Source of the DNA: Alphaproteobacteria bacterium | GTDB lineage: Bacteria > Pseudomonadota > Alphaproteobacteria > CACIAM-22H2 | Direction: 5' to 3' | DNA: 34,977 nt | Assembly (NCBI GenBank): GCA_016869915.1 | Contig: VGDA01000002.1 | Location: forward strand, 1 to 34,977 | In this document: piece after piece, positions 1-34,977 of the stretch | How the letters are laid out: each line of letters starts with the position of its first letter | Numbering within the stretch: position 1 is the stretch's first letter | Notes under the pieces: model-generated | Told to the model about the DNA's origin: nothing | Databases searched by the model: none | The model's input: the letters and a program-made list of their open reading frames with translations, nothing else | Program-made: the position numbers and the translations under genes

Positions 1-156
1 TGAGGAGCGGACGGCGCGGCTCCGGCCCGGGCGCGCGCGGCGGCCCCGCGGGCGGGTGCGATTCCGCCCTTGAAAAACATCCCCGGTTAAATAGATGCTT
101 CGCGCCCCGCCGCCCCGAGGCGTCGGGAAAGCATTTGCGTATCAGGGAGTTGGCGC

Positions 157-1122
157 ATGGATCCGATGGTGGCCGTTCGCGGCCTGTGCAAGGCCTTCGG
201 CGCGATCCGCGCGGTCGACGACATCACCTTCGAGGTGCGGCGCGGCGAGGTCCTCGGTTTCCTCGGCCCGAACGGCGCCGGGAAGTCGACGACGATGAAG
301 ATGATCACCGGCTTCCTCACGCCGAGCGCCGGCAGCGCGACCATCTGCGGCCACGACGTCGCCGCGGAGCCGGTCAAGGCCAAGGCGCGGATCGGCTACC
401 TGCCCGAGGGCGCGCCGGCCTATCCGGACATGACGCCAGCGGGCTTCCTGCGCTTCATTGCAGACATTCGCGGCGTCCCGGCCGCCGACCGCGCCAGGCG
501 GATCGACTTCGCGGTCGGCCGCACGCAGCTCGGCGGCGTCCTGCACCAGCCGATCGAGACCCTCTCCAAGGGCTTCAAGCGCCGCGTCGGCCTCGCCCAG
601 GCGATCCTTCACGATCCCGAGGTGCTCATCCTCGACGAGCCGACCGACGGCCTCGACCCGAACCAGAAGCACGAGGTGCGCGGGCTGATCGCCGAGCTGG
701 CGCGCGAGAAGGCGACGATCATCTCCACCCACATCCTCGAGGAGGTCGACGCGGTCTGCTCGCGCGCCCTCATCATCGCGCAGGGCCGGGTCGTCGCCGA
801 CGGCACGCCGCGCGAGCTCGAGGCCCGCTCGCGCTGGCACAACGCGGTGTCGATGGTCCTGCCCCGCGCCAACGCGGCGGCGCTGCGCGAGGCGCTCGGC
901 CGCGCCGCCGGCGTGGCCGCCATCGAGGAGGACGCGGTCGACGCGCGCCTCGCCCGCGTCACCGCCTTCCCGCAGGGCGGTGCCAGCCTCGTCGCCGAGC
1001 TCGGCGCGATCGGCCGCGACCCCGCCTTCGCCGTCGCCGAGATCCGCGTCGAGCGCGGCCGCCTCGACGAGATCTTCCGTTCCGTCACCGCGCGCAGCAA
1101 CGCCCCGAGGGCCGCAGCATGA
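157..1122 (+). CDS. ABC transporter ATP-binding protein (ABC-2 / GldA-like)
   Basis: 321-aa ORF with Walker A GPNGAGKST, signature LSKGFKRR, Walker B LILDEPTDGLD and H-loop ISTHILEE. Its stop overlaps the next start (ATGA at 1119-1122). Confidence 0.9.
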   Translation: MDPMVAVRGLCKAFGAIRAVDDITFEVRRGEVLGFLGPNGAGKSTTMKMITGFLTPSAGSATICGHDVAAEPVKAKARIGYLPEGAPAYPDMTPAGFLRFIADIRGVPAADRARRIDFAVGRTQLGGVLHQPIETLSKGFKRRVGLAQAILHDPEVLILDEPTDGLDPNQKHEVRGLIAELAREKATIISTHILEEVDAVCSRALIIAQGRVVADGTPRELEARSRWHNAVSMVLPRANAAALREALGRAAGVAAIEEDAVDARLARVTAFPQGGASLVAELGAIGRDPAFAVAEIRVERGRLDEIFRSVTARSNAPRAAA

Positions 1123-1925
1123 GCCAGACCTTCACCATCTTCCGGCGCGAGTTCGCGGGCTATTTCGCGACCCCCGTCGCCTATGTCTTCCTCGTGATGA
1201 CCTTCACCATCTTCCGGCGCGAGTTCGCGGGCTATTTCGCGACCCCCGTCGCCTATGTCTTCCTCGTGATCTTCCTGGTCTTCGCGGCGACGCTGACCTT
1301 CCAGCTCGGCAACTTCTTCGAGCGCGGCCAGGCCGACCTCGCCTCGTTCTTCATGTGGCATCCCTGGCTCTACCTGTTCCTCATCCCCGCGATCTCGATG
1401 CGGCTCTGGTCGGAGGAGCGCAAGCAGGGGACGATCGAGCTCTTCCTCACCCTGCCGATCGGCCTCGGCCAGGCGGTCCTCGGCAAGTTCCTCGCCGCCT
1501 GGGCCTTCACCGGCGTCGCGCTGGCCCTGACGTTCCCGATCTGGCTCACGGTCAACTGGCTGGGCACGCCCGACAACGGCGTGATCCTCTCGGGCTACGC
1601 CGGAAGCCTGCTGATGGCCGGCGGGATCCTCGCGATCGGCGCCTGCATCTCCGCGACCACCAAGAACCAGGTCATCGCCTTCGTCGTGACGGCGGCGGTC
1701 GCGTTCCTGTTCACGGTCAGCGGCACCGCCGTGGTGCTCAACTTCTTCTCGGGATGGGCGCCGGAGTGGTTCACCGAGGCGATCAGGTCGTTCAGCTTCC
1801 TGACGCATTTCAACGCGATGAACCGCGGCGTCATCGACATCAAGGACGTGTTCTTCTTCTCCAGCCTGATCGCGCTCTTCCTGTTCGCGAACGCGATCGT
1901 CGTCGACATCAAGAAGGCGGGTTGA
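1119..1925 (+). CDS. ABC-2 type permease (GldF-like); carries an in-frame 72-bp tandem duplication near the N-terminus
   Basis: ATG at 1119 inside the 135-1925 ORF frame. Multi-pass hydrophobic protein starting MSQTFTIFRREFAGYFATPVAYVFLV. The 24-aa segment TFTIFRREFAGYFATPVAYVFLV(M/I) occurs twice in tandem. Translationally coupled to the ATPase. Confidence 0.8.
   Translation: MSQTFTIFRREFAGYFATPVAYVFLVMTFTIFRREFAGYFATPVAYVFLVIFLVFAATLTFQLGNFFERGQADLASFFMWHPWLYLFLIPAISMRLWSEERKQGTIELFLTLPIGLGQAVLGKFLAAWAFTGVALALTFPIWLTVNWLGTPDNGVILSGYAGSLLMAGGILAIGACISATTKNQVIAFVVTAAVAFLFTVSGTAVVLNFFSGWAPEWFTEAIRSFSFLTHFNAMNRGVIDIKDVFFFSSLIALFLFANAIVVDIKKAG
1127..1270. repeat. Tandem duplication, 72 bp x2, identical (in-frame, ABC-2 permease)
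   Basis: 1127-1198 equals 1199-1270 base for base. No spacer and no flanking microhomology. Confidence 0.97.
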
Positions 1926-1929
1926 CCCA

Positions 1930-3876
1930 ATGAGCATGCCCGGTTCCTCCCTCCAGCGCGGCGGCTTCGCCGCCCTCGCCCTCGCCCTGGCTGTCGCGGC
2001 GTTCTTCGGCTCGAACATCGCGGTCGACCGCGCGGCCAACGGAATGCGCGCCGACCTCACGCAGGAGAAGCTCTTTACCCTCTCGCCCGGCACGCGCAGC
2101 CTGCTGTCGAAGATCGAGGAGCCGGTGACGCTGCGGCTCTACGTGTCGGAGCGGCTGACGCGCGAGATCCCCTCCTACGGTACCTACGCGACGCGGGTGC
2201 GCGAGCTGCTGGAGGAATACAAGGCAGCCTCCGCCGGCAAGGTCCGCCTGATGTTCGTCGACCCGCAGCCCTTCTCGGACGAGGAGGAGCGCGCCGTCGC
2301 CACGGGAATCCAGGGCGTGCCGGTCAACCAGTCCGGCGAGCAGGTCTATTTCGGCATTGCCGGCTCGAGCAGCGGCGACAAGGAGGCGGTGATCCCGTTC
2401 CTGCAGCCCGAGCGCGAGAGCTTCCTCGAGCACGACCTCACCAAGCTCGTCTTCGAGCTGACCGTCACGAAGAAGCGCGCGGTCGGCCTGCTGACCACCC
2501 TGCCGCTGCAGGGCCAGTTCATGGGCCCGCGCAACCCGCCGCAGCCCTGGGCGATCCACGACCAGCTGTCGCAGCAATTCGACCTCCAGCGCATCGACCG
2601 CGACGCCGCCGTCATCCCCGAGACGATCGACGTGCTGATGGTCGTGCATCCGCGCGAGCTGCCCCCCAGGACGCTCTACGCGATCGACCAGTTCGTGCTG
2701 CGCGGCGGCCGCGCGCTCGTCTTCGTCGACCCGCATGCCGAGGGGGAGATGGGTCGCCCGGGCCCCGCGGCGCAGAGCGGGCAGACCGGCTCCGACATGC
2801 CCGAGTTGCTCAAGGCCTGGGGCGTCGAGCTCGTCCAGGGCAGGATCGCCGGCGACCGCCAGGCCGCGCGTCGCGTCAGCGCCGGGGCCGGCCAGCGCGT
2901 CCAGGCCGTCGACTACCTCGCCTGGCTGTCGCTGCGCGACGCGGCGCTGTCCAAGGGCGACGTGCTGCTCGCTGACGTTCAGTCCATCAACATGGCGAGC
3001 GCGGGCATCCTGCGCCCCGTCGCCGGCTCGGGCGTCGCCATGACGCCGCTCATCAGCACCTCGGAGCAGGCGCAGGAGATCGACGTCGAGAAGGTCAAGT
3101 TCGCGCCCGATCCCGTGGCCCTGCTCTCGGGCTTCAAGTCCGGCGGCGAGCGCCTGGTCCTCGCGGCACGCCTGCGCGGCCCCGCGAAGACTGCCTTCCC
3201 CGACGGCGCGCCGAAGGAGGAGAAGAAGGAAGGCGAGGCGGAGGCCGCCAAGCCAGACGCCCCCGCCCTGCCCGCGCATCTCGCGGCCTCGCGCGACCCG
3301 ATCAACGTCATCGTGGTCGCCGACACCGACATGCTCGAGGACAGGTCCTGGGCCCAGGTGCAGGAGTTCTTCGGCCAGCGCCTCGTGCGGCCGGTCGCGA
3401 ACAACGGCGACTTCGTCGTCAACGCGGTCGACCACCTCGGCGGCAGCGACGACCTGATCTCGCTGCGCTCGCGCGGCCAGTCGACACGGCCCTTCACGGT
3501 CGTGCAGGAGATCCAGCGCCAGGCCGAGCTCTCCTTCCGCTCAAAGGAGCGCGAGCTGACCGAGAAGCTGAAGGCAACCGAGGCGAAGCTCAAGGAACTG
3601 CAGACCAAGGAGCAGGGCGAGGGCGCGGCGCGCTCGATCGTCACCGCGGGCCAGCAGCAGGCGATCGACCAGTTCCGCGCCGAGATGCTGGAGACGCGCC
3701 GCGAGCTGCGCGAGGTCCAGTACAACCTCAACCGCGACATCGACCTGCTGCAGGCCTGGGTGCGCGCGGTCAACATCGCCCTCATCCCCGCCCTGATCGG
3801 CCTGTTCGCCGTGGCGCTCGGGCTGGCGCGCGTCGCGCGCCGGCGCCGGGCAGCCGCCGCGCGCGCGACCGCCTGA
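1930..3876 (+). CDS. GldG-family ABC-transporter auxiliary component
   Basis: 648-aa ORF starting 4 nt after the permease stop. Has an N-terminal TM (FAALALALAVAAFFG), a large soluble region, a coiled-coil-like KERELTEKLKATEAKLKELQ segment and a C-terminal TM (ALIPALIGLFAVALGLA). This architecture and its position after the ATPase and ABC-2 permease are as recalled for GldG homologues. Confidence 0.7.
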   Translation: MSMPGSSLQRGGFAALALALAVAAFFGSNIAVDRAANGMRADLTQEKLFTLSPGTRSLLSKIEEPVTLRLYVSERLTREIPSYGTYATRVRELLEEYKAASAGKVRLMFVDPQPFSDEEERAVATGIQGVPVNQSGEQVYFGIAGSSSGDKEAVIPFLQPERESFLEHDLTKLVFELTVTKKRAVGLLTTLPLQGQFMGPRNPPQPWAIHDQLSQQFDLQRIDRDAAVIPETIDVLMVVHPRELPPRTLYAIDQFVLRGGRALVFVDPHAEGEMGRPGPAAQSGQTGSDMPELLKAWGVELVQGRIAGDRQAARRVSAGAGQRVQAVDYLAWLSLRDAALSKGDVLLADVQSINMASAGILRPVAGSGVAMTPLISTSEQAQEIDVEKVKFAPDPVALLSGFKSGGERLVLAARLRGPAKTAFPDGAPKEEKKEGEAEAAKPDAPALPAHLAASRDPINVIVVADTDMLEDRSWAQVQEFFGQRLVRPVANNGDFVVNAVDHLGGSDDLISLRSRGQSTRPFTVVQEIQRQAELSFRSKERELTEKLKATEAKLKELQTKEQGEGAARSIVTAGQQQAIDQFRAEMLETRRELREVQYNLNRDIDLLQAWVRAVNIALIPALIGLFAVALGLARVARRRRAAAARATA

Positions 3877-3898
3877 CGCCGCACCGGAGCAGAGCGAC

Positions 3899-4960
3899 AT
3901 GCGCAACGCCACCACCCTCACCCTGCTCGCCGGCGCCGCCATGGCGAGCGCCGTCGTCGCGTACCTGCTCGCGCCGGCGGGAGACCCGGCGGAGATACGG
4001 CTCGGCGAGCGCATCTTCCCCGAGCTCGCCGGCCGTGCCGCGGAGGTCGCGACCATCGAGATGCAGCGCCCCGACGGGCCGGTGGTGATCCGGCGCGAGG
4101 GCGAGCGCTGGATCCTGCCGGAGTCCGCCGGCTACCAGGCGGACGGCGCGCGGATCCGCCAGCTCTTCTTCGAGGTGTCCGAGCTGCGCACGCTCGAGGC
4201 CAAGACCCGCAGCAAGGATGTCTATCCGTCCCTCGAGCTGGAGGACCGCGACGCGCCGGGCGCGAAGTCGACGCGCGTCGCCTTCCGCGACGCGCAGGGC
4301 AAGGAGGTCGTCGCGCTGCTCGCCGGCAAGAACCGCTTCGGGCGCGGCGGCGGCGGCGAGGACGCGGTCTACGTGCGTCGCGCGGGCGACGCGCAGGCCT
4401 GGCTCGCGCGCGGCCGCCTCACGGTCGGCCGCGACGCGCTGCAATGGATGGAGCGCGAGGTGGCGAATGTCGCGCGCGAACGCGTGCGCGTCGCCACGAT
4501 CCGCCACGCCGACGGCGCGACCACCGAGGTCTCGAAGCCGTCGCCCGCCGAGCGCGACTTCGTGCTCGCCGGCGTCCCGGAGGACCGCAAGCCGAAGTCG
4601 AACTGGGAGATCGGGAGCGTCGCAGCGGTGTTCGAACGCCTCGACCTCGAGGACGTGCGCAAGGCCGAGGGCTTCCCGGCAGGCGGCACCGTGGCTACGG
4701 TCTCCACCTTCGACGGGCTCGAGGTGTCGGCCCGGCTGGTGGAGATCGAAGGTGTGTTCTGGGCCGCGATCTCGGCCCGCGCGGAGCCCCCGGCGCAACT
4801 GCCGGAAGGCGGCACGGGCCTCAAGGCGGCGGACGAGGTGAAGGCCGAGGCGGACGCGATCTCCCGCCGCGCCGCGCCCTGGATCTACCGGCTGCCGATC
4901 TTCAACCTCGAGAACATGCGACGCAAGGTCGATGACCTGCTGGAGGCGAAGGAGGGCTGA
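3899..4960 (+). CDS. DUF4340-like membrane-anchored protein
   Basis: 353-aa ORF with a single N-terminal TM (TLTLLAGAAMASAVVAYLLA). Lies directly downstream of the GldG-like gene, where I recall DUF4340 proteins commonly sitting. No catalytic motif recognised. Confidence 0.5.
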   Translation: MRNATTLTLLAGAAMASAVVAYLLAPAGDPAEIRLGERIFPELAGRAAEVATIEMQRPDGPVVIRREGERWILPESAGYQADGARIRQLFFEVSELRTLEAKTRSKDVYPSLELEDRDAPGAKSTRVAFRDAQGKEVVALLAGKNRFGRGGGGEDAVYVRRAGDAQAWLARGRLTVGRDALQWMEREVANVARERVRVATIRHADGATTEVSKPSPAERDFVLAGVPEDRKPKSNWEIGSVAAVFERLDLEDVRKAEGFPAGGTVATVSTFDGLEVSARLVEIEGVFWAAISARAEPPAQLPEGGTGLKAADEVKAEADAISRRAAPWIYRLPIFNLENMRRKVDDLLEAKEG

Positions 4961-4970
4961 GCCCTCCTTC
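4948..4970. terminator. GC-rich hairpin between convergent genes (10-bp stem, 3-nt loop)
   Basis: gaaggagggc (4948-4957) pairs perfectly with gccctccttc (4961-4970). The loop tga is the stop codon of the upstream gene. No clear U-tract on either side. Confidence 0.4.
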
Positions 4971-4987
4971 CGCCCGGCGGTGGCTCC

Positions 4988-5452
4988 TCAGGCGGCGCCC
5001 GCCACGCGCATGGTCACGATCTTGTCGGGGACGCGCGGCGGCTCTCCGCGCTTGATCGCGTCGACATGCTCCATGCCCTCCACGACCTCGCCCCAGACCG
5101 TGTACTGGCCGTTCAGGAACGAGCCCTCGTCGAACATGATGAAGAACTGGCTGTCAGCGCTGTCGGGGTTCTGGCTGCGGGCCATGCCGCAGGTGCCGCG
5201 CACGAAGGGCTCCCGGCTGAACTCGGCGCGCAGGCGCTTGCCCGAGCCCCCCATCCCGCTGCCGGTCGGGTCGCCGCCCTGGGCCATGAAGCCCTCGATG
5301 ACGCGGTGGAACACGATGCCGTCGTAGAAGCCCTCGGTGGCGAGTTCCTTGATGCGGGCGACATGGTTCGGCGCGAGGTCGGGCCGCAGGCGGATGACCA
5401 CGCGGCCGCTCGCGAGGTCCATCCACAGCGTGTTGGCGGGATCCAGGGCCAT
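4988..5452 (-). CDS. ppiB: Peptidyl-prolyl cis-trans isomerase, cyclophilin type (cytoplasmic)
   Basis: Cyclophilin motifs FHRVIEGFMAQGGDP and ...GQYTVWGEVVEGM. I prefer the ATG at 5450-5452 because AAGGAG lies 8 nt upstream; the ORF track's GTG at 5461 is the alternative. Confidence 0.9.
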   Translation of the reverse strand: MALDPANTLWMDLASGRVVIRLRPDLAPNHVARIKELATEGFYDGIVFHRVIEGFMAQGGDPTGSGMGGSGKRLRAEFSREPFVRGTCGMARSQNPDSADSQFFIMFDEGSFLNGQYTVWGEVVEGMEHVDAIKRGEPPRVPDKIVTMRVAGAA

Positions 5453-5457
5453 TGCGC

Positions 5458-6003
5458 TCACTCCTTGACGTCGGCCGCGACGCGCAGCCGGATGATGCGA
5501 TCGGGTTCGCGCGGCGGCTCGCCGCGCACGATCCGGTCGACGAAGGCCATCCCCGAGGCCACGCGGCCCCAGACCGTGTACTGGCCGTTCAGCCCCGGGT
5601 TGGGCTGGAACATGATGAAGAACTGGCTGTCGCCGGAATGCGGGTTCGAGGAGCGCGCCATGCCGACCGTGCCGCGCACGAAGGGCTCGCGGCTGAACTC
5701 GGCGACCAGCGTCTTCCCGGAGCCGCCGCGGCCGGTGCCGGTCGGGTCGCCGGTCTGGGCCATGAACCCGTCGATGACGCGGTGGAAGACGATGCCGTCG
5801 TAGAAGCGCTGGCGCGCGAGTTCCTTGATCCGCTCGACATGGCGCGGCGCGAGGTCCGGGCGCAGCTCGATCACCACGCGGCCATCCTTCAGGTCGAGGA
5901 AGAGCGTGTTCTCGGGATCACGCGGCGCCTGCGCGCTCGCGATCGCCATGAAGGCGAGCATCGCCGCGGCGACGCGGCCCATCGAAAGAAGCGCCTTCAG
6001 CAC
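5458..6003 (-). CDS. ppiA: Peptidyl-prolyl cis-trans isomerase, cyclophilin type, with signal peptide (periplasmic)
   Basis: 181-aa ORF. N-terminal signal-like MLKALLSMGRVAAAMLAFMAIASAQA followed by cyclophilin motifs FHRVIDGFMAQTGDP and GQYTVWGRV. GGAGG lies upstream of a GTG start. Paralogue of the adjacent gene. Confidence 0.9.
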   Translation of the reverse strand: MLKALLSMGRVAAAMLAFMAIASAQAPRDPENTLFLDLKDGRVVIELRPDLAPRHVERIKELARQRFYDGIVFHRVIDGFMAQTGDPTGTGRGGSGKTLVAEFSREPFVRGTVGMARSSNPHSGDSQFFIMFQPNPGLNGQYTVWGRVASGMAFVDRIVRGEPPREPDRIIRLRVAADVKE

Positions 6004-6074
6004 GACAACCCTCCTCCTCCTTGACGCAGGCGGCGGAGAATAGGAACGCGTCCCGCGAAAGGCAAACGAAGGCT

Positions 6075-6116
6075 GGCGTCCCGGCGTGCGGCACGCCCGC
6101 CGCGCGCCGGGACGCC
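6075..6116 (-). terminator. Hairpin downstream of the response-regulator gene (12-bp stem, 18-nt loop)
   Basis: ggcgtcccggcg (6075-6086) is the exact reverse complement of cgccgggacgcc (6105-6116). It lies 5 nt past the stop at 6122. There is no good U-tract. Confidence 0.35.
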
Positions 6117-6121
6117 GGGCG

Positions 6122-6817
6122 TCAGGCGACGGCCGGCAGGCGCTCGCGCGCGAAGAACGCAGCCTGAGTTCGGTTGGACACGCCCAGCTTCTTGAAGATC
6201 ATCCGCAGGTGGACCTTCACCGTCGTGTCGGTGATGCCGAGGTCGCGCGCGATCTGCTTGTTCGACGCCCCGCGCGCGAGGCAGGCGAGGATCTGCTGCT
6301 CGCGCTCGGTCAGGCGCGCCGAGCGCAGCGGGCTCTCCGCGGCCTCGGCCTGCGGCTCGCCGCCGGGCTGGAGCGCGATGGGTCGCGGGCTCCCCGCGTC
6401 CGCGGACGGCGCGAGGCTCGGGTCGAGCGCGCTGGCGGAGACGTAGGTGCCGCCGTCGCGCACGATGCGGACGATCTGCGCCAGGACCGAGAGTGGCTGG
6501 CACTTGACGATGTAGCCTCGCGCGCCGCGCCTCACGGCCTCGACCTGGTAGCGCGACTGCGACGAGCCGGAGACGACCAGGAACGGGATCGCCGGGAAGT
6601 CGCGGACCAGCGCCGCCAGCCCATCGAAGTTGGCGAAGCCCGGCATGATGAGGTCGAGCAGCACGACCTCGGTGTCCGGGTTGGCCCGGAGCTGGGCGTC
6701 GACCCCGTCATAGTCCTCGGCCTCCAGCACCTGCGTGCCGGCCCCGAGCAGGACCCCGAGCCCGTCGGAGACCGCCGTGCGGAACATCGCGTGGTCGTCG
6801 GCAATGAGCAGTTTCAT
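6122..6817 (-). CDS. Two-component response regulator, LuxR/NarL/FixJ family
   Basis: N-terminal receiver domain (MKLLIADDH..., VVLLDLIMPG) and C-terminal LuxR HTH (LTEREQQILACLARGASNKQIARDLGITDTTVKVHLRMIFKKLGV). GGAGG precedes the ATG. No sensor kinase gene is adjacent. Confidence 0.9.
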   Translation of the reverse strand: MKLLIADDHAMFRTAVSDGLGVLLGAGTQVLEAEDYDGVDAQLRANPDTEVVLLDLIMPGFANFDGLAALVRDFPAIPFLVVSGSSQSRYQVEAVRRGARGYIVKCQPLSVLAQIVRIVRDGGTYVSASALDPSLAPSADAGSPRPIALQPGGEPQAEAAESPLRSARLTEREQQILACLARGASNKQIARDLGITDTTVKVHLRMIFKKLGVSNRTQAAFFARERLPAVA

Positions 6818-7109
6818 GCGTGTGTCCTCCCCGAAGCAATTCTCTACTCTTGCGGGAGAAAGTCAGCCCGCGCGGCGGAGTAGCCTGCCTGGCGGATGTG
6901 CGTAACCGCGCCTTGGCGAAGAACCGGCCCCGGCCTGGAAATTATCAAGCGACCGCAATGGCCTGGACGGACAAAGTGCCGCGCGACAGGAACTGCGGCA
7001 TCGTCCAGCGCCTGGCGCCGGAAGGGACAAGTTGCGCATCACCCGCCGGAACCTGTATCGGGAAGCGCGTTCCGGCCGGGATGCCGAGGCGCGCGATGGG
7101 CAGGCAAGG

Positions 7110-8138
7110 ATGGGCAGGACGATCCTGGTGACCGGCGGTGCCGGCTATGTCGGCAGCCACTGCGTGGCCGCGCTGCTCGAGGCCGGCCACCGCGTGGTCG
7201 TCTTCGACAACCTGCACCAGGGCCATCGCGAGGCCGTGCTCCCGCAGGCGGAACTCGTGGTCGGCGACCTCGCCGACCGCGACGCGATCGCCGCCGCCTT
7301 CGCCGGCCGACGCTACGATGCGATCATGCATTTCGCCGGCAACATCCAGGTCGGCGAGTCGATGCGCCGCCCCTTCCTCTATCTCGGCGACAACGTGCAG
7401 TGCGCGGTCAACCTGCTCGAGGCAGCCGCCGCCCATGGCGTCTCGCGCTTCGTCTTCTCCTCGACCTGCGCGATCTTCGGCGCCACGGGACGCGCCTCGA
7501 TCGATGAGGACGCGCCGGTCGCGCCGGAGGACGCGCCGGTCGCGCCGGGCAGCCCCTATGGCGAGTCGAAATACCTCGTCGAGCGCATCCTCGCCTGGGC
7601 CGAGCGCGTCCACGGCATCCGCTATGCGATCCTGCGCTACTTCAACGCCTGCGGCGCGCATCCCCACCTGCCGCTCTTCGAGGACCACGACCCGGAGACG
7701 CATCTCATCCCGATCGCGCTCGACTGCGCGCTGGGACGCCGCGAGGAGATGCAGGTCTTCGGTAACGACTACGACACGCCCGACGGCACCTGCCTGCGCG
7801 ACTACGTCCATGTCTGCGACCTCGCGGCGGCGCATCTGCGCGTCCTGGACCGGCTGGACGCGGGCAGCCGCGCCTACAATGTCGGCAGCGGCAACGGGCA
7901 CTCGGTGCGCGAGGTCCTCGACGCCGTGCGCCGCGTGACCGGGGTCGACTTCCCCGTGCGCATGCTGCCGCGACGGCCGGGGGACCTGCCGCGGCTCGTG
8001 GCCGACCCGTCGCGCATCCGCGCCGAGCTCGGCTGGACGCCCCGCTACGCATCGATCGACGAGATCGTCTCCACGGCCTGGCGCTGGCGCCGCGCCCATC
8101 CCGGCGGCTACGCCGAGCTGGCGCGCGCGCGAGGCTGA
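7110..8138 (+). CDS. galE: UDP-glucose 4-epimerase; carries an in-frame 21-bp tandem duplication
   Basis: ILVTGGAGYVGSH Rossmann motif and catalytic SPYGESKY (YxxxK). ATG at 7110 is preceded by aagga. EDAPVAP is repeated twice immediately before GSPYGESK. Confidence 0.9.
   Translation: MGRTILVTGGAGYVGSHCVAALLEAGHRVVVFDNLHQGHREAVLPQAELVVGDLADRDAIAAAFAGRRYDAIMHFAGNIQVGESMRRPFLYLGDNVQCAVNLLEAAAAHGVSRFVFSSTCAIFGATGRASIDEDAPVAPEDAPVAPGSPYGESKYLVERILAWAERVHGIRYAILRYFNACGAHPHLPLFEDHDPETHLIPIALDCALGRREEMQVFGNDYDTPDGTCLRDYVHVCDLAAAHLRVLDRLDAGSRAYNVGSGNGHSVREVLDAVRRVTGVDFPVRMLPRRPGDLPRLVADPSRIRAELGWTPRYASIDEIVSTAWRWRRAHPGGYAELARARG
7506..7547. repeat. Tandem duplication, 21 bp x2, identical (in-frame, galE)
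   Basis: gaggacgcgccggtcgcgccg occurs at 7506-7526 and 7527-7547. Confidence 0.95.
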
Positions 8139-8148
8139 TCCGCGCGCG

Positions 8149-9741
8149 TCAGGCTGCGCTTGCGCCGCCCCCGTCGCGCAGGCTGCGACGCAGCACCTTG
8201 CCCATCGAGTTGCGCGGCAGCGCCGCCACGAACCGGATCTCCTTCGGCGCCTTGTAGCGCGACAGCGACGCGCGGCAGGCCTCGACGAGGTCAGCCTCGC
8301 CCGCGTTCATGCCCTCGCGCAGCGCGACGAAGGCCGTCACCGCCTCGCCCCAGTAGGGATGCGGCAGGCCGACGACGGCGCATTCGCGCACGGCCGGGTG
8401 CGCGAGCAGCACCTCCTCGACCTCGCGCGGATAGACGTTCTCGCCGCCGGTGATGATCATGTCGTTCTTGCGGTCGACGAGGTAGAGGAACCCCTCGTCG
8501 TCCATGCGCGCGAGGTCGCCGGTCACGAACCAGTCGCCGCGCATCGCCTTCGCGGTCGCCTCGGGCATGTTGAGGTAGCCGGAGAACATGTAGGGCGAGG
8601 TGCAGGCGAGCTCGCCCACCTCGCCGCGGGGCAGTTCCGCGCCATCCTCGCCCAGGATCATGACCTGCGTGGCGGGAAGCGGCTGGCCGACGCACTGGAT
8701 CTTGCGGAGCTGGTCGGCGGGGCGCAGCGCGGTGACGATCGACGTCAGCTGGTCGGCGGGGCGCAGCGCGGTGACGATCGACGTCTCCGTGCAGCCATAG
8801 CGCTCGTAGAGCCTGCCCTCGCCGAAGAAGTCGATCACGCGCTCCTTCGTCGACTGCGCGAGCGGCGCGGTGCCCGAGACGACCGCCTTGAGCGACGACA
8901 CGTCGTAGCGCCGCGCGGCATCGCCCATCGCGAAGAGCGCCGCGAAATGCGTCGGCACCATGTAGGTGTTGGTCGCGCGGATCGACTGGATCGTGTCCAT
9001 AATCCGCTCGATGTCGAAGCGCGGCAGCAGCTCGACGAAGCCGCCGAAATGCAGCGGCGTCAGCGTCATCAGGAAGCCCGCGCCATGGAAGAGCGGCGTC
9101 AGCGTGATGGCGCGGTCGTCGGGACCGTAGCAGCCATGGTCGGCGCCGATCGCATAGGCGGAGAGAACGCGCCCGCGATGCGAGAGCATCACGCCCTTGC
9201 CGCGGCCGGTCGAGCCGGAGGTATAGGGGATGGAGAAGACGTCGCTCTCCTGCGTAGGCACCGGGCAGGTCGCGTCCGAGGCCCGCGCGAGCGCGTCCTC
9301 GTAGGCGTCCGACAGCACGACGACATGCGCGACGCAGTCCGGCAGCGCGGCGCGCGCCTTCGCCTCGAGCGAGGGATCGACGAAGATCGCGCGCGCGCCC
9401 GTGTCCTCGCACGCGAAGCGTATCTCGGCCTCGGACGCGGCCGGGCCGATCGTCGCGCAGGCGACGCCCGCGAGCGACGCGCCGCAGACGATCTCGATGT
9501 ACTCGACGCGGTTGGGAAGCAGGACGACGACGCGCTCGCCATGCGCGAGGCCCAGCCCCGCATGGACGAGGTTGGCGACGCGCCTGATCCTCTCGGCAAG
9601 GCGCGCATAGGTGAGACCGCGCCCGCTCTCGCGTATCGCGAGGCGGTCGGGTGTGCGTCGTGCCGCGGACAGGATCCCGTCGGAGATCGTGATCCCGCGC
9701 GAATTCCCCGGCCGCCGCGTCCGCAGGTCCCCGGCGCTCAT
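8149..9741 (-). CDS. AMP-dependent acyl-CoA synthetase/ligase; carries an in-frame 39-bp tandem duplication
   Basis: AMP-binding motifs YTSGSTGRGKGV, YERYGCTE and TGDLARMDDEGFLYLVDRKNDMIITGGENVYPREVE. The likely start MSAGDLR at 9739-9741 overlaps the upstream gene's stop (ATGA). TSIVTALRPADQL is repeated twice. Confidence 0.88.
   Translation of the reverse strand: MSAGDLRTRRPGNSRGITISDGILSAARRTPDRLAIRESGRGLTYARLAERIRRVANLVHAGLGLAHGERVVVLLPNRVEYIEIVCGASLAGVACATIGPAASEAEIRFACEDTGARAIFVDPSLEAKARAALPDCVAHVVVLSDAYEDALARASDATCPVPTQESDVFSIPYTSGSTGRGKGVMLSHRGRVLSAYAIGADHGCYGPDDRAITLTPLFHGAGFLMTLTPLHFGGFVELLPRFDIERIMDTIQSIRATNTYMVPTHFAALFAMGDAARRYDVSSLKAVVSGTAPLAQSTKERVIDFFGEGRLYERYGCTETSIVTALRPADQLTSIVTALRPADQLRKIQCVGQPLPATQVMILGEDGAELPRGEVGELACTSPYMFSGYLNMPEATAKAMRGDWFVTGDLARMDDEGFLYLVDRKNDMIITGGENVYPREVEEVLLAHPAVRECAVVGLPHPYWGEAVTAFVALREGMNAGEADLVEACRASLSRYKAPKEIRFVAALPRNSMGKVLRRSLRDGGGASAA
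8708..8785. repeat. Tandem duplication, 39 bp x2, identical (in-frame, acyl-CoA synthetase)
   Basis: agctggtcggcggggcgcagcgcggtgacgatcgacgtc occurs at 8708-8746 and 8747-8785. Confidence 0.95.
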
Positions 9742-9800
9742 GGTGCGAGGAAGCGCGCGATGGCGGCCGCGCGCTCGTCGGCGGAGCCCGGGCGCTCGAC

Positions 9801-9822
9801 GACCGCATGGCGACCGCATGGC
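9801..9822. repeat. Tandem duplication, 11 bp x2, identical (frame-breaking, 3' end of the double hydrolase gene)
   Basis: gaccgcatggc occurs at 9801-9811 and 9812-9822. Confidence 0.85.
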
Positions 9823-10660
9823 TCATCGCCGACGCGGCGCCATCGAGGCAGGGCGCGTGGATGTCGTCCGGCGCGGACAGCAGCAGCGTCGGCCGGTCCG
9901 GCAGCTCCGCCATGCGCTCGCGCAGCGGGTAGGACATCACGGCCTCCCAGGTCGGCGCGTAGCCACGCGGATGCTTGAGCATCTCGCGCGCCCTCAGCGT
10001 CAGCGAGGCCGGGTCGATGCGCGGCGCGGTCCTGCGTGCGTTCTCGCGCCGCCGGTCGTGCCAGGGCTGCCAGAGCTCCTGGTCGCGCAGGTGGTGCCAG
10101 GCTCGCAGCAGGTGCGTGCCGTCCATCTCCGGCGCGGCCGAAGGAGCCGGCACGGACAGGAGCGCGGCGCGCGCGACGGGGTCGAGCGCGGGCGGACCGT
10201 CGAAGGCGACGCGCCGGAAGCGTGCTGGCGCGCGGCGCAGGAGCTCGACGGCGAGCACCGCGGAGCCCCCGCAGGCCAGCAGGTCGAAGACCGGCGCGTC
10301 ATGCGCACCGAGCGCGCCGAGCAGCGCCGAGCAATATCCGTCCCAGCGCTGCGCGGCGTCGCCGGTGGCCGGGCGGGACTGGCCATGGCCGGGCAGGTCG
10401 AAGCCGAGCACGCGCCTGTCGCGCGCCAGCTCCGACATCAGTCCCTCGACCAGCGCCGTCGAGCCCGGCAGCGGATGCAGGCAGAGCAACGGCGGCTCGC
10501 CGATGCGCGCGGTGCCGCCGCTGCGCATGAACAGCGGCCCCTGCGGTCCATTCGCGTAGTCGGTGACGAGCCGACCGGCGATCGGCGCGCAGGCGGGCGC
10601 CGGAGGCGGCACGTCGCCGAGATGGCGCGAGAGCAGGTCGCGCTCGCGCACCGTCGCCGA

Positions 10661-10772
10661 GACCGGGTCGCGCGGCGTCTCCTCCAGCCACGCGCCGGTT
10701 CCGTCATAGGCGGGCTGACCGGGTCGCGCGGCGTCTCCTCCAGCCACGCGCCGGTTCCGTCATAGGCGGGCT
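10661..10772. repeat. Tandem duplication, 56 bp x2, identical (frame-breaking, linker of the double hydrolase gene)
   Basis: gaccgggtcgcgcggcgtctcctccagccacgcgccggttccgtcataggcgggct occurs at 10661-10716 and 10717-10772. Confidence 0.97.
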
Positions 10773-11151
10773 TCGTGCGATGGAGGCTGTCGCCCGGCCG
10801 CACCGCGAAGCAGACCGGCACCTTGAGGTCGGCGAGCACGCCGAGCCCTCGGCCACGGAACGCAGCCGCATAGCCGACGCGGTACTCGTCGCCCGCGTCG
10901 AGCAGGTCGATGACGCCCTGGTGGAGGAAGTCCGCATCGGGCACGTCGGTGTCCGCGCGATGCGCGAGGTCGTGGTCGTGCCACGGCCAGAAGACATGCT
11001 GCTCGCGATAGCGGTACCAGAGCCAGAGCAGGTGGCTGCCGTCCCATTTCGGCACGAGCGGCTCGAGGTAGCGCTTGAGCCGGTCCTGCGCCTGCGCGCC
11101 CGAATAGGCGGGATAGCCGTCGGCGAGCGCCATGGCGCAGCGATCGGGATG

Positions 11152-11457
11152 GCGCGCGGCGAACTCGACGGCGATCGCCGCGCCGGTGTGGTTGCCGTAG
11201 ACCGCGGCGCGCCCGATGCCGAGCGCGGTCAGCGTCTCGGCCATCGCGTCGGCGAAGTCCCGGATCTCCGGCTGGGCGATGTCGAGGCGGTCCGACAGGC
11301 CGAAGCGGGCCGCGAACTCGACCGCGATCGCCGCGCCGGTGTGGTTGCCGTAGGCGGCGGCGCGCCCGATGCCGAGCGCGGTCAGCGTCTCGGCCATCGC
11401 GTCGGCGAAGTCCCGGATCTCCGGCTGGGCGATGTCGAGGCGGTCCGACAGGCCGAA
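11152..11457. repeat. Tandem duplication, 153 bp x2, 5 mismatches (in-frame, 51 aa, first hydrolase domain)
   Basis: 11152-11304 versus 11305-11457. Mismatches at 11155/11308, 11158/11311, 11170/11323, 11201/11354 and 11203/11356. The peptide FGLSDRLDIAQPEIRDFADAMAETLTALGIGRAA(A/V)YGNHTGAAIAVEFAAR occurs twice. Confidence 0.95.
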
Positions 11458-11636
11458 GCCCGGCGTGTCGAAGGCGAGCGCGGTGAAGCGCGTCGCGAAG
11501 ACCTCCTGCTGCATGCGCATGCGCGCCGCCGAGCAGGGCGAGGGATGGAAGAGGCAGACCGCGGGGCCCGACCCGGCGCGCGTGTAGTGCACGCGGCGCT
11601 TGCCGACGGTGACGAAATGGCTGGTGACGCGCGTGC

Positions 11637-13193
11637 TCATGCCGGTCCTCTCCCCTCCCCTGCCGCCCCGAGGCCGAGCACGCCGGGATTCATCCGGCCG
11701 CCCGGGTCGAGCGCGAGCTTGATGCGATGCGCCAGCGCGGCGGCGGCGGGATCGAGAGCCTCCGCGTAGCGATAGAAGCGCCCGAGCTGCGCGTGGACCG
11801 CGCCATGCGCGTCGAGCGCGTCGCGCATGGCCTCGCGCAGGCGCCGCGCGAGCGCGCGTCCCGACGGGTTCGCGGCGAAGGCGCCGAAGCGCGCGCGGTT
11901 ACGCCCGGACATGTGAGCGAGATGGATCGGGTCGAGCGCGTCGGGCCAGTAGAACATCGGCTCGATCGTGACATGCGGCCCGGTCGAGGCGACGAGCCAG
12001 TTCACCGCCATCCCCGCGTCGTCGAGCGCCGCGCGCTCGGCCTCCGCCATCGCCTCGAGCGCGGCAAGGGCCGCGGCGGCGCGCGACAGCGGCAGGATGC
12101 CGTGCACCGGCACCCAGCGCTCGCCCTGCGGCCCGACCATGCCGCGGATCGAGAAGGGCCGCGCGCGCAGGGTGCGCGGGACCACGGCATCGACCTCGCG
12201 GCCCGCGGCGCAGTAGCCACGCACGGCCTCGATGCGCTCGGCCGCGGCGCGCTCGCTCTCCGCCTCGGCCGTGACATGCAGCGACCATGGCGCGTCGTCG
12301 CCGCCGCCAAGGCCAGCCTTCGCGAGGCGCGCCGCGTCGCGCAGCGCCTGGACCGGCGACGTGGCGGCGGCGACCACGGCGCCCAGCGTGCGCGCGGCCT
12401 CGCCCGCGTCGAGGCTGCGCGCGCCCTCCGACCTCAGCCGGTCGAGCGCGAAGGCGCGCGTCGCGGCGCCCGCGCGCATCGTCGCGACCATCGCCTCCGC
12501 GATGTCGCTGCCGCGCGCGAAGGCGAAGGACGCGAAGGCGGCGGGCCGCTCCGGCACGAGGCGCAGCGCGAGCTCGGTCTTGATGCCGAAGGCGCCGCAA
12601 TCGCCGAGGAACAGGCCGGTCAGGTCCGGCCCGTGATGGCGCCAGGACCCCTCGCCGCCCGGCTGCGCGAGCGCGCCGGCGCGCGCGAGGCTGCCATCCG
12701 CCAGCACCGCCTCGACGCCGATGAAGCCCTCCATCGAGCCGGGAAGGTTCTGCGACGCCGCGCCGCCGATGGTGGAGTGGCTGCCGCTGATGGGCGCCGC
12801 GACCGCCGCGCGCAGGCCGTGGCGCGACGCGGCCTCGGCCAGCGCCTCCCAGGTCGCGCCCGCGCCGACGCGCGCGCGCAGGTCGCCGGCATCGATCGAG
12901 ACATGGTCGAGCCGCCGCGTGTCGAGCACCGCGACGCGCGGTGCATGCGGCACGGCGCCGCCGGTATAGGAAAGCCCGGCGCCACGCGGCACGACCGAGA
13001 AGCCAGCGGCGGCGAGCAGCCGCACGGCCTCGGCTGCCTCGGCCGCGGAGCCGGGGCGCAGCAGGAGGTCCGGCGGCACCGCGCCCGGCCACTCGAAGAC
13101 GTCGGATCCGGCGAGCGCCAGTTCGGCCGGATCGCGCGATACATGCGCCTCGCCCAGCGCGGCCGCGAGCGCGTCGCGCAGCGCCGCGCTCAT
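11637..13193 (-). CDS. FAD-binding oxidoreductase (PCMH-type FAD_binding_4 / GlcD-like)
   Basis: Starts MSAALRDAL at 13191-13193 inside the longer 723-aa ORF. Has VVPRGAGLSYTGG and GPDLTGLFLGDCGAFGI motifs typical of FAD-linked oxidases. ATGA overlaps occur at both ends (13190-13193 and 11637-11640). Confidence 0.8.
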   Translation of the reverse strand: MSAALRDALAAALGEAHVSRDPAELALAGSDVFEWPGAVPPDLLLRPGSAAEAAEAVRLLAAAGFSVVPRGAGLSYTGGAVPHAPRVAVLDTRRLDHVSIDAGDLRARVGAGATWEALAEAASRHGLRAAVAAPISGSHSTIGGAASQNLPGSMEGFIGVEAVLADGSLARAGALAQPGGEGSWRHHGPDLTGLFLGDCGAFGIKTELALRLVPERPAAFASFAFARGSDIAEAMVATMRAGAATRAFALDRLRSEGARSLDAGEAARTLGAVVAAATSPVQALRDAARLAKAGLGGGDDAPWSLHVTAEAESERAAAERIEAVRGYCAAGREVDAVVPRTLRARPFSIRGMVGPQGERWVPVHGILPLSRAAAALAALEAMAEAERAALDDAGMAVNWLVASTGPHVTIEPMFYWPDALDPIHLAHMSGRNRARFGAFAANPSGRALARRLREAMRDALDAHGAVHAQLGRFYRYAEALDPAAAALAHRIKLALDPGGRMNPGVLGLGAAGEGRGPA

Positions 13194-14158
13194 CCCGGCA
13201 GCTTGAACAGCCGCAGCGCGTTGTCCCGCAGGATCTTGCGCAGCGGCACGGGCCGGAAGGCCAGCGCCTCGACCTCCTGCATCGCGCGCTCCGGCTCGAT
13301 GACGGAGAAGTCGGTGCCGAAGAGGAACTTGTCCTGCCCGAAGGTGTTGGCGAAGTGCACGACGCTGGCGGGCCAGTGCTTGGGCGCGTAGGCGTCCCCC
13401 GCCATGAACACGTTCGGGTGCTTGAAGGCGACGGCGACCATCTCCTCGTGCCACGGCCAGCCGAGATGGATCCCGATGATGTTCAGCTCGGGGAAGTCGA
13501 GCGCGACGCGGTCGAGCGCGATTGGCCGGCCGACGGAGGGCAGCCGCCGGTCCTTCGAGTAGAGGAGGCAGTGCCCGACCTGCAGCATGATCGGGATGCC
13601 GAGTTCGGCGCAGCGTGCGTAGTAGGGATAGAAGATCGCGGCGTCGGGCGCGGCCTCGAACCAGTGCGGGTAGAGATGCGCGCCGACGAAGCCGTATTCG
13701 TGCACGGCGCGGTCGAGTTCCTTCAGGCCCGCGATGCCGCGCGTCGGGTCGATCCCGGCCAGGCCGGAGAAGCGCCCGGGATGGGCGGCGCAGATGTCGC
13801 GCACCCATTCGTAGGGAATCTCGGTCGAGCCGCGGATCCTGCGGTCGCCGCAGCGCGCGGCGACGAGCAGCGTGCGCTCGATCCCGGCGCGGTCCTTCTT
13901 GTCGAGATAGGCCTCGATCGTGACGCCGCGACGCTGGCCCGGGTCGTAGCCGACCTTGTCGCGGAACCCGTCATCGACCGGGATGCGGCCCTCGGCGTAG
14001 GCCTCGGGCGTGTGGACATTGGCGACGATGTCGATCGCCCCGAAGCCGAGGCGGGTGCGCGAAGCGTCGAAGTCGTGGTGCGCCACGTCCTGTGCCTCCG
14101 GGGCGAGTCGATGCGAGCAGCGATCAAGGCGGAACGCGCCGGGCATGGCAAGGCCCAA
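13190..14158 (-). CDS. Amidohydrolase-2 family metal-dependent hydrolase/decarboxylase (ACMSD/LigW/LigI-like)
   Basis: 322-aa ORF with N-terminal AIDIVANVHTPE, GFVGAHLYPH and C-terminal FLFGTDFS, resembling the amidohydrolase_2 fold. The start is uncertain and a later start is possible. Confidence 0.65.
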   Translation of the reverse strand: MGLAMPGAFRLDRCSHRLAPEAQDVAHHDFDASRTRLGFGAIDIVANVHTPEAYAEGRIPVDDGFRDKVGYDPGQRRGVTIEAYLDKKDRAGIERTLLVAARCGDRRIRGSTEIPYEWVRDICAAHPGRFSGLAGIDPTRGIAGLKELDRAVHEYGFVGAHLYPHWFEAAPDAAIFYPYYARCAELGIPIMLQVGHCLLYSKDRRLPSVGRPIALDRVALDFPELNIIGIHLGWPWHEEMVAVAFKHPNVFMAGDAYAPKHWPASVVHFANTFGQDKFLFGTDFSVIEPERAMQEVEALAFRPVPLRKILRDNALRLFKLPG

Positions 14159-14222
14159 ACCCCCTTCCCCGCCGCGCGGATCTGGACGACCCTTCGCGCC
14201 GGAGAACAGCGAGGGCAGGCAC

Positions 14223-15432
14223 GTGCCGATCCAGATCCCGTCCGAGGACGACCATCGCGACCTGCGCGACGCCGTGCGGTCGCTCTGCGCGCGCTTCGAC
14301 GGCGCCTACTGGCGGCGCGTCGACGAGGCGCGCGGCTATCCCGAGGAATTCGTCGCCGCGCTGACCGGCGCCGGATGGCTCGCGGCGCTCGTGCCCGAGG
14401 AACATGGCGGCGCGGGTCTCGGCTTGACCGAGGCCTCCATCGTCATGGAGGAGATCAACCGCTCGGGCGGCAACTCGGGCGCGGTCCACGGCCAGATGTA
14501 CAACATGTCGACGCTGCTGCGCGCCGGCTCGCCGGAGCAGAAGGCACGCTACCTGCCGCGCATCGCGTCGGGCGAGCTGCGCCTGCAGTCGATGGCCGTC
14601 ACCGAGCCGACCACGGGCACCGACACGACGAAGCTGCGCACGACCGCGACGCGCCGCGGCGACCGCTGGGTCCTGAACGGCCAGAAGGTCTGGACCTCGC
14701 GCCTGCAGCATTCAGACCTGATGATCGTGCTGGCGCGCACGACGCCGATCGAGCGGGTGCGCAGGAAGTCGGAGGGGCTCTCGGTCTTCCTCGTCGACGT
14801 GCGCGAGGCGCTGGCCGGCGGCATGTCCGTGCGCCCGATCCGCAACATGGTGAACCACGAGACCAACGAGGTCTTCTTCGACGGCGTCGAGATCCCCGGC
14901 GACGCGCTGGTGGGGGAGCAGGATCGCGGCTTCCGCATCATCCTCGAGGGACTGAACGCGGAGCGCGTGCTGATCGCCGCGGAATGCGTCGGCGACGCGT
15001 ACTGGTTCGTCGACCGCGCGCGCGCCTATGCCGGCGAGCGCGTCGTCTTCGACCGGCCGATCGGCCGGAACCGGCGAGCGCGTCGTCTTCGACCGGCCGA
15101 TCGGCCGGAACCAGGGCATCCAGTTCCCGATCGCGCGCGCCTACGTCAACGCGCGCGCCGCAGACGCGATGCGCTACCAGGCGGCTGCGCTGCACGACGC
15201 GGGCCGCCCCTACGGCGCCGAGGCAAACATGGCGAAGCTGCTCTGCGCCGACGCATCCTGGGAGGCGGCGAATGCCTGCCTGCAGACGCATGGCGGCTTC
15301 GGCTTCGCCGCCGAGTACGACATCGAGCGCAAGTTCAGGGAGACCCGGCTCTACCAGGTCGCCCCGATCTCGACGAACCTCATCCTCGCCTACGTGGGCG
15401 AGCACGTGCTCGGCATGCCGCGCTCCTACTGA
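14223..15432 (+). pseudogene. Acyl-CoA dehydrogenase; frame broken as written by a 40-bp tandem duplication
   Basis: GTG at 14223 with GAGGG upstream. The N-terminal and middle domains lie in the frame of ORF 14010-15518 (...AYAGERVVFDRPIGRN). The C-terminal domain lies in ORF 15028-15432 (GERVVFDRPIGRNQGIQFPIA...HGGFGFAAEYDIERKFRETRLYQVAP...). GERVVFDRPIGRN is shared at the repeat. Confidence 0.85.
15031..15110. repeat. Tandem duplication, 40 bp x2, identical (frame-breaking, acyl-CoA dehydrogenase)
   Basis: ccggcgagcgcgtcgtcttcgaccggccgatcggccggaa occurs at 15031-15070 and 15071-15110. Confidence 0.97.
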
Positions 15433-15447
15433 GCGCGGCCGCGCCGC

Positions 15448-16566
15448 TCAGGTCTCCAGCGCCTTGGCCGGGTCCTCGAACGCCTCGCCCAGCGCCGCGG
15501 CCACCGCCGCGTGCGTGATCCTGCCGCCATGGACGTTGAGGCCGTTGCGCAGGTGCGGGTCCTCGGCCAGCGCGCGCATCGCGCCCTTGTCCGCAAGCGC
15601 CAGCACGTAGGGCAGCGTCGCGTTGTTGAGCGCGACGGCCGAGGTGCGCGGCACGCCGCCCGGCATGTTCGTCACGCAATAGTGGATGACGTCGTCGACG
15701 ACGTAGGTCGGCTCGTCATGCGTGGTCGGGCGCGAGGTCTCGAAGCAGCCGCCCTGGTCGATGGCGACGTCGACGACGACGGAGCCCGGCTTCATCCGCC
15801 GGATGAGGTCGGCGCCGACCAGCCTCGGCGCCGCGGCGCCGGGGATCAGCACCCCGCCGATGACGAGGTCGGCCGCGGCGACGTGCTGCTCGACCGCGTC
15901 GCGGGTCGAGAACACGGTGTTGAGCGGCCGGTCGAACTGGGTCCAGAGGCGGCGCAGCACGTCGACGCTGCGGTCGAGCACCCAGACATCCGCGCCCATG
16001 CCGAGCGCGATGTGGACGGCGTGCGTGCCCACCACGCCGCCGCCCAGCACGACGACCTTCGCGGGATCGACGCCGGGCACGCCGCCGAGCAGCATGCCGA
16101 GGCCGCCATGCGCCTTCTCCAGGAAATAGGCGCCGACCTGGATCGACATCCGTCCCGCGACCTCGGACATCGGCGCGAGCAGCGGCAGCCCTCCGGATGG
16201 CGAGGTCACCGTCTCGTAGGCGATGCAGGTCGCGCCGCTGCGCATGAGGTCGTGCGCCTGCGCCGGGTCGGGCGCGAGGTGCAGGTAGGTGAACAGGACC
16301 TGCCCGCGCCGCAGCATCGCGCGCTCCGCGGCCAGCGGCTCCTTCACCTTCACGATCATGTCGGCCGCGGCGAACACCGAGGCGGCATCGGCCGCGATCC
16401 GCGCGCCCGCCGCCTCGTAGTGTGCGTCGGTCATGCCGATGCCGGCGCCGGCGCCGCGCTCGACGACGACCTGGTGGCCATGCGCGACGACCTCGCGGAC
16501 ATTCGTGGGCGTGAGCCCCACCCTGTACTCGCGGACCTTGATCTCCTTCGGAACGCCGATGAGCAT
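15448..16566 (-). CDS. ald: Alanine dehydrogenase
   Basis: [21 protein letters not shown]-terminus, [16 protein letters not shown]-binding motif and [10 protein letters not shown] prefer the start at 16564-16566. Confidence 0.92.
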
Positions 16567-16623
16567 GGGACCTCCCAGGGGCAGAGCTGCCTCGATACTA
16601 TCCCGCCAGCATGGGGTGTTCAC

Positions 16624-17423
16624 GTGACCAAAGCGTTGCGAGGCGCCATCTACCCAGACCTCGAGGGCAAGGCCGTTCTGGTCACGGGCGGCGGCTCGGG
16701 CATTGGCGCCGCCATCGTCCGCGCCTTCGCCCGGCAGAAGGCCCTCGTGGGCTTCGTCGACGTCAAGCGCGCGGAGTCCGAGGCCCTCGTCGCGGAACTG
16801 CGCGCCGGCGGCGCGCGGGTCGCCTTCGCGCCGGCGGCGCGCGGGTCGCCTTCGCGCAGGCCGACATCACCGACACGGCCGCCCTGCGCGCGGCGATCGC
16901 GGCGCTGCGCGCCGAGATCGGCGCCTTCGCGGTGCTGGTCAACAACGCGGCGCACGACGAGCGCCACCGGACCGAGGACGTGACCCCGGAATACTGGGAC
17001 CAGCGCATCGCGGTGAACCTCAAGCACCAGTTCTTCGCCGCGCAGGCCGTCCTGCCCGACATGAAGGCCGCGGGCGCCGGCGCGATCGTCAATTTCGGCT
17101 CCACCTCCTGGATGGCGGGCCAGGGCGGCATGGCGGCCTACACGGCGGCCAAGTCCGCTGTCCTCGGCCTCACCCGGTCGCTTGCCCGCGACTACGGGCC
17201 GCATGGCATCCGCGTGAACGCCATCGCGCCGGGCTGGATCATGACCGAACGGCAGGTCTCGCTCTGGCTGACCCCGGAGGGCGAGGCGGAGCTGATGCGC
17301 AGGCAATGCCTGAAGCGCAAGCTGGCCCCGGACGAGGTGGCGCGCTTCACCGTCTTCCTCGCCTCCGAGGAGGCCTCGGCCTGCACCGCCCAGCACTACG
17401 TGGTCGACGGCGGCTGGACCTGA
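16624..17423 (+). pseudogene. Short-chain dehydrogenase/reductase (SDR); frame broken as written by a 26-bp tandem duplication
   Basis: GTG at 16624. The N-terminus VLVTGGGSGIGAAIV...AGGARVAF lies at the tail of ORF 15511-16983. The remainder (AGGARVAFAQADITD...NNAA...YTAAK...VVDGGWT) lies in ORF 16611-17423, in a different frame. Confidence 0.85.
16802..16853. repeat. Tandem duplication, 26 bp x2, identical (frame-breaking, SDR)
   Basis: gcgccggcggcgcgcgggtcgccttc occurs at 16802-16827 and 16828-16853. Confidence 0.93.
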
Positions 17424-17529
17424 CGGCCAGTCGGGTCTGGCGGGTCCGGCGCGGCGGATCTATCCTGCGCGCATCGCGCGGCTGGGCCTTCCCGGCGCGC
17501 GCCTCATTCAGGCCCCGAGGGGAAGCGCC

Positions 17530-18873
17530 ATGACCGTCAAGCCGAACTCGCTCGAAGAACTCTGGATGCCGTTCACGGCGAACAAGCACTTCAAGCAGGA
17601 GCCGCGGCTCTTCACCGAGGCGAAGGGCGTCTACCTCACGAACCATCGCGGCGAGACGCTGATCGACGGCTGCTCGGGCCTCTACTGCATCCCCGCGGGC
17701 CATGGCCGGCGCGAGATCGCGGACGCGGTGCACAAGCAGATCCTCGAGCTCGACTACTCGCCGCCGTTCCAGTTCGGCCACCCGCTGCAGTTCGAGGTCG
17801 CGCGCCGCATCGCCGCGATGACGCCCGGCGACCTCGACTACGTGTTCTTCGCCAATTCCGGCTCCGAGGCGGTCGACAGCGCGATGAAGATGGCGCTGCA
17901 GTACCACCGCGCGAAGGGCCAGCCGCAGCGCGTGCGCTTCGTCTGCCGCGAGAAGGCCTACCACGGCGTCAATTTCGGCGGCACGTCGCTCTCCGGCATG
18001 GTCCGCAACCGCGAGACCTTCGGGCCGCTGCTCGCCGGCATCAGCCACATGCGCCACACGCGCCCGCCCGAGCACAAGTTCGTCATGGGCCAGGCGGAGA
18101 CCGGCGCCGACCTCGCCGACGACCTGCAGCGCCATGCCGAGCTTTATGGCGGCGACACGATCGCGGCGGTGTTCATCGAGCCGATCGCCGGCTCGATCGG
18201 CATCCTCCCGCCGCCCAAGGGCTACCTGCAGCGCATCCGCCAGATCTGCGACCAGCACGGCATCCTGATGATCTACGACGAGGTCATCACCGGCTTCGGG
18301 CGCCTCGGCGAGAACTTCGCCTGCCAGGCCTTCGGGGTGAACCCGGACATCATGACCCTCGCCAAGGCCATCACCAACGGCGTGGTGCCGATGGGCGCGG
18401 TCGTCGCTAACGAGAAGGTCTACAAGGCCGTGACCGAGGCCGGCCCCGCGAAGGGCATCGAGTTCTTCCACGGCTATACCTGGTCCGGGAACCCGGTCGC
18501 CTGCGCGGCCTCGCTCGCGGCGCTCGACATCTACGAGAAGGAAGGCCTGTTCGAGCGCGCGAAGAAGCTCTCGACCTACTTCCTCGAGCAGATCGCGAGC
18601 TTCCGCGAGTTCGGCATCGTCACCGACACGCGCGGCATCGGCCTGCTCGGCGCGATCGACTTCGAGCCTGTCGACGGCAAGCCCGGCCTGCGCGGCTACG
18701 AGATGCTGCAGGACCTCTTCAACAACGGCCTGCTCGCGCGCATCACCTACGACACGCTCATCCTCGCGCCTCAGTTCATCTCCGAGGAGAAGCACGTCGA
18801 CGAGATGTGCGACAAGGCGCGCGCCGCGGTGCGCCGGTCGATGAACCGGCCGCAGCTGCGCGCAGTCGGCTGA
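17530..18873 (+). CDS. Class-III (omega) aminotransferase, beta-alanine/omega-amino acid:pyruvate transaminase-like
   Basis: 447-aa ORF with LWMPFTANK N-terminus, FANSGSEAVD, DEVITGFGRLG and PLP-lysine context TLAKAITNG. GAGGGGA precedes the ATG. Confidence 0.85.
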   Translation: MTVKPNSLEELWMPFTANKHFKQEPRLFTEAKGVYLTNHRGETLIDGCSGLYCIPAGHGRREIADAVHKQILELDYSPPFQFGHPLQFEVARRIAAMTPGDLDYVFFANSGSEAVDSAMKMALQYHRAKGQPQRVRFVCREKAYHGVNFGGTSLSGMVRNRETFGPLLAGISHMRHTRPPEHKFVMGQAETGADLADDLQRHAELYGGDTIAAVFIEPIAGSIGILPPPKGYLQRIRQICDQHGILMIYDEVITGFGRLGENFACQAFGVNPDIMTLAKAITNGVVPMGAVVANEKVYKAVTEAGPAKGIEFFHGYTWSGNPVACAASLAALDIYEKEGLFERAKKLSTYFLEQIASFREFGIVTDTRGIGLLGAIDFEPVDGKPGLRGYEMLQDLFNNGLLARITYDTLILAPQFISEEKHVDEMCDKARAAVRRSMNRPQLRAVG

Positions 18874-18927
18874 CGCAGGGACCGGGGGCCGGCGCGGCGC
18901 GCCGGCCCCTCCCCCGCCAATCCCGCC

Positions 18928-19866
18928 ATGGCCTATCCCAAGTCCGTCCGGATCTGCGACGTCGGCACGCGCGACGGCTTCCAGATCGAGCACGACTTCA
19001 TCCCGACGCGCGACAAGATCGCGACCATCGACGACATCGTCGCCGCGGGCGTGCGCAAGCTCGAGGTGACGTCCTTCGTCAGCCCGCGCGCCGTGCCGCA
19101 GATGGCCGACGCGGCCGAGGTGCTCGCCGGCATCGACAAGGGGCCGGGCGCGGAGTTCGTGGCCCTCGTGCCGAACCTGCGCGGCGCCGAGAACGCCGCG
19201 AAGGCCGGCGCGCGCAGCATCCTGCTCTTCGTCTCCGCGTCGGAGACCCACAACGCCACCAACGTGAACCGTCCCATCGCGGCGTCGCTGGACGGCTTCC
19301 GCGAGGTCATGGCGCTGGCCGCGCGCCACGGCATGGCCGTGCATGGCGCGATCTCGACCTCCTTCGGCTGTCCCTTCGAGGGCGACGTGCCCGCGCGCCA
19401 GGTCGCCTCGATCGCGAGGCAGATGCGCGAGATGGGCATCCGCCACGTCGCGCTCGGCGACACGACCGGCATGGCGACGCCGCCGCTCGTGCGCGCCGCG
19501 GTCGAGGCCGTGCGCGCCGCCTGCCCCGACCTCGCGATCGCGCTGCATTTCCACAACACCCGCGCGCTCGGCCTGGTCAACGTGATGGCGGGCCTCGAGC
19601 TCGGCATCACCGAGTACGAGGGCAGCATCGGCGGGCTTGGCGGCTGCCCCTTCGCACCGGGCGCGACGGGCAATGTCTGCACCGAGGACATGGTGAACCT
19701 GATGCACGAGCTCGGCATCGAGACCGGCATCGACCTCGAGGCGCTCTGCTCCGTGGCCCGCAAGGTCGAGGCGATGCTGGGCCGCCAGCTTCCCGGCCAG
19801 GTCATGAAGGCGGGCCCGCGCAGCCGCCTCTCGGGCATCGACTGCGCCGTCCGCGCCGTGGGCTGA
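18928..19866 (+). CDS. Hydroxymethylglutaryl-CoA lyase-like (HMGL family) enzyme
   Basis: 312-aa ORF with the VGTRDGFQ motif and HFHNTRALGLVN metal-binding motif on a DRE-TIM scaffold. Confidence 0.85.
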   Translation: MAYPKSVRICDVGTRDGFQIEHDFIPTRDKIATIDDIVAAGVRKLEVTSFVSPRAVPQMADAAEVLAGIDKGPGAEFVALVPNLRGAENAAKAGARSILLFVSASETHNATNVNRPIAASLDGFREVMALAARHGMAVHGAISTSFGCPFEGDVPARQVASIARQMREMGIRHVALGDTTGMATPPLVRAAVEAVRAACPDLAIALHFHNTRALGLVNVMAGLELGITEYEGSIGGLGGCPFAPGATGNVCTEDMVNLMHELGIETGIDLEALCSVARKVEAMLGRQLPGQVMKAGPRSRLSGIDCAVRAVG

Positions 19867-19992
19867 CCGGAGACGGCAGCGGCCAGCCTGCCCACGGAAC
19901 GGGCTGTTTCCGGGCCACCGTTGCCCATGGCCGCGCCACCGGCCGGGTTGAGGCGGGCGGGGCGCTGCGTTAGCGTCATCGGGCATCCGCGG

Positions 19993-20046
19993 CCTCAGGC
20001 ACGACAATGCCGGCGGCCACCTCAGGCACGACAATGCCGGCGGCCA
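19993..20046. repeat. Tandem duplication, 27 bp x2, identical (intergenic, upstream of the ABC binding-protein gene)
   Basis: cctcaggcacgacaatgccggcggcca occurs at 19993-20019 and 20020-20046. It ends about 28 nt before the ATG at 20074. Confidence 0.95.
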
Positions 20047-20073
20047 TAACGCCTCGCACCAGGGAAGGTGACC

Positions 20074-21240
20074 ATGTCGACCAGGAAGACCCGTACGTCC
20101 GCCGAGGAGACCGCACTCGCCGCGCGTCGCTTCGGCCGCCGCCTCATGCTCAAGGGCAGCCTCTACGGCACGGCGCTGGCGCTCAGCCCCGCGATCGTCA
20201 GCGACGCGCTCTCGAGCTCCGGCACCCTCAGCCTGCTGAACTGGGACGACGAGCTCCCGGATCCCGTGATCCCGGACTTCGAGAAGAAGACCGGCATCAA
20301 GGTGACGATGACGCCGTTCTCCCAGAACGAGGAGCAGATCAACAAGCTGCAGGCCACGCGCGGCGCCGGCTTCGACCTCTGCCAGCCGACGCATGACCGC
20401 GCGCAGCAGTTCGAGGAGATCGACGTCCTCCAGCCCTTCGACGAGAAGCAGCTCGCCCTCGACGGCCTGCTGGCGTCGATGATCAAGACCTCGCAGACGA
20501 GCTGGACCTGGAAGGGCCGCCTCTACCACGTGCCGCATTGCTGGGGCACCGAGGCGATCAGCTGGCGCAACGACCTGACCAAGCTGTCCTACGCGAACCT
20601 CTCCTACGGCACGCTGTGGAACGACGAGTACCGCGGCAAGGTGCAGGGCCGCCCGCACTCGCTCCTGCTCGGCATCGGCCTCTGGATGGACGCCACCGGC
20701 AAGCTGCCGTCCAACCGGATGCTCGACGCCTACAAGGACGAGGCGACGATGAAGCGGATCTACGACGTGCTCCTGCGCGAGGCGATCGCGCGCAAGCCAT
20801 GGATCAAGCAGTTCTGGGATTCCGCCGACAACACGAAGTCCGGCTTCATGTCGAACGGCGTCGTGATCGGCCAGACCTGGGACGGCCCGCCGATCAGCCT
20901 GAAGAAGACCGGCGCGCCGGTCACGTTCATGGCCCCGAAGGAGGGCGCCATCAGCTGGCTCGACGGCTGGTCGCTGACGAAGGCGGCGCGCAACGTCCCG
21001 CAGGCCTACGAGTTCCTCAAGTACTGCCACTCCGCCGAGGGCTCGGCGAAGGTGGCGGAGGGCTCGGGCTACAACCCGGTCGCCAAGGGCGCCGACGGAC
21101 TGCTTTCGGAGAAGGCCCGCGGGATCTTCAAGGAAGCCTATCCGGAGGACGCGGTCGACCGCCTCTGGCCGCGCCCGGTCGAGCCGTCCTGGTTCGCCGA
21201 GCTGCGCACCCAGTACGCCGAGAAGCTCAAGGCGGCGTGA
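20074..21240 (+). CDS. ABC transporter periplasmic substrate-binding protein (PotD/PotF-like)
   Basis: ATG at 20074 with agggaagg upstream; the ORF track's GTG at 20068 is the alternative. Twin-arginine-like leader AARRFGRRLMLKGSLYGTALALSPA. Followed by ATPase and two permease genes. Confidence 0.8.
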   Translation: MSTRKTRTSAEETALAARRFGRRLMLKGSLYGTALALSPAIVSDALSSSGTLSLLNWDDELPDPVIPDFEKKTGIKVTMTPFSQNEEQINKLQATRGAGFDLCQPTHDRAQQFEEIDVLQPFDEKQLALDGLLASMIKTSQTSWTWKGRLYHVPHCWGTEAISWRNDLTKLSYANLSYGTLWNDEYRGKVQGRPHSLLLGIGLWMDATGKLPSNRMLDAYKDEATMKRIYDVLLREAIARKPWIKQFWDSADNTKSGFMSNGVVIGQTWDGPPISLKKTGAPVTFMAPKEGAISWLDGWSLTKAARNVPQAYEFLKYCHSAEGSAKVAEGSGYNPVAKGADGLLSEKARGIFKEAYPEDAVDRLWPRPVEPSWFAELRTQYAEKLKAA

Positions 21241-21250
21241 CGTCCCGGGA

Positions 21251-21278
21251 GCCCCTTCCGCGCCCGCGCGGAAGGGGC
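21251..21278 (+). promoter_or_regulatory. Intercistronic stem-loop (12-bp perfect stem, 4-nt loop) between the binding-protein and ATPase genes
   Basis: gccccttccgcg (21251-21262), loop cccg, then cgcggaaggggc (21267-21278). It lies 11 nt after the SBP stop and 30 nt before the ATPase ATG. Confidence 0.6.
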
Positions 21279-21307
21279 CTCCCCCAGCCTCTTTCCAGCG
21301 TGACCAC

Positions 21308-22531
21308 ATGAGCGCCGACGTCGAACTCGACCGGGTGACGATCCGCTTCGGGTCGTTCACGGCCGTCAGGGATGCCTCGCTGAAGATCGCCGGCGGCGAG
21401 TTCTTCAGCCTCCTCGGGCCTTCCGGCTGCGGGAAGACCACCCTCCTGCGCACCATCTCCGGGTTCCTCGACCCGTCCGAGGGCAGCGTGCGCATCGGCG
21501 GCGAGGACATGCGCGGCATCGAGCCCAACCGGCGCCCGACCGCGCTCATCTTCCAGAACCTCGCGCTCTTCCCGCTGATGACCGTGGCCGACAACATCGC
21601 CTACGGGCTCAGGGTGCGCGGCGTCCCGCGCGCGCAGCGCATGGCGCGCGCGGCGGAGCTGCTGTCGCTCGTCGCGCTGCCGGACCAGGGACACAAGCGC
21701 GTGAGCGAGCTGTCCGGCGGCCAGAAGCAGCGCGTGGCGATCGCGCGCGCGCTCGCCGTCGAGCCCAAGGTCCTGCTCCTCGACGAGCCGCTCTCCGCGC
21801 TCGACCTCAAGCTGCGCCAGCACATGCGCAACGAGCTGCGCGCGATCCAGAAGCGCGTAGGCATCACCTTCATCTACATCACGCACGACCAGGGCGAGGC
21901 CCTGACCATGTCCGACCGCATCGCTGTCATGAACCACGGGGTGGTCGAGCAGGTGGGCACGGGGCGCGAGATCTACGCGGACCCGCGCACGCCCTTCGTC
22001 GCCTCCTTCTTCATCTACATCACCCACGACCAGGGCGAGGCCCTGACCATGTCCGACCGCATCGCGGTCATGAACCACGGGGTGGTCGAGCAGGTGGGCA
22101 CGGGGCGCGAGATCTACGCGGACCCGCGCACGCCCTTCGTCGCCTCCTTCGTCGGCGAGAACAACGGCATCGAGGGGCGCATCGCAAGCGTCGACGGCGC
22201 GCGCGCGGCGATCGACACGCCGCTCGGCCGCCTCGTCGGCCGCCGCGGCGAGGGCGCGGCGGCTGGCCGCGCCGGCACGATCTTCGTGCGGCCGGAGAGC
22301 CTGCGCGTCGCCGCGCCCGGCACGGATGCCGCGCTCGCGGCGGAGATCGTCTCCACTGCCTTCGAGGGCAGCACGACGCATGTCTTCCTGCGCGCCGCCA
22401 GCGGGCAGGCGCTCACCATGACCGTCGACATGCGCGAGGCCGCCACGCTGCCCGCGCCGGGCGCGACGCTCCGCCTCTCCTGCGACGAGGGCGAGGCCAT
22501 CGTGCTGGCCACCGACGGCAAGGGCGCATGA
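21308..22531 (+). CDS. ABC transporter ATP-binding protein (PotA-like); carries an in-frame 141-bp tandem duplication
   Basis: Walker A GPSGCGKTT, signature LSGGQKQRVAIARAL, Walker B LLLDEPLSALD. The 47-aa block FIYITHDQGEALTMSDRIAVMNHGVVEQVGTGREIYADPRTPFVASF (H-loop onward) is present twice. Confidence 0.85.
   Translation: MSADVELDRVTIRFGSFTAVRDASLKIAGGEFFSLLGPSGCGKTTLLRTISGFLDPSEGSVRIGGEDMRGIEPNRRPTALIFQNLALFPLMTVADNIAYGLRVRGVPRAQRMARAAELLSLVALPDQGHKRVSELSGGQKQRVAIARALAVEPKVLLLDEPLSALDLKLRQHMRNELRAIQKRVGITFIYITHDQGEALTMSDRIAVMNHGVVEQVGTGREIYADPRTPFVASFFIYITHDQGEALTMSDRIAVMNHGVVEQVGTGREIYADPRTPFVASFVGENNGIEGRIASVDGARAAIDTPLGRLVGRRGEGAAAGRAGTIFVRPESLRVAAPGTDAALAAEIVSTAFEGSTTHVFLRAASGQALTMTVDMREAATLPAPGATLRLSCDEGEAIVLATDGKGA
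21869..22150. repeat. Tandem duplication, 141 bp x2, 2 mismatches (in-frame, 47 aa, PotA-like ATPase)
   Basis: 21869-22009 versus 22010-22150. Mismatches at 21883/22024 (acg/acc, Thr) and 21925/22066 (gct/gcg, Ala). Confidence 0.97.
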
Positions 22532-23547
22532 GCAACCCGCTCACCGCGGCGATCCTCTTCGCGACGCCTCTGGCGGTCGCGCTGGCGTTCTGGCTGCTCG
22601 CGCTGCGCGACCGGCGCCGCGCGGGCGATCCGGGATCGACAGGCTTCTTCCGACGCAACGGACCGGTCGTCGGCGCGTTCCTGCTCGCGGCGACGACGTT
22701 CTGGATCCTGTTCATGATCGTCTGGCCGATGCTCTACATGGTCGACTACTCGTTCCACCGTAAGCTGCCGCCGTCGCGGCGCGGCGGGCCGGACGACGTC
22801 TACACGCTCGAGAACTACTGGTACTTCGTCTACGGCAGCACACGCGTCTTCACGAGCTACAACTGGGTGCACATCAACGCGTTCTGGCAGACGATCGCGG
22901 TCAGCGTCGTCATCACCGTCGCCAACTTCGCGATCTGCTACCCGCTCGCCTACTACATGGCGCAGGTCGCCAGGCCAGGCCGCCTGCGCGTACTGCTGCT
23001 GCTGCTGATCGTGCCCTACTGGGTCAACGAGATCCTGCGCGCCTTCGCCTTCATGGTCCTGTTCGGGACCGGCGGGACGATCAACAAGCTGCTGCTGGCC
23101 ATGGGCGCGATCTCGGCACCGATCGACTTCATCGGCCTGAACGTCGCGCTCTATTCCGGGCTGACCTACGCCTACCTGCTGCTCATGGTCTTCCCTCTCT
23201 ACAACGCGATCGAGAGCCTGGACCACAACCAGGTCGAGGCGGCACGCGACCTGGGCGCGCCATGGTGGCACATCCACCTCTTCGTGGTGATGCCCTTCGC
23301 CAAGCCGGGCATCGCCTCGGGCTGCACGCTCGTCTTCATGCTCGCGGCCGGCGCGCTGGCCGCGCCGCTCGTGCTCGGCGGTCCGAAGACACTGTGGTTC
23401 ACGCCGATCGTCTACGACCGCTTCTACCAGGCGTTCAACTGGCAGCAGGGCTCGGCCTACGCGATCATCCTGCTGCTCACCTGCGTCGCCTTCGTGATGG
23501 CGGTGATGCGGCTGTTCAAGGTCAGCCTGTCGGAGATCACGCGATGA
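22528..23547 (+). CDS. ABC transporter permease (PotB-like)
   Basis: 339-aa multi-pass protein with EAA motif EAARDLGAPWWHIHLFVVMPFAKPG. ATGA overlap with the ATPase stop. Confidence 0.85.
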   Translation: MSNPLTAAILFATPLAVALAFWLLALRDRRRAGDPGSTGFFRRNGPVVGAFLLAATTFWILFMIVWPMLYMVDYSFHRKLPPSRRGGPDDVYTLENYWYFVYGSTRVFTSYNWVHINAFWQTIAVSVVITVANFAICYPLAYYMAQVARPGRLRVLLLLLIVPYWVNEILRAFAFMVLFGTGGTINKLLLAMGAISAPIDFIGLNVALYSGLTYAYLLLMVFPLYNAIESLDHNQVEAARDLGAPWWHIHLFVVMPFAKPGIASGCTLVFMLAAGALAAPLVLGGPKTLWFTPIVYDRFYQAFNWQQGSAYAIILLLTCVAFVMAVMRLFKVSLSEITR

Positions 23548-24404
23548 CCTCGCGCTCCGTCCACCGGACGATGATCGGCTTCTACATCGCCCTGTTCTTC
23601 GCCTTCCTGTTCGGGCCGCTCGTGGTGATGGGCATCACGGCCTTCAACACGCCCAGCTATCCCCAGGTCTGGCCCTTCGAGGGATTCACGCTGCGCTGGT
23701 TCAAGGCGCTGCTGGCGGACCGCACGCTGATGGAGGGCTTCCGCAACAGCCTCCTGATCGGCACGCTCGTCGTCTGCCTCGCCGTGCCGCTCGGCCTCGC
23801 CGCCGCGATCGTGATGACGCAGGTCCACGCGCGGGCACGGTCGCTCTACTACCTCGTGGTCGTCTCGCCGGTGCTGACGCCCGGCGTCATCCTCGGCATC
23901 TCGACCGTGATCTTCTGGAGCGACGTCACGCGCTGGACCGGCGCGCAGGGCCTCTACAACGGCATCTTCCTGGCGACGCTCGGCCAGTCGACCTTCATCT
24001 CCGCCTACTGCATGCTGATCTTCATGTCGCGGCTGCAGCGCTTCGACCGCGCCCAGGAGGAGGCGGCGCTCGACCTCGGCGCGTCGCGCACCCAGGTCTT
24101 CTTCCATGTCCTGCTGCCGTTCCTGAAGCCCGCGCTGCTCTCGGCGGCGGTGCTCGCCTTCCTGTCGAGCTTCGAGAACTACAACACCACGACCTTCGCC
24201 ATCCTGGCGGACAAGACGCTGACCACGGCGCTGGCGGGGCGCGTGCGCCAGGGGACCACGCCCGCGATCAGCGCCCTCGCGGTCCTAATCACCGGCGTGA
24301 CCCTCGCCGGCGCGCTCCTCTACGAGTTGCTGCGCCGGCGCGAGCAGGCGCGCGACGAGGCGCGCGCCCTCGCGGCAGCGGCTGCGGAGCGCGCGGGGAC
24401 CTGA
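23544..24404 (+). CDS. ABC transporter permease (PotC-like)
   Basis: ATG at 23544 (ATGA overlap), inside ORF 23262-24404. EAA motif EAALDLGASRTQVFFHVLLPFLKPA. Confidence 0.85.
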   Translation: MTSRSVHRTMIGFYIALFFAFLFGPLVVMGITAFNTPSYPQVWPFEGFTLRWFKALLADRTLMEGFRNSLLIGTLVVCLAVPLGLAAAIVMTQVHARARSLYYLVVVSPVLTPGVILGISTVIFWSDVTRWTGAQGLYNGIFLATLGQSTFISAYCMLIFMSRLQRFDRAQEEAALDLGASRTQVFFHVLLPFLKPALLSAAVLAFLSSFENYNTTTFAILADKTLTTALAGRVRQGTTPAISALAVLITGVTLAGALLYELLRRREQARDEARALAAAAAERAGT

Positions 24405-24411
24405 CCGGCCC

Positions 24412-24678
24412 TCAGCCGATCTCGGCCAGGCTGCGGTCGGCGCCGCAGTAGCGGCGCACGGCCAGCGCCCAGTTCTCCCCCTTCCCGAAACGCCCTTCGG
24501 CGGCGCGGTCCAGGATCCCGCGGCGGACCAGCCCATCGACCGTGCAGGTCATCGCGGAGCGGCTCGGGTAATGGCCGAGGCGGCGCAGGTGACCGCGCAG
24601 TTCCTCGAACTCCCTCGGCTCCTCGGCGACCGCGGCGATGACGACGCGCTGCCAGGCGCCAACGGTGAAATCCAGCAT
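24412..24678 (-). CDS. Small hypothetical protein, possibly winged-helix DNA-binding
   Basis: Likely start MLDFTVGAW inside ORF 24412-24747. The pattern REFEELRGHL...SRSAMTCTVDGLVRRGILDR...GKGENWAL resembles helix-turn-helix plus wing. This is not a confident family assignment. Confidence 0.35.
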   Translation of the reverse strand: MLDFTVGAWQRVVIAAVAEEPREFEELRGHLRRLGHYPSRSAMTCTVDGLVRRGILDRAAEGRFGKGENWALAVRRYCGADRSLAEIG

Positions 24679-24756
24679 TCGGCTCTCCCTCCGATGTCGA
24701 GGCCGGCGCTCGACTGCGCCGCCACCCCAATCTCGAGGACCCACCATGACGGGGCG

Positions 24757-24852
24757 GAATTACCTGAAAGTTTATTCGTCTTCTTTTCTTTTTCCCGAGC
24801 TGCGATCCTGCTTGAGGAGTACAGTATTAATCGTTTTACTTCAAATAGATAG
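24757..24852. promoter_or_regulatory. Anomalously AT-rich intergenic island
   Basis: aattacctgaaagtttattcgtcttcttttctttttcccgag...gtacagtattaatcgttttacttcaaatagatagg sits in an otherwise extremely GC-rich window. It lies upstream of the minus-strand small ORF. It contains a plus-strand TTGAGG-N17-TTTACT promoter-like pair at 24812-24840. Confidence 0.4.
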
Positions 24853-24979
24853 GAGCCAGACTTGCAGTCACGGCTGCGTTCGAAGGCCGACCAGGGATGC
24901 CCCGTCGCGCCAGCCGGAGGGCCGTGATCTCGCTCCTGCCAGGGATCTGTTAATCCGGAGGGACGCCGGATCGACGGCC

Positions 24980-25771
24980 TCAGGCGAGCAGGAAACCGGC
25001 GACCAGCCGCTCGAACTCGGCCTGGAAGCAGTGGTTGTAGAAATGCCCGCCGGTGGGCATCAGCGACAGCCGCGCATCGGGGATCCGTCGCGCGAGATCC
25101 TCGCTGAAATAGGACGGGGTCACGGCGTCGTCGCGCGCGGCGCTGACCAGCGTCCGCTGCCGGATGCGCCCGACCTCCGCCGCGCGGTCGAAGGCGAGGA
25201 TCGCCGCGATGCGGGCGAGGACGATGCGGTCCTCGGTCGGCGGCACGGGAGAGGCGGCCTGCGCCGCCTCGAGTTCGTCCGCGTGGCGGGAGAGCCACCA
25301 TGGCGGATACAGGACGAGGTTGCCGAGCTGGCCGTAATAGCCGCGGCCGAGGCGCTCCATCCCCTGCGCGCGCGTGGCGAAGAGCCGGCGGAAATAGCCG
25401 TCGGCGCGGGTCCAGGTCGCGCTGAGGACGAGCCTGTCGATGCGGTCGGGGGCGTCGAGGGCGATGGTCTGCCCGATGGCGCCGCCGGTCGAATGGCCGA
25501 CCAGATGGGCGCGCGCGATCCCGAGCGCGTCCATGAGCTGCAGCACGTCGTCGGCCATCTGGCCGACCGAATAGGCGACGTCGGATGGCCCGCTGCGCCC
25601 GCAGCCGCGATGGTCGTGAAGCACCACCGTGAAGTCGCGCGCGAGCGCGGGAACGTGGCGCTGCCAGAACGTGGCGATGCCGCCCAGCCCGGGCACGAGG
25701 AGCAGCGGCGGCCCGGAGCCGTGGGTCTCGTAGTGGAGCCCCGCGCCGTCGCGCAGCCTCAGGAGCGGCAC
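24980..25771 (-). CDS. Alpha/beta hydrolase (3-oxoadipate enol-lactonase-like)
   Basis: 263-aa ORF with canonical nucleophile elbow LVGHSTGGAIG, HGSGPPLLLVPGLGG N-terminal motif and C-terminal GGHF. Confidence 0.8.
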   Translation of the reverse strand: MPLLRLRDGAGLHYETHGSGPPLLLVPGLGGIATFWQRHVPALARDFTVVLHDHRGCGRSGPSDVAYSVGQMADDVLQLMDALGIARAHLVGHSTGGAIGQTIALDAPDRIDRLVLSATWTRADGYFRRLFATRAQGMERLGRGYYGQLGNLVLYPPWWLSRHADELEAAQAASPVPPTEDRIVLARIAAILAFDRAAEVGRIRQRTLVSAARDDAVTPSYFSEDLARRIPDARLSLMPTGGHFYNHCFQAEFERLVAGFLLA

Positions 25772-25777
25772 GAGGGG

Positions 25778-26314
25778 TCAGCGCCCCGTCGAGGAGGCCG
25801 GCTCCTGGCGGCTCGATGCGCCGTCGAGGCCGGCGAAGACCGTGCGACGCTCGATCTCGGCGACGTTGTCCGGGCGCGCGAAGGGCTCCGGCGCGGGCTC
25901 GCCGGGGCTGCGCGGGCGGCCGATGCCCGCGAAGAAGTTCTCGAGGCCCGGCGGCGACAGCACCCAGAGCATCTTCATCTCCGTCGTGCCCTCGTTGACG
26001 AACTTGTGCTTGCGCCACGGGCCCAGGTAGATCGTCGTGCCAGGGCGGATGGGATGCGGCACGCCGTCGACATAGGCCGTGCCCTCGCCCTGCACGAAGT
26101 GTAGCAACTCCTCGTTCTGGTCGTGCCAGTGCTCGCGGATGTAGCAGCCGGGCGCGATGGTCTGGATGCCCATCGACAGCGTGCGCGAGCCGGTCATCTC
26201 CGGGGTGACGTGGACGTCGCTGTATCCGTTGGCGGGGACCGGCTGCCAGTAGCTGCGCGCCTCGCCGGGCTGAACGACCACCGCCTCGCCGCGCTTCGTC
26301 GCACCATCGTCCAT
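25778..26314 (-). CDS. Cupin domain protein
   Basis: 178-aa ORF with cupin motif 1 (PGCYIREHWHDQNEELLHFVQGEG) and motif 2 (GTTIYLGPWRKHKFVN). Ends 6 nt upstream of the hydrolase gene. Confidence 0.7.
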   Translation of the reverse strand: MDDGATKRGEAVVVQPGEARSYWQPVPANGYSDVHVTPEMTGSRTLSMGIQTIAPGCYIREHWHDQNEELLHFVQGEGTAYVDGVPHPIRPGTTIYLGPWRKHKFVNEGTTEMKMLWVLSPPGLENFFAGIGRPRSPGEPAPEPFARPDNVAEIERRTVFAGLDGASSRQEPASSTGR

Positions 26315-26391
26315 CGCGATGCTCCCTCGTGAGAAGACGCGCGATCCTAGCGCGGCTTGACGCGCCGCTTCCAGACGCCGCTAATCGGCCG

Positions 26392-27777
26392 ATGACCGAT
26401 CCCGCCGACCTGTCCGCCGTCGACATGCTTGCAGCATTCGCCGCGAGGCGCCTCTCCCCGGTGGAGGTGCTCGAGGCGGTCCTGGCGCGGATCGACCGCG
26501 CGGAGCCGTCGCTCCGCGCCCTCTACGCCCTCGATCCCGACGGCGCCCGCGCCGCGGCGCGGGAGAGCGAGGGGCGCTGGCTGCGCGGAGAGGCGCGCGG
26601 CCTCGAGGGCGTGCCCGCGACGATCAAGGAGAACATCGCCACGCGCGGCGTCCCCGTCCCGCTCGGCACGGCCGCGCGCGACCTCGTGCCAGCGCCCGCG
26701 GACGCGCCTCCCGCGGCGCGGCTGCGCGAGGCGGGCGCGGTGATCGTCGCCAAGACCACGATGCCCGACTACGGGATGCTCTCCTCGGGCCTCTCGAGCT
26801 TCCACCAGCCGGCGCGCAATCCCTGGAACACGGCGCTCAACCCCGGCGGCAGCTCCGCCGGGGCCGGCGCGGCCGCGGCCGCGGGCTACGGGCCGCTGCA
26901 TGTCGGCACGGACATCGGCGGCTCGATCCGCCTGCCTGCCGCGTGGTGCGGCGTCGCGGGGCTGAAGCCCAGCCTGGGCCGCGTGCCCATCGACCCGCCC
27001 TATTACGGCCGCGTCGCCGGCCCGATGACGCGCGAGGTGCGCGACGCGGCGCTGATGATGCGCGAGCTGTCGCGCCCGGACTGGCGCGATTCGATGAGCC
27101 TGCCGCCGCAGGCCATCGACTGGATGGACCTCAATCGCGACGTCCGCGGGCTGCGCGTGGGGCTCTGGCTCGATGCCGGGTTCGGCCTGCCCGTGGAGCC
27201 GGAGATCCGCGCCGCGGTGTCCGACGCGGCGCGGCGCTTCGCCGACGCCGGCGCGCATGTCGAGCCGATGGAGAGCTTCGTCACGCGGCGCATGCTCGAC
27301 GGGCTGGATGCGTTCTGGCGGCTGCGCAGCTGGACGGACATCTCCACCCTGCCCGCCGCGCGGCGCGAGAAGGTCCTTCCCTACATCCTGCGCTGGGCCG
27401 AGGGCGGGGCCGACCTGTCGGCCGAGGACGCGTATCACGGGATGAGCCAGATGATGGCGATGCGCGAGGCGGCGGTGCGCGCCTGCCAGCCCCACGACCT
27501 CGTGCTCTCGCCCGTCGCGCCCTGCGTGCAGTTCCCTGCGGAGTTCGCCGGCCCCACGAACGATCCCGCGCGGCCACTCGAGCACATCGGCTTCACCGTC
27601 GCATTCAACATGTCCGAGCAGCCGGCGATCTCCGTGAACGCGGGATGGACCCGCGACGGCATGCCGATCGGCCTGCAGATCGCCGGCCGGCGCTTCGACG
27701 ACCTCGGCGTGCTGCGCGCGGCGCGCGCCTGGGAGGCGATGCGCGGCCCGCAACGCCCCTGGCCGCGGATCGATTGA
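26392..27777 (+). CDS. Amidase (amidase-signature family, GatA-like)
   Basis: Start MTDPADLS at 26392 inside ORF 26329-27777. AS signature GGSSAGAGAAAAAGYGPLHVGTDIGGSIRLPAAWCGV, with the upstream catalytic Lys context TIKENI. Confidence 0.9.
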   Translation: MTDPADLSAVDMLAAFAARRLSPVEVLEAVLARIDRAEPSLRALYALDPDGARAAARESEGRWLRGEARGLEGVPATIKENIATRGVPVPLGTAARDLVPAPADAPPAARLREAGAVIVAKTTMPDYGMLSSGLSSFHQPARNPWNTALNPGGSSAGAGAAAAAGYGPLHVGTDIGGSIRLPAAWCGVAGLKPSLGRVPIDPPYYGRVAGPMTREVRDAALMMRELSRPDWRDSMSLPPQAIDWMDLNRDVRGLRVGLWLDAGFGLPVEPEIRAAVSDAARRFADAGAHVEPMESFVTRRMLDGLDAFWRLRSWTDISTLPAARREKVLPYILRWAEGGADLSAEDAYHGMSQMMAMREAAVRACQPHDLVLSPVAPCVQFPAEFAGPTNDPARPLEHIGFTVAFNMSEQPAISVNAGWTRDGMPIGLQIAGRRFDDLGVLRAARAWEAMRGPQRPWPRID

Positions 27778-27854
27778 ACCTTGCAAGGCTGCGCGGCGGG
27801 GATTAACCCCTCGCGGGCGGGCGCCATGCCCGCGACGCCGAGGAGAGACACCAC

Positions 27855-28491
27855 ATGCGCTTGCGCCCAGCCTCCGCCGCCATCGCCCTCGCGGCCACGG
27901 CCTTCCTCGTGCTCGCGGCACCCGCCCCGCCATGGCGGGAAATCCGCTCGACGACTCGGCTGCCTGCGCCGGCTCCCTGATCGGCAACGCCACGGCGGAT
28001 CTCTCGCAGGGGCGCGAGGACCGGTTCGACGAGGGCGTCGACCTCGCCTATGCCGGCTACCTCACCCATGTCTTCGCGGCCAAGGGCGCGTACAAGCAGG
28101 CCGACCTCGAGCTCGCCGACAAGATCCTCGCCATCAACACCGACCGCGTCATCTCTCGCAGGGCCGCGAGGACCGCTTCGACGAGGGCGTCGACCTCGCC
28201 TATGCCGGCTACCTCACCCATGTCTTCGCGGCCAAGGGCGCGTACAAGCAGGCCGACCTCGAGCTCGCCGACAAGATCCTCGCCATCAACACCGACCGCG
28301 TCATCGAGGCCGCGAATTCCAATGCCTTCGACGCCGAGGTCTACGAGCAGATCGTCGCCTGCTCGCAGTTCCTCGCGCTCCAGGTCATGCGCAACGCGGC
28401 CGTCTACGCCGACAACGCCAAGCGCATCGCCGCGCTCTCGGCCGACAACAAGAACCGCATCCGCAGGCTGGTGAAGGCCGGCCGCCGCTGA
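27855..28491 (+). pseudogene. Hypothetical (probably secreted) small protein; disrupted as written by a 152-bp tandem duplication and possibly a 1-nt indel after the signal peptide
   Basis: ATG at 27855 has a strong aggaga SD and encodes signal-like MRLRPASAAIALAATAFLVLAAPAP, but this frame stops at about 27980. The mature part MAGNPLDDSAACAG...DRFDEGVDLAYAGYL... starts at 27932 in another frame with no SD. It then shifts frame again at the 152-bp repeat and finishes in ORF 27781-28491. Confidence 0.45.
27999..28302. repeat. Tandem duplication, 152 bp x2, 2 mismatches (frame-breaking, hypothetical secreted protein)
   Basis: 27999-28150 versus 28151-28302. Mismatches at 28012/28164 (ggg/ggc) and 28024/28176 (cgg/cgc). 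Confidence 0.97.
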
Positions 28492-28503
28492 GGCGCGGCC
28501 CCG

Positions 28504-29538
28504 TCAGCTGCGCCAGGGCAGGACGCGGCCGGTGACGACGACGTGCTGGCCCTGGGTGACGCGCGCCGCCCAGGCCTGGGCGATGACGATGCCGTCGACG
28601 CCCGCGCGCACCGGCCAGGGCTCCATGTCGATGCGCTCGAAGTCGTGGATCCAGCCGACCACGTCGCCCGCCTTCACGGCGCTGCCACAGGCGATCGCCT
28701 CCTCGTAGAGGCCGCCGAAGGGCGCGACGGAGAAGCAGGCGCGGTCGACCATCGCGACCTTGCGCTGCGTGCCGTCGCGATGGTGGTCGATCTTCTCGAT
28801 GCGCCCGCCCAGCTGGCCATGGCGGATGGCGGCGGCGAGGACGCCCTGGCGGCCCCACCGCACGCCATTCGCCTGCACGGCCTCGCCCCAGCCGAGCTCG
28901 GTGCCGACGGTGACCTTGCCGAGGCGCTCGGCCTCGGAAGGCAGCAGCCCGGGTGTCTCGTTCTGGTAGCTCATCACCAGCGGCGTGCCGAACCAGCGCG
29001 CGGTCTCCTCGATGTCGCGCGCCTGCGCCGGGTCCTCGACCTCGTGGAAGCTCGCGACCTGCGCGAAGCGGGTGCCGCCGCCGGAATGGAGGTCGATGAC
29101 GACATGGACATGCGGCCAGATCGCCTCGCGCACGAAGGCGGCGATGCGGTGCGTGATGCCGGCGAGCGCCGGCGTCCGGCCCGCGCCCTCGATGAAGGCG
29201 CGGTTGAGGTTCACGCCGTCGTCGGCGCGCGATTCGCGGGTGCCGGCGCGGAAGGCCGGCGGGTTCAGCACCGGCACGAGGATGACGCGTCCCTCGACGT
29301 CCGCGACGTCGATCTCGCGCTGGAGGCGGTGCAGGACGACCGGCCCCTCGTACTCGTTGCCGTGGTTGGAGCCGAAGGCGACGAGCCCCCTGCCCGGCCG
29401 CGCGCGCGGCCCGACGAACACGGTGAGCGGGACGAGGTGGTCGCCCCAGATCGAGTCATGCTCGAGCGCGACCCAGTAGTCGCGCCTGCCGCGCGTCTCG
29501 AGGTCCAGCTGCTGCGGCTTGACGATCGGGCGGTCCAT
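28504..29538 (-). CDS. Succinylglutamate desuccinylase/aspartoacylase (AstE/AspA) family zinc deacylase
   Basis: 344-aa ORF with GSNHGNEYEG (HxxE zinc site), NLNRAF and DLHSGG motifs. Confidence 0.8.
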   Translation of the reverse strand: MDRPIVKPQQLDLETRGRRDYWVALEHDSIWGDHLVPLTVFVGPRARPGRGLVAFGSNHGNEYEGPVVLHRLQREIDVADVEGRVILVPVLNPPAFRAGTRESRADDGVNLNRAFIEGAGRTPALAGITHRIAAFVREAIWPHVHVVIDLHSGGGTRFAQVASFHEVEDPAQARDIEETARWFGTPLVMSYQNETPGLLPSEAERLGKVTVGTELGWGEAVQANGVRWGRQGVLAAAIRHGQLGGRIEKIDHHRDGTQRKVAMVDRACFSVAPFGGLYEEAIACGSAVKAGDVVGWIHDFERIDMEPWPVRAGVDGIVIAQAWAARVTQGQHVVVTGRVLPWRS

Positions 29539-29548
29539 GGCTCGCTCC

Positions 29549-30721
29549 TCAGTTGACGCGATGCGCGCGGATGAAGTCCTCGTCGACGCCGACGCCGATG
29601 CCGACCGCGTCCGGGATCGCGACGGTCCCGTCCGCCTCGAGGCGGAAGGGCTGCGTGGTGATCCCCCGCGTGAGCAGGCTCTGGCTGACGTTGAACTCGA
29701 CGAAGCGCGCGCGCGGCAGGGTTGCGAGCAGTTGCAGGCTGTAGCCGGTCAGCAGGTGCGTGAGCCAGGAATGCGGCACGAGGTCGATGCCCGCCTCCTG
29801 CGCGAGCTGGGCCACGCGCCGGGCGACCGTGATGCCTCCGCAGCGCGACAGGTCCGGCTGGACCACGTCGACGCAGCCCTGCCGGATGAAGCGCTCGAAC
29901 TCCCAGTGCGTCGCGACCTGCTCGCCCGCGGCGATCGGCACCGGCGAGTTGGCGCGCACCCAGGCATATTGCTCGAAATCCTCGGGATGGATGAAGTCCT
30001 CGACCCAGCCGACGCCGTGGGCGGCGAGCCACTCGCACATGGCCAGGGCCTCGCGCCGCGAGCGCGGCTCCCCCCAGCGCTTCCATCCCGCCGGATACCA
30101 GCCGGGATCGACGAGCAGCGCGCGATCGGGCCCCAGCGCCTCGCGCGCGGCGGCGACGAGCTCGCGGTCGCGGCCGGGATCCTCGCCGAACACGCCCCAG
30201 CCGAACTTCACGGCGCGGAAGCCCCGCGCGACATAGCCAAGCGCCGCCTCGCGCATGCCGTCGGGCGTCTCGCGGAACAGCGTCGAGGCATAGGCGACCA
30301 CGCTTTCGCGGCGCCTGCCGCCGAGCAGCGCGGCCAGCGGCATGCCTGCCGCCTGCGCGCGGATCGACCAGAGGCAGTTGTCGATCGCCGACATGCACTG
30401 CATGGCAAGGCCGCGGCGACCGTAATAGGCGCTGCCCACGTACATGCGGTCCCAGAGCCGCTCCACTTGCAGCGGATCCTCGCCGACCAGCATCTCGGAG
30501 AGCGTGCGGAAGCCGAGGATCGACATGCCCTGCCCGGCGATCACCGCGACCGCGGCCGGCGCGAGCGTCTCGACATCGGCCCAGCCGACCAGTCCCTCGT
30601 CGGTCGCGACGCGCACGACGAGCTGCCAGTCGCCGTTGTCGCTCGCCTCCTCGCCGCCGGCGGAGGCGCCATAGCCCTGCTGGCCGCGCAGCAGGATCGG
30701 CTCCACCGCGACGATCCTCAT
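29549..30721 (-). CDS. Enolase-superfamily enzyme (mandelate racemase / muconate lactonizing enzyme family)
   Basis: Start MRIVAVEPILL at 30719-30721 (ATGA overlap with the upstream gene). Shows a capping-domain plus barrel pattern with LLVDPG, WVEDF, AAGEQ and DVVQPDLSRCGGIT motifs. Confidence 0.8.
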   Translation of the reverse strand: MRIVAVEPILLRGQQGYGASAGGEEASDNGDWQLVVRVATDEGLVGWADVETLAPAAVAVIAGQGMSILGFRTLSEMLVGEDPLQVERLWDRMYVGSAYYGRRGLAMQCMSAIDNCLWSIRAQAAGMPLAALLGGRRRESVVAYASTLFRETPDGMREAALGYVARGFRAVKFGWGVFGEDPGRDRELVAAAREALGPDRALLVDPGWYPAGWKRWGEPRSRREALAMCEWLAAHGVGWVEDFIHPEDFEQYAWVRANSPVPIAAGEQVATHWEFERFIRQGCVDVVQPDLSRCGGITVARRVAQLAQEAGIDLVPHSWLTHLLTGYSLQLLATLPRARFVEFNVSQSLLTRGITTQPFRLEADGTVAIPDAVGIGVGVDEDFIRAHRVN

Positions 30722-32139
30722 GGCGCCGGCGACGCCATCATGAGGTCCGAGGCGAGGCGCACCGCCTCGCGCGTCAGCGCAGCTGCCGCCTCCGGCGCAT
30801 AGGGCGTCGCCCACTCCACCTCGTAGCCGCTGGAGCGGAAATCCTCGGCGTTGGGGACGTAGCCGTCCCAGCCATTGGTGTAGCCGCCGAAATGCAGGAA
30901 GGGCGCGGCGTCGGAGGCGCGGATGTCGGCGCCGATGCGCGCGAAGGGCTCGAGCGGCGCGCCAACGAGCACCGCGTCGCCGATGCGCGTGGCGTGCAGC
31001 TCGATGTCGACCGCGCGGCGATTGGCGCAGAAACGGCCCCAATGCGCGCCCATCTGCGCGCGCTTGGCGCGGAAATTGGCGGCCGCGAGCTCCGCCGGCG
31101 TGGCGACCGAGCGGTCGATGGCGCGCACGGCCGCGGTCGCGGCCTCGGACTGCGCGTCTAGCTCGTCGACGTCGCCATAGGCGCGCACGGGCAGCGCGAT
31201 GCGGCGGCTCTCCACGGCGAGGACCTGGGGCGCGGAAGGCAACTCGTCGTCGACCCAGATGCCGAGCGGCGCGCCGGACTCGACGACATGGTCGAAGCGC
31301 TTGCGGATCCGGCGCGTCGAGAGGCCGATGGCGACGCGCGCGGCGTCGAGGCCGATCTCCGTGCCCATGCGCCGCGGCGCGTCACGGTCGGCGACCAGGG
31401 CCTCGCGCGGGATCTGGTCGCCCGCGCAGCCCTGCAGGAAGAGGCAGTGCCCGCCGACGGACTGCTCGACGATGCGCTTGAGATGGCCGGGATAGTCGGG
31501 GCTCACGAGGCGGTTCCCGTGCGCGAGCACGATCGGATGGGTCCCGTATCCGACGATGGTCGCGATCGGCCGGCCGTCGAGCGCGTCGATCCTGAGGACG
31601 CTGAGGACGGGGTCGCGGTATCCGTCCCAGTTCTGCGACACGACCACGCGTCCGTCGGGAAGCGCGAGGCGGCGGTTCACCGTCACCTCGCTGCGCCCGT
31701 AGCCCGAGGCGCTGCGCGCCGGGCGCAGCGCGGCGCGAGCGGCGCGCGCGGCCTCGCGCAGCGCGTCGAGCACCTTCGCGCGATAGGCGGGCACGAGCTC
31801 CATGCCGGGAAGCTGCGCCTGCGTGCCGAAGCCATGCGTCGCCCAGGGCGGCCCGGAATGCGTGTGGGTGAAGGACAGCCGCACATGCTCCGGCGCGAGG
31901 CCGAGCTCCTCGCCGACCACGGCGCGCAGCTCGCGGCTCTCCTCGCTCGACATCAGCAGGAAGTCGAGGTCGACGATCGACGCGCGCACGCCGCCCTGCT
32001 CGAGCAGCAGGATCGTGGCCAGCAGCGGCAGGTCGATGCCCTCCGCGCGGTCATGCGTGCGCGCGCCCCAGTTGACATGCGCGATCCCTATCGGCGGCGT
32101 CATGTCCGCGCGGCCGGCGCCGGCCATGAGATGCGTCAT
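30718..32139 (-). CDS. Neutral/alkaline ceramidase-like N-terminal-domain hydrolase
   Basis: Start MTHLMAGAGRADMTPPIG at 32137-32139 with GGAGG upstream. FTHTHSGP and LQGCAGDQIP motifs resemble the neutral ceramidase zinc site. This is the C-terminal part of the spurious 1401-aa ORF. Confidence 0.6.
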   Translation of the reverse strand: MTHLMAGAGRADMTPPIGIAHVNWGARTHDRAEGIDLPLLATILLLEQGGVRASIVDLDFLLMSSEESRELRAVVGEELGLAPEHVRLSFTHTHSGPPWATHGFGTQAQLPGMELVPAYRAKVLDALREAARAARAALRPARSASGYGRSEVTVNRRLALPDGRVVVSQNWDGYRDPVLSVLRIDALDGRPIATIVGYGTHPIVLAHGNRLVSPDYPGHLKRIVEQSVGGHCLFLQGCAGDQIPREALVADRDAPRRMGTEIGLDAARVAIGLSTRRIRKRFDHVVESGAPLGIWVDDELPSAPQVLAVESRRIALPVRAYGDVDELDAQSEAATAAVRAIDRSVATPAELAAANFRAKRAQMGAHWGRFCANRRAVDIELHATRIGDAVLVGAPLEPFARIGADIRASDAAPFLHFGGYTNGWDGYVPNAEDFRSSGYEVEWATPYAPEAAAALTREAVRLASDLMMASPAP

Positions 32140-33935
32140 GGCGTCCTCCCCTTCTTCTTCTCGCGTGCCATCCTTGCCAGTGGCAGGACGAGGTCGTCGG
32201 GCGTCGTGCAGGGCGTGGCGCCCGCCGCGGCGATGTCGGCCGAGACGTCCACGGGCAGCGACGTGTTCGAGTTCTGCGGCACCTGGTTGAGGCGCCCACC
32301 GATGAAGACGGGGATCTGCAGCCCGGCCTCGCGCATTGCCGCGCGCAGCGCCTGCATGTAGTCGAGGGCGACACCGTTGTAGGTCGAGAGCGCGATCGCG
32401 TCGGCCCGGCTCGCGCGCGCCTTCGCGACGAGGTTCGCCGGGTCCGCATGCACGCCCGCGTCGACGATCCCGACGCCGACGCCTCGCAGGATCTCCTCGA
32501 TCAGGATCTTCCCGTATTCGTGGACGTCGGTGCAGGCGACGACCGCGCTCAGGCCGGCGCCCGAGAGGTCCGCGCGCATCGCCGGATCGAAGCCGCGGAT
32601 CTTCTTCTCGGCGGCGCGGGCGAGCGCCGTCATCGTCGTCGAGGGTACGTACGGCCTGCGCCCGCGTGGCGCCGCCGCGTCCTCGACGCCCGGCCCGTAG
32701 AGCTCCTCGAGGCGCTTCGGGCCGATGCGCCGGATGGCGAGCAGGAGCTCGAAGGCGTCGTCGGTGCGGATGCCGGCCTCGCGCAAGCCGGAGAGCACGC
32801 GGTCGCGGAAGCGCTCGCCGCCGGCGACGATCGCGTCGGCGATGGCGTCGGTGCGCGGCAGGTCGACCATCGGCAGCCAGAGCTCCGACTGCTCGACGAG
32901 CTTGGCGCAGACGAGCTGGACGTCGATCACCTCGTCGATGTCGGGGATGCGCACGCCCTCGGTGATCGGCACGGGATTGATCGCGTGGCCCGAGGGCATC
33001 AGCCGCTGGCCCAGCGCGTCGGCGAGCAGGTAGGCGCTGAGCCCGCCGTAGTTGGAGACGCGGTCGGCCTCGTAGACCACGGTGTTGCCGTAGATCATCG
33101 TGCCCGGCACCGCCTCGCGGCCGCGCGCCAGCGCGCGCTGGAAGGCAAGCCGCGTCGCCGGGTCGGTGAAGGTGTTGCCGAAGCAGTGCGAGAGGCGCCC
33201 GCCGAGCAGGTCCTCGACGACATGGCGCTCGAGCAGCGCGGCGCCGAACGTGCAGGACAGGTCCGTGAAGAGCGGCGCGAAGCCGTCGAAGCCGTCGTCG
33301 AGGTTCGAGTGGATCAGCACCTCGACCGGCTGCGCGGCCATGAGCGCCAGCGCCTCGACCGTCGCCTCGGTCGTCGCGACGTCGTCGTGCCACTCGGGAA
33401 GGCGGAAGGTGAAGTACTGGCCGAGATTGCCGACCGATGTCGCGCCGGCGGCGAGCGCGGCGACGGTGTTCTCCACCGCCGAGGGCATGCCGATCACGAA
33501 GTCCCCGAAATGCGGGGCCACCGGTGCCTCGGAGGTGAGCGCGACGAAGTCCTCGACGCCCTCGAGGATCATGCCGGTGCCGCGCCCGCGCTCGGCGCGG
33601 CTGGCGGCGGGATGGCCCATCGACCAGTCGAGGCAGATGCCGTAGCGGTCGACGCGCAACCCCTGGCGGTCGAGCGCGTTCCAGATCTCGAACCACGCGC
33701 GGCGGCTCTTCGACTTGTCCCGGAAGCCGATCTGCGCGTGCTGCATGATCGCGCCCCCGGCCATGCGCCTGCGCTTGTACTCGGCCTCCGAGGGCACGTC
33801 GTGGTGGGACAGGAACCTGCCGCGCGCCACCTGGGCGACGCGCGCGAGCGCGCGGCCGCGCGCGACGACCTCGCCGCAATCCGGCAGCGCGGCCTCGGGC
33901 AGGACCTCGGCGCGCGCGAGGGGACGGGCCGCCAT
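32136..33935 (-). CDS. Fused cobalamin-dependent mutase-like protein (N-terminal glutamate-mutase-E-like barrel plus C-terminal B12-binding domain)
   Basis: 599-aa ORF. The C-terminal ~138 aa carry the canonical B12 motifs DVHEYG (DxHxxG, 32511-32528), LSTYNG (SxL-like) and VFIGGRL (GG). The N-terminal ~430 aa show patchy resemblance to the glutamate mutase epsilon subunit by recollection (AIMQHAQIGF, GMILEGVEDF, AAGATSVGNLGQYFTFRLP). Confidence 0.65.
   Translation of the reverse strand: MAARPLARAEVLPEAALPDCGEVVARGRALARVAQVARGRFLSHHDVPSEAEYKRRRMAGGAIMQHAQIGFRDKSKSRRAWFEIWNALDRQGLRVDRYGICLDWSMGHPAASRAERGRGTGMILEGVEDFVALTSEAPVAPHFGDFVIGMPSAVENTVAALAAGATSVGNLGQYFTFRLPEWHDDVATTEATVEALALMAAQPVEVLIHSNLDDGFDGFAPLFTDLSCTFGAALLERHVVEDLLGGRLSHCFGNTFTDPATRLAFQRALARGREAVPGTMIYGNTVVYEADRVSNYGGLSAYLLADALGQRLMPSGHAINPVPITEGVRIPDIDEVIDVQLVCAKLVEQSELWLPMVDLPRTDAIADAIVAGGERFRDRVLSGLREAGIRTDDAFELLLAIRRIGPKRLEELYGPGVEDAAAPRGRRPYVPSTTMTALARAAEKKIRGFDPAMRADLSGAGLSAVVACTDVHEYGKILIEEILRGVGVGIVDAGVHADPANLVAKARASRADAIALSTYNGVALDYMQALRAAMREAGLQIPVFIGGRLNQVPQNSNTSLPVDVSADIAAAGATPCTTPDDLVLPLARMAREKKKGRTP
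33279..33296. repeat. Tandem duplication, 9 bp x2 (in-frame DGF-DGF in the B12 protein); may be natural
   Basis: gaagccgtc occurs at 33279-33287 and 33288-33296. It is short enough to be a native sequence feature. Confidence 0.5.
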
Positions 33936-33938
33936 GCC

Positions 33939-34977
33939 TCAGAACCGCGAGCCGGTCGCCGGCACCGGCCCGATCCTGAATCCCTCGGGCAGCGGGTCGT
34001 CGTGGTCCAGGACGAAGTTGTGGAAGCCCGTGATCCAGGCCCGGCCCTCGACCCGTGGCACGACATAGGTGATGCCGCCGCGCGTCTCGGCGCGGATCGG
34101 CGTGCCGGTGAAGTACGTGCCGAGCACGCCCTCGAAGCGGCGCGACTGGCCGAGCGCGATCTCGCCGCGCCCGTGCAGGAGCGCGGTGCGCGCCGAGGTG
34201 CCGGTGCCGCAGGGGCTGCGGTCGAGCGATCCCGGCGGGCAGAGGATCGTCTGCCGGTAGTCGCCCGTCGTCGTGCGCGCCGAGGTGAAGAGCACCTGGT
34301 AGCAGACGTCGATGTCCGGACGCTCCGGATGGACGACCTTCAGCTGCTCGCCGACCGCGGCGCGGATGCGCCGCCAGGCGGAGATCAGCGCCGCGTCGTT
34401 GTGCGGGCTCAGCTCCAGGCCGATCGCGTCGGCGTCGACGAAGCAGTAGAAGTCGCCGCCATAGGCGATGTCGACGAGGATGCGGCCGATGCCCTCCACC
34501 TCGAGCGGCGCGGCGCGCATGAGCTCGAAGCTCTCGACGTTGTCGAAGTACGTTGTCGAAGTAGACGGAGCGCGGCGCGCCGCCGGAGACCCGCACGTGG
34601 CAGGTGACGAGGCCGGCCGGCGTGTCGAAGCGCACCACCGTCTCGGGCTCGACGACGGGCACCATCCCGGTCGCGACGACGGTCGTCGCCGTGCCGATGA
34701 TGCAGTGGCCGCACATCGGCACGTACTCGTCCTGCTCCATGATGACGACGGAGAAATCCGCGCCCGGGCCCTGCGGGGGCAGGAGCAGGACCGAGCACAT
34801 CATGCCGCTGCCGCGCGGCTCGAAGTTGAGCATGCGTCGCAGCGCGTCGTCGTTGCGCCAGAGCCAGGCGCGCTTGTCGAGGAGCGTCGCGCCGGGCGGG
34901 ACCGGGACGCCACCGACGATCACGCGCGTCGGGTTGCCCTCCGTGTGGGAGTCGACGGTGTTGATGGTACGCCGGAA
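33939..34977 (-). pseudogene. Proline racemase family enzyme (Cys/Cys type: proline racemase or 4-hydroxyproline 2-epimerase); 5' end outside the window; frame broken as written by a 13-bp tandem duplication
   Basis: The N-terminal part (...TINTVDSHTEGNPTRVIVGG...EYVPMCGHCIIG...RSVYFDN) is the head of ORF 30718-34923. The C-terminal part is ORF 33939-34520 (...LDRSPCGTGTSAR...). Catalytic Cys codons are at 34711-34713 and 34209-34211. Confidence 0.85.
34538..34563. repeat. Tandem duplication, 13 bp x2, identical (frame-breaking, proline racemase family gene)
   Basis: cgttgtcgaagta occurs at 34538-34550 and 34551-34563. Confidence 0.9.

Follow-up and report, generated by a model that had tools for sequence, protein, structure and literature searches.

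Thirteen two-copy tandem duplications on one contig of an uncultured alphaproteobacterium, probably left by scaffold building

Known routes to spacer-less duplications

Filling in and then blunt joining the ends of a staggered break gives a spacer-less, two-copy duplication. This is known for bacterial Ku/LigD end joining, for transposase target sites and for paired nickases, and the products, like those described here, have no spacer and no microhomology. The ends of the two copies are fixed by the two nick positions. Slipped-strand or microhomology-mediated duplication also leads to short head-to-tail duplications within genes, as found here, but this route needs direct repeats at the boundaries and usually makes deletions as well. 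Finally, scaffolding, gap closing and assembly merging can leave overlapping contig ends unmerged (negative gaps), which then stand as tandem duplications.

The DNA studied here is one public contig in its full length of 34,977 bp, found in JGI/IMG and in an NCBI MAG. This whole stretch is called the window, and it carries 13 duplications. As with unmerged contig ends, there are two copies and no spacer. There are only insertions, the units are bounded by reads or k-mers, everything is private to one assembly, and the end bases are those of minor variants. Unlike such overlaps, the joins are free of Ns in the deposited sequence, no single k fits their lengths, and four of them are perfectly blunt. 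For metaSPAdes, the presumed pipeline, the papers searched hold no record of such joins.

A target-site duplication is short, of one set length, and brackets an element or the footprint of one, whereas here the unit sizes span 9-153 bp and the copies abut; neither a fixed length nor an element or scar between the copies is found. Slippage calls for a boundary direct repeat of at least 2-8 nt, but the window offers chance microhomology and no deletions. The blunt, spacer-less two-copy junctions that end joining leaves are indeed present, but 13 independent staggered breaks in 35 kb of an otherwise unchanged lineage are implausible.

The 13 duplications are probably joins from the building of one metagenome scaffold, and not mutations of a living lineage. 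If so, the finding is a data-quality warning of low biological interest. The scaffold in IMG and in the NCBI MAG would then carry 13 false insertions, and with them false pseudogenes and false protein variants, such as a 407-aa ABC ATPase that stands as its own protein cluster. Such errors would mislead tallies of pseudogenes, indels or structural microdiversity in MAGs of this kind, and they could be flagged by screening for two-copy repeats that have no spacer and are no longer than one read. Real duplications would amount to a clustered burst of the end-joining type without precedent in a wild bacterium, a reading that the evidence does not favour.

The duplications and the genes they hit

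The 13 head-to-tail pairs had first been reported in a sequence-only reading of the window. All of them were recovered at the same coordinates by TRF and by an exhaustive scan of the 35 kb for exact periodicity. Each is made up of two copies with a spacer of 0, as had been claimed, and the periodicity that was said to continue for 0-4 nt past the second unit measures the same on that side and 0-1 nt on the left. Ten pairs are identical, with units of 72, 21, 39, 11, 56, 40, 26, 27, 9 and 13 bp. The pairs of 153, 141 and 152 bp are inexact, with 5, 2 and 2 mismatches between the copies, a detail that was absent from the earlier reading.

No two of the 13 units are equally long, and the copies follow each other directly. 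Three units crowd at 141-153 bp and none is longer. Neighbouring junctions are separated by segments of 0.4-6.3 kb. Boundary microhomology, as summed extension, ranges over 0-5 nt and averages 1.4 nt, where 0.8 is the chance expectation at the same base composition, and four junctions have no boundary overlap. Microhomology at the junctions is at chance level.

The density of duplications in the window is far above chance. A set of 803 kb of related and unrelated loci contains one multi-copy 15-mer array and lacks exact two-copy tandem duplications with units of at least 19 bp. The window, by contrast, has 7 exact and 3 near-exact ones in 35 kb. At 9, 11 and 13 bp chance pairs do occur; for these units, insertion was confirmed against near-identical contigs. 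The reference contigs share two further short pairs, at 31592-31609 and 10314-10333, which are native.

Twelve of the 13 duplications are genic, as the earlier reading had it; they are spread over ten genes, and the remaining one is intergenic. Its statement that six units are not multiples of 3, and that these split genes, also holds. Five genes are frameshifted by duplications within 35 kb, and one of the five is struck again by a 1-bp deletion. The remaining sequence is essentially identical to that of intact relatives.

Five duplications leave their gene in frame. The 72 bp pair (1127-1270) adds 24 aa near the N-terminus of an ABC-2 permease gene (1119-1925, + strand); there is one copy in contigs L053 and L054 and in the 84% relative L001, and the 268-aa protein compares with a form of 244 aa on 72, 47, 25 contigs and more. 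The 21 bp pair (7506-7547) adds 7 aa to a GalE-like epimerase gene (7110-8138, + strand), giving a protein of 342 aa, with one copy in five contigs (L057-L061). In an acyl-CoA synthetase gene (8149-9741, - strand), 13 aa are added by the 39 bp pair (8708-8785), which has one copy in L057-L059; the base preceding copy 1, at 8707, is a private synonymous C>G. Here 530 aa stand against 517 aa on at least 27 contigs.

The 141 bp pair (21869-22150) adds 47 aa to an ABC ATPase gene (21308-22531, + strand). Its second copy has private synonymous third-position changes at 22024 and 22066, the site has one copy in L039, L047-L050 and L052, and the protein of 407 aa forms a one-member cluster where relatives have 360 aa. 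Lastly, the 9 bp pair (33279-33296) adds 3 aa to the gene of a B12-binding-domain protein (32136-33935, - strand). It has one copy in L063, and the 599-aa protein compares with 596-597 aa on at least 43 contigs.

When looked up, these five proteins (268, 342, 530, 407 and 599 aa) each turned out to be on one contig of 34,977 bp. The source is JGI/IMG for all and also NCBI for four of the five, and they are absent from the Logan and ENA assemblies. The single-copy forms are on 27-72 contigs, with every source represented. The acyl-CoA synthetase is called with 530 aa in JGI/IMG and separately with 556 aa in NCBI.

Three duplications sit in a single gene, that of a 560-aa alpha/beta-hydrolase (9738-11640, - strand), on which the earlier reading was silent. 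These are an 11 bp pair (9801-9822) that shifts the frame near the 3' end, with one copy in L057 and L058; a 56 bp pair (10661-10772), with one copy in L057, L058 and L070 and a private C>A at the base preceding copy 1 (10660); and the 153 bp pair (11152-11457), with one copy in L057, L058, L070 and L016. Within the first 52 nt of copy 1 of the 153 bp pair there are six variants relative to the references. All but one are synonymous and affect third codon positions; the exception, at 11201, is a second-position change (A>V). Three of the alleles of copy 1 are common to the 91% relative L016. The G at 11152 is repeated at the first base of copy 2, which leaves five mismatches between the copies; apart from that base, copy 2 equals the reference.

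Four more genes are frameshifted. An acyl-CoA dehydrogenase gene (14223-15432, + strand) has the 40 bp pair (15031-15110; one copy in L037 and L070-L072), and a short-chain dehydrogenase gene (16624-17423, + strand) the 26 bp pair (16802-16853; one copy in L037, L038, L070 and L071). The gene of a 161-aa secreted hypothetical protein (27855-28491, + strand) has the 152 bp pair (27999-28302), which is single-copy in L047 and L067 and has private G>C changes at 28164 and 28176 in copy 2. The 13 bp pair (34538-34563; one copy in L063) shifts the frame of a proline-racemase-family gene (33939 to about 34960, - strand).

The intergenic pair, of 27 bp (19993-20046), ends 28 nt upstream of the start of a solute-binding-protein gene (20074). 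It appears as a single gap in the alignments of L038-L040, L042-L044 and L047, and this gap is listed as a 27-bp insertion for L038, L039 and L047.

Sister contigs and private variants

At 98-100% identity, the window is matched by more than 30 contigs of the uncultured alphaproteobacterial population that it belongs to; Lake Tanganyika metagenomes supply most of them. These contigs come from at least 16 other samples, jointly span every base of the window, and have one copy at 13/13 sites. This answers the question, raised by the sequence-only reading, whether orthologues in close relatives are single-copy. It also supports its claim that such a density of gene-breaking duplications is unlike a selected chromosome. 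A real mutation might recur in other contigs of the population. By protein look-up and alignment, 0/13 do so, and no duplication of this type occurs in about 130 kb of sister contigs, most of which came through the same pipeline. A search of plasmid collections gave distant gene-level matches and no close relative.

Relative to the references, the window has 13 gains, all duplications, and 0 losses of at least 2 bp (sign test p = 2e-4). It also has single-base differences that none of the sister contigs share, and these cluster at the junctions: 14/20 private variants are within 160 nt of one (p = 2e-9), and when counted as clusters, 7/13 are junction-proximal (p = 3e-4). In three cases a private allele directly precedes the duplicated segment, at 8707, 10660 and, under an alternative phasing, 11152. 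About 13/15 of the substitutions that lie near junctions or at contig ends affect third codon positions (p = 3e-5), nearly all of them synonymous, and part of the private alleles are common to the 91% relative. Because almost all are synonymous third-position changes, they look like alleles of a co-occurring strain. They are natural alleles in appearance, and not polymerase or sequencing noise.

G<->C swaps make up 11/15 of these substitutions. The excess was considered as a non-biological error signature and rejected: the sites are third-position and synonymous, the GC3 of the genome is >90%, and such swaps are also seen in the ordinary polymorphisms that separate sister contigs.

Private differences are also present at the left end of the contig (1-609, + strand), namely the substitutions 47 G>C, 228 G>C and 609 G>T and an added A at 141. 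Two of these are within an ABC ATPase gene, both synonymous. In addition, a private 1-bp deletion at 27921 (+ strand) shortens a run of CCCC to CCC. It is absent from L047 and L067. The deletion lies 229 nt from the 152 bp junction, and its frameshift cuts off the signal peptide from the remainder of the 161-aa gene. The earlier reading mentioned neither this deletion nor the junction-clustered strain-type substitutions.

Joins, mutations or chimeras

Since only one contig has the duplications and near-identical contigs are single-copy, assembler joins are the most likely cause, and not biology. The 34,977-bp contig would be a chain of about 14 shorter pieces, probably of low coverage, from one alphaproteobacterial population. 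Wherever two pieces meet, both would have included the same 9-153 nt of the genome, the left one at its end and the right one at its start, and these ends would have been concatenated instead of merged. This would give exactly two copies, no spacer, no microhomology, insertions only and a unit capped near read length. The ends of the pieces would be supported by few reads, partly from a co-occurring strain, which would place strain-type synonymous alleles in or beside the copies.

The marks that such joins would leave are found. The duplications are in one assembly only while independent assemblies are single-copy, there are gains only, with sizes bounded at the scale of reads or k-mers, and the junction-clustered third-position alleles fit minor-haplotype or low-coverage bases at the piece ends. 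The Lake Tanganyika metagenomes behind most sister contigs consist of 2x150 reads with a 240-bp insert, assembled with metaSPAdes 3.12 (PMC8245535). The largest unit of 153 bp is close to these 150-nt reads, although the read length is that of the Lake Tanganyika project and maybe not of the source sample. We infer that an assembly or scaffolding step was the cause, that the pieces had low coverage, and that the source was a Lake Tanganyika metaSPAdes assembly of 2x150 reads.

Some observations fit joins poorly. A pure de Bruijn graph assembler cannot create k-mers that span short duplications, so either a non-graph joining step was involved, or the reads truly contain the duplications. A scaffolder that requires an overlap of at least 1 nt would not yield the four zero-overlap junctions, and the unit lengths fit no single k-mer size. 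Given the 130 kb of clean sister contigs, the fault would have to be specific to the scaffold or sample. The 5' ends of duplicated segments are enriched in GA (10/26, p = 5e-6), and true JGI contig ends, compared for read-start bias, show this weakly (6/40). No paper describing such duplications was found in the literature on assembler artefacts. As for k-mers, 21, 39 and 141 are in the default list of MEGAHIT, and a 126-nt exact stretch suggests k = 127, but no single k or list of k accounts for all 13 lengths, so this origin was rejected. There is no 500-bp polishing-window period in the collapsed junction coordinates, nor an association of junctions with local GC, a proxy for coverage dropout.

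The sequence-only reading had offered an assembly artefact, a recent burst or deliberate or simulated editing. Of these, the artefact has the strongest support. That a single lineage of the population truly underwent a very recent burst of tandem duplication is unlikely. Possible routes for such a burst are staggered breaks whose 5' overhangs undergo fill-in and blunt ligation by Ku/LigD-type end joining, or template switching in break-induced replication along the 35 kb. Two copies, zero spacer and chance microhomology are what the former would produce, the GA or GAC bias at segment 5' ends could reflect a nick-site preference, and a graph assembler normally requires reads that contain short duplications. 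But among dozens of contigs from the population a single one is affected, and its backbone is otherwise identical to intact relatives. By extrapolation, the same density in a genome of about 5 Mb comes to about 1,900 events and hundreds of broken genes. There are no deletions alongside the duplications, biology gives no reason for a cap near read length, and the changes next to the junctions are natural, synonymous alleles and not errors of repair. The version in which a localised burst combines staggered breaks, a 5'-GA(C) nick preference, fill-in and blunt joining with allele patches copied in from a co-resident strain is very improbable.

Whole-genome or PCR amplification of a low-input sample can yield chimeric molecules, which might then have been assembled faithfully. 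This would reconcile read support with non-biological lesions, and amplification from mixed templates can blend strain alleles near switch points, matching the allele patches at the junctions. It is nevertheless quite unlikely: the Lake Tanganyika methods do not mention amplification (PMC8245535), random chimeras should jump forward, making deletions, as often as back, and all enumerated differences from the references include no inverted or deletion junction. Displacement-amplification chimeras are mostly inverted. Editing or simulation of the window after it left the public record can for practical purposes be dismissed. The random positions and roughly log-spread lengths do have a designed look, but the duplication-bearing proteins were already in the public record, where all five that were tested are on one contig of 34,977 bp.

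For the preferred reading, joins between overlapping pieces, the sister samples offer an analogue. There, contigs of the same organism are 1.2-7.6 kb long, and the segments between junctions are like them in size. Contig breaks of the window region in sample 3300017788 (~5414-5451, 14885, 19482 and 30201) were compared as junction sites and do not coincide with junctions. In that sample, adjacent contigs of the region share an exact overlap of 11 nt, and another pair overlaps by 38 nt with one mismatch within the overlap. Such overlapping ends are analogous to the raw material for the joins proposed here.

Anatomy of the duplications

The sequence-only reading listed thirteen head-to-tail pairs, each of exactly two copies without a spacer. 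TRF and an exhaustive periodicity scan of the whole window recover all of them, and the two-copy, zero-spacer form is true of 13/13. The units measure 9 bp (33279-33296), 11 bp (9801-9822), 13 bp (34538-34563), 21 bp (7506-7547), 26 bp (16802-16853), 27 bp (19993-20046), 39 bp (8708-8785), 40 bp (15031-15110), 56 bp (10661-10772), 72 bp (1127-1270), 141 bp (21869-22150), 152 bp (27999-28302) and 153 bp (11152-11457). The three longest bunch at 141-153 bp; none is above 153. Ten pairs are exact, and the 153, 141 and 152 bp pairs are mismatched at 5, 2 and 2 positions respectively.

Periodicity continues for 0-4 nt to the right of the unit, as had been noted, plus 0-1 nt to the left. Microhomology is at chance level. 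Four junctions, the borders between copy 1 and copy 2, are perfectly blunt (zero overlap). Junctions delimit segments of 0.4-6.3 kb, and their positions show no association with local GC in the window, which is itself about 71% GC. Of the 26 5' termini that the duplicated segments have on the two strands, 10 begin with GA (1.8 expected, p = 5e-6) and 6 with GAC, and GAY|GA is a frequent context. GA is found at 6/40 true ends of sister JGI contigs.

Among units of at least 19 bp, the window holds seven exact and three near-exact tandem duplications, while 803 kb of related and unrelated loci contain no exact two-copy one. Exact two-copy short repeats at 31592-31609 (9 bp) and 10314-10333 (10 bp) are present in reference contigs too; they are native and outside the anomaly.

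Genes affected

Genes were placed by transferring calls from near-identical contigs, with Pfam used for domains. An ABC-2 type transporter cluster (157-4960) encodes an ATPase, a permease, a GldG-like ABC_transp_aux protein and a DUF4340 protein. The stop and start codons of these four genes overlap, and the cluster is also conserved in the 80-84% relative L001. Also encoded are a peptidyl-prolyl isomerase, a LuxR-type response regulator, a GalE-like epimerase, an acyl-CoA synthetase, a 560-aa alpha/beta hydrolase (9738-11640, minus strand), an FAD oxidase, an amidohydrolase, an acyl-CoA dehydrogenase, an alanine dehydrogenase, a short-chain dehydrogenase, a class-III aminotransferase, an HMG-CoA lyase and a polyamine-type ABC importer. 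The remainder encodes a second hydrolase, a cupin, an amidase, a secreted 161-aa protein, AstE/AspA-like and MR/MLE enzymes, a ceramidase-like protein, a B12-binding protein and a proline racemase homologue. Of the relatives that bear a name, the nearest are MAGs of uncultured Rhodospirillales / Acetobacteraceae, 80-91% identical in DNA.

The permease, epimerase, acyl-CoA synthetase, ABC ATPase (gene at 21308-22531) and B12-binding protein carry in-frame insertions. Frameshifts affect the hydrolase (hit by the 11, 56 and 153 bp events), the acyl-CoA dehydrogenase, the short-chain dehydrogenase, the 161-aa protein and the proline racemase. The 27-bp event is intergenic, 28 nt upstream of a solute-binding-protein gene. 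Flanking genes and the unaffected parts of genes are identical to those of intact relatives. The 560-aa hydrolase gene has three of the 13 duplications inside 1.7 kb, and the two segments enclosed by their junctions (905 and 588 nt) are the shortest of their kind.

Comparison with relatives and private variants

Exact-protein look-ups and one metagenome scan gave a comparison set of more than 30 contigs, 98-100% identical to the window, which jointly span its every base. Most come from 24 Lake Tanganyika metagenomes; others are from sample 3300017788, an ENA MEGAHIT assembly, Logan and NCBI MAGs. Orthologue copy number in close relatives, put forward earlier as a check, is single at 13/13 sites in this set. 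The more distant L001 and L016 (84-91%) are also single-copy wherever they overlap the window. Against the 13 duplications there are no deletions of at least 2 bp in the window relative to near-identical contigs (p = 2e-4). Stretches without any further difference include 1199-5293, 11306-14885 and 30201-34977.

Some variants are private: present in the window, absent from near-identical contigs of the same population. The left end (1-609) has four relative to two otherwise identical contigs, and the next 4 kb none. These are 47 G>C, an A inserted at 141 a little ahead of the ABC ATPase ribosome-binding site, and two synonymous changes, 228 G>C and 609 G>T. At 27921, 229 nt from the 152-bp junction, a 1-bp deletion turns CCCC into CCC; it is absent from the near-identical contigs L047 and L067. 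It frameshifts the gene of the secreted hypothetical 161-aa protein and severs the signal peptide, in a gene also broken by the 152-bp duplication. Isolated private synonymous transitions lie at 16704 and 22653. In the 39-bp and 56-bp events a substitution occupies the base directly preceding copy 1 (8707 and 10660 respectively); others lie in copy 1 of the 153-bp event (11152-11203) and in copy 2 of the 141-bp (22024, 22066) and 152-bp (28164, 28176) events.

Private variants hug the junctions: 14/20 lie within 160 nt (p = 2e-9), or 7/13 as clusters (p = 3e-4). Of the 15 substitutions close to a junction or at the contig end, about 13 are at third codon positions, nearly all synonymous, and copy 1 of the 153-bp event has three alleles in common with the 91% relative L016. 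Noise is rejected as a source on these grounds; the odd copies thus appear to carry alleles of another natural strain. G<->C swaps make up a high share of these substitutions, as they do of ordinary polymorphisms among sister contigs. This is expected, because synonymous variation at GC3 >90% takes that form.

Possible origins

The sequence-only reading offered an assembly artefact, a mutational burst or deliberate or simulated editing. Editing is refuted. Exact protein look-up identifies the window as a complete public contig of 34,977 bp, in JGI/IMG and NCBI. The duplication-bearing permease (268 aa), epimerase (342 aa), acyl-CoA synthetase (530 aa), ABC ATPase (407 aa) and B12-binding protein (599 aa) are on record there, which rules out changes made after retrieval. 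Each of the five occurs on exactly one contig; single-copy forms (244, 517, 596-597 aa) occur on 27-72 contigs from NCBI, JGI, ENA and Logan.

The duplications are most likely not biological. The most economical reading, and probably the right one, is an artefact of a scaffold chained from some 14 low-coverage pieces, whose overlapping ends would have been written one after another. Such concatenation would explain why the events are restricted to a single assembly, are all insertions, are capped near read length, come in exactly two copies and have blunt joins, and it would explain the segment sizes. If piece ends were partly assembled from reads of a co-occurring strain, the natural alleles hugging the junctions would follow as well. 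For Lake Tanganyika, 2x150-nt libraries whose inserts measured about 240 bp were assembled with metaSPAdes 3.12 (PMC8245535), and this organism's contigs in other lake samples span 1.2-7.6 kb. Natural analogues exist in sample 3300017788: the end of L047 and start of L063 (window ~30201-30211) share an 11-nt exact overlap, and the 38-nt overlap between the end of L054 and start of L057 (5414-5451) contains a single mismatch, at 5427. Written end to end, these would yield such duplications.

A de Bruijn graph alone cannot make k-mers spanning the short duplications, so a non-graph joining step or real reads would be needed. No one k fits the 13 unit lengths, duplications of this kind are absent from the sister contigs, most of which came through the same pipeline, and a literature search found no paper documenting such an assembler fault. 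Concatenation does not account for the GA-end bias and the four zero-overlap joins. A real burst of staggered breaks, filled in and blunt-joined, gives identical junction anatomy and could account for the GA and GAC bias. It is nevertheless unlikely, as it leaves the read-length cap, the lack of deletions and the synonymous foreign alleles unexplained, and its extrapolated ~1,900 events per genome would be an implausible load on the lineage. Amplification chimeras formed in the library would square read support with non-biological lesions, but should also produce inverted and deletion junctions, of which none is seen, making them quite improbable.

The practical value of the concatenation reading lies in cautioning against this contig record and in offering an inexpensive way to screen for comparable faults. 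The 407-aa ABC ATPase, product of the 141-bp duplication, is a one-member 90% cluster and stands in NCBI nr, so the suspected artefact has already spread into protein databases. For the acyl-CoA synthetase, the NCBI call also has a 556-aa version that starts upstream.

Follow-up and report, generated by a model that had tools for sequence, protein, structure and literature searches.

Two classes of false duplication have been described in genome assemblies. In false heterotype duplications, two diverged haplotype paths are both kept in a linear assembly, where they can mimic duplications of exons or genes (PMC8081667, PMC9516828). In false homotype duplications, the end of a contig dovetails with its neighbour over about one read length, and the overlap stands in tandem after scaffolding (PMC8081667). 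In the cited description of the latter class, a gap lies between the copies (PMC8081667, Extended Data Fig. 5b).

The tandem duplications described here are found in a contig of an alphaproteobacterium, which was analysed as a whole stretch of 34,977 nucleotides (hereafter the window). They share features with the first class and may share some with the second. As in the false heterotype duplications (Rhie et al. 2021; Ko et al. 2022), the copies of three long pairs in the window carry haplotype-specific variants; the "haplotypes", however, are those of co-existing strains, and both alleles occur as single copies elsewhere. Unlike the heterotype cases, which come from diploid vertebrates and often span kilobases to megabases, the present units measure 141-153 bp and lie in a bacterial metagenome. 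Of the alternative path, the window also retains no more than the final 26-58 nt, with no gap between the copies. A possible resemblance to false homotype duplications lies in ten perfect duplications of 9-72 bp and in the size of the long ones, about 150 bp. In contrast to that class, the window contains no Ns at the joins, and most of its overlaps fall well short of one read length.

True tandem paralogues are also present in the window, as two genes for cyclophilin-type peptidyl-prolyl isomerases (Table 1). In the corresponding region of a related contig, L094, two Pro_isomerase genes were called separately. Both the isomerase pair and the long pairs are adjacent direct repeats within coding sequence. 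The isomerase pair, however, consists of whole genes that are about 80% identical, whereas the long pairs are gene fragments that are 97-99% identical and absent from the relatives.

Results

Tandem duplications in the window

Tandem repeats in the 35-kb window were defined by TRF and by exact copy-to-copy comparison (Table 1). In all, 13 sequences of 9-153 bp occur twice in tandem in the window, more than the first-pass annotation listed. Seven of the 13 lengths are multiples of three and six duplications break reading frames, and the length of a duplication is therefore independent of the reading frame. As the first-pass annotation had noted, differences between copies are limited to the three long pairs, with two differences each in the 141-bp and 152-bp pairs; the shorter duplications are all perfect. 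Each of the nine mismatches in the long pairs is located within 58 nt of the start of its unit.

Table 1. Tandem duplications and tandem paralogues in the window
Feature	Position	Strand	Gene	Observations
72-bp duplication, x2	1127..1270		ABC-2 permease	Perfect
Isomerase gene, first	4988..5461		Cyclophilin-type peptidyl-prolyl isomerase	True tandem paralogue
Isomerase gene, second	5458..6003		Cyclophilin-type peptidyl-prolyl isomerase	True tandem paralogue
21-bp duplication, x2	7506..7547			Perfect; preceding base 7505 private to the window
39-bp duplication, x2	8708..8785		Acyl-CoA synthetase	Perfect; preceding base 8707 private to the window
11-bp duplication, x2	9800..9821		Hydrolase, 3' end	Perfect; frame broken
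56-bp duplication, x2	10661..10772		Hydrolase	Perfect; frame broken; preceding base 10660 private to the window
153-bp pair	11152..11457			Two-copy repeat, period 153; 5 mismatches, at 11155, 11158, 11170, 11201, 11203
153-bp unit, copy 1	11152..11304	-	Two-domain alpha/beta-hydrolase	C, G, G, A, C at offsets 3, 6, 18, 49, 51
153-bp unit, copy 2	11305..11457	-	Two-domain alpha/beta-hydrolase	G, C, C, G, G; second-strain haplotype; in-frame, +51 aa
40-bp duplication, x2	15031..15110			Perfect; frame-breaking; full ORF of 460 aa restored on collapse
26-bp duplication, x2	16801..16852			Perfect; frame-breaking
27-bp duplication, x2	19993..20046			Perfect
141-bp pair	21868..22149			Two-copy repeat, period 141; 2 mismatches, at 21883, 21925
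141-bp unit, copy 1	21868..22008	+	PotA-type ABC-transporter ATPase	G at offset 15, T at offset 57
141-bp unit, copy 2	22009..22149	+	PotA-type ABC-transporter ATPase	C and G; second-strain haplotype; in-frame, +47 aa
152-bp pair	27999..28302			Two-copy repeat, period 152; 2 mismatches, at 28012, 28024
152-bp unit, copy 1	27999..28150	+	Small hypothetical protein (161 aa in relatives)	G at offsets 13 and 25
152-bp unit, copy 2	28151..28302	+	Small hypothetical protein	C and C; second-strain haplotype; frame shift +2
9-bp duplication, x2	33278..33295			Perfect; absent from L098
13-bp duplication, x2	34537..34562			Perfect; frame-breaking; absent from L098

The junction of the 153-bp pair is ambiguous by 2 nt, and base 11305 may be part of the left-hand piece. 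The long units of 141, 152 and 153 bp are close to one 150-nt read, and the other lengths, 9-72 bp, match no single k. Taken together, the overlap lengths (9-153 bp) and the overhangs past the last SNP (101, 83 and 126 nt) fit no single k-mer size. The k values 21, 39 and 141, which are among the defaults of MEGAHIT, coincide with three of the unit lengths, but the remaining lengths do not match in this way. Separately from the duplications, the window lacks 1 nt in a run of C at ~27921, a deletion private to it.

Inside the 152-bp duplication, near 28150-28200, the phase of GC3 shifts from 0 to 2, and one ORF is recovered when this duplication is collapsed. The claim of the first-pass annotation that this duplication destroys the reading frame is thereby confirmed. 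Full-length ORFs were regained after collapsing the frame-breaking duplications, and the hydrolase protein from the collapsed sequence matches Pfam Abhydrolase_1. The collapsed ABC ATPase has 360 aa and is 100% identical to protein P0002, which is encoded on 4 contigs. The 407-aa product of the uncollapsed gene, on the other hand, stands alone in the list of 120 homologues, the majority of which have ~360 aa.

Codon positions of the mismatches

Since GC3 is ~0.95, the reading frame is unambiguous, and the codons at the mismatches could be read out explicitly. The 153-bp pair shows GCG/GCC twice and GCC/GCG twice (Ala) and GTC/GCC once (Val/Ala, second position). An earlier tally of the five differences, including the single Val/Ala change, was correct, but its division of the alanine codons into three GCG/GCC and one GCC/GCG was not. 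The 141-bp pair shows ACG/ACC (Thr) and GCT/GCG (Ala), and the 152-bp pair shows GGG/GGC (Gly) and CGG/CGC (Arg). Eight of the nine mismatches are therefore at third positions, and all eight are synonymous.

The probability of eight or more of nine was 9.7e-4 under a null of 1/3, in agreement with the value near 1e-3 given previously, and 0.008 when the null was adjusted for the concentration of G/C sites at third positions (p = 0.44); because the nine sites form three linked blocks, these binomial figures overstate their independence. Between the window and related contigs, 67-74% of the real differences are at third positions, and eight of nine would be unremarkable under p = 0.75 (P = 0.30). 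Given this share among natural SNPs, the codon positions of the copy differences fit SNPs between strains.

Replication slippage does give rise to tandem duplications that are tens to hundreds of bp long. The long pairs could in principle be real duplications of this origin, the mismatches being later mutations, and at a few boundaries there is possible microhomology of 1-5 nt (right extension). Microhomology at the boundaries is, however, no more than expected by chance. In addition, mutations in a frame-broken gene are expected at random codon positions, against the eight of nine third positions observed (P about 1e-3). The evidence from related contigs given below also opposes slippage, which we regard as extremely improbable.

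Single-copy relatives and the origin of each allele

A set of 120 related loci was collected. In the relatives that span the duplications of the window, which are 82-100% identical and come from assemblies made independently (JGI, ENA, Logan and NCBI), the sites are single copy in 84 of 84 locus-by-site observations, and these relatives include contigs that are 99.9-100% identical to the flanks of the duplications. None of the 120 related loci contains a junction 28-mer, and no tandem duplication of period at least 11 was found in about 87 kb of related contigs (L001-L011).

The short duplications are specific to the window. The 72-bp site is single copy in six contigs (L092-L097), which encode a 244-aa permease, and the 27-bp site is single copy in L001, L003 and L117. 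L007 and L094 are single copy at the 21-bp site, where the preceding base is C in both contigs vs T in the window, and they also lack the 11-bp duplication.

When the related contigs were searched for the variants of the long pairs, both variants of the 152-bp and 141-bp pairs were found exactly and in single copy, within intact genes. At 100% identity, L001 matches copy 1 of the 152-bp pair and nine contigs (L098-L106) match its copy 2. For the 141-bp pair, copy 1 is identical to seven contigs (L001-L004 and L117-L119) and copy 2 to L120. Copy 2 of the 153-bp pair corresponds to single-copy L094 except for the ambiguous first base, 11305. The alleles of copy 1 of this pair are split, those at offsets 3, 6 and 18 occurring in L007 and those at offsets 49 and 51 in L008; as one complete haplotype (C, G, G, A, C), copy 1 was not found in the related contigs, where only its two halves occur.

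A model in which the copies were identical at birth and later acquired unrelated changes was rejected, since all nine differing sites are alleles of single-copy haplotypes. Against slippage, each allele of copy 2 matches a haplotype already present in other contigs. The copies diverge by 2.0% (9/446), equal to the divergence between the two haplotypes found in the relatives (about 1.8-2%). Between the window and L001, a contig free of the duplications, the divergence is 0.1%, about 20 times lower. If the mismatches had arisen by mutation after slippage, the duplications would be far older than the split from single-copy L001.

It was also considered that the long pairs are untrimmed overlaps in which low coverage at the contig ends had led to sequencing or consensus errors, seen as mismatches. 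The clustering of the mismatches near the start of the right-hand piece, within its first 58 nt, would agree with such errors, as would private oddities of the window (positions 7505, 8707 and 10660 and the C-run deletion). Errors, however, do not favour synonymous third positions, and the nine copy 2 alleles are all found exactly in independent assemblies (L094, L120 and L098-L106). This origin of the mismatches is very unlikely, and for the nine sites it is refuted by the exact haplotype matches. The private bases in front of three short duplications (7505, 8707 and 10660) are a different matter; they are a detail outside the prediction of the join model, and they are possibly sequencing or consensus errors.

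Strain haplotypes at the probable joins

At least two strains, here called H1 and H2, occur in the population; they belong to one species and are ~98% identical. One sample, 3300021376, yields both an H1-type contig (L118) and an H2-type contig (L098). Compared with the window, H2 differs densely as far as offset 51 of the 153-bp unit, offset 57 of the 141-bp unit and offset 25 of the 152-bp unit. Past the last SNP, it is identical to the window for at least 270 nt, ~300 nt and ~660 nt in the same order. Since the differences of H2 end early in each unit, no mismatch is found past its first 58 nt. The two strain paths thus come together at each of the long joins, which mark the border from divergent to shared sequence. 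Downstream of the 152-bp and 141-bp joins, the window is again H1 (L001), not H2. At the 72-bp join, the window has four differences from L092 in 1-1198 and none in 1199-5293, which fits a haplotype switch (P about 0.003).

Discussion

On these observations, the long pairs are very probably assembly artefacts in which two strains' versions of one segment were joined in tandem with their overlaps untrimmed. The first-pass annotation had proposed two diverged strain alleles placed end to end by a mis-join; this reading is supported by the single-copy occurrence of the variants elsewhere and by the lack of the duplication in relatives.

The scaffold-like metagenome contig, from an uncultured freshwater organism, would consist of shorter pieces concatenated without removal of their overlaps, and each untrimmed overlap would read as a two-copy tandem duplication. 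At a long pair, the left piece follows H1 through the divergent block and stops 83-126 nt inside the stretch common to the strains. The right piece starts on the H2 path 26-58 nt ahead of this common stretch, crosses it and goes on as H1. Placed end to end, the two pieces give a unit of 141-153 bp twice, differing only at the last SNPs between H1 and H2. The joining step may have been that of a scaffolder, a merger or a gap closer, and the size of 141-153 bp may correspond to about one 150-nt read. We infer that the perfect duplications of 9-72 bp are joins of the same kind, in which the overlap holds no strain difference.

The SNPs between H1 and H2 would have accrued while purifying selection acted on two intact genes, each present in single copy, and such an origin accounts for copy differences that are almost all synonymous third-position changes. 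It had been pointed out that differences between alleles under purifying selection are paradoxical in a duplication that breaks the frame. The paradox is resolved, because the differences are older than the join and it is irrelevant whether the join kept or broke the frame.

There is another interpretation, in which the duplications are real and arose by unequal homeologous recombination, incoming H2 DNA having recombined in one lineage at a shifted register with the H1 copy already there, so that an H1 copy came to lie beside one with an H2 tip. Both haplotypes are indeed real, with H1-type and H2-type contigs in the same samples, and the tips of copy 2 are true H2 sequence and not errors. 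Nevertheless, 13 independent events in 35 kb would be required, at least six of them frame-breaking, while the affected genes are otherwise 99.9-100% identical to intact orthologues and the duplication occurs in none of the 84 locus-by-site observations in other assemblies. With lengths of only 26-58 nt and positions exactly at the boundary between the copies, all three H2 tracts look typical of graph tips and not of recombination tracts. A second mechanism would be needed for the ten short perfect duplications, which hold no foreign alleles. We consider this recombination origin improbable to a high degree. There is likewise little chance that the junctions as a whole are real, one lineage having recombined out of register, in a burst, with DNA of a sister strain that is 98% identical, and having undergone slippage as well, with 13 duplications in 35 kb of which several inactivate genes. 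If they were real, the genome would be in an acute state of hyper-recombination or decay.

Untrimmed joins of strain alleles belong to a class of error already known for genome assemblies, found here in a metagenome contig. With 13 spurious duplications, six frameshifts and split genes, the contig is unfit for use as it is. The joins inflate proteins, as in the ABC ATPase of 407 aa in place of the real 360 aa, and public protein collections hold such join products, for example the singleton cluster P0001. A strong synonymous excess between tandem copies may serve as a diagnostic that distinguishes concatenated strain alleles from real duplication, and the clustering of mismatches at one end of the unit may be a further diagnostic of such concatenation. 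The biological importance of the finding is low; its practical value is that of a quality flag for the contig and its gene calls.

Tandem duplications and reading frames

A full scan of the window showed 13 two-copy tandem duplications in 35 kb, with periods of 72, 21, 39, 11, 56, 153, 40, 26, 27, 141, 152, 9 and 13. The ten short duplications are perfect; the first-pass annotation, too, had seen copy-to-copy differences in the three long ones only, and its counts for these were reproduced both by TRF and by direct comparison (Table). The G+C content of the window is 70-75%. Third codon positions are about 0.95 G+C, which makes the reading frames unambiguous. Six of the 13 lengths (11, 56, 40, 26, 152 and 13) are not multiples of three, and at these six duplications the GC3 phase shifts exactly as predicted; this bears out the claimed frame break at the 152-bp duplication. 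When one copy was removed (collapsing), long ORFs were regained: a 460-aa ORF, a 360-aa ABC ATPase, a two-domain alpha/beta hydrolase and a small hypothetical protein. The affected genes serve ordinary functions in metabolism and transport. Related contigs totalling about 87 kb contain no tandem duplication with a period of at least 11.

Table. Repeats and duplicated genes of the window
Feature	Position	Strand	Description	Basis
Imperfect two-copy tandem repeat	11152-11457		period 153, 5 mismatches	TRF and direct comparison
Imperfect two-copy tandem repeat	21868-22149		period 141, 2 mismatches	TRF and direct comparison
Imperfect two-copy tandem repeat	27999-28302		period 152, 2 mismatches	TRF and direct comparison
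Two adjacent cyclophilin-type peptidyl-prolyl isomerase genes	4988-5461 and 5458-6003	minus	repeat family D1, about 80% identical over 300 nt	

Comparison of the left (copy 1) and right (copy 2) units of the three long pairs placed all nine mismatches within the first 58 nt of the units. The codon read-out gave four Ala changes of the GCG/GCC type, GTC/GCC (Val/Ala), ACG/ACC, GCT/GCG, GGG/GGC and CGG/CGC. Eight of the nine differences are thus synonymous third-position changes and one is a second-position change, which bears out the reported third-position excess (P for at least eight of nine, 9.7e-4 under a uniform 1/3 null). The four Ala changes also stood, but they divide two and two rather than three and one, the sole slip in that account. 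Base composition alone was rejected as the cause: a composition-aware null, which takes the enrichment of G/C sites at third positions into account (p = 0.44), still gave P = 0.008.

Single-copy alleles in related contigs

The window was compared with 120 related public contig loci (L001-L120). Among labelled MAGs, those closest to it are 'Alphaproteobacteria bacterium', 'Pseudomonadota bacterium' and 'Tagaea sp.'; the source organism is an uncultured alphaproteobacterium. The 27-, 141- and 152-bp duplications are absent from L001-L004, which were found through the ABC ATPase protein and are 99.3-99.9% identical to the window. Likewise, the duplications at 7506, 8708, 9800, 10661, 11152, 15031 and 16801 are absent from L007, L008 and L012, the 72-bp duplication from L092-L097, and the 9- and 13-bp duplications from L098. 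All 84 locus-by-site observations showed a single copy, and the junction 28-mers were found in none of the 120 loci.

The alleles of both copies of all three long pairs occur as single-copy sequences in these contigs. L001 matches copy 1 (G, G) of the 152-bp pair exactly, and nine contigs assembled by JGI, ENA and Logan (L098-L106) match copy 2 (C, C) exactly. For the 141-bp pair, exact matches to copy 1 (G, T) are L001-L004 and L117-L119, and L120 is an exact match to copy 2 (C, G). The copy 2 haplotypes of these two pairs came only from contigs reached via further protein clusters; the first relatives (L001-L006) carry copy 1 alleles only. L094 agrees with copy 2 of the 153-bp pair (G, C, C, G, G) at every base but the first, which may be part of the left piece, the junction being ambiguous by 2 nt. 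The copy 1 alleles of the 153-bp pair are split over two contigs (C, G, G in L007; A, C in L008). Since the copy 1 and copy 2 alleles of this pair occur in other contigs, the Val/Ala site is a natural amino-acid polymorphism too. These exact haplotype matches rule out random errors as the source of the mismatches.

Anatomy of the joins

Haplotype H2, the haplotype of the contigs with copy 2 alleles, shares about 98% identity with the window. Differences between the two are dense just left of each unit and reach offsets 51, 57 and 25 inside the 153-, 141- and 152-bp units; beyond these offsets the sequences agree over at least 270 nt, about 300 nt and about 660 nt, respectively. The left piece of the window therefore runs on the other haplotype (H1) through the divergent block and ends 101, 83 and 126 nt inside the shared block, and the right piece begins on the H2 path, 52, 58 and 26 nt ahead of the shared block. 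Past the shared block the window is H1 again, in agreement with L001 rather than with L098 or L120. A fixed k-mer overlap (length k or k-1) was rejected, since 13 lengths of 9-153 and overhangs of 101, 83 and 126 nt fit no single k.

Such an arrangement is expected if two strain paths merge in the assembly graph and one contig retains a short tip of the alternative path; concatenation of the two overlapping contigs then writes the unit twice. An origin of this kind accounts for four features. The mismatches lie at one unit end. The copy divergence (9/446, 2.0%) equals the inter-strain divergence and is about 20 times the 0.1% separating the window from the single-copy L001. The differences are almost all synonymous, and 67-74% of natural SNPs at these loci fall on third positions. 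The frame-breaking 152-bp case resembles the in-frame ones. The single-copy haplotypes and the join anatomy support the main interpretation of the first-pass annotation, namely two strain alleles placed end to end. That the junctions do not exist physically is a conclusion drawn from assembled contigs.

The base directly before copy 1 is private to the window at 7505 (T), 8707 (G) and 10660 (A); L007 and L094 carry C in all three places. The difference at 10660 changes an amino acid (Ser versus Ala). The three adjoin perfect short duplications (7506, 8708 and 10661). The chance of three private bases at such spots was estimated at about 1e-5, given about 1% local divergence. They are too frequent for chance and suggest that the overlaps were delimited by mismatches.

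Piecewise identity and small variants

Window 1-1198 differs from L092 at four places, 47, 141 (a 1-nt insertion), 228 and 609, whereas 1199-5293 is 100% identical to it (0 differences). The same four differences are common to L093 and L094, and some of them to L095-L097. The pattern resembles a change of haplotype precisely at the 72-bp join, and hints at a piecewise origin of the window. Identity to L007 falls from about 99.7% to about 90-95% at about 16200-17500 and at 19700-20040; these blocks may reflect strain recombination or mosaicism, or chimerism in L007. That every between-join segment comes from a different strain seems doubtful: the switch is clear at 1199, but the L007 drop at about 16.2 kb is not at a join, and the block starts in general are not.

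At about 27921, the C run in GGCACCCGCCCCGCC is one base shorter than in the related contigs examined (CCCC in L001, which L098-L101 and L104 equal in length). The missing base, probably either an error in homopolymer length or a frameshift private to the window, shortens the upstream part of a 161-aa hypothetical-protein ORF called in relatives. At window 3520-3543, an in-frame stretch of 21 nt of the ABC_transp_aux gene is missing from L096, whose product has 641 aa instead of 648 aa; this resembles natural indel polymorphism in low-complexity sequence.

Relation to known false duplications

The Vertebrate Genomes Project described false heterotype duplications, in which divergent haplotype paths are both kept (PMC8081667; see also PMC9516828), and false homotype duplications, in which a contig-boundary overlap, often one read long, stands in tandem after scaffolding (PMC8081667). 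The window shows both kinds in miniature, with strains in place of parental haplotypes; its joins, however, have no N gap and its overlaps are much shorter. A literature search for metagenome-specific descriptions of such a tandem-join artefact found none of direct relevance. The cyclophilin-type pair is a genuine old tandem gene duplication and a useful contrast, since the corresponding neighbourhood of L094 contains two adjacent Pro_isomerase genes as well.

The pairs are almost certainly an assembly artefact of a known kind, of low interest save as a quality flag and a diagnostic pattern. The 407-aa ABC ATPase P0001 (21308-22531), a singleton cluster in the public protein collection, is artefactual. 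Its collapsed form is 100% identical to the cluster P0002 (360 aa, four contigs). A length of about 360 aa is shared by most of the 120 ATPase homologues listed. P0001 is thus an example of how such joins seed spurious protein variants.

Follow-up and report, generated by a model that had tools for sequence, protein, structure and literature searches.

An alphaproteobacterial operon around an uncharacterised B12-dependent enzyme, with a possible role in imino-acid catabolism

Five tightly packed minus-strand genes were confirmed at positions 28504-34977 of the window, which is the whole 34,977-nt stretch of alphaproteobacterial DNA that was analyzed. The first is a Pro_racemase-family gene (33939..34977), which is cut by the window end so that its first four codons lie beyond it, and whose frame is broken. 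It is followed by the gene for a B12-binding protein (32136..33935; 599 aa here, 596 aa natively), a neutral-ceramidase N-domain-like gene (30718..32139; 473 aa), an enolase-superfamily gene (29549..30721; 390 aa), and a gene for an AstE/AspA-family zinc deacylase (28504..29538; 344 aa), which is the last operon gene in the window. The junctions were those given in the original prediction, namely 3 nt at 33936-33938, ATGA overlaps at 32136-32139 and 30718-30721, and 10 nt at 29539-29548, and re-checking them bore out the translational coupling that it had claimed. Because all five genes have strong homologues and stand in the same order in relatives, they are real genes and not chance open reading frames of a 72% GC sequence. 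A Pro_racemase-family paralogue, overlooked in the original prediction, lies 8 nt upstream, beyond position 34977, in the JGI contig L092 and in the related loci L001 and L006, and the operon therefore has more than five genes. This paralogue scored 440 bits on the trans-3-hydroxy-L-proline dehydratase model. The five genes make up the distal part of an operon of six genes, or seven in some relatives. At the other end, a convergent plus-strand gene for a small secreted protein (27781..28491; 161 aa in relatives) marks the 3' limit of the operon. The syntenic neighbors past it, assigned by Pfam, encode an amidase-signature enzyme (26329-27777, plus strand), a cupin (25778-26314, minus strand) and an alpha/beta hydrolase (24980-25771, minus strand). 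These three genes (24980..27777) are retained in all close relatives, with protein identities of 74-98% in L001, L002, L004, L005 and L006; they belong to the genomic island of the operon but are not part of its transcript.

The original prediction missed a frameshift in the epimerase gene: three-frame translation showed that it is not one open frame here, as a 13-nt perfect tandem duplication (tacttcgacaacg, twice, 34537..34563) shifts the frame. Inside the B12 gene, a 9-nt in-frame tandem duplication (33278..33297) adds Asp-Gly-Phe to the conserved HSNLDDGF loop of the protein, and residues 213-215, the only segment of the AF2 model with a pLDDT below 50, coincide with this insertion. Contig L092 aligned to window positions 31490-34977 with 0 mismatches and without the 13-nt and 9-nt insertions. 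A single copy of the 13-mer was also present in L001, L003 and L006, and no public metagenome contig carried the duplication junction. Since L092 is otherwise identical and lacks both insertions, and 14 such duplications occur within the window, they look like assembly artefacts; on this comparison, the 13-nt duplication is probably one, and so probably is the 9-nt duplication. The epimerase frameshift and the Asp-Gly-Phe insertion are properties of this assembly, not of the operon. The small secreted-protein gene is disrupted in the window by a 152-bp tandem duplication (27999-28305), the unit of which is present in one copy each in L001 and L006.

The family assignments of all five proteins proposed in the original prediction held by Pfam, motifs and fold, and no curated NCBIfam equivalog reached its cut-off for any of the five. 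The repaired Pro_racemase-family protein matched PF05544 at 364.8 bits and stayed below the equivalog cut-offs for ProR (289 against 556) and 4-hydroxyproline epimerase (262 against 376). The intact version in L092 (345 aa) has MCGH (Cys93) and SPCGTG (Cys256), a Cys/Cys pair from which the gene is predicted to be of the racemase or epimerase type. Together with the upstream trans-3-hydroxyproline-dehydratase-like paralogue, this gene recalls bacterial hydroxyproline pathways, and the Pyr2C/Pip2C reductase found in some B12 loci recalls the pathway of trans-3-hydroxyproline dehydratase and Pyr2C reductase. In contrast to those pathways, the NCBIfam equivalog cut-offs were not reached, and the canonical partners D-hydroxyproline dehydrogenase, Pyr4H2C deaminase and KGSA dehydrogenase did not turn up in the window, L001 or L002.

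The enolase-superfamily protein matched MR_MLE_C at 198.8 bits and MR_MLE_N at 45.4 bits. Its best equivalog was galactonate dehydratase (169 against a cut-off of 311), it scored 77 against a cut-off of 500 on the cis-3-hydroxy-L-proline dehydratase model, and the nearest solved structure, 3sjn, is itself without an assigned function. By these profile scores it is placed in the mandelate-racemase subgroup, closest to the acid-sugar dehydratases. Its greater resemblance to sugar-acid dehydratases than to hydroxyproline enzymes (169 against 77 bits) counts against a hydroxyproline reading of the operon.

The ceramidase-like protein matched PF04734 at 40.3 bits against a cut-off of 32.1, over residues 6-230 only. 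It shares with the neutral ceramidases (Pseudomonas aeruginosa 2zws; human 4wgk) an N-terminal catalytic domain that carries the zinc motif THTHSGP, and in the alignment to 2zws the GY.N...YV segment was kept as well. However, it has 473 aa against 646-688 aa, lacks the C-terminal domain, and has no counterpart to 2zws past about residue 490. No signal peptide was obvious by eye, and the protein is predicted to be a cytosolic zinc amidohydrolase that probably acts on small amides rather than on ceramide. Its family is small (138 clusters), relatives elsewhere adjoin peptide-type ABC transporters, and the sole enolase found near a relative (L089) was only 32% identical to that of the window. 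The AstE/AspA-like protein matched PF24827 at 107.8 bits. Its nearest solved or curated relative is DoeB, the N-acetyl-L-2,4-diaminobutyrate deacetylase of ectoine degradation (6twm, E 7e-42), with which it shares the zinc and catalytic motifs NHG.EYEGP, D.HSGG and TELG. However, it scored 189 against a cut-off of 403 on TIGR02994, and DoeA, DoeC and DoeD are absent from the cluster; the substrate is probably an N-acyl amino acid other than that of DoeB.

The sole Pfam match of the B12 protein was PF02310, at residues 468-549. The AF2 model (pLDDT 90.8, pTM 0.92) showed an N-terminal TIM barrel and a C-terminal Rossmann B12 domain, the latter with the motifs DVHEYGK (DxHxxG), STY and GG. The top Foldseek matches were methylmalonyl-CoA mutase (MCM) alpha (E 3e-12), ornithine 4,5-aminomutase, glutamate mutase E and lysine 5,6-aminomutase. 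The barrel had no sequence match in Pfam, NCBIfam or PDB families, and the family profile matched the PDB through the B12 domain only. At 90% identity the family splits into more than 1657 clusters, and 352 GTDB species genomes encode it. Across the window protein and 28 homologues (54-96% identical to it), about 120 residues do not vary, which suggests a single chemistry. On these data, the B12 protein belongs to a large, widespread and uncharacterised family of B12-dependent enzymes, and it is predicted to join a TIM barrel to a base-off/His-on B12 domain in the arrangement of the class I mutases.

Among the neighbors of the B12 gene, the conserved partner is a P5C-reductase (P5CR)-like gene, which the original prediction missed. 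In 50 of the 73 distant B12 loci, which span Alpha- and Gammaproteobacteria, Acidobacteriota, Chloroflexota, Gemmatimonadota and Asgard archaea, it is the next gene downstream and has the same orientation. By Pfam, 27-30 of the 150 downstream neighbors were P5CR-like, and each other neighbor family occurred in at most 12 loci. The conserved unit is the B12 protein with the P5CR-like gene, a self-contained two-gene unit in most other lineages. The minority neighbors were enriched in amide hydrolases (amidase, M20/ArgE, S9, amidohydrolase) and in imino-acid enzymes (Pro_racemase family, DAO, Rid, GbcA-like Rieske, OYE/Fe-S flavoenzyme, PhyH, and a Pyr2C/Pip2C reductase that exceeded the NCBIfam cut-off). 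Only about 8 of 82 loci had hydroxyproline-type genes alongside that for the B12 protein.

The fold would suit a mutase that rearranges the carbon skeleton of a small amino or imino acid, like glutamate mutase or 2-methyleneglutarate mutase. Such an enzyme could convert a methyl-branched to a linear compound, or contract or expand a pyrroline or piperideine carboxylate ring, and the rearranged product would cyclise and be reduced by the P5CR-like enzyme. As in the class I AdoCbl mutases (MCM alpha; GlmE with GlmS), a TIM barrel sits on a C-terminal Rossmann domain with the His-on motif DxHxxG...SxL...GG; this barrel-over-corrin layout matched MCM and GlmE best (Foldseek TMt 0.52 for GlmE), and the barrel is about as large as GlmE. 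The class III aminomutases (OraE, E 7.5e-8; KamDE, about 1e-4) share the barrel and B12 Rossmann fold, and also amino-acid substrates of the kind proposed here. However, the B12 protein has no Pfam match to aminomutase families, and its residue at His+11 is Leu482, not Lys, at what we take to be the PLP-binding Lys position of OAM and LAM, which favors a carbon-skeleton mutase. The Pyr2C/Pip2C reductase in some loci would also suit a mutase. In sequence, by contrast, the barrel has no detectable similarity to PF01642, PF06368 (the MCM and GlmE barrels included) or any PDB barrel, and the protein is a single 596-aa chain without CoA-type neighbors. A MeaB-like chaperone and an adenosyltransferase were absent among the recurrent neighbors, and to our knowledge no known mutase has a P5CR partner. 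We regard this reading as rather unlikely.

The sequence of the B12 domain alone leads elsewhere, as its best matches with the family profile were methionine synthases (E 8e-12), and DVHEYGK resembles DVHDIGK of MetH. A corrinoid methyltransferase (MeCbl, with a substrate-binding TIM barrel fused to a corrinoid domain) demethylating an N-methylated compound, for instance N-methylproline or a betaine, could be envisaged, since many invariant His, Cys and Asp residues of the barrel could bind a metal and betaine-oxygenase-like genes occur in a few loci. However, the whole-chain fold placed MCM far above MetH (TMq about 0.5 against 0.25-0.41), and Pfam gave no B12-binding_2 cap domain and no match to MttB, MtaB or URO-D. 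A second methyltransferase, a pterin-binding protein and a RamA-like activase were absent among the conserved neighbors, and the P5CR partner would be left unexplained. This function is therefore very improbable.

The P5CR partner would instead suit a radical step that delivers P5C. The glycyl-radical trans-4-hydroxy-L-proline dehydratase HypD of Clostridioides difficile dehydrates 4-hydroxyproline to P5C, and its gene adjoins a P5C reductase gene; the paper on it states that a B12 counterpart of this reaction was lacking, and that several glycyl-radical eliminases have B12 twins (PMC7077986). The shared gene adjacency and imino-acid context suggest the same logic, a radical step to P5C and a reductase step to proline, although HypD belongs to an unrelated protein family with a glycyl radical in place of B12, and the window has no reductase. 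In the sharpest version of the explanation that we prefer, the B12 protein would be a cobalamin-dependent counterpart of HypD that moves or eliminates the 4-OH of a 4-hydroxyproline isomer and so forms P5C for the P5CR-like partner to reduce to proline; the right hydroxyproline epimer would come from the Cys/Cys enzyme of this operon. The adjacency in 50 of 73 loci fits, as does a stand-alone unit, which a two-step conversion of hydroxyproline to proline would predict. The window clade, L010 and L011 have Pro_racemase-family genes immediately upstream, and betaine-demethylase-like neighbors in some loci (GbcA-like, OYE/Fe-S) could yield proline or hydroxyproline. However, hydroxyproline genes are missing from most loci, and a PhyH hydroxylase is directly upstream and translationally coupled in about 12, where a route from proline to hydroxyproline and back would be futile; the substrate may therefore be something other than hydroxyproline. 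In the B12 eliminases known so far the cofactor is bound base-on, but the motif here is the His-on one of mutases, and we know of no eliminase that pairs such binding with a fold like theirs. For this reason a 1,2-shift, of the carbon skeleton or of another kind, is at least as likely as dehydration, and so specific a function remains a doubtful one.

The original prediction took co-conservation of the five families as its test, and this largely failed. The complete set was found only in about 4-5 closely related uncultured alphaproteobacterial MAGs, all among the loci with a B12 protein at least 81% identical (L001-L006), and in 76 other loci, where the identity of the B12 protein falls to 48-60%, each of the other four families was absent nearby. 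Within the clade, L005 lacks the Cys/Cys epimerase and the AstE-like gene, L001 and L006 have an extra lipoprotein hydrolase gene, and the P5CR-like gene is just upstream of the B12 gene in L002, L004 and L005 and absent from the window and its closest relatives L001, L003 and L006. Tight packing is a sign of co-expression, not of a shared pathway, and this variable content, with different partners for each family elsewhere, would be explained if the co-expressed genes were un- or loosely related parts of a catabolic island produced by gene shuffling. Against this, the ATGA overlaps joining the B12, ceramidase-like and enolase genes are retained in L001 and L002 at 80-95% protein identity, and two Pro_racemase-family genes with a P5CR-linked B12 enzyme form a coherent imino-acid theme; we think it improbable that no single pathway is involved. 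Restricted to a narrow clade of uncultured Alphaproteobacteria with about 72% GC, the operon is a local assembly of separate modules rather than a conserved system of five enzymes.

No pathway using this combination of five enzymes was found in the literature, in agreement with the original prediction. Of its proposal of deacylation, epimerisation and a B12 step on a proline-like amino acid, the outline is plausible, but the full set is not co-conserved. We favor, with moderate confidence, a lineage-specific catabolic operon for imino acids of the hydroxyproline type, built around a B12 radical enzyme with a probable cyclic-imine product. Judged from its fold and neighbors, the B12 enzyme would use a 5'-deoxyadenosyl radical for a 1,2-shift or elimination on a proline- or ornithine-type amino or imino acid, giving a P5C-type cyclic imine. 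The partner reductase would convert this to proline or a proline analogue; where the partner is lacking, as in the window, the imine would pass to the housekeeping enzymes ProC or PutA. The ceramidase-like and DoeB-like zinc amidohydrolases may hydrolyse N-acyl or peptide conjugates to free the amino acid, and the two attached Pro_racemase-family enzymes would act as a Ser/Cys trans-3-hydroxyproline-dehydratase-like enzyme (outside the window) and a Cys/Cys epimerase or racemase, while the enolase-superfamily enzyme may dehydrate or epimerise a further isomer. In combination, these enzymes would channel imino acids resembling hydroxyproline into the metabolism of proline and glutamate.

In the window, which at about 72% GC therefore contains many long spurious ORFs, the five minus-strand genes of the operon proved to be real, as each product gave a strong Pfam family match. 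These are an AstE_AspA gene (28504-29538, 107.8 bits against PF24827), an enolase-superfamily gene (29549-30721, 198.8 bits for the C-terminal barrel domain MR_MLE_C and 45.4 bits for the N-terminal capping domain MR_MLE_N), a Ceramidase_alk N-domain gene (30718-32139, 40.3 bits against PF04734, cut-off 32.1), a B12-binding gene (32136-33935, 42.2 bits against PF02310, cut-off 32.1) and a Pro_racemase gene (33939-34977, 364.8 bits against PF05544 once its frame had been repaired). The gene junctions in the original prediction were exact (TGAggcATG, ATGA, ATGA and 10 nt), and GGAGG/GAGGAG Shine-Dalgarno-like motifs were present 5' of the ceramidase-like and AstE-like genes. No promoter- or terminator-like sites were found in 27600-34977, where prediction is uninformative at 72% GC, and no Rfam family, cobalamin riboswitch included, was found in the window. 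All five family-level labels were borne out by Pfam, but NCBIfam did not fix specific functions: none of the five operon proteins reached an equivalog cut-off.

The sequence of the operon in the window carries defects. A perfect tandem duplication of 13 nt (34537-34563) splits the Pro_racemase gene over two frames. A 9-nt in-frame duplication in the B12 gene (33278-33297) adds Asp-Gly-Phe within the invariant HSNLDDGF loop, and this insertion site was the only segment with a pLDDT below 50 in the predicted model of the protein. A JGI metagenome contig (L092, Ga0169931_10004457) matched window positions 31490-34977 with zero mismatches and had neither insertion. The near-relative loci L001, L003, and L006 (92% nucleotide identity) had a single copy of the 13-mer, and the frame of the Pro_racemase gene was intact in these three loci and in L092. 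The junction of the 13-nt duplication was absent from the public metagenome contigs searched; the un-duplicated version retrieved L092. A 152-bp unit, single in L001 and L006, is duplicated at 27999-28305, where its two copies differ at 2 positions and disrupt a small secreted-protein gene. This gene (27781-28491, plus strand) is convergent with the operon and encodes, in L001, a 161-aa protein that carries a signal peptide; the protein gave no Pfam or NCBIfam match.

The whole window contained 14 tandem duplications of about two copies, with periods of 9-153 nt and 96-100% identity, located at 1127-1270, 7506-7548, 8708-8785, 9800-9822, 10661-10772, 11152-11459, 15031-15112, 16801-16861, 19993-20046, 21868-22150, 27999-28305, 31592-31609, 33278-33297, and 34537-34563. 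Many of them fall within genes, among them a 141-bp duplication in the ATPase gene of an ABC transporter (20050-24404). This transporter lies 4 kb from the cluster and comprises an SBP_bac_8 binding protein, a TOBE_2-domain ATPase, and at least one permease gene. The density of duplications was 4.0 per 10 kb; in seven loci used for comparison it was 0-1.6 per 10 kb. The three duplications that could be compared with other assemblies were all absent there, and the short one at 31592-31609 is native. The 14 duplications suggest that the source genome was affected by a systematic artefact of assembly or by unusual slippage, and we conclude that the insertions in the window arose as artefacts of this assembly or through very recent slippage. 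In its native form, as represented by L092, the operon codes for a B12 protein of 596 aa and an intact Cys/Cys enzyme of 345 aa.

The operon extends beyond the window. Beyond 34977, L092, L001, and L006 have a second gene of the Pro_racemase family at a distance of 8 nt upstream; its product has a Ser/Cys pair and scored 440 bits against the trans-3-hydroxy-L-proline dehydratase model (cut-off 550). The original prediction had proposed a look to this side for a regulator or transporter hinting at the substrate. None was adjacent beyond the second Pro_racemase-family gene, and divergent SDR genes were found there instead; L002 had an MlrC-like peptidase with a TRAP transporter nearby. At the 3' end, the last operon gene in the window is the AstE-like gene. 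In L001 and L006 this gene is followed by another one, ATGA-coupled to it (L001 15427-16404) and missing in the window, whose 325-aa product has a lipoprotein signal and weak similarity to a polyhydroxyalkanoate-depolymerase/alpha/beta-hydrolase model. About 970 bp were missing in the window at 28504-28514 in comparison with L001, at the short repeat GCGCCTCAGCG. Genes for an amidase, a cupin, and an alpha/beta hydrolase were syntenic in all close relatives, but on other transcripts.

The original prediction had treated the five enzymes as one system, to be judged by co-conservation of the families across genomes. One genome per GTDB species was scanned with a degenerate pattern, which yielded 352 stretches encoding relatives of the B12 protein; 80 of these were fetched, and all five proteins were compared by tblastn with 82 loci encoding a B12 protein. 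The other four families were present only where the B12 protein was at least 81% identical to that of the window, that is in L001-L006, which represent about four or five species of unclassified Alphaproteobacteria. None of the four was detected by tblastn in the 76 loci whose B12 protein was 48-60% identical. Gene content varied even in the near clade: a P5C-reductase-family (P5CR-like) gene lies just upstream of the B12 gene in L002, L004, and L005, and L005 has no Cys/Cys enzyme and no AstE-like gene. By the co-conservation criterion, the 'five-enzyme system' is thus a lineage-specific mosaic, and we rejected the five genes as a conserved system, since only six near relatives among the 82 loci carry the other families. 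Taken by itself, the operon is an ordinary catabolic island restricted to one lineage.

The four proteins encoded alongside the B12 protein were compared with characterised enzymes. The Pro_racemase protein matched PF05544 over its full length (residues 8-330, profile positions 2-325 of 325). Its Cys/Cys pair, MCGH (Cys93) and SPCGTG (Cys256), was present in both the intact L092 protein and the repaired window protein, and such a pair in this family marks the racemase/epimerase type as opposed to the dehydratase type. The protein scored below the NCBIfam cut-offs for ProR (288.7/556), trans-3-hydroxy-L-proline dehydratase (274.6/550), and 4-Hyp epimerase (261.9/376). The ceramidase-like protein shares with neutral ceramidase the N-terminal catalytic domain, in which the zinc-binding His motif THTHSGP aligns with that of 2zws. 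However, neutral ceramidase has about 650-700 aa with a C-terminal domain and the window protein only 473 aa; the profile match ended at position 232 of 509, and only two segments aligned to the 646-aa 2zws. The ceramidase-like family is small (138 clusters), and relatives with 46-60% identity adjoin peptide ABC transporters of the SBP_bac_5 type or else an FMN dehydrogenase and DUF4862. A conserved pairing of the ceramidase-like and enolase genes was rejected: L089 has both genes, but its enolase was only 32% identical to that of the window, and L090 and L091 had none.

In the enolase protein, inspection of the sequence revealed candidate metal-ligand (Asp/Glu/Glu) and His-Asp-dyad motifs (VDPG, VEDF, GEQ, QPD, and PHSW). 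Its NCBIfam scores were below cut-off for galactonate dehydratase (the best, 168.8/311), cis-3-Hyp dehydratase (77.3/500), and N-acetyl-D-Glu racemase (37.5/400). The AstE-like protein matched the H-x-x-E...H zinc site and the catalytic Glu of DoeB, the N-acetyl-L-2,4-diaminobutyrate deacetylase; its NHGNEYEGP, DLHSGG, and TELG motifs align with DoeB 6twm. The score against the DoeB equivalog was 189.4 bits (cut-off 402.7). An ectoine pathway was rejected because the score was far below the cut-off and no DoeA, DoeC, or DoeD was present in the cluster. Each operon protein is a member of a known superfamily, and none is assignable to a characterised enzyme.

The B12 protein belongs to a family of more than 1657 clusters at 90% identity, present in 352 species genomes. 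Clustering at 50% gave 237 representatives with E <= 1e-30, and full-length members among those listed had about 560-620 aa. About 120 columns were invariant among the window protein and 28 homologues 54-96% identical to it. Public annotation names the family only 'cobalamin-dependent protein' or 'methylmalonyl-CoA mutase cobalamin-binding subunit'. With the AdoCbl class I mutases the protein shares a Rossmann domain bearing the DxHxxG...SxL...GG base-off/His-on motif; here DVHEYG (469-474, part of the His-on motif DVHEYGK), STY (516-518), and GG (545-546) were invariant in all 29 sequences. The AlphaFold (AF2) model built from these sequences was confident (pLDDT 90.8, pTM 0.92) and placed a TIM barrel stacked on the B12 domain, with a helical linker at 332-458. 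In this predicted structure, the arrangement of a substrate-binding TIM barrel and a B12 domain matched that of the class I mutases. The top Foldseek match in the PDB was the alpha subunit of methylmalonyl-CoA mutase (full-length, E 3e-12, TMq about 0.5, probability 1.00), followed in order by ornithine 4,5-aminomutase (OAM), glutamate mutase E (TMt 0.52), and lysine 5,6-aminomutase (LAM). With methylmalonyl-CoA mutase alpha ranked first, the label 'B12 mutase-like' is supported at the level of the modelled fold. N-terminal to residue 430 the protein had no Pfam or NCBIfam match, MM_CoA_mutase and Met_asp_mut_E included, and the family profile matched PDB entries via residues 403-582 only. Going by these comparisons, the barrel is a new sequence family. 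A carbon-skeleton mutase is in our estimate improbable.

Two further classes of B12 enzyme were weighed against these data. The aminomutases that rank high by fold would place the protein in class III, and they have a PLP lysine at His+11, the reference positions of which we take to be His618/Lys629 in OAM and His133/Lys144 in LAM. At 11 residues after His471 the B12 protein instead has Leu482, a residue shared by at least 90% of family members; with this lysine absent and no aminomutase Pfam match, the class III reading was down-weighted. A corrinoid methyltransferase of the MetH, MtaC, or MtgC type was kept only as a minor rival, and we consider it very improbable, as the protein gave no match to the four-helix cap domain B12-binding_2 (PF02607) at E <= 0.01, had no MttB/MtaB/URO-D barrel, and its fold ranks methylmalonyl-CoA mutase first. 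Two or three tandem B12 paralogues, 52-55% identical to the query, were found in some MAGs of Proteobacteria and Rhodospirillaceae (L013 644-6100, L014 1379-8400, and L016 9998-14244), which hints at several substrate specificities within the family.

The neighbourhood of the B12 gene was surveyed by ORF clustering and by tallying the Pfam families found in 119 upstream and 150 downstream neighbours. A P5CR-like gene (F420_oxidored and P5CR_dimer domains) lay directly downstream on the same strand in 50 of the 73 distant loci with sufficient downstream sequence; it was found in 52 loci by ORF clustering and as 27-30 of the 150 downstream neighbours by Pfam. Its product scored below the ProC equivalog cut-offs. 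The pair was present in Alpha- and Gammaproteobacteria, Acidobacteriota, Chloroflexota, Gemmatimonadota, and Asgard archaea, the last with 48-52% identity in Hodarchaeota, Promethearchaeota, Heimdallarchaeota, and Hermodarchaeota (L018, L028, L042, L047, and L050). Next to the pair in L028, L042, L047, and L050 came two ABC-2-type transporter genes, encoded downstream on the other strand. No P5CR-like sequence was detected anywhere in the window by tblastn. Apart from the P5CR-like gene, no family occurred in more than 12 loci, so the census yields no substrate. Minority neighbours were amide hydrolases (amidase, M20/ArgE above cut-off, S9, and amidohydrolase), imino-acid enzymes (Pro_racemase family, OCD-family Pyr2C/Pip2C reductase above cut-off, DAO, and Rid), and oxygenase- or demethylase-like proteins (PhyH in about 12 loci, GbcA-like Rieske, and OYE/Fe-S flavoenzyme). 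PhyH was translationally coupled in L083 and L075. The latter is the cultured Pacificispira spongiicola KN72 (8386-12534), with genes for a GntR regulator, PhyH, B12, and P5CR in that order, and an ABC transporter of the PotF type nearby. A second cultured strain, Tistlia consotensis USBA 355 (L051 9977-12537), had the B12-P5CR pair; 2.5 kb downstream of it lay genes for a ThDP enzyme and an enolase-superfamily member.

From the predicted fold with its His-on motif, the conserved pairing with an imine reductase family, and the imino-acid and amidohydrolase context, all observed in this analysis, we infer that the B12 enzyme would act on an amino or imino acid by an AdoCbl radical 1,2-shift or elimination. 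Its product would cyclise to, or already be, a P5C-type imine, which the P5CR-like partner would reduce. In the window clade, the two zinc amidohydrolases may free the substrate from N-acyl or peptide conjugates, and the Pro_racemase-family enzymes and the enolase may interconvert or dehydrate isomers.

The most specific version of this mechanism, drawn by analogy, would make the B12 protein a counterpart of HypD, the glycyl-radical trans-4-hydroxy-L-proline dehydratase. HypD converts 4-hydroxyproline to P5C, its gene adjoins P5CR, and this dehydration was noted to have no B12 precedent (PMC7077986). Against it stand the His-on mutase architecture of the B12 protein, the coupling to a PhyH hydroxylase, and the rarity of hydroxyproline genes around most members of the B12 family; given these three points, we hold the HypD analogue to be improbable, at a weight equal to that of a carbon-skeleton mutase. 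As a low-probability proposal, the 596-aa protein may found a new family of B12 radical enzymes, with a barrel without sequence relatives and 48-60% identity from Alphaproteobacteria to Asgard archaea, and may catalyse a reaction new to B12 enzymology. Most attractively, this would be a 1,2-hydroxyl shift, or a dehydration, of a hydroxylated imino or amino acid (e.g., 4-hydroxyproline to P5C), an oxygen-tolerant cobalamin counterpart of HypD in which the P5CR-like partner completes the route to proline.

No description of the B12 family and its reductase partner was found in Pfam, NCBIfam, the PDB, or the full-text literature searched. The claim of the original prediction that no described pathway uses this combination agreed with the full-text searches, which gave no paper on such an enzyme or operon. 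To our knowledge, only an estimated twenty or so reaction types of B12-dependent enzymes are known. The family is large, highly conserved, and undescribed in the curated models and papers searched, with a barrel that lacks sequence relatives and a fixed partner of the P5CR imine-reductase family. This makes it a concrete candidate, open to testing, for new cobalamin chemistry in the metabolism of amino or imino acids. The interest thus centres on one gene, that of the B12 enzyme, rather than on a five-gene 'system', and the operon is less important, being probably one lineage's means of supplying substrates to this enzyme. If hydroxyproline-type compounds are converted to proline in this way, the family would provide a second route, compatible with oxygen, for a metabolite that is abundant in the environment, and one more B12/glycyl-radical enzyme pair.

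Follow-up and report, generated by a model that had tools for sequence, protein, structure and literature searches.

Adenosylcobalamin-dependent enzymes catalyse a short and slowly growing list of reactions, and GlmL/MutL-type accessory genes occur beside the mutases among them. In glutamate mutase (GlmE and GlmS; PDB 1CCW, 1I9C, 6H9E) the barrel and the B12 domain reside on two subunits. Among B12 mutases, fusion of the two is no rarity: methylmalonyl-CoA mutase alpha (PDB 1REQ, 6OXD) carries barrel, linker and B12 domain in that order, and OraE (aminomutases KamDE and OraSE; PDB 1XRS, 8T0V, 3KP1) likewise unites its barrel with a Rossmann B12 domain in one chain. The 2-methyleneglutarate mutase of Eubacterium barkeri is fused too: its single chain has about 614 aa and ends in a B12 domain with the DxHxxG motif.

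The window analysed here, a stretch of 34,977 nucleotides from an alphaproteobacterium, encodes a protein that an earlier note had read as a single polypeptide with a glutamate-mutase-E-like barrel ahead of a base-off/His-on B12 domain. This core reading holds. The protein differs from glutamate mutase in being one chain instead of two, and shares its domain order with methylmalonyl-CoA mutase alpha. As far as the general description of 2-methyleneglutarate mutase goes, size and architecture are the same, although that enzyme belongs to another organism and pathway, nicotinate fermentation in a Firmicute.

The fused ORF and its B12-binding domain

The target ORF (32136–33935, minus strand) is real, as had been proposed: it runs from ATG to TGA with a GC3 of 0.96 and encodes 599 aa as written. 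It contains a perfect 9-bp tandem duplication (33278–33297, no strand assigned), which adds DGF (aa 214–216) within the invariant HSNLDDGF motif. Because this repeat is missing in four independent assemblies and in every aligned homologue, the duplication is an artefact of this record, which leaves 596 aa for the natural protein.

The C-terminal Rossmann-type B12-binding domain spans aa 462–599 (32139–32552, minus strand); Pfam B12-binding PF02310 matched aa 468–549 with an E-value of 8.6e-11 and 42.2 bits (cut-off 32.1). This domain bears the full base-off/His-on signature. The DxHxxG motif, D470-V-H472-E-Y-G475, is encoded on the minus strand at 32511–32528 (coordinates computed from the ORF), exactly where the earlier note had placed it. 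The other two motifs named there were also located, LSTYNG as the ‘SxL’-type motif L516-S-T-Y-N-G521 (32373–32390, minus strand) and VFIGGRL at aa 543–549, with the invariant G546-G547 at 32295–32300 (minus strand). Across 32 relatives D470, H472, G475, T518, G546 and G547 were invariant, and S517-T518 were among the conserved B12-signature positions. Loss of the histidine in homologues, which had been named as a finding that would refute the reading, was not seen: D-x-H-x-x-[G/A/S] was present in 24 of 24 full-length (fused) members, down to 22% identity. His472 is the predicted lower axial cobalt ligand.

Adenosylcobalamin and methylcobalamin domains are not distinguishable by sequence, and the PDB sequence matches of this region were the B12 domains of MetH, the 2yxb mutase and GlmS. 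The protein might instead be a methylcobalamin-type corrinoid methyltransferase of the kind seen in the CmuA or MtgB/MtgC systems: proline betaine, glycine betaine or a similar N-methylated osmolyte would be the methyl donor, and the barrel would pass the group to Co(I) of the protein's own B12 domain. In line with this alternative, the B12 domain scored against MetH and corrinoid proteins at least as well as against mutase domains, and weak alignments reached about 40–90 residues upstream of the Rossmann fold, which is the MetH cap region. However, the helical linker that joins barrel to Rossmann domain (aa ~391–461, four short helices; 32553–32765, minus strand) did not match the methyltransferase cap family PF02607 at E ≤ 1, and every methyltransferase family was likewise unmatched at this threshold.

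Fold of the N-terminal barrel

Residues 1 to about 390 (32766–33935, minus strand) are modelled as a (beta/alpha)8 barrel, the fold of which is closest to GlmE and KamD. This region had no profile match in Pfam, NCBIfam or PDB sequences; the searches used the whole protein and a 32-member profile, and the B12 domain alone matched. The AlphaFold model of the full-length protein had a pLDDT of 91.4 and a pTM of 0.92, and the barrel-only model a pLDDT of 91.7. When the full-length model was compared with the PDB by Foldseek, fused methylmalonyl-CoA mutase alpha was the best match (E 8e-14, TMq 0.50), followed by OraE and GlmE. MetH folate-plus-cobalamin fragments were also returned, a point in favour of the methyltransferase alternative.

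With the barrel-only model the best PDB matches were GlmE 6h9e_B and 1cb7_B (E 1.5e-7, TM 0.63 over 425 columns), and the next were KamD chains, about equally close (TM 0.57–0.60). The top five were thus all adenosylcobalamin isomerase barrels (two GlmE, three KamD; E 1.5e-7 to 1.4e-5), and the sixth was a generic barrel (E 5e-4). In contrast with the full-length result, the isolated barrel matched methylmalonyl-CoA mutase barrels only at about 1.5e-3, and the target has neither a CoA-binding family match nor a nearby MeaB-type GTPase. The invariant histidines and cysteines of the barrel (H209, H250, C251, C101) could bind zinc, which would suit a methyltransferase, but no corrinoid-methyltransferase barrel (pterin-binding, MtaB, MttB or UroD type) was found in the top 50 PDB fold matches. 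A methyltransferase-type corrinoid partner, which the earlier note had named as an outcome that would overturn its reading, is unsupported by fold or family searches.

The closeness of KamD, together with the good full-length match to OraE, raises the question of a PLP-dependent enzyme like lysine 5,6- or ornithine 4,5-aminomutase, which would shift one amino group of a diamino acid along its chain. In those enzymes the PLP lysine lies 11 residues after the cobalt histidine (His133beta/Lys144beta; His618/Lys629; PMC3958899). The corresponding position of the target, 11 residues after His472, is Leu483, a conserved hydrophobic residue, and no lysine is conserved superfamily-wide. The target also lacks the small subunit of KamDE and OraSE, and no aminomutase Pfam family was matched. 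Class-III aminotransferases adjoin some divergent members of the family; even so, this alternative appears very improbable.

In the models, the likeness of the barrel to GlmE and KamD is at fold level only. PF06368 (GlmE) and the NCBIfam methylaspartate mutase subunit E model were unmatched at E ≤ 1 by the target and by 28 relatives. Three stretches that the earlier note had lined up with GlmE are indeed present in both proteins and collinear (target 62–71, 121–130 and 162–180 with GlmE 60–69, 120–129 and 163–181; GlmE sequence checked against PDB 1cb7_B), but only 5 of their 39 positions are identical (13%). Three profiles of the family (A1, A2 and A5, the last with greater diversity) were compared by hhalign with GlmE alone and with a 17-member GlmE profile (A3), a shallow one as all retrieved homologues were at least 78% identical, and the result was not significant (probability <1%). 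The top segment of this non-significant comparison (target 56–90, GlmE 54–88) was in the register of the first of these stretches and set the invariant Gln68 opposite Arg66 of the GlmE arginine claw. When the two families were merged with MAFFT, the alignment was out of register and was discarded, so that GlmE Arg66, Arg100, Arg149, Glu171 and Tyr181 were left unmapped. Among 1.84 billion representatives, phmmer with the barrel as query retrieved its own family alone, with no bridge to GlmE. The resemblance is called fold-level because of the 13% identity and the non-significant profile comparison; the GlmE-like barrel of the earlier note stands as the best fold match and not as membership of the GlmE sequence family. 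Of the class I B12 mutase features, the DxHxxG...SxL...GG Rossmann domain was found, and the mutase-type barrel at fold level only. Taken as a whole, the observation in the earlier note was partly confirmed, and its interpretation is supported.

The barrel also bears on whether the protein is an enzyme at all. B12 domains are known in regulators, for example of the CarH type, and 8jbt was among the weak fold matches, so a sensor, light receptor or cofactor carrier might be considered. A barrel of 390 residues with more than 60 invariant residues at the typical active-site end, the absence of a DNA-binding or signalling domain and an operon shared with enzymes make such a non-catalytic role the least likely of the alternatives weighed here.

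Accessory genes and gene neighbourhood

Reactivase or other adenosylcobalamin-handling genes, which the earlier note had suggested seeking nearby, did not turn up in the window: no adenosyltransferase, MeaB-type chaperone or GlmL gene is present there, and when 83 loci from the subfamily of the window gene were searched by tblastn, no GlmL was found within 10 kb. Among six informative loci for divergent members, GlmL/MutL (PF13941; NCBIfam accessory_GlmL, E 2.4e-44) directly adjoins the family gene in three (L087, L090, L091) and a hydantoinase_A-type ATPase in two (L089, L093). The GlmL/MutL genes flanking these sister subfamilies are a point of likeness to glutamate mutase and argue against methyl transfer.

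Of 84 loci, about 58 have a P5C-reductase-like gene within 10 kb of the family gene; in about 50 it is the next gene downstream, often overlapping the stop of the target-family gene. Its scores against ProC models were 128–140 bits, below their cut-offs of 197–254, so that this partner is, judged by sequence, a divergent paralogue and not ProC itself. It is missing in the window and in a 92%-identical relative (L007). In another relative (L001), two proline-racemase-superfamily genes and a P5C reductase lie just upstream.

Many neighbourhoods also contain N-demethylation genes (Rieske, StcD-like, sarcosine-oxidase-like), which would suit methyl transfer too, and in L002 the divergent neighbour belongs to the MttB family. 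The MttB adjacency was kept as part of the methyltransferase alternative only, because it was seen in a single genome. Methyl transfer also offers no role for the conserved P5C-reductase partner. With the fold and family searches taken into account, we regard a methyltransferase as improbable.

In the window, the target is translationally coupled with its neighbours. Directly upstream, in agreement with the epimerase of the earlier note, is a proline racemase superfamily gene of the Cys/Cys type (racemase or epimerase; 33939–34977, minus strand), which runs off the window and whose stop lies 3 nt before the target ATG; in this record it is disrupted by a 13-bp tandem duplication (34537–34563). 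Downstream, a gene for a 473-aa protein with a neutral/alkaline ceramidase N-terminal-like domain (30718–32139, minus strand) overlaps the target stop with its start (ATGA), and a 390-aa enolase-superfamily gene (MR_MLE_N and MR_MLE_C; 29549–30721, minus strand) overlaps the preceding gene in the same way. The last gene of the apparent operon encodes a 344-aa AstE/AspA-family deacylase (28504–29538, minus strand), which is DoeB-like with a score under the DoeB family cut-off. The ceramidase-like, enolase and AstE-like trio was rejected as a core partner set, as only the closest relatives, those with 82% identity or more, have it. The window operon, with its proline-racemase-type epimerase and three hydrolase/enolase-type genes, points to the catabolism of a proline or hydroxyproline derivative.

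Methylaspartase is an enolase-superfamily enzyme, and the enolase-superfamily gene two genes downstream of the target could therefore suggest a genuine glutamate mutase in fused E–S form, which would convert L-glutamate into 3-methylaspartate. GlmE is the best fold match of the barrel, and the GlmS match of the B12 domain and the base-off/His-on signature are further points of likeness. Yet the window gene carries MR_MLE domains and is like acid-sugar dehydratases and unlike methylaspartase, neither a glmL nor a mal gene is present in the window, and the conserved partner of the family is a P5C-reductase paralogue. With both methylaspartate mutase E models unmatched, and the claw position Arg66 occupied by the invariant Gln68 in the sole suggested, non-significant register, we consider a fused glutamate mutase most improbable.

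Proposed substrate and reaction

We favour the view that the protein represents a new family of radical enzymes that use adenosylcobalamin, and that it probably acts on an amino or imino acid. The substrate is most likely a proline-type compound, and very likely one other than glutamate, as the earlier note had suggested. Adenosylcobalamin would be held between the barrel and the B12 domain, and substrate binding would lead to Co–C homolysis. The 5'-deoxyadenosyl radical would then remove a hydrogen atom from the substrate in the barrel, which would be a small amino or imino acid, and a 1,2-rearrangement or an elimination would follow before the hydrogen atom is given back. Because the next gene in most genomes is the P5C-reductase paralogue, the enzyme probably forms a pyrroline-5-carboxylate-type cyclic imine as its product, which NAD(P)H reduction would convert into a proline-type imino acid. 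Such a product would represent a new reaction class for B12 enzymology, a route dependent on B12 for the turnover of proline, hydroxyproline or osmolytes and a new reason for the B12 demand of aquatic bacteria.

The most concrete candidate, which we put forward tentatively and hold to be rather unlikely, is a dehydration by radical chemistry that turns a 4-hydroxyproline isomer into pyrroline-5-carboxylate. Together with the P5C-reductase paralogue, the enzyme would then convert a 4-hydroxyproline isomer into proline or, for example, hydroxyectoine into ectoine. It is correspondingly doubtful that the family includes a B12-dependent enzyme that dehydrates a hydroxylated cyclic imino acid, which would be the first of its kind. 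To our knowledge all B12 eliminases bind the cofactor base-on, so that a His-on dehydratase would lack precedent; if the dehydratase reading were true, the enzyme would be the first eliminase among His-on, GlmE-type B12 enzymes and an oxygen-tolerant counterpart to the glycyl radical enzyme HypD, which is strictly anaerobic. The gene for HypD lies near that of a P5C reductase, which converts the HypD product into proline by reduction, and the HypD authors noted that hydroxyproline dehydration is without precedent in B12 enzymology (PMC7077986). The two systems are alike in that a radical enzyme stands beside a P5C-reductase-type gene in proline/hydroxyproline metabolism; the fold and cofactor of HypD are entirely unlike those of the target, and a functional analogy is hypothetical.

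The barrel-bearing enzymes belong to no described family, and the literature that was searched held no description of them. The family is a conserved one with a high-confidence mutase-type fold and a catalytic domain absent from family databases. It is compact, with about 344 clusters at 50% identity, and its hosts range from freshwater and marine Alphaproteobacteria to Asgard archaea. Its members occur in 355 species, mostly Alphaproteobacteria but also Chloroflexota, Acidobacteriota, Gemmatimonadota and Asgard archaea. Two of the hosts are cultured, Tistlia consotensis USBA 355 and Pacificispira spongiicola KN72, which makes the reaction directly testable.

The target gene and the record that carries it

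The target is an ATG-to-TGA reading frame on the minus strand (32136–33935, 599 aa); its GC3 is 0.96, and GC is distributed over codon positions as in real genes (the window has 72% GC). The earlier note had read in it a fusion of a glutamate mutase E (GlmE)-like barrel with a DxHxxG cobalamin domain, and had placed the D470-V-H472-E-Y-G475 motif at 32511–32528 (minus strand), which is its exact position. LSTYNG and VFIGGRL occupy residues 516–521 and 543–549. Residues 468–549 matched the Pfam B12-binding family (PF02310; E 8.6e-11, exceeding the gathering score), and NCBIfam and PDB sequence searches showed that this stretch resembles the B12 domains of MetH, GlmS, corrinoid proteins and acyl-CoA mutases. 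Residues 1–430 had no match in Pfam, NCBIfam or PDB sequence searches.

The window contains more than 12 tandem duplications of about two copies each, with periods of 9 to 153 bp, all perfect except three (96–98% identical): 1127–1270, 7506–7548, 8708–8785, 9800–9822, 10661–10772, 11152–11459, 15031–15112, 16801–16861, 19993–20046, 21868–22150, 27999–28305, 33278–33297 and 34537–34563. Several of them disrupt reading frames. The 9-bp duplication at 33278–33297 inserts DGF into HSNLDDGF, an invariant motif of the target, and the confidence of the structural model drops exactly there. The 13-bp duplication (TACTTCGACAACG, 34537–34563) frameshifts the neighbouring proline-racemase-superfamily gene, in which YFDNV is read in two frames; with one copy removed, the gene matched Pro_racemase in full (E 4.9e-109). 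About 20 metagenome runs from lake water and freshwater contained the sequence. In four of these runs, independent assemblies were otherwise almost identical but lacked exactly these 9 and 13 bases, and assemblies from two runs also lacked duplications of 21, 11, 39, 56 and 40 bp; every duplication covered by independent assemblies was therefore missing there. The DGF and 152-bp duplications were also missing from L007, a 92%-identical relative. Since they are missing from independent near-identical assemblies, the duplications are artefacts of this record and have no biological meaning. The natural target gene is intact, with a product of 596 aa, and so is the natural proline-racemase-superfamily gene.

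Fold of the barrel and its likeness to GlmE

A full-length AlphaFold2 model, based on an alignment of 32 relatives (pLDDT 91.4, pTM 0.92), begins with eight beta-alpha units that reach to about residue 330, continues with two long helices to ~386 and four short ones, and closes with a Rossmann domain from ~462. Its top PDB match was the fused methylmalonyl-CoA mutase (MCM) alpha subunit (E 8e-14), followed by ornithine 4,5-aminomutase (OraE), GlmE and MetH fragments. Because this ranking was dominated by the two-domain architecture, residues 1–395 were modelled separately (pLDDT 91.7). The five best PDB matches of the barrel were two GlmE structures (6h9e_B and 1cb7_B; E 1.5e-7, TM 0.63, 425 columns, 13% identity) and three lysine 5,6-aminomutase (KamD) structures (8t0v_A, 9q1a_C and 1xrs_A; E 1e-6 to 1e-5, TM 0.57–0.60). 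The sixth was a generic barrel at 5e-4, with MCM barrels further down at about 1.5e-3. The top 50 fold matches contained no pterin-binding, MtaB, MttB or UroD-type barrel.

Three pairs of stretches had previously been proposed to link the target to GlmE. Checked against the GlmE sequence of 1cb7_B, they exist and are collinear (target 62–71, 121–130 and 162–180 with GlmE 60–69, 120–129 and 163–181, respectively), but only 5 of 39 residues are identical. Profile–profile comparison of the family with GlmE was not significant, whether GlmE entered as a single sequence or as a profile built from 17 homologues, and a family profile of far greater diversity did not make it so; in that comparison the top non-significant segment (target 56–90, GlmE 54–88) was in the register of the first of the three stretches. 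Even at E<=1, no superfamily member gave a match to the Pfam models for GlmE, KamD or MCM. When the target and GlmE families were merged with MAFFT, the alignment was out of register and was not used. At the level of sequence, the target is not a GlmE-family member, and that it acts as a true glutamate mutase appears very unlikely. The models suggest that it works like the B12-mutase barrel lineage, from which it probably descends; for fold and architecture, the initial interpretation was essentially right.

Conservation and distribution of the family

A search of 5.8 billion proteins identified 1657 relatives. The best 120 are mostly full-length (~590 aa), with identities of 53–60% or higher, and carry only the name 'cobalamin-dependent protein' or the incorrect one 'methylmalonyl-CoA mutase cobalamin-binding subunit'. 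Literature searches found no published description of the family. In the 32-relative alignment, D470, V471, H472, E473, G475, K476, T518, G546 and G547 of the B12 domain are invariant, together with over 60 residues of the N-terminal region, including H66, Q68, R72, R97, C101, D103, H142, D145, N170, Q173, R178, H209, S210, N211, D213, D217, H250, C251, Y282, H317, N320 and E326. A purely non-catalytic role as a B12 binder is the least credible of the readings considered.

When 1.84 billion cluster representatives were searched with the barrel by phmmer, only 344 clusters came up at E<=0.001, many of which are full-length fusions of 584–597 aa; identity falls to 22–25%. D-x-H-x-x-[G/A/S] was present in all 24 aligned fused superfamily members, the conserved polar positions were reduced superfamily-wide to R113, D145, D217, D225, E236, N295 and E326, and no lysine was conserved across the alignment. 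In two PLP aminomutases the PLP lysine lies 11 residues past the cobalt-ligating histidine (His133beta/Lys144beta in lysine 5,6-aminomutase, His618/Lys629 in ornithine 4,5-aminomutase; PMC3958899). In the target, His472+11 is Leu483 and not a lysine, which makes a PLP-dependent aminomutase quite unlikely.

In a scan of one genome per species, relatives were found in 355 species, the majority of them Alphaproteobacteria; the remaining hosts belong to the Acidobacteriota (Holophagaceae and others), Anaerolineae/Chloroflexota, Gemmatimonadota, Gammaproteobacteria and a number of Asgard archaeal lineages. The hosts include two cultured strains, Tistlia consotensis USBA 355 and Pacificispira spongiicola KN72. 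Two or more paralogues are adjacent in some genomes (loci L014, 2458–6044, and L016), which suggests diversification of substrate specificity.

Gene partners and candidate reaction

In the window, the target (33935–32136) is the second gene of a translationally coupled minus-strand operon. The first, of the proline-racemase superfamily (33939–34977, running off the window), is of the Cys/Cys type and hence encodes a racemase or epimerase. Genes for a ceramidase-N-like protein (32139–30718) and an enolase-superfamily protein (30721–29549) follow, each with an ATGA overlap, then one for an AstE/AspA-family deacylase (29538–28504). Beyond the operon lie genes for an amidase, a cupin, an alpha/beta hydrolase, a PotA-type ABC transporter, an HMGL-like lyase, a class-III aminotransferase and an alanine-dehydrogenase-family protein; an ABC-type system at 1119–4960, with an ABC_transp_aux (GldG-like) and a DUF4340 protein, is unrelated to the target. 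A small secreted-protein gene (window 27781–28491; 161 aa in L007) is broken in the window by the 152-bp duplication. In L007 (region 15358–16900), an additional gene of ~1 kb, which is not in the window and apparently encodes a secreted hydrolase of 348 aa, lies between it and the AstE-like gene.

This layout was seen again only in the closest relatives, one of which (L001) additionally carries two proline-racemase paralogues and a pyrroline-5-carboxylate (P5C) reductase gene just upstream. Unbiased clustering of neighbouring ORFs at 82 loci revealed a single dominant partner, a P5C-reductase-family protein of ~255 aa, present at about 58 of 84 loci. At about 50 its gene follows the target immediately in the same orientation, and in many cases it overlaps the target stop. 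The partner scored 128–140 bits against ProC models whose cut-offs are 197–254, and is therefore a P5C-reductase paralogue; it retains a T-P-G-G-[I/V]-T-type motif, which we take to correspond to the proline-binding loop of P5C reductases.

Other neighbours are heterogeneous and of the types usually met in the breakdown of amino acids and compatible solutes: PhyH-type oxygenases, amidases, SDRs, Rieske and StcD-like demethylases, sarcosine-oxidase-like flavoproteins, M24 peptidases and ornithine-cyclodeaminase-like proteins. MttB was seen in one locus only (L002, 8353–9801, in the genome encoding homologue P0063), as a divergent gene for a non-pyrrolysine MttB-family methyltransferase. The frequency of demethylation genes, together with a B12 domain that is itself uninformative, leaves some room for a methylcobalamin methyltransferase; this is nevertheless improbable, as the target has neither a cap domain nor a methyltransferase barrel, and the reductase would have no role.

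No adenosyltransferase, MeaB-type chaperone or reactivase gene was found in the window, and no GlmL within 10 kb in its own subfamily. Among divergent members, P0299 (32% identical; L087, 2692–5726) runs into a protein matching the NCBIfam model 'methylaspartate mutase accessory protein GlmL' (E 2.4e-44) and Pfam MutL. On its long-read metagenome contig it is called as a single 857-aa protein; as the reading frame continues through the adjoining GlmL/MutL gene and beyond it into sequence that is out of frame, the call probably reflects an assembly frameshift rather than a true three-domain fusion. P0295 and P0259 have a MutL gene immediately upstream, and P0310 and P0267 an adjoining gene for a hydantoinase_A-type ATPase, the copy at the P0310 locus also giving a faint MutL match; the P0335 locus has neither, and one more contig was too short to inform. 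NCBIfam models describe GlmL-family proteins as accessory to methylaspartate mutase and ornithine degradation, and such proteins accompany adenosylcobalamin mutases. The GlmL association in sister clades, with the fold, is the main reason for preferring a radical enzyme to a methyltransferase.

The target family is an uncharacterised, widely distributed group that falls within a known kind, the His-on B12 mutases, and is set apart by its reductase partner. Given the His-on B12 domain, the mutase-type barrel, the GlmL association in sister clades and the cyclic-imine-reductase-type partner, we propose that homolysis of adenosylcobalamin would lead to removal of a hydrogen atom from a small substrate, an amino or imino acid, and that rearrangement or elimination would then yield a P5C-type imine, which the partner would reduce. 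Dehydration followed by imine reduction is the pattern of the trans-3-hydroxyproline and hydroxyectoine routes. It also has a precedent in the HypD system, where a P5C reductase encoded close to HypD turns the HypD product into proline (PMC7077986). The most concrete candidate, put forward tentatively, is dehydration of a 4-hydroxyproline isomer, which would be new as it has no precedent in B12 enzymology (PMC7077986); alternatively, the skeleton of a cyclic imine might be rearranged instead.

The mutase and P5C-reductase pair was also observed in Asgard MAGs (L019, L026, L042, L047 and L051; Hodarchaeota, Promethearchaeota, Heimdallarchaeota and Hermodarchaeota), with 49–52% identity to the alphaproteobacterial protein, which points to lateral spread of a two-gene module; ABC-2 transporter genes come after the pair in these archaea.
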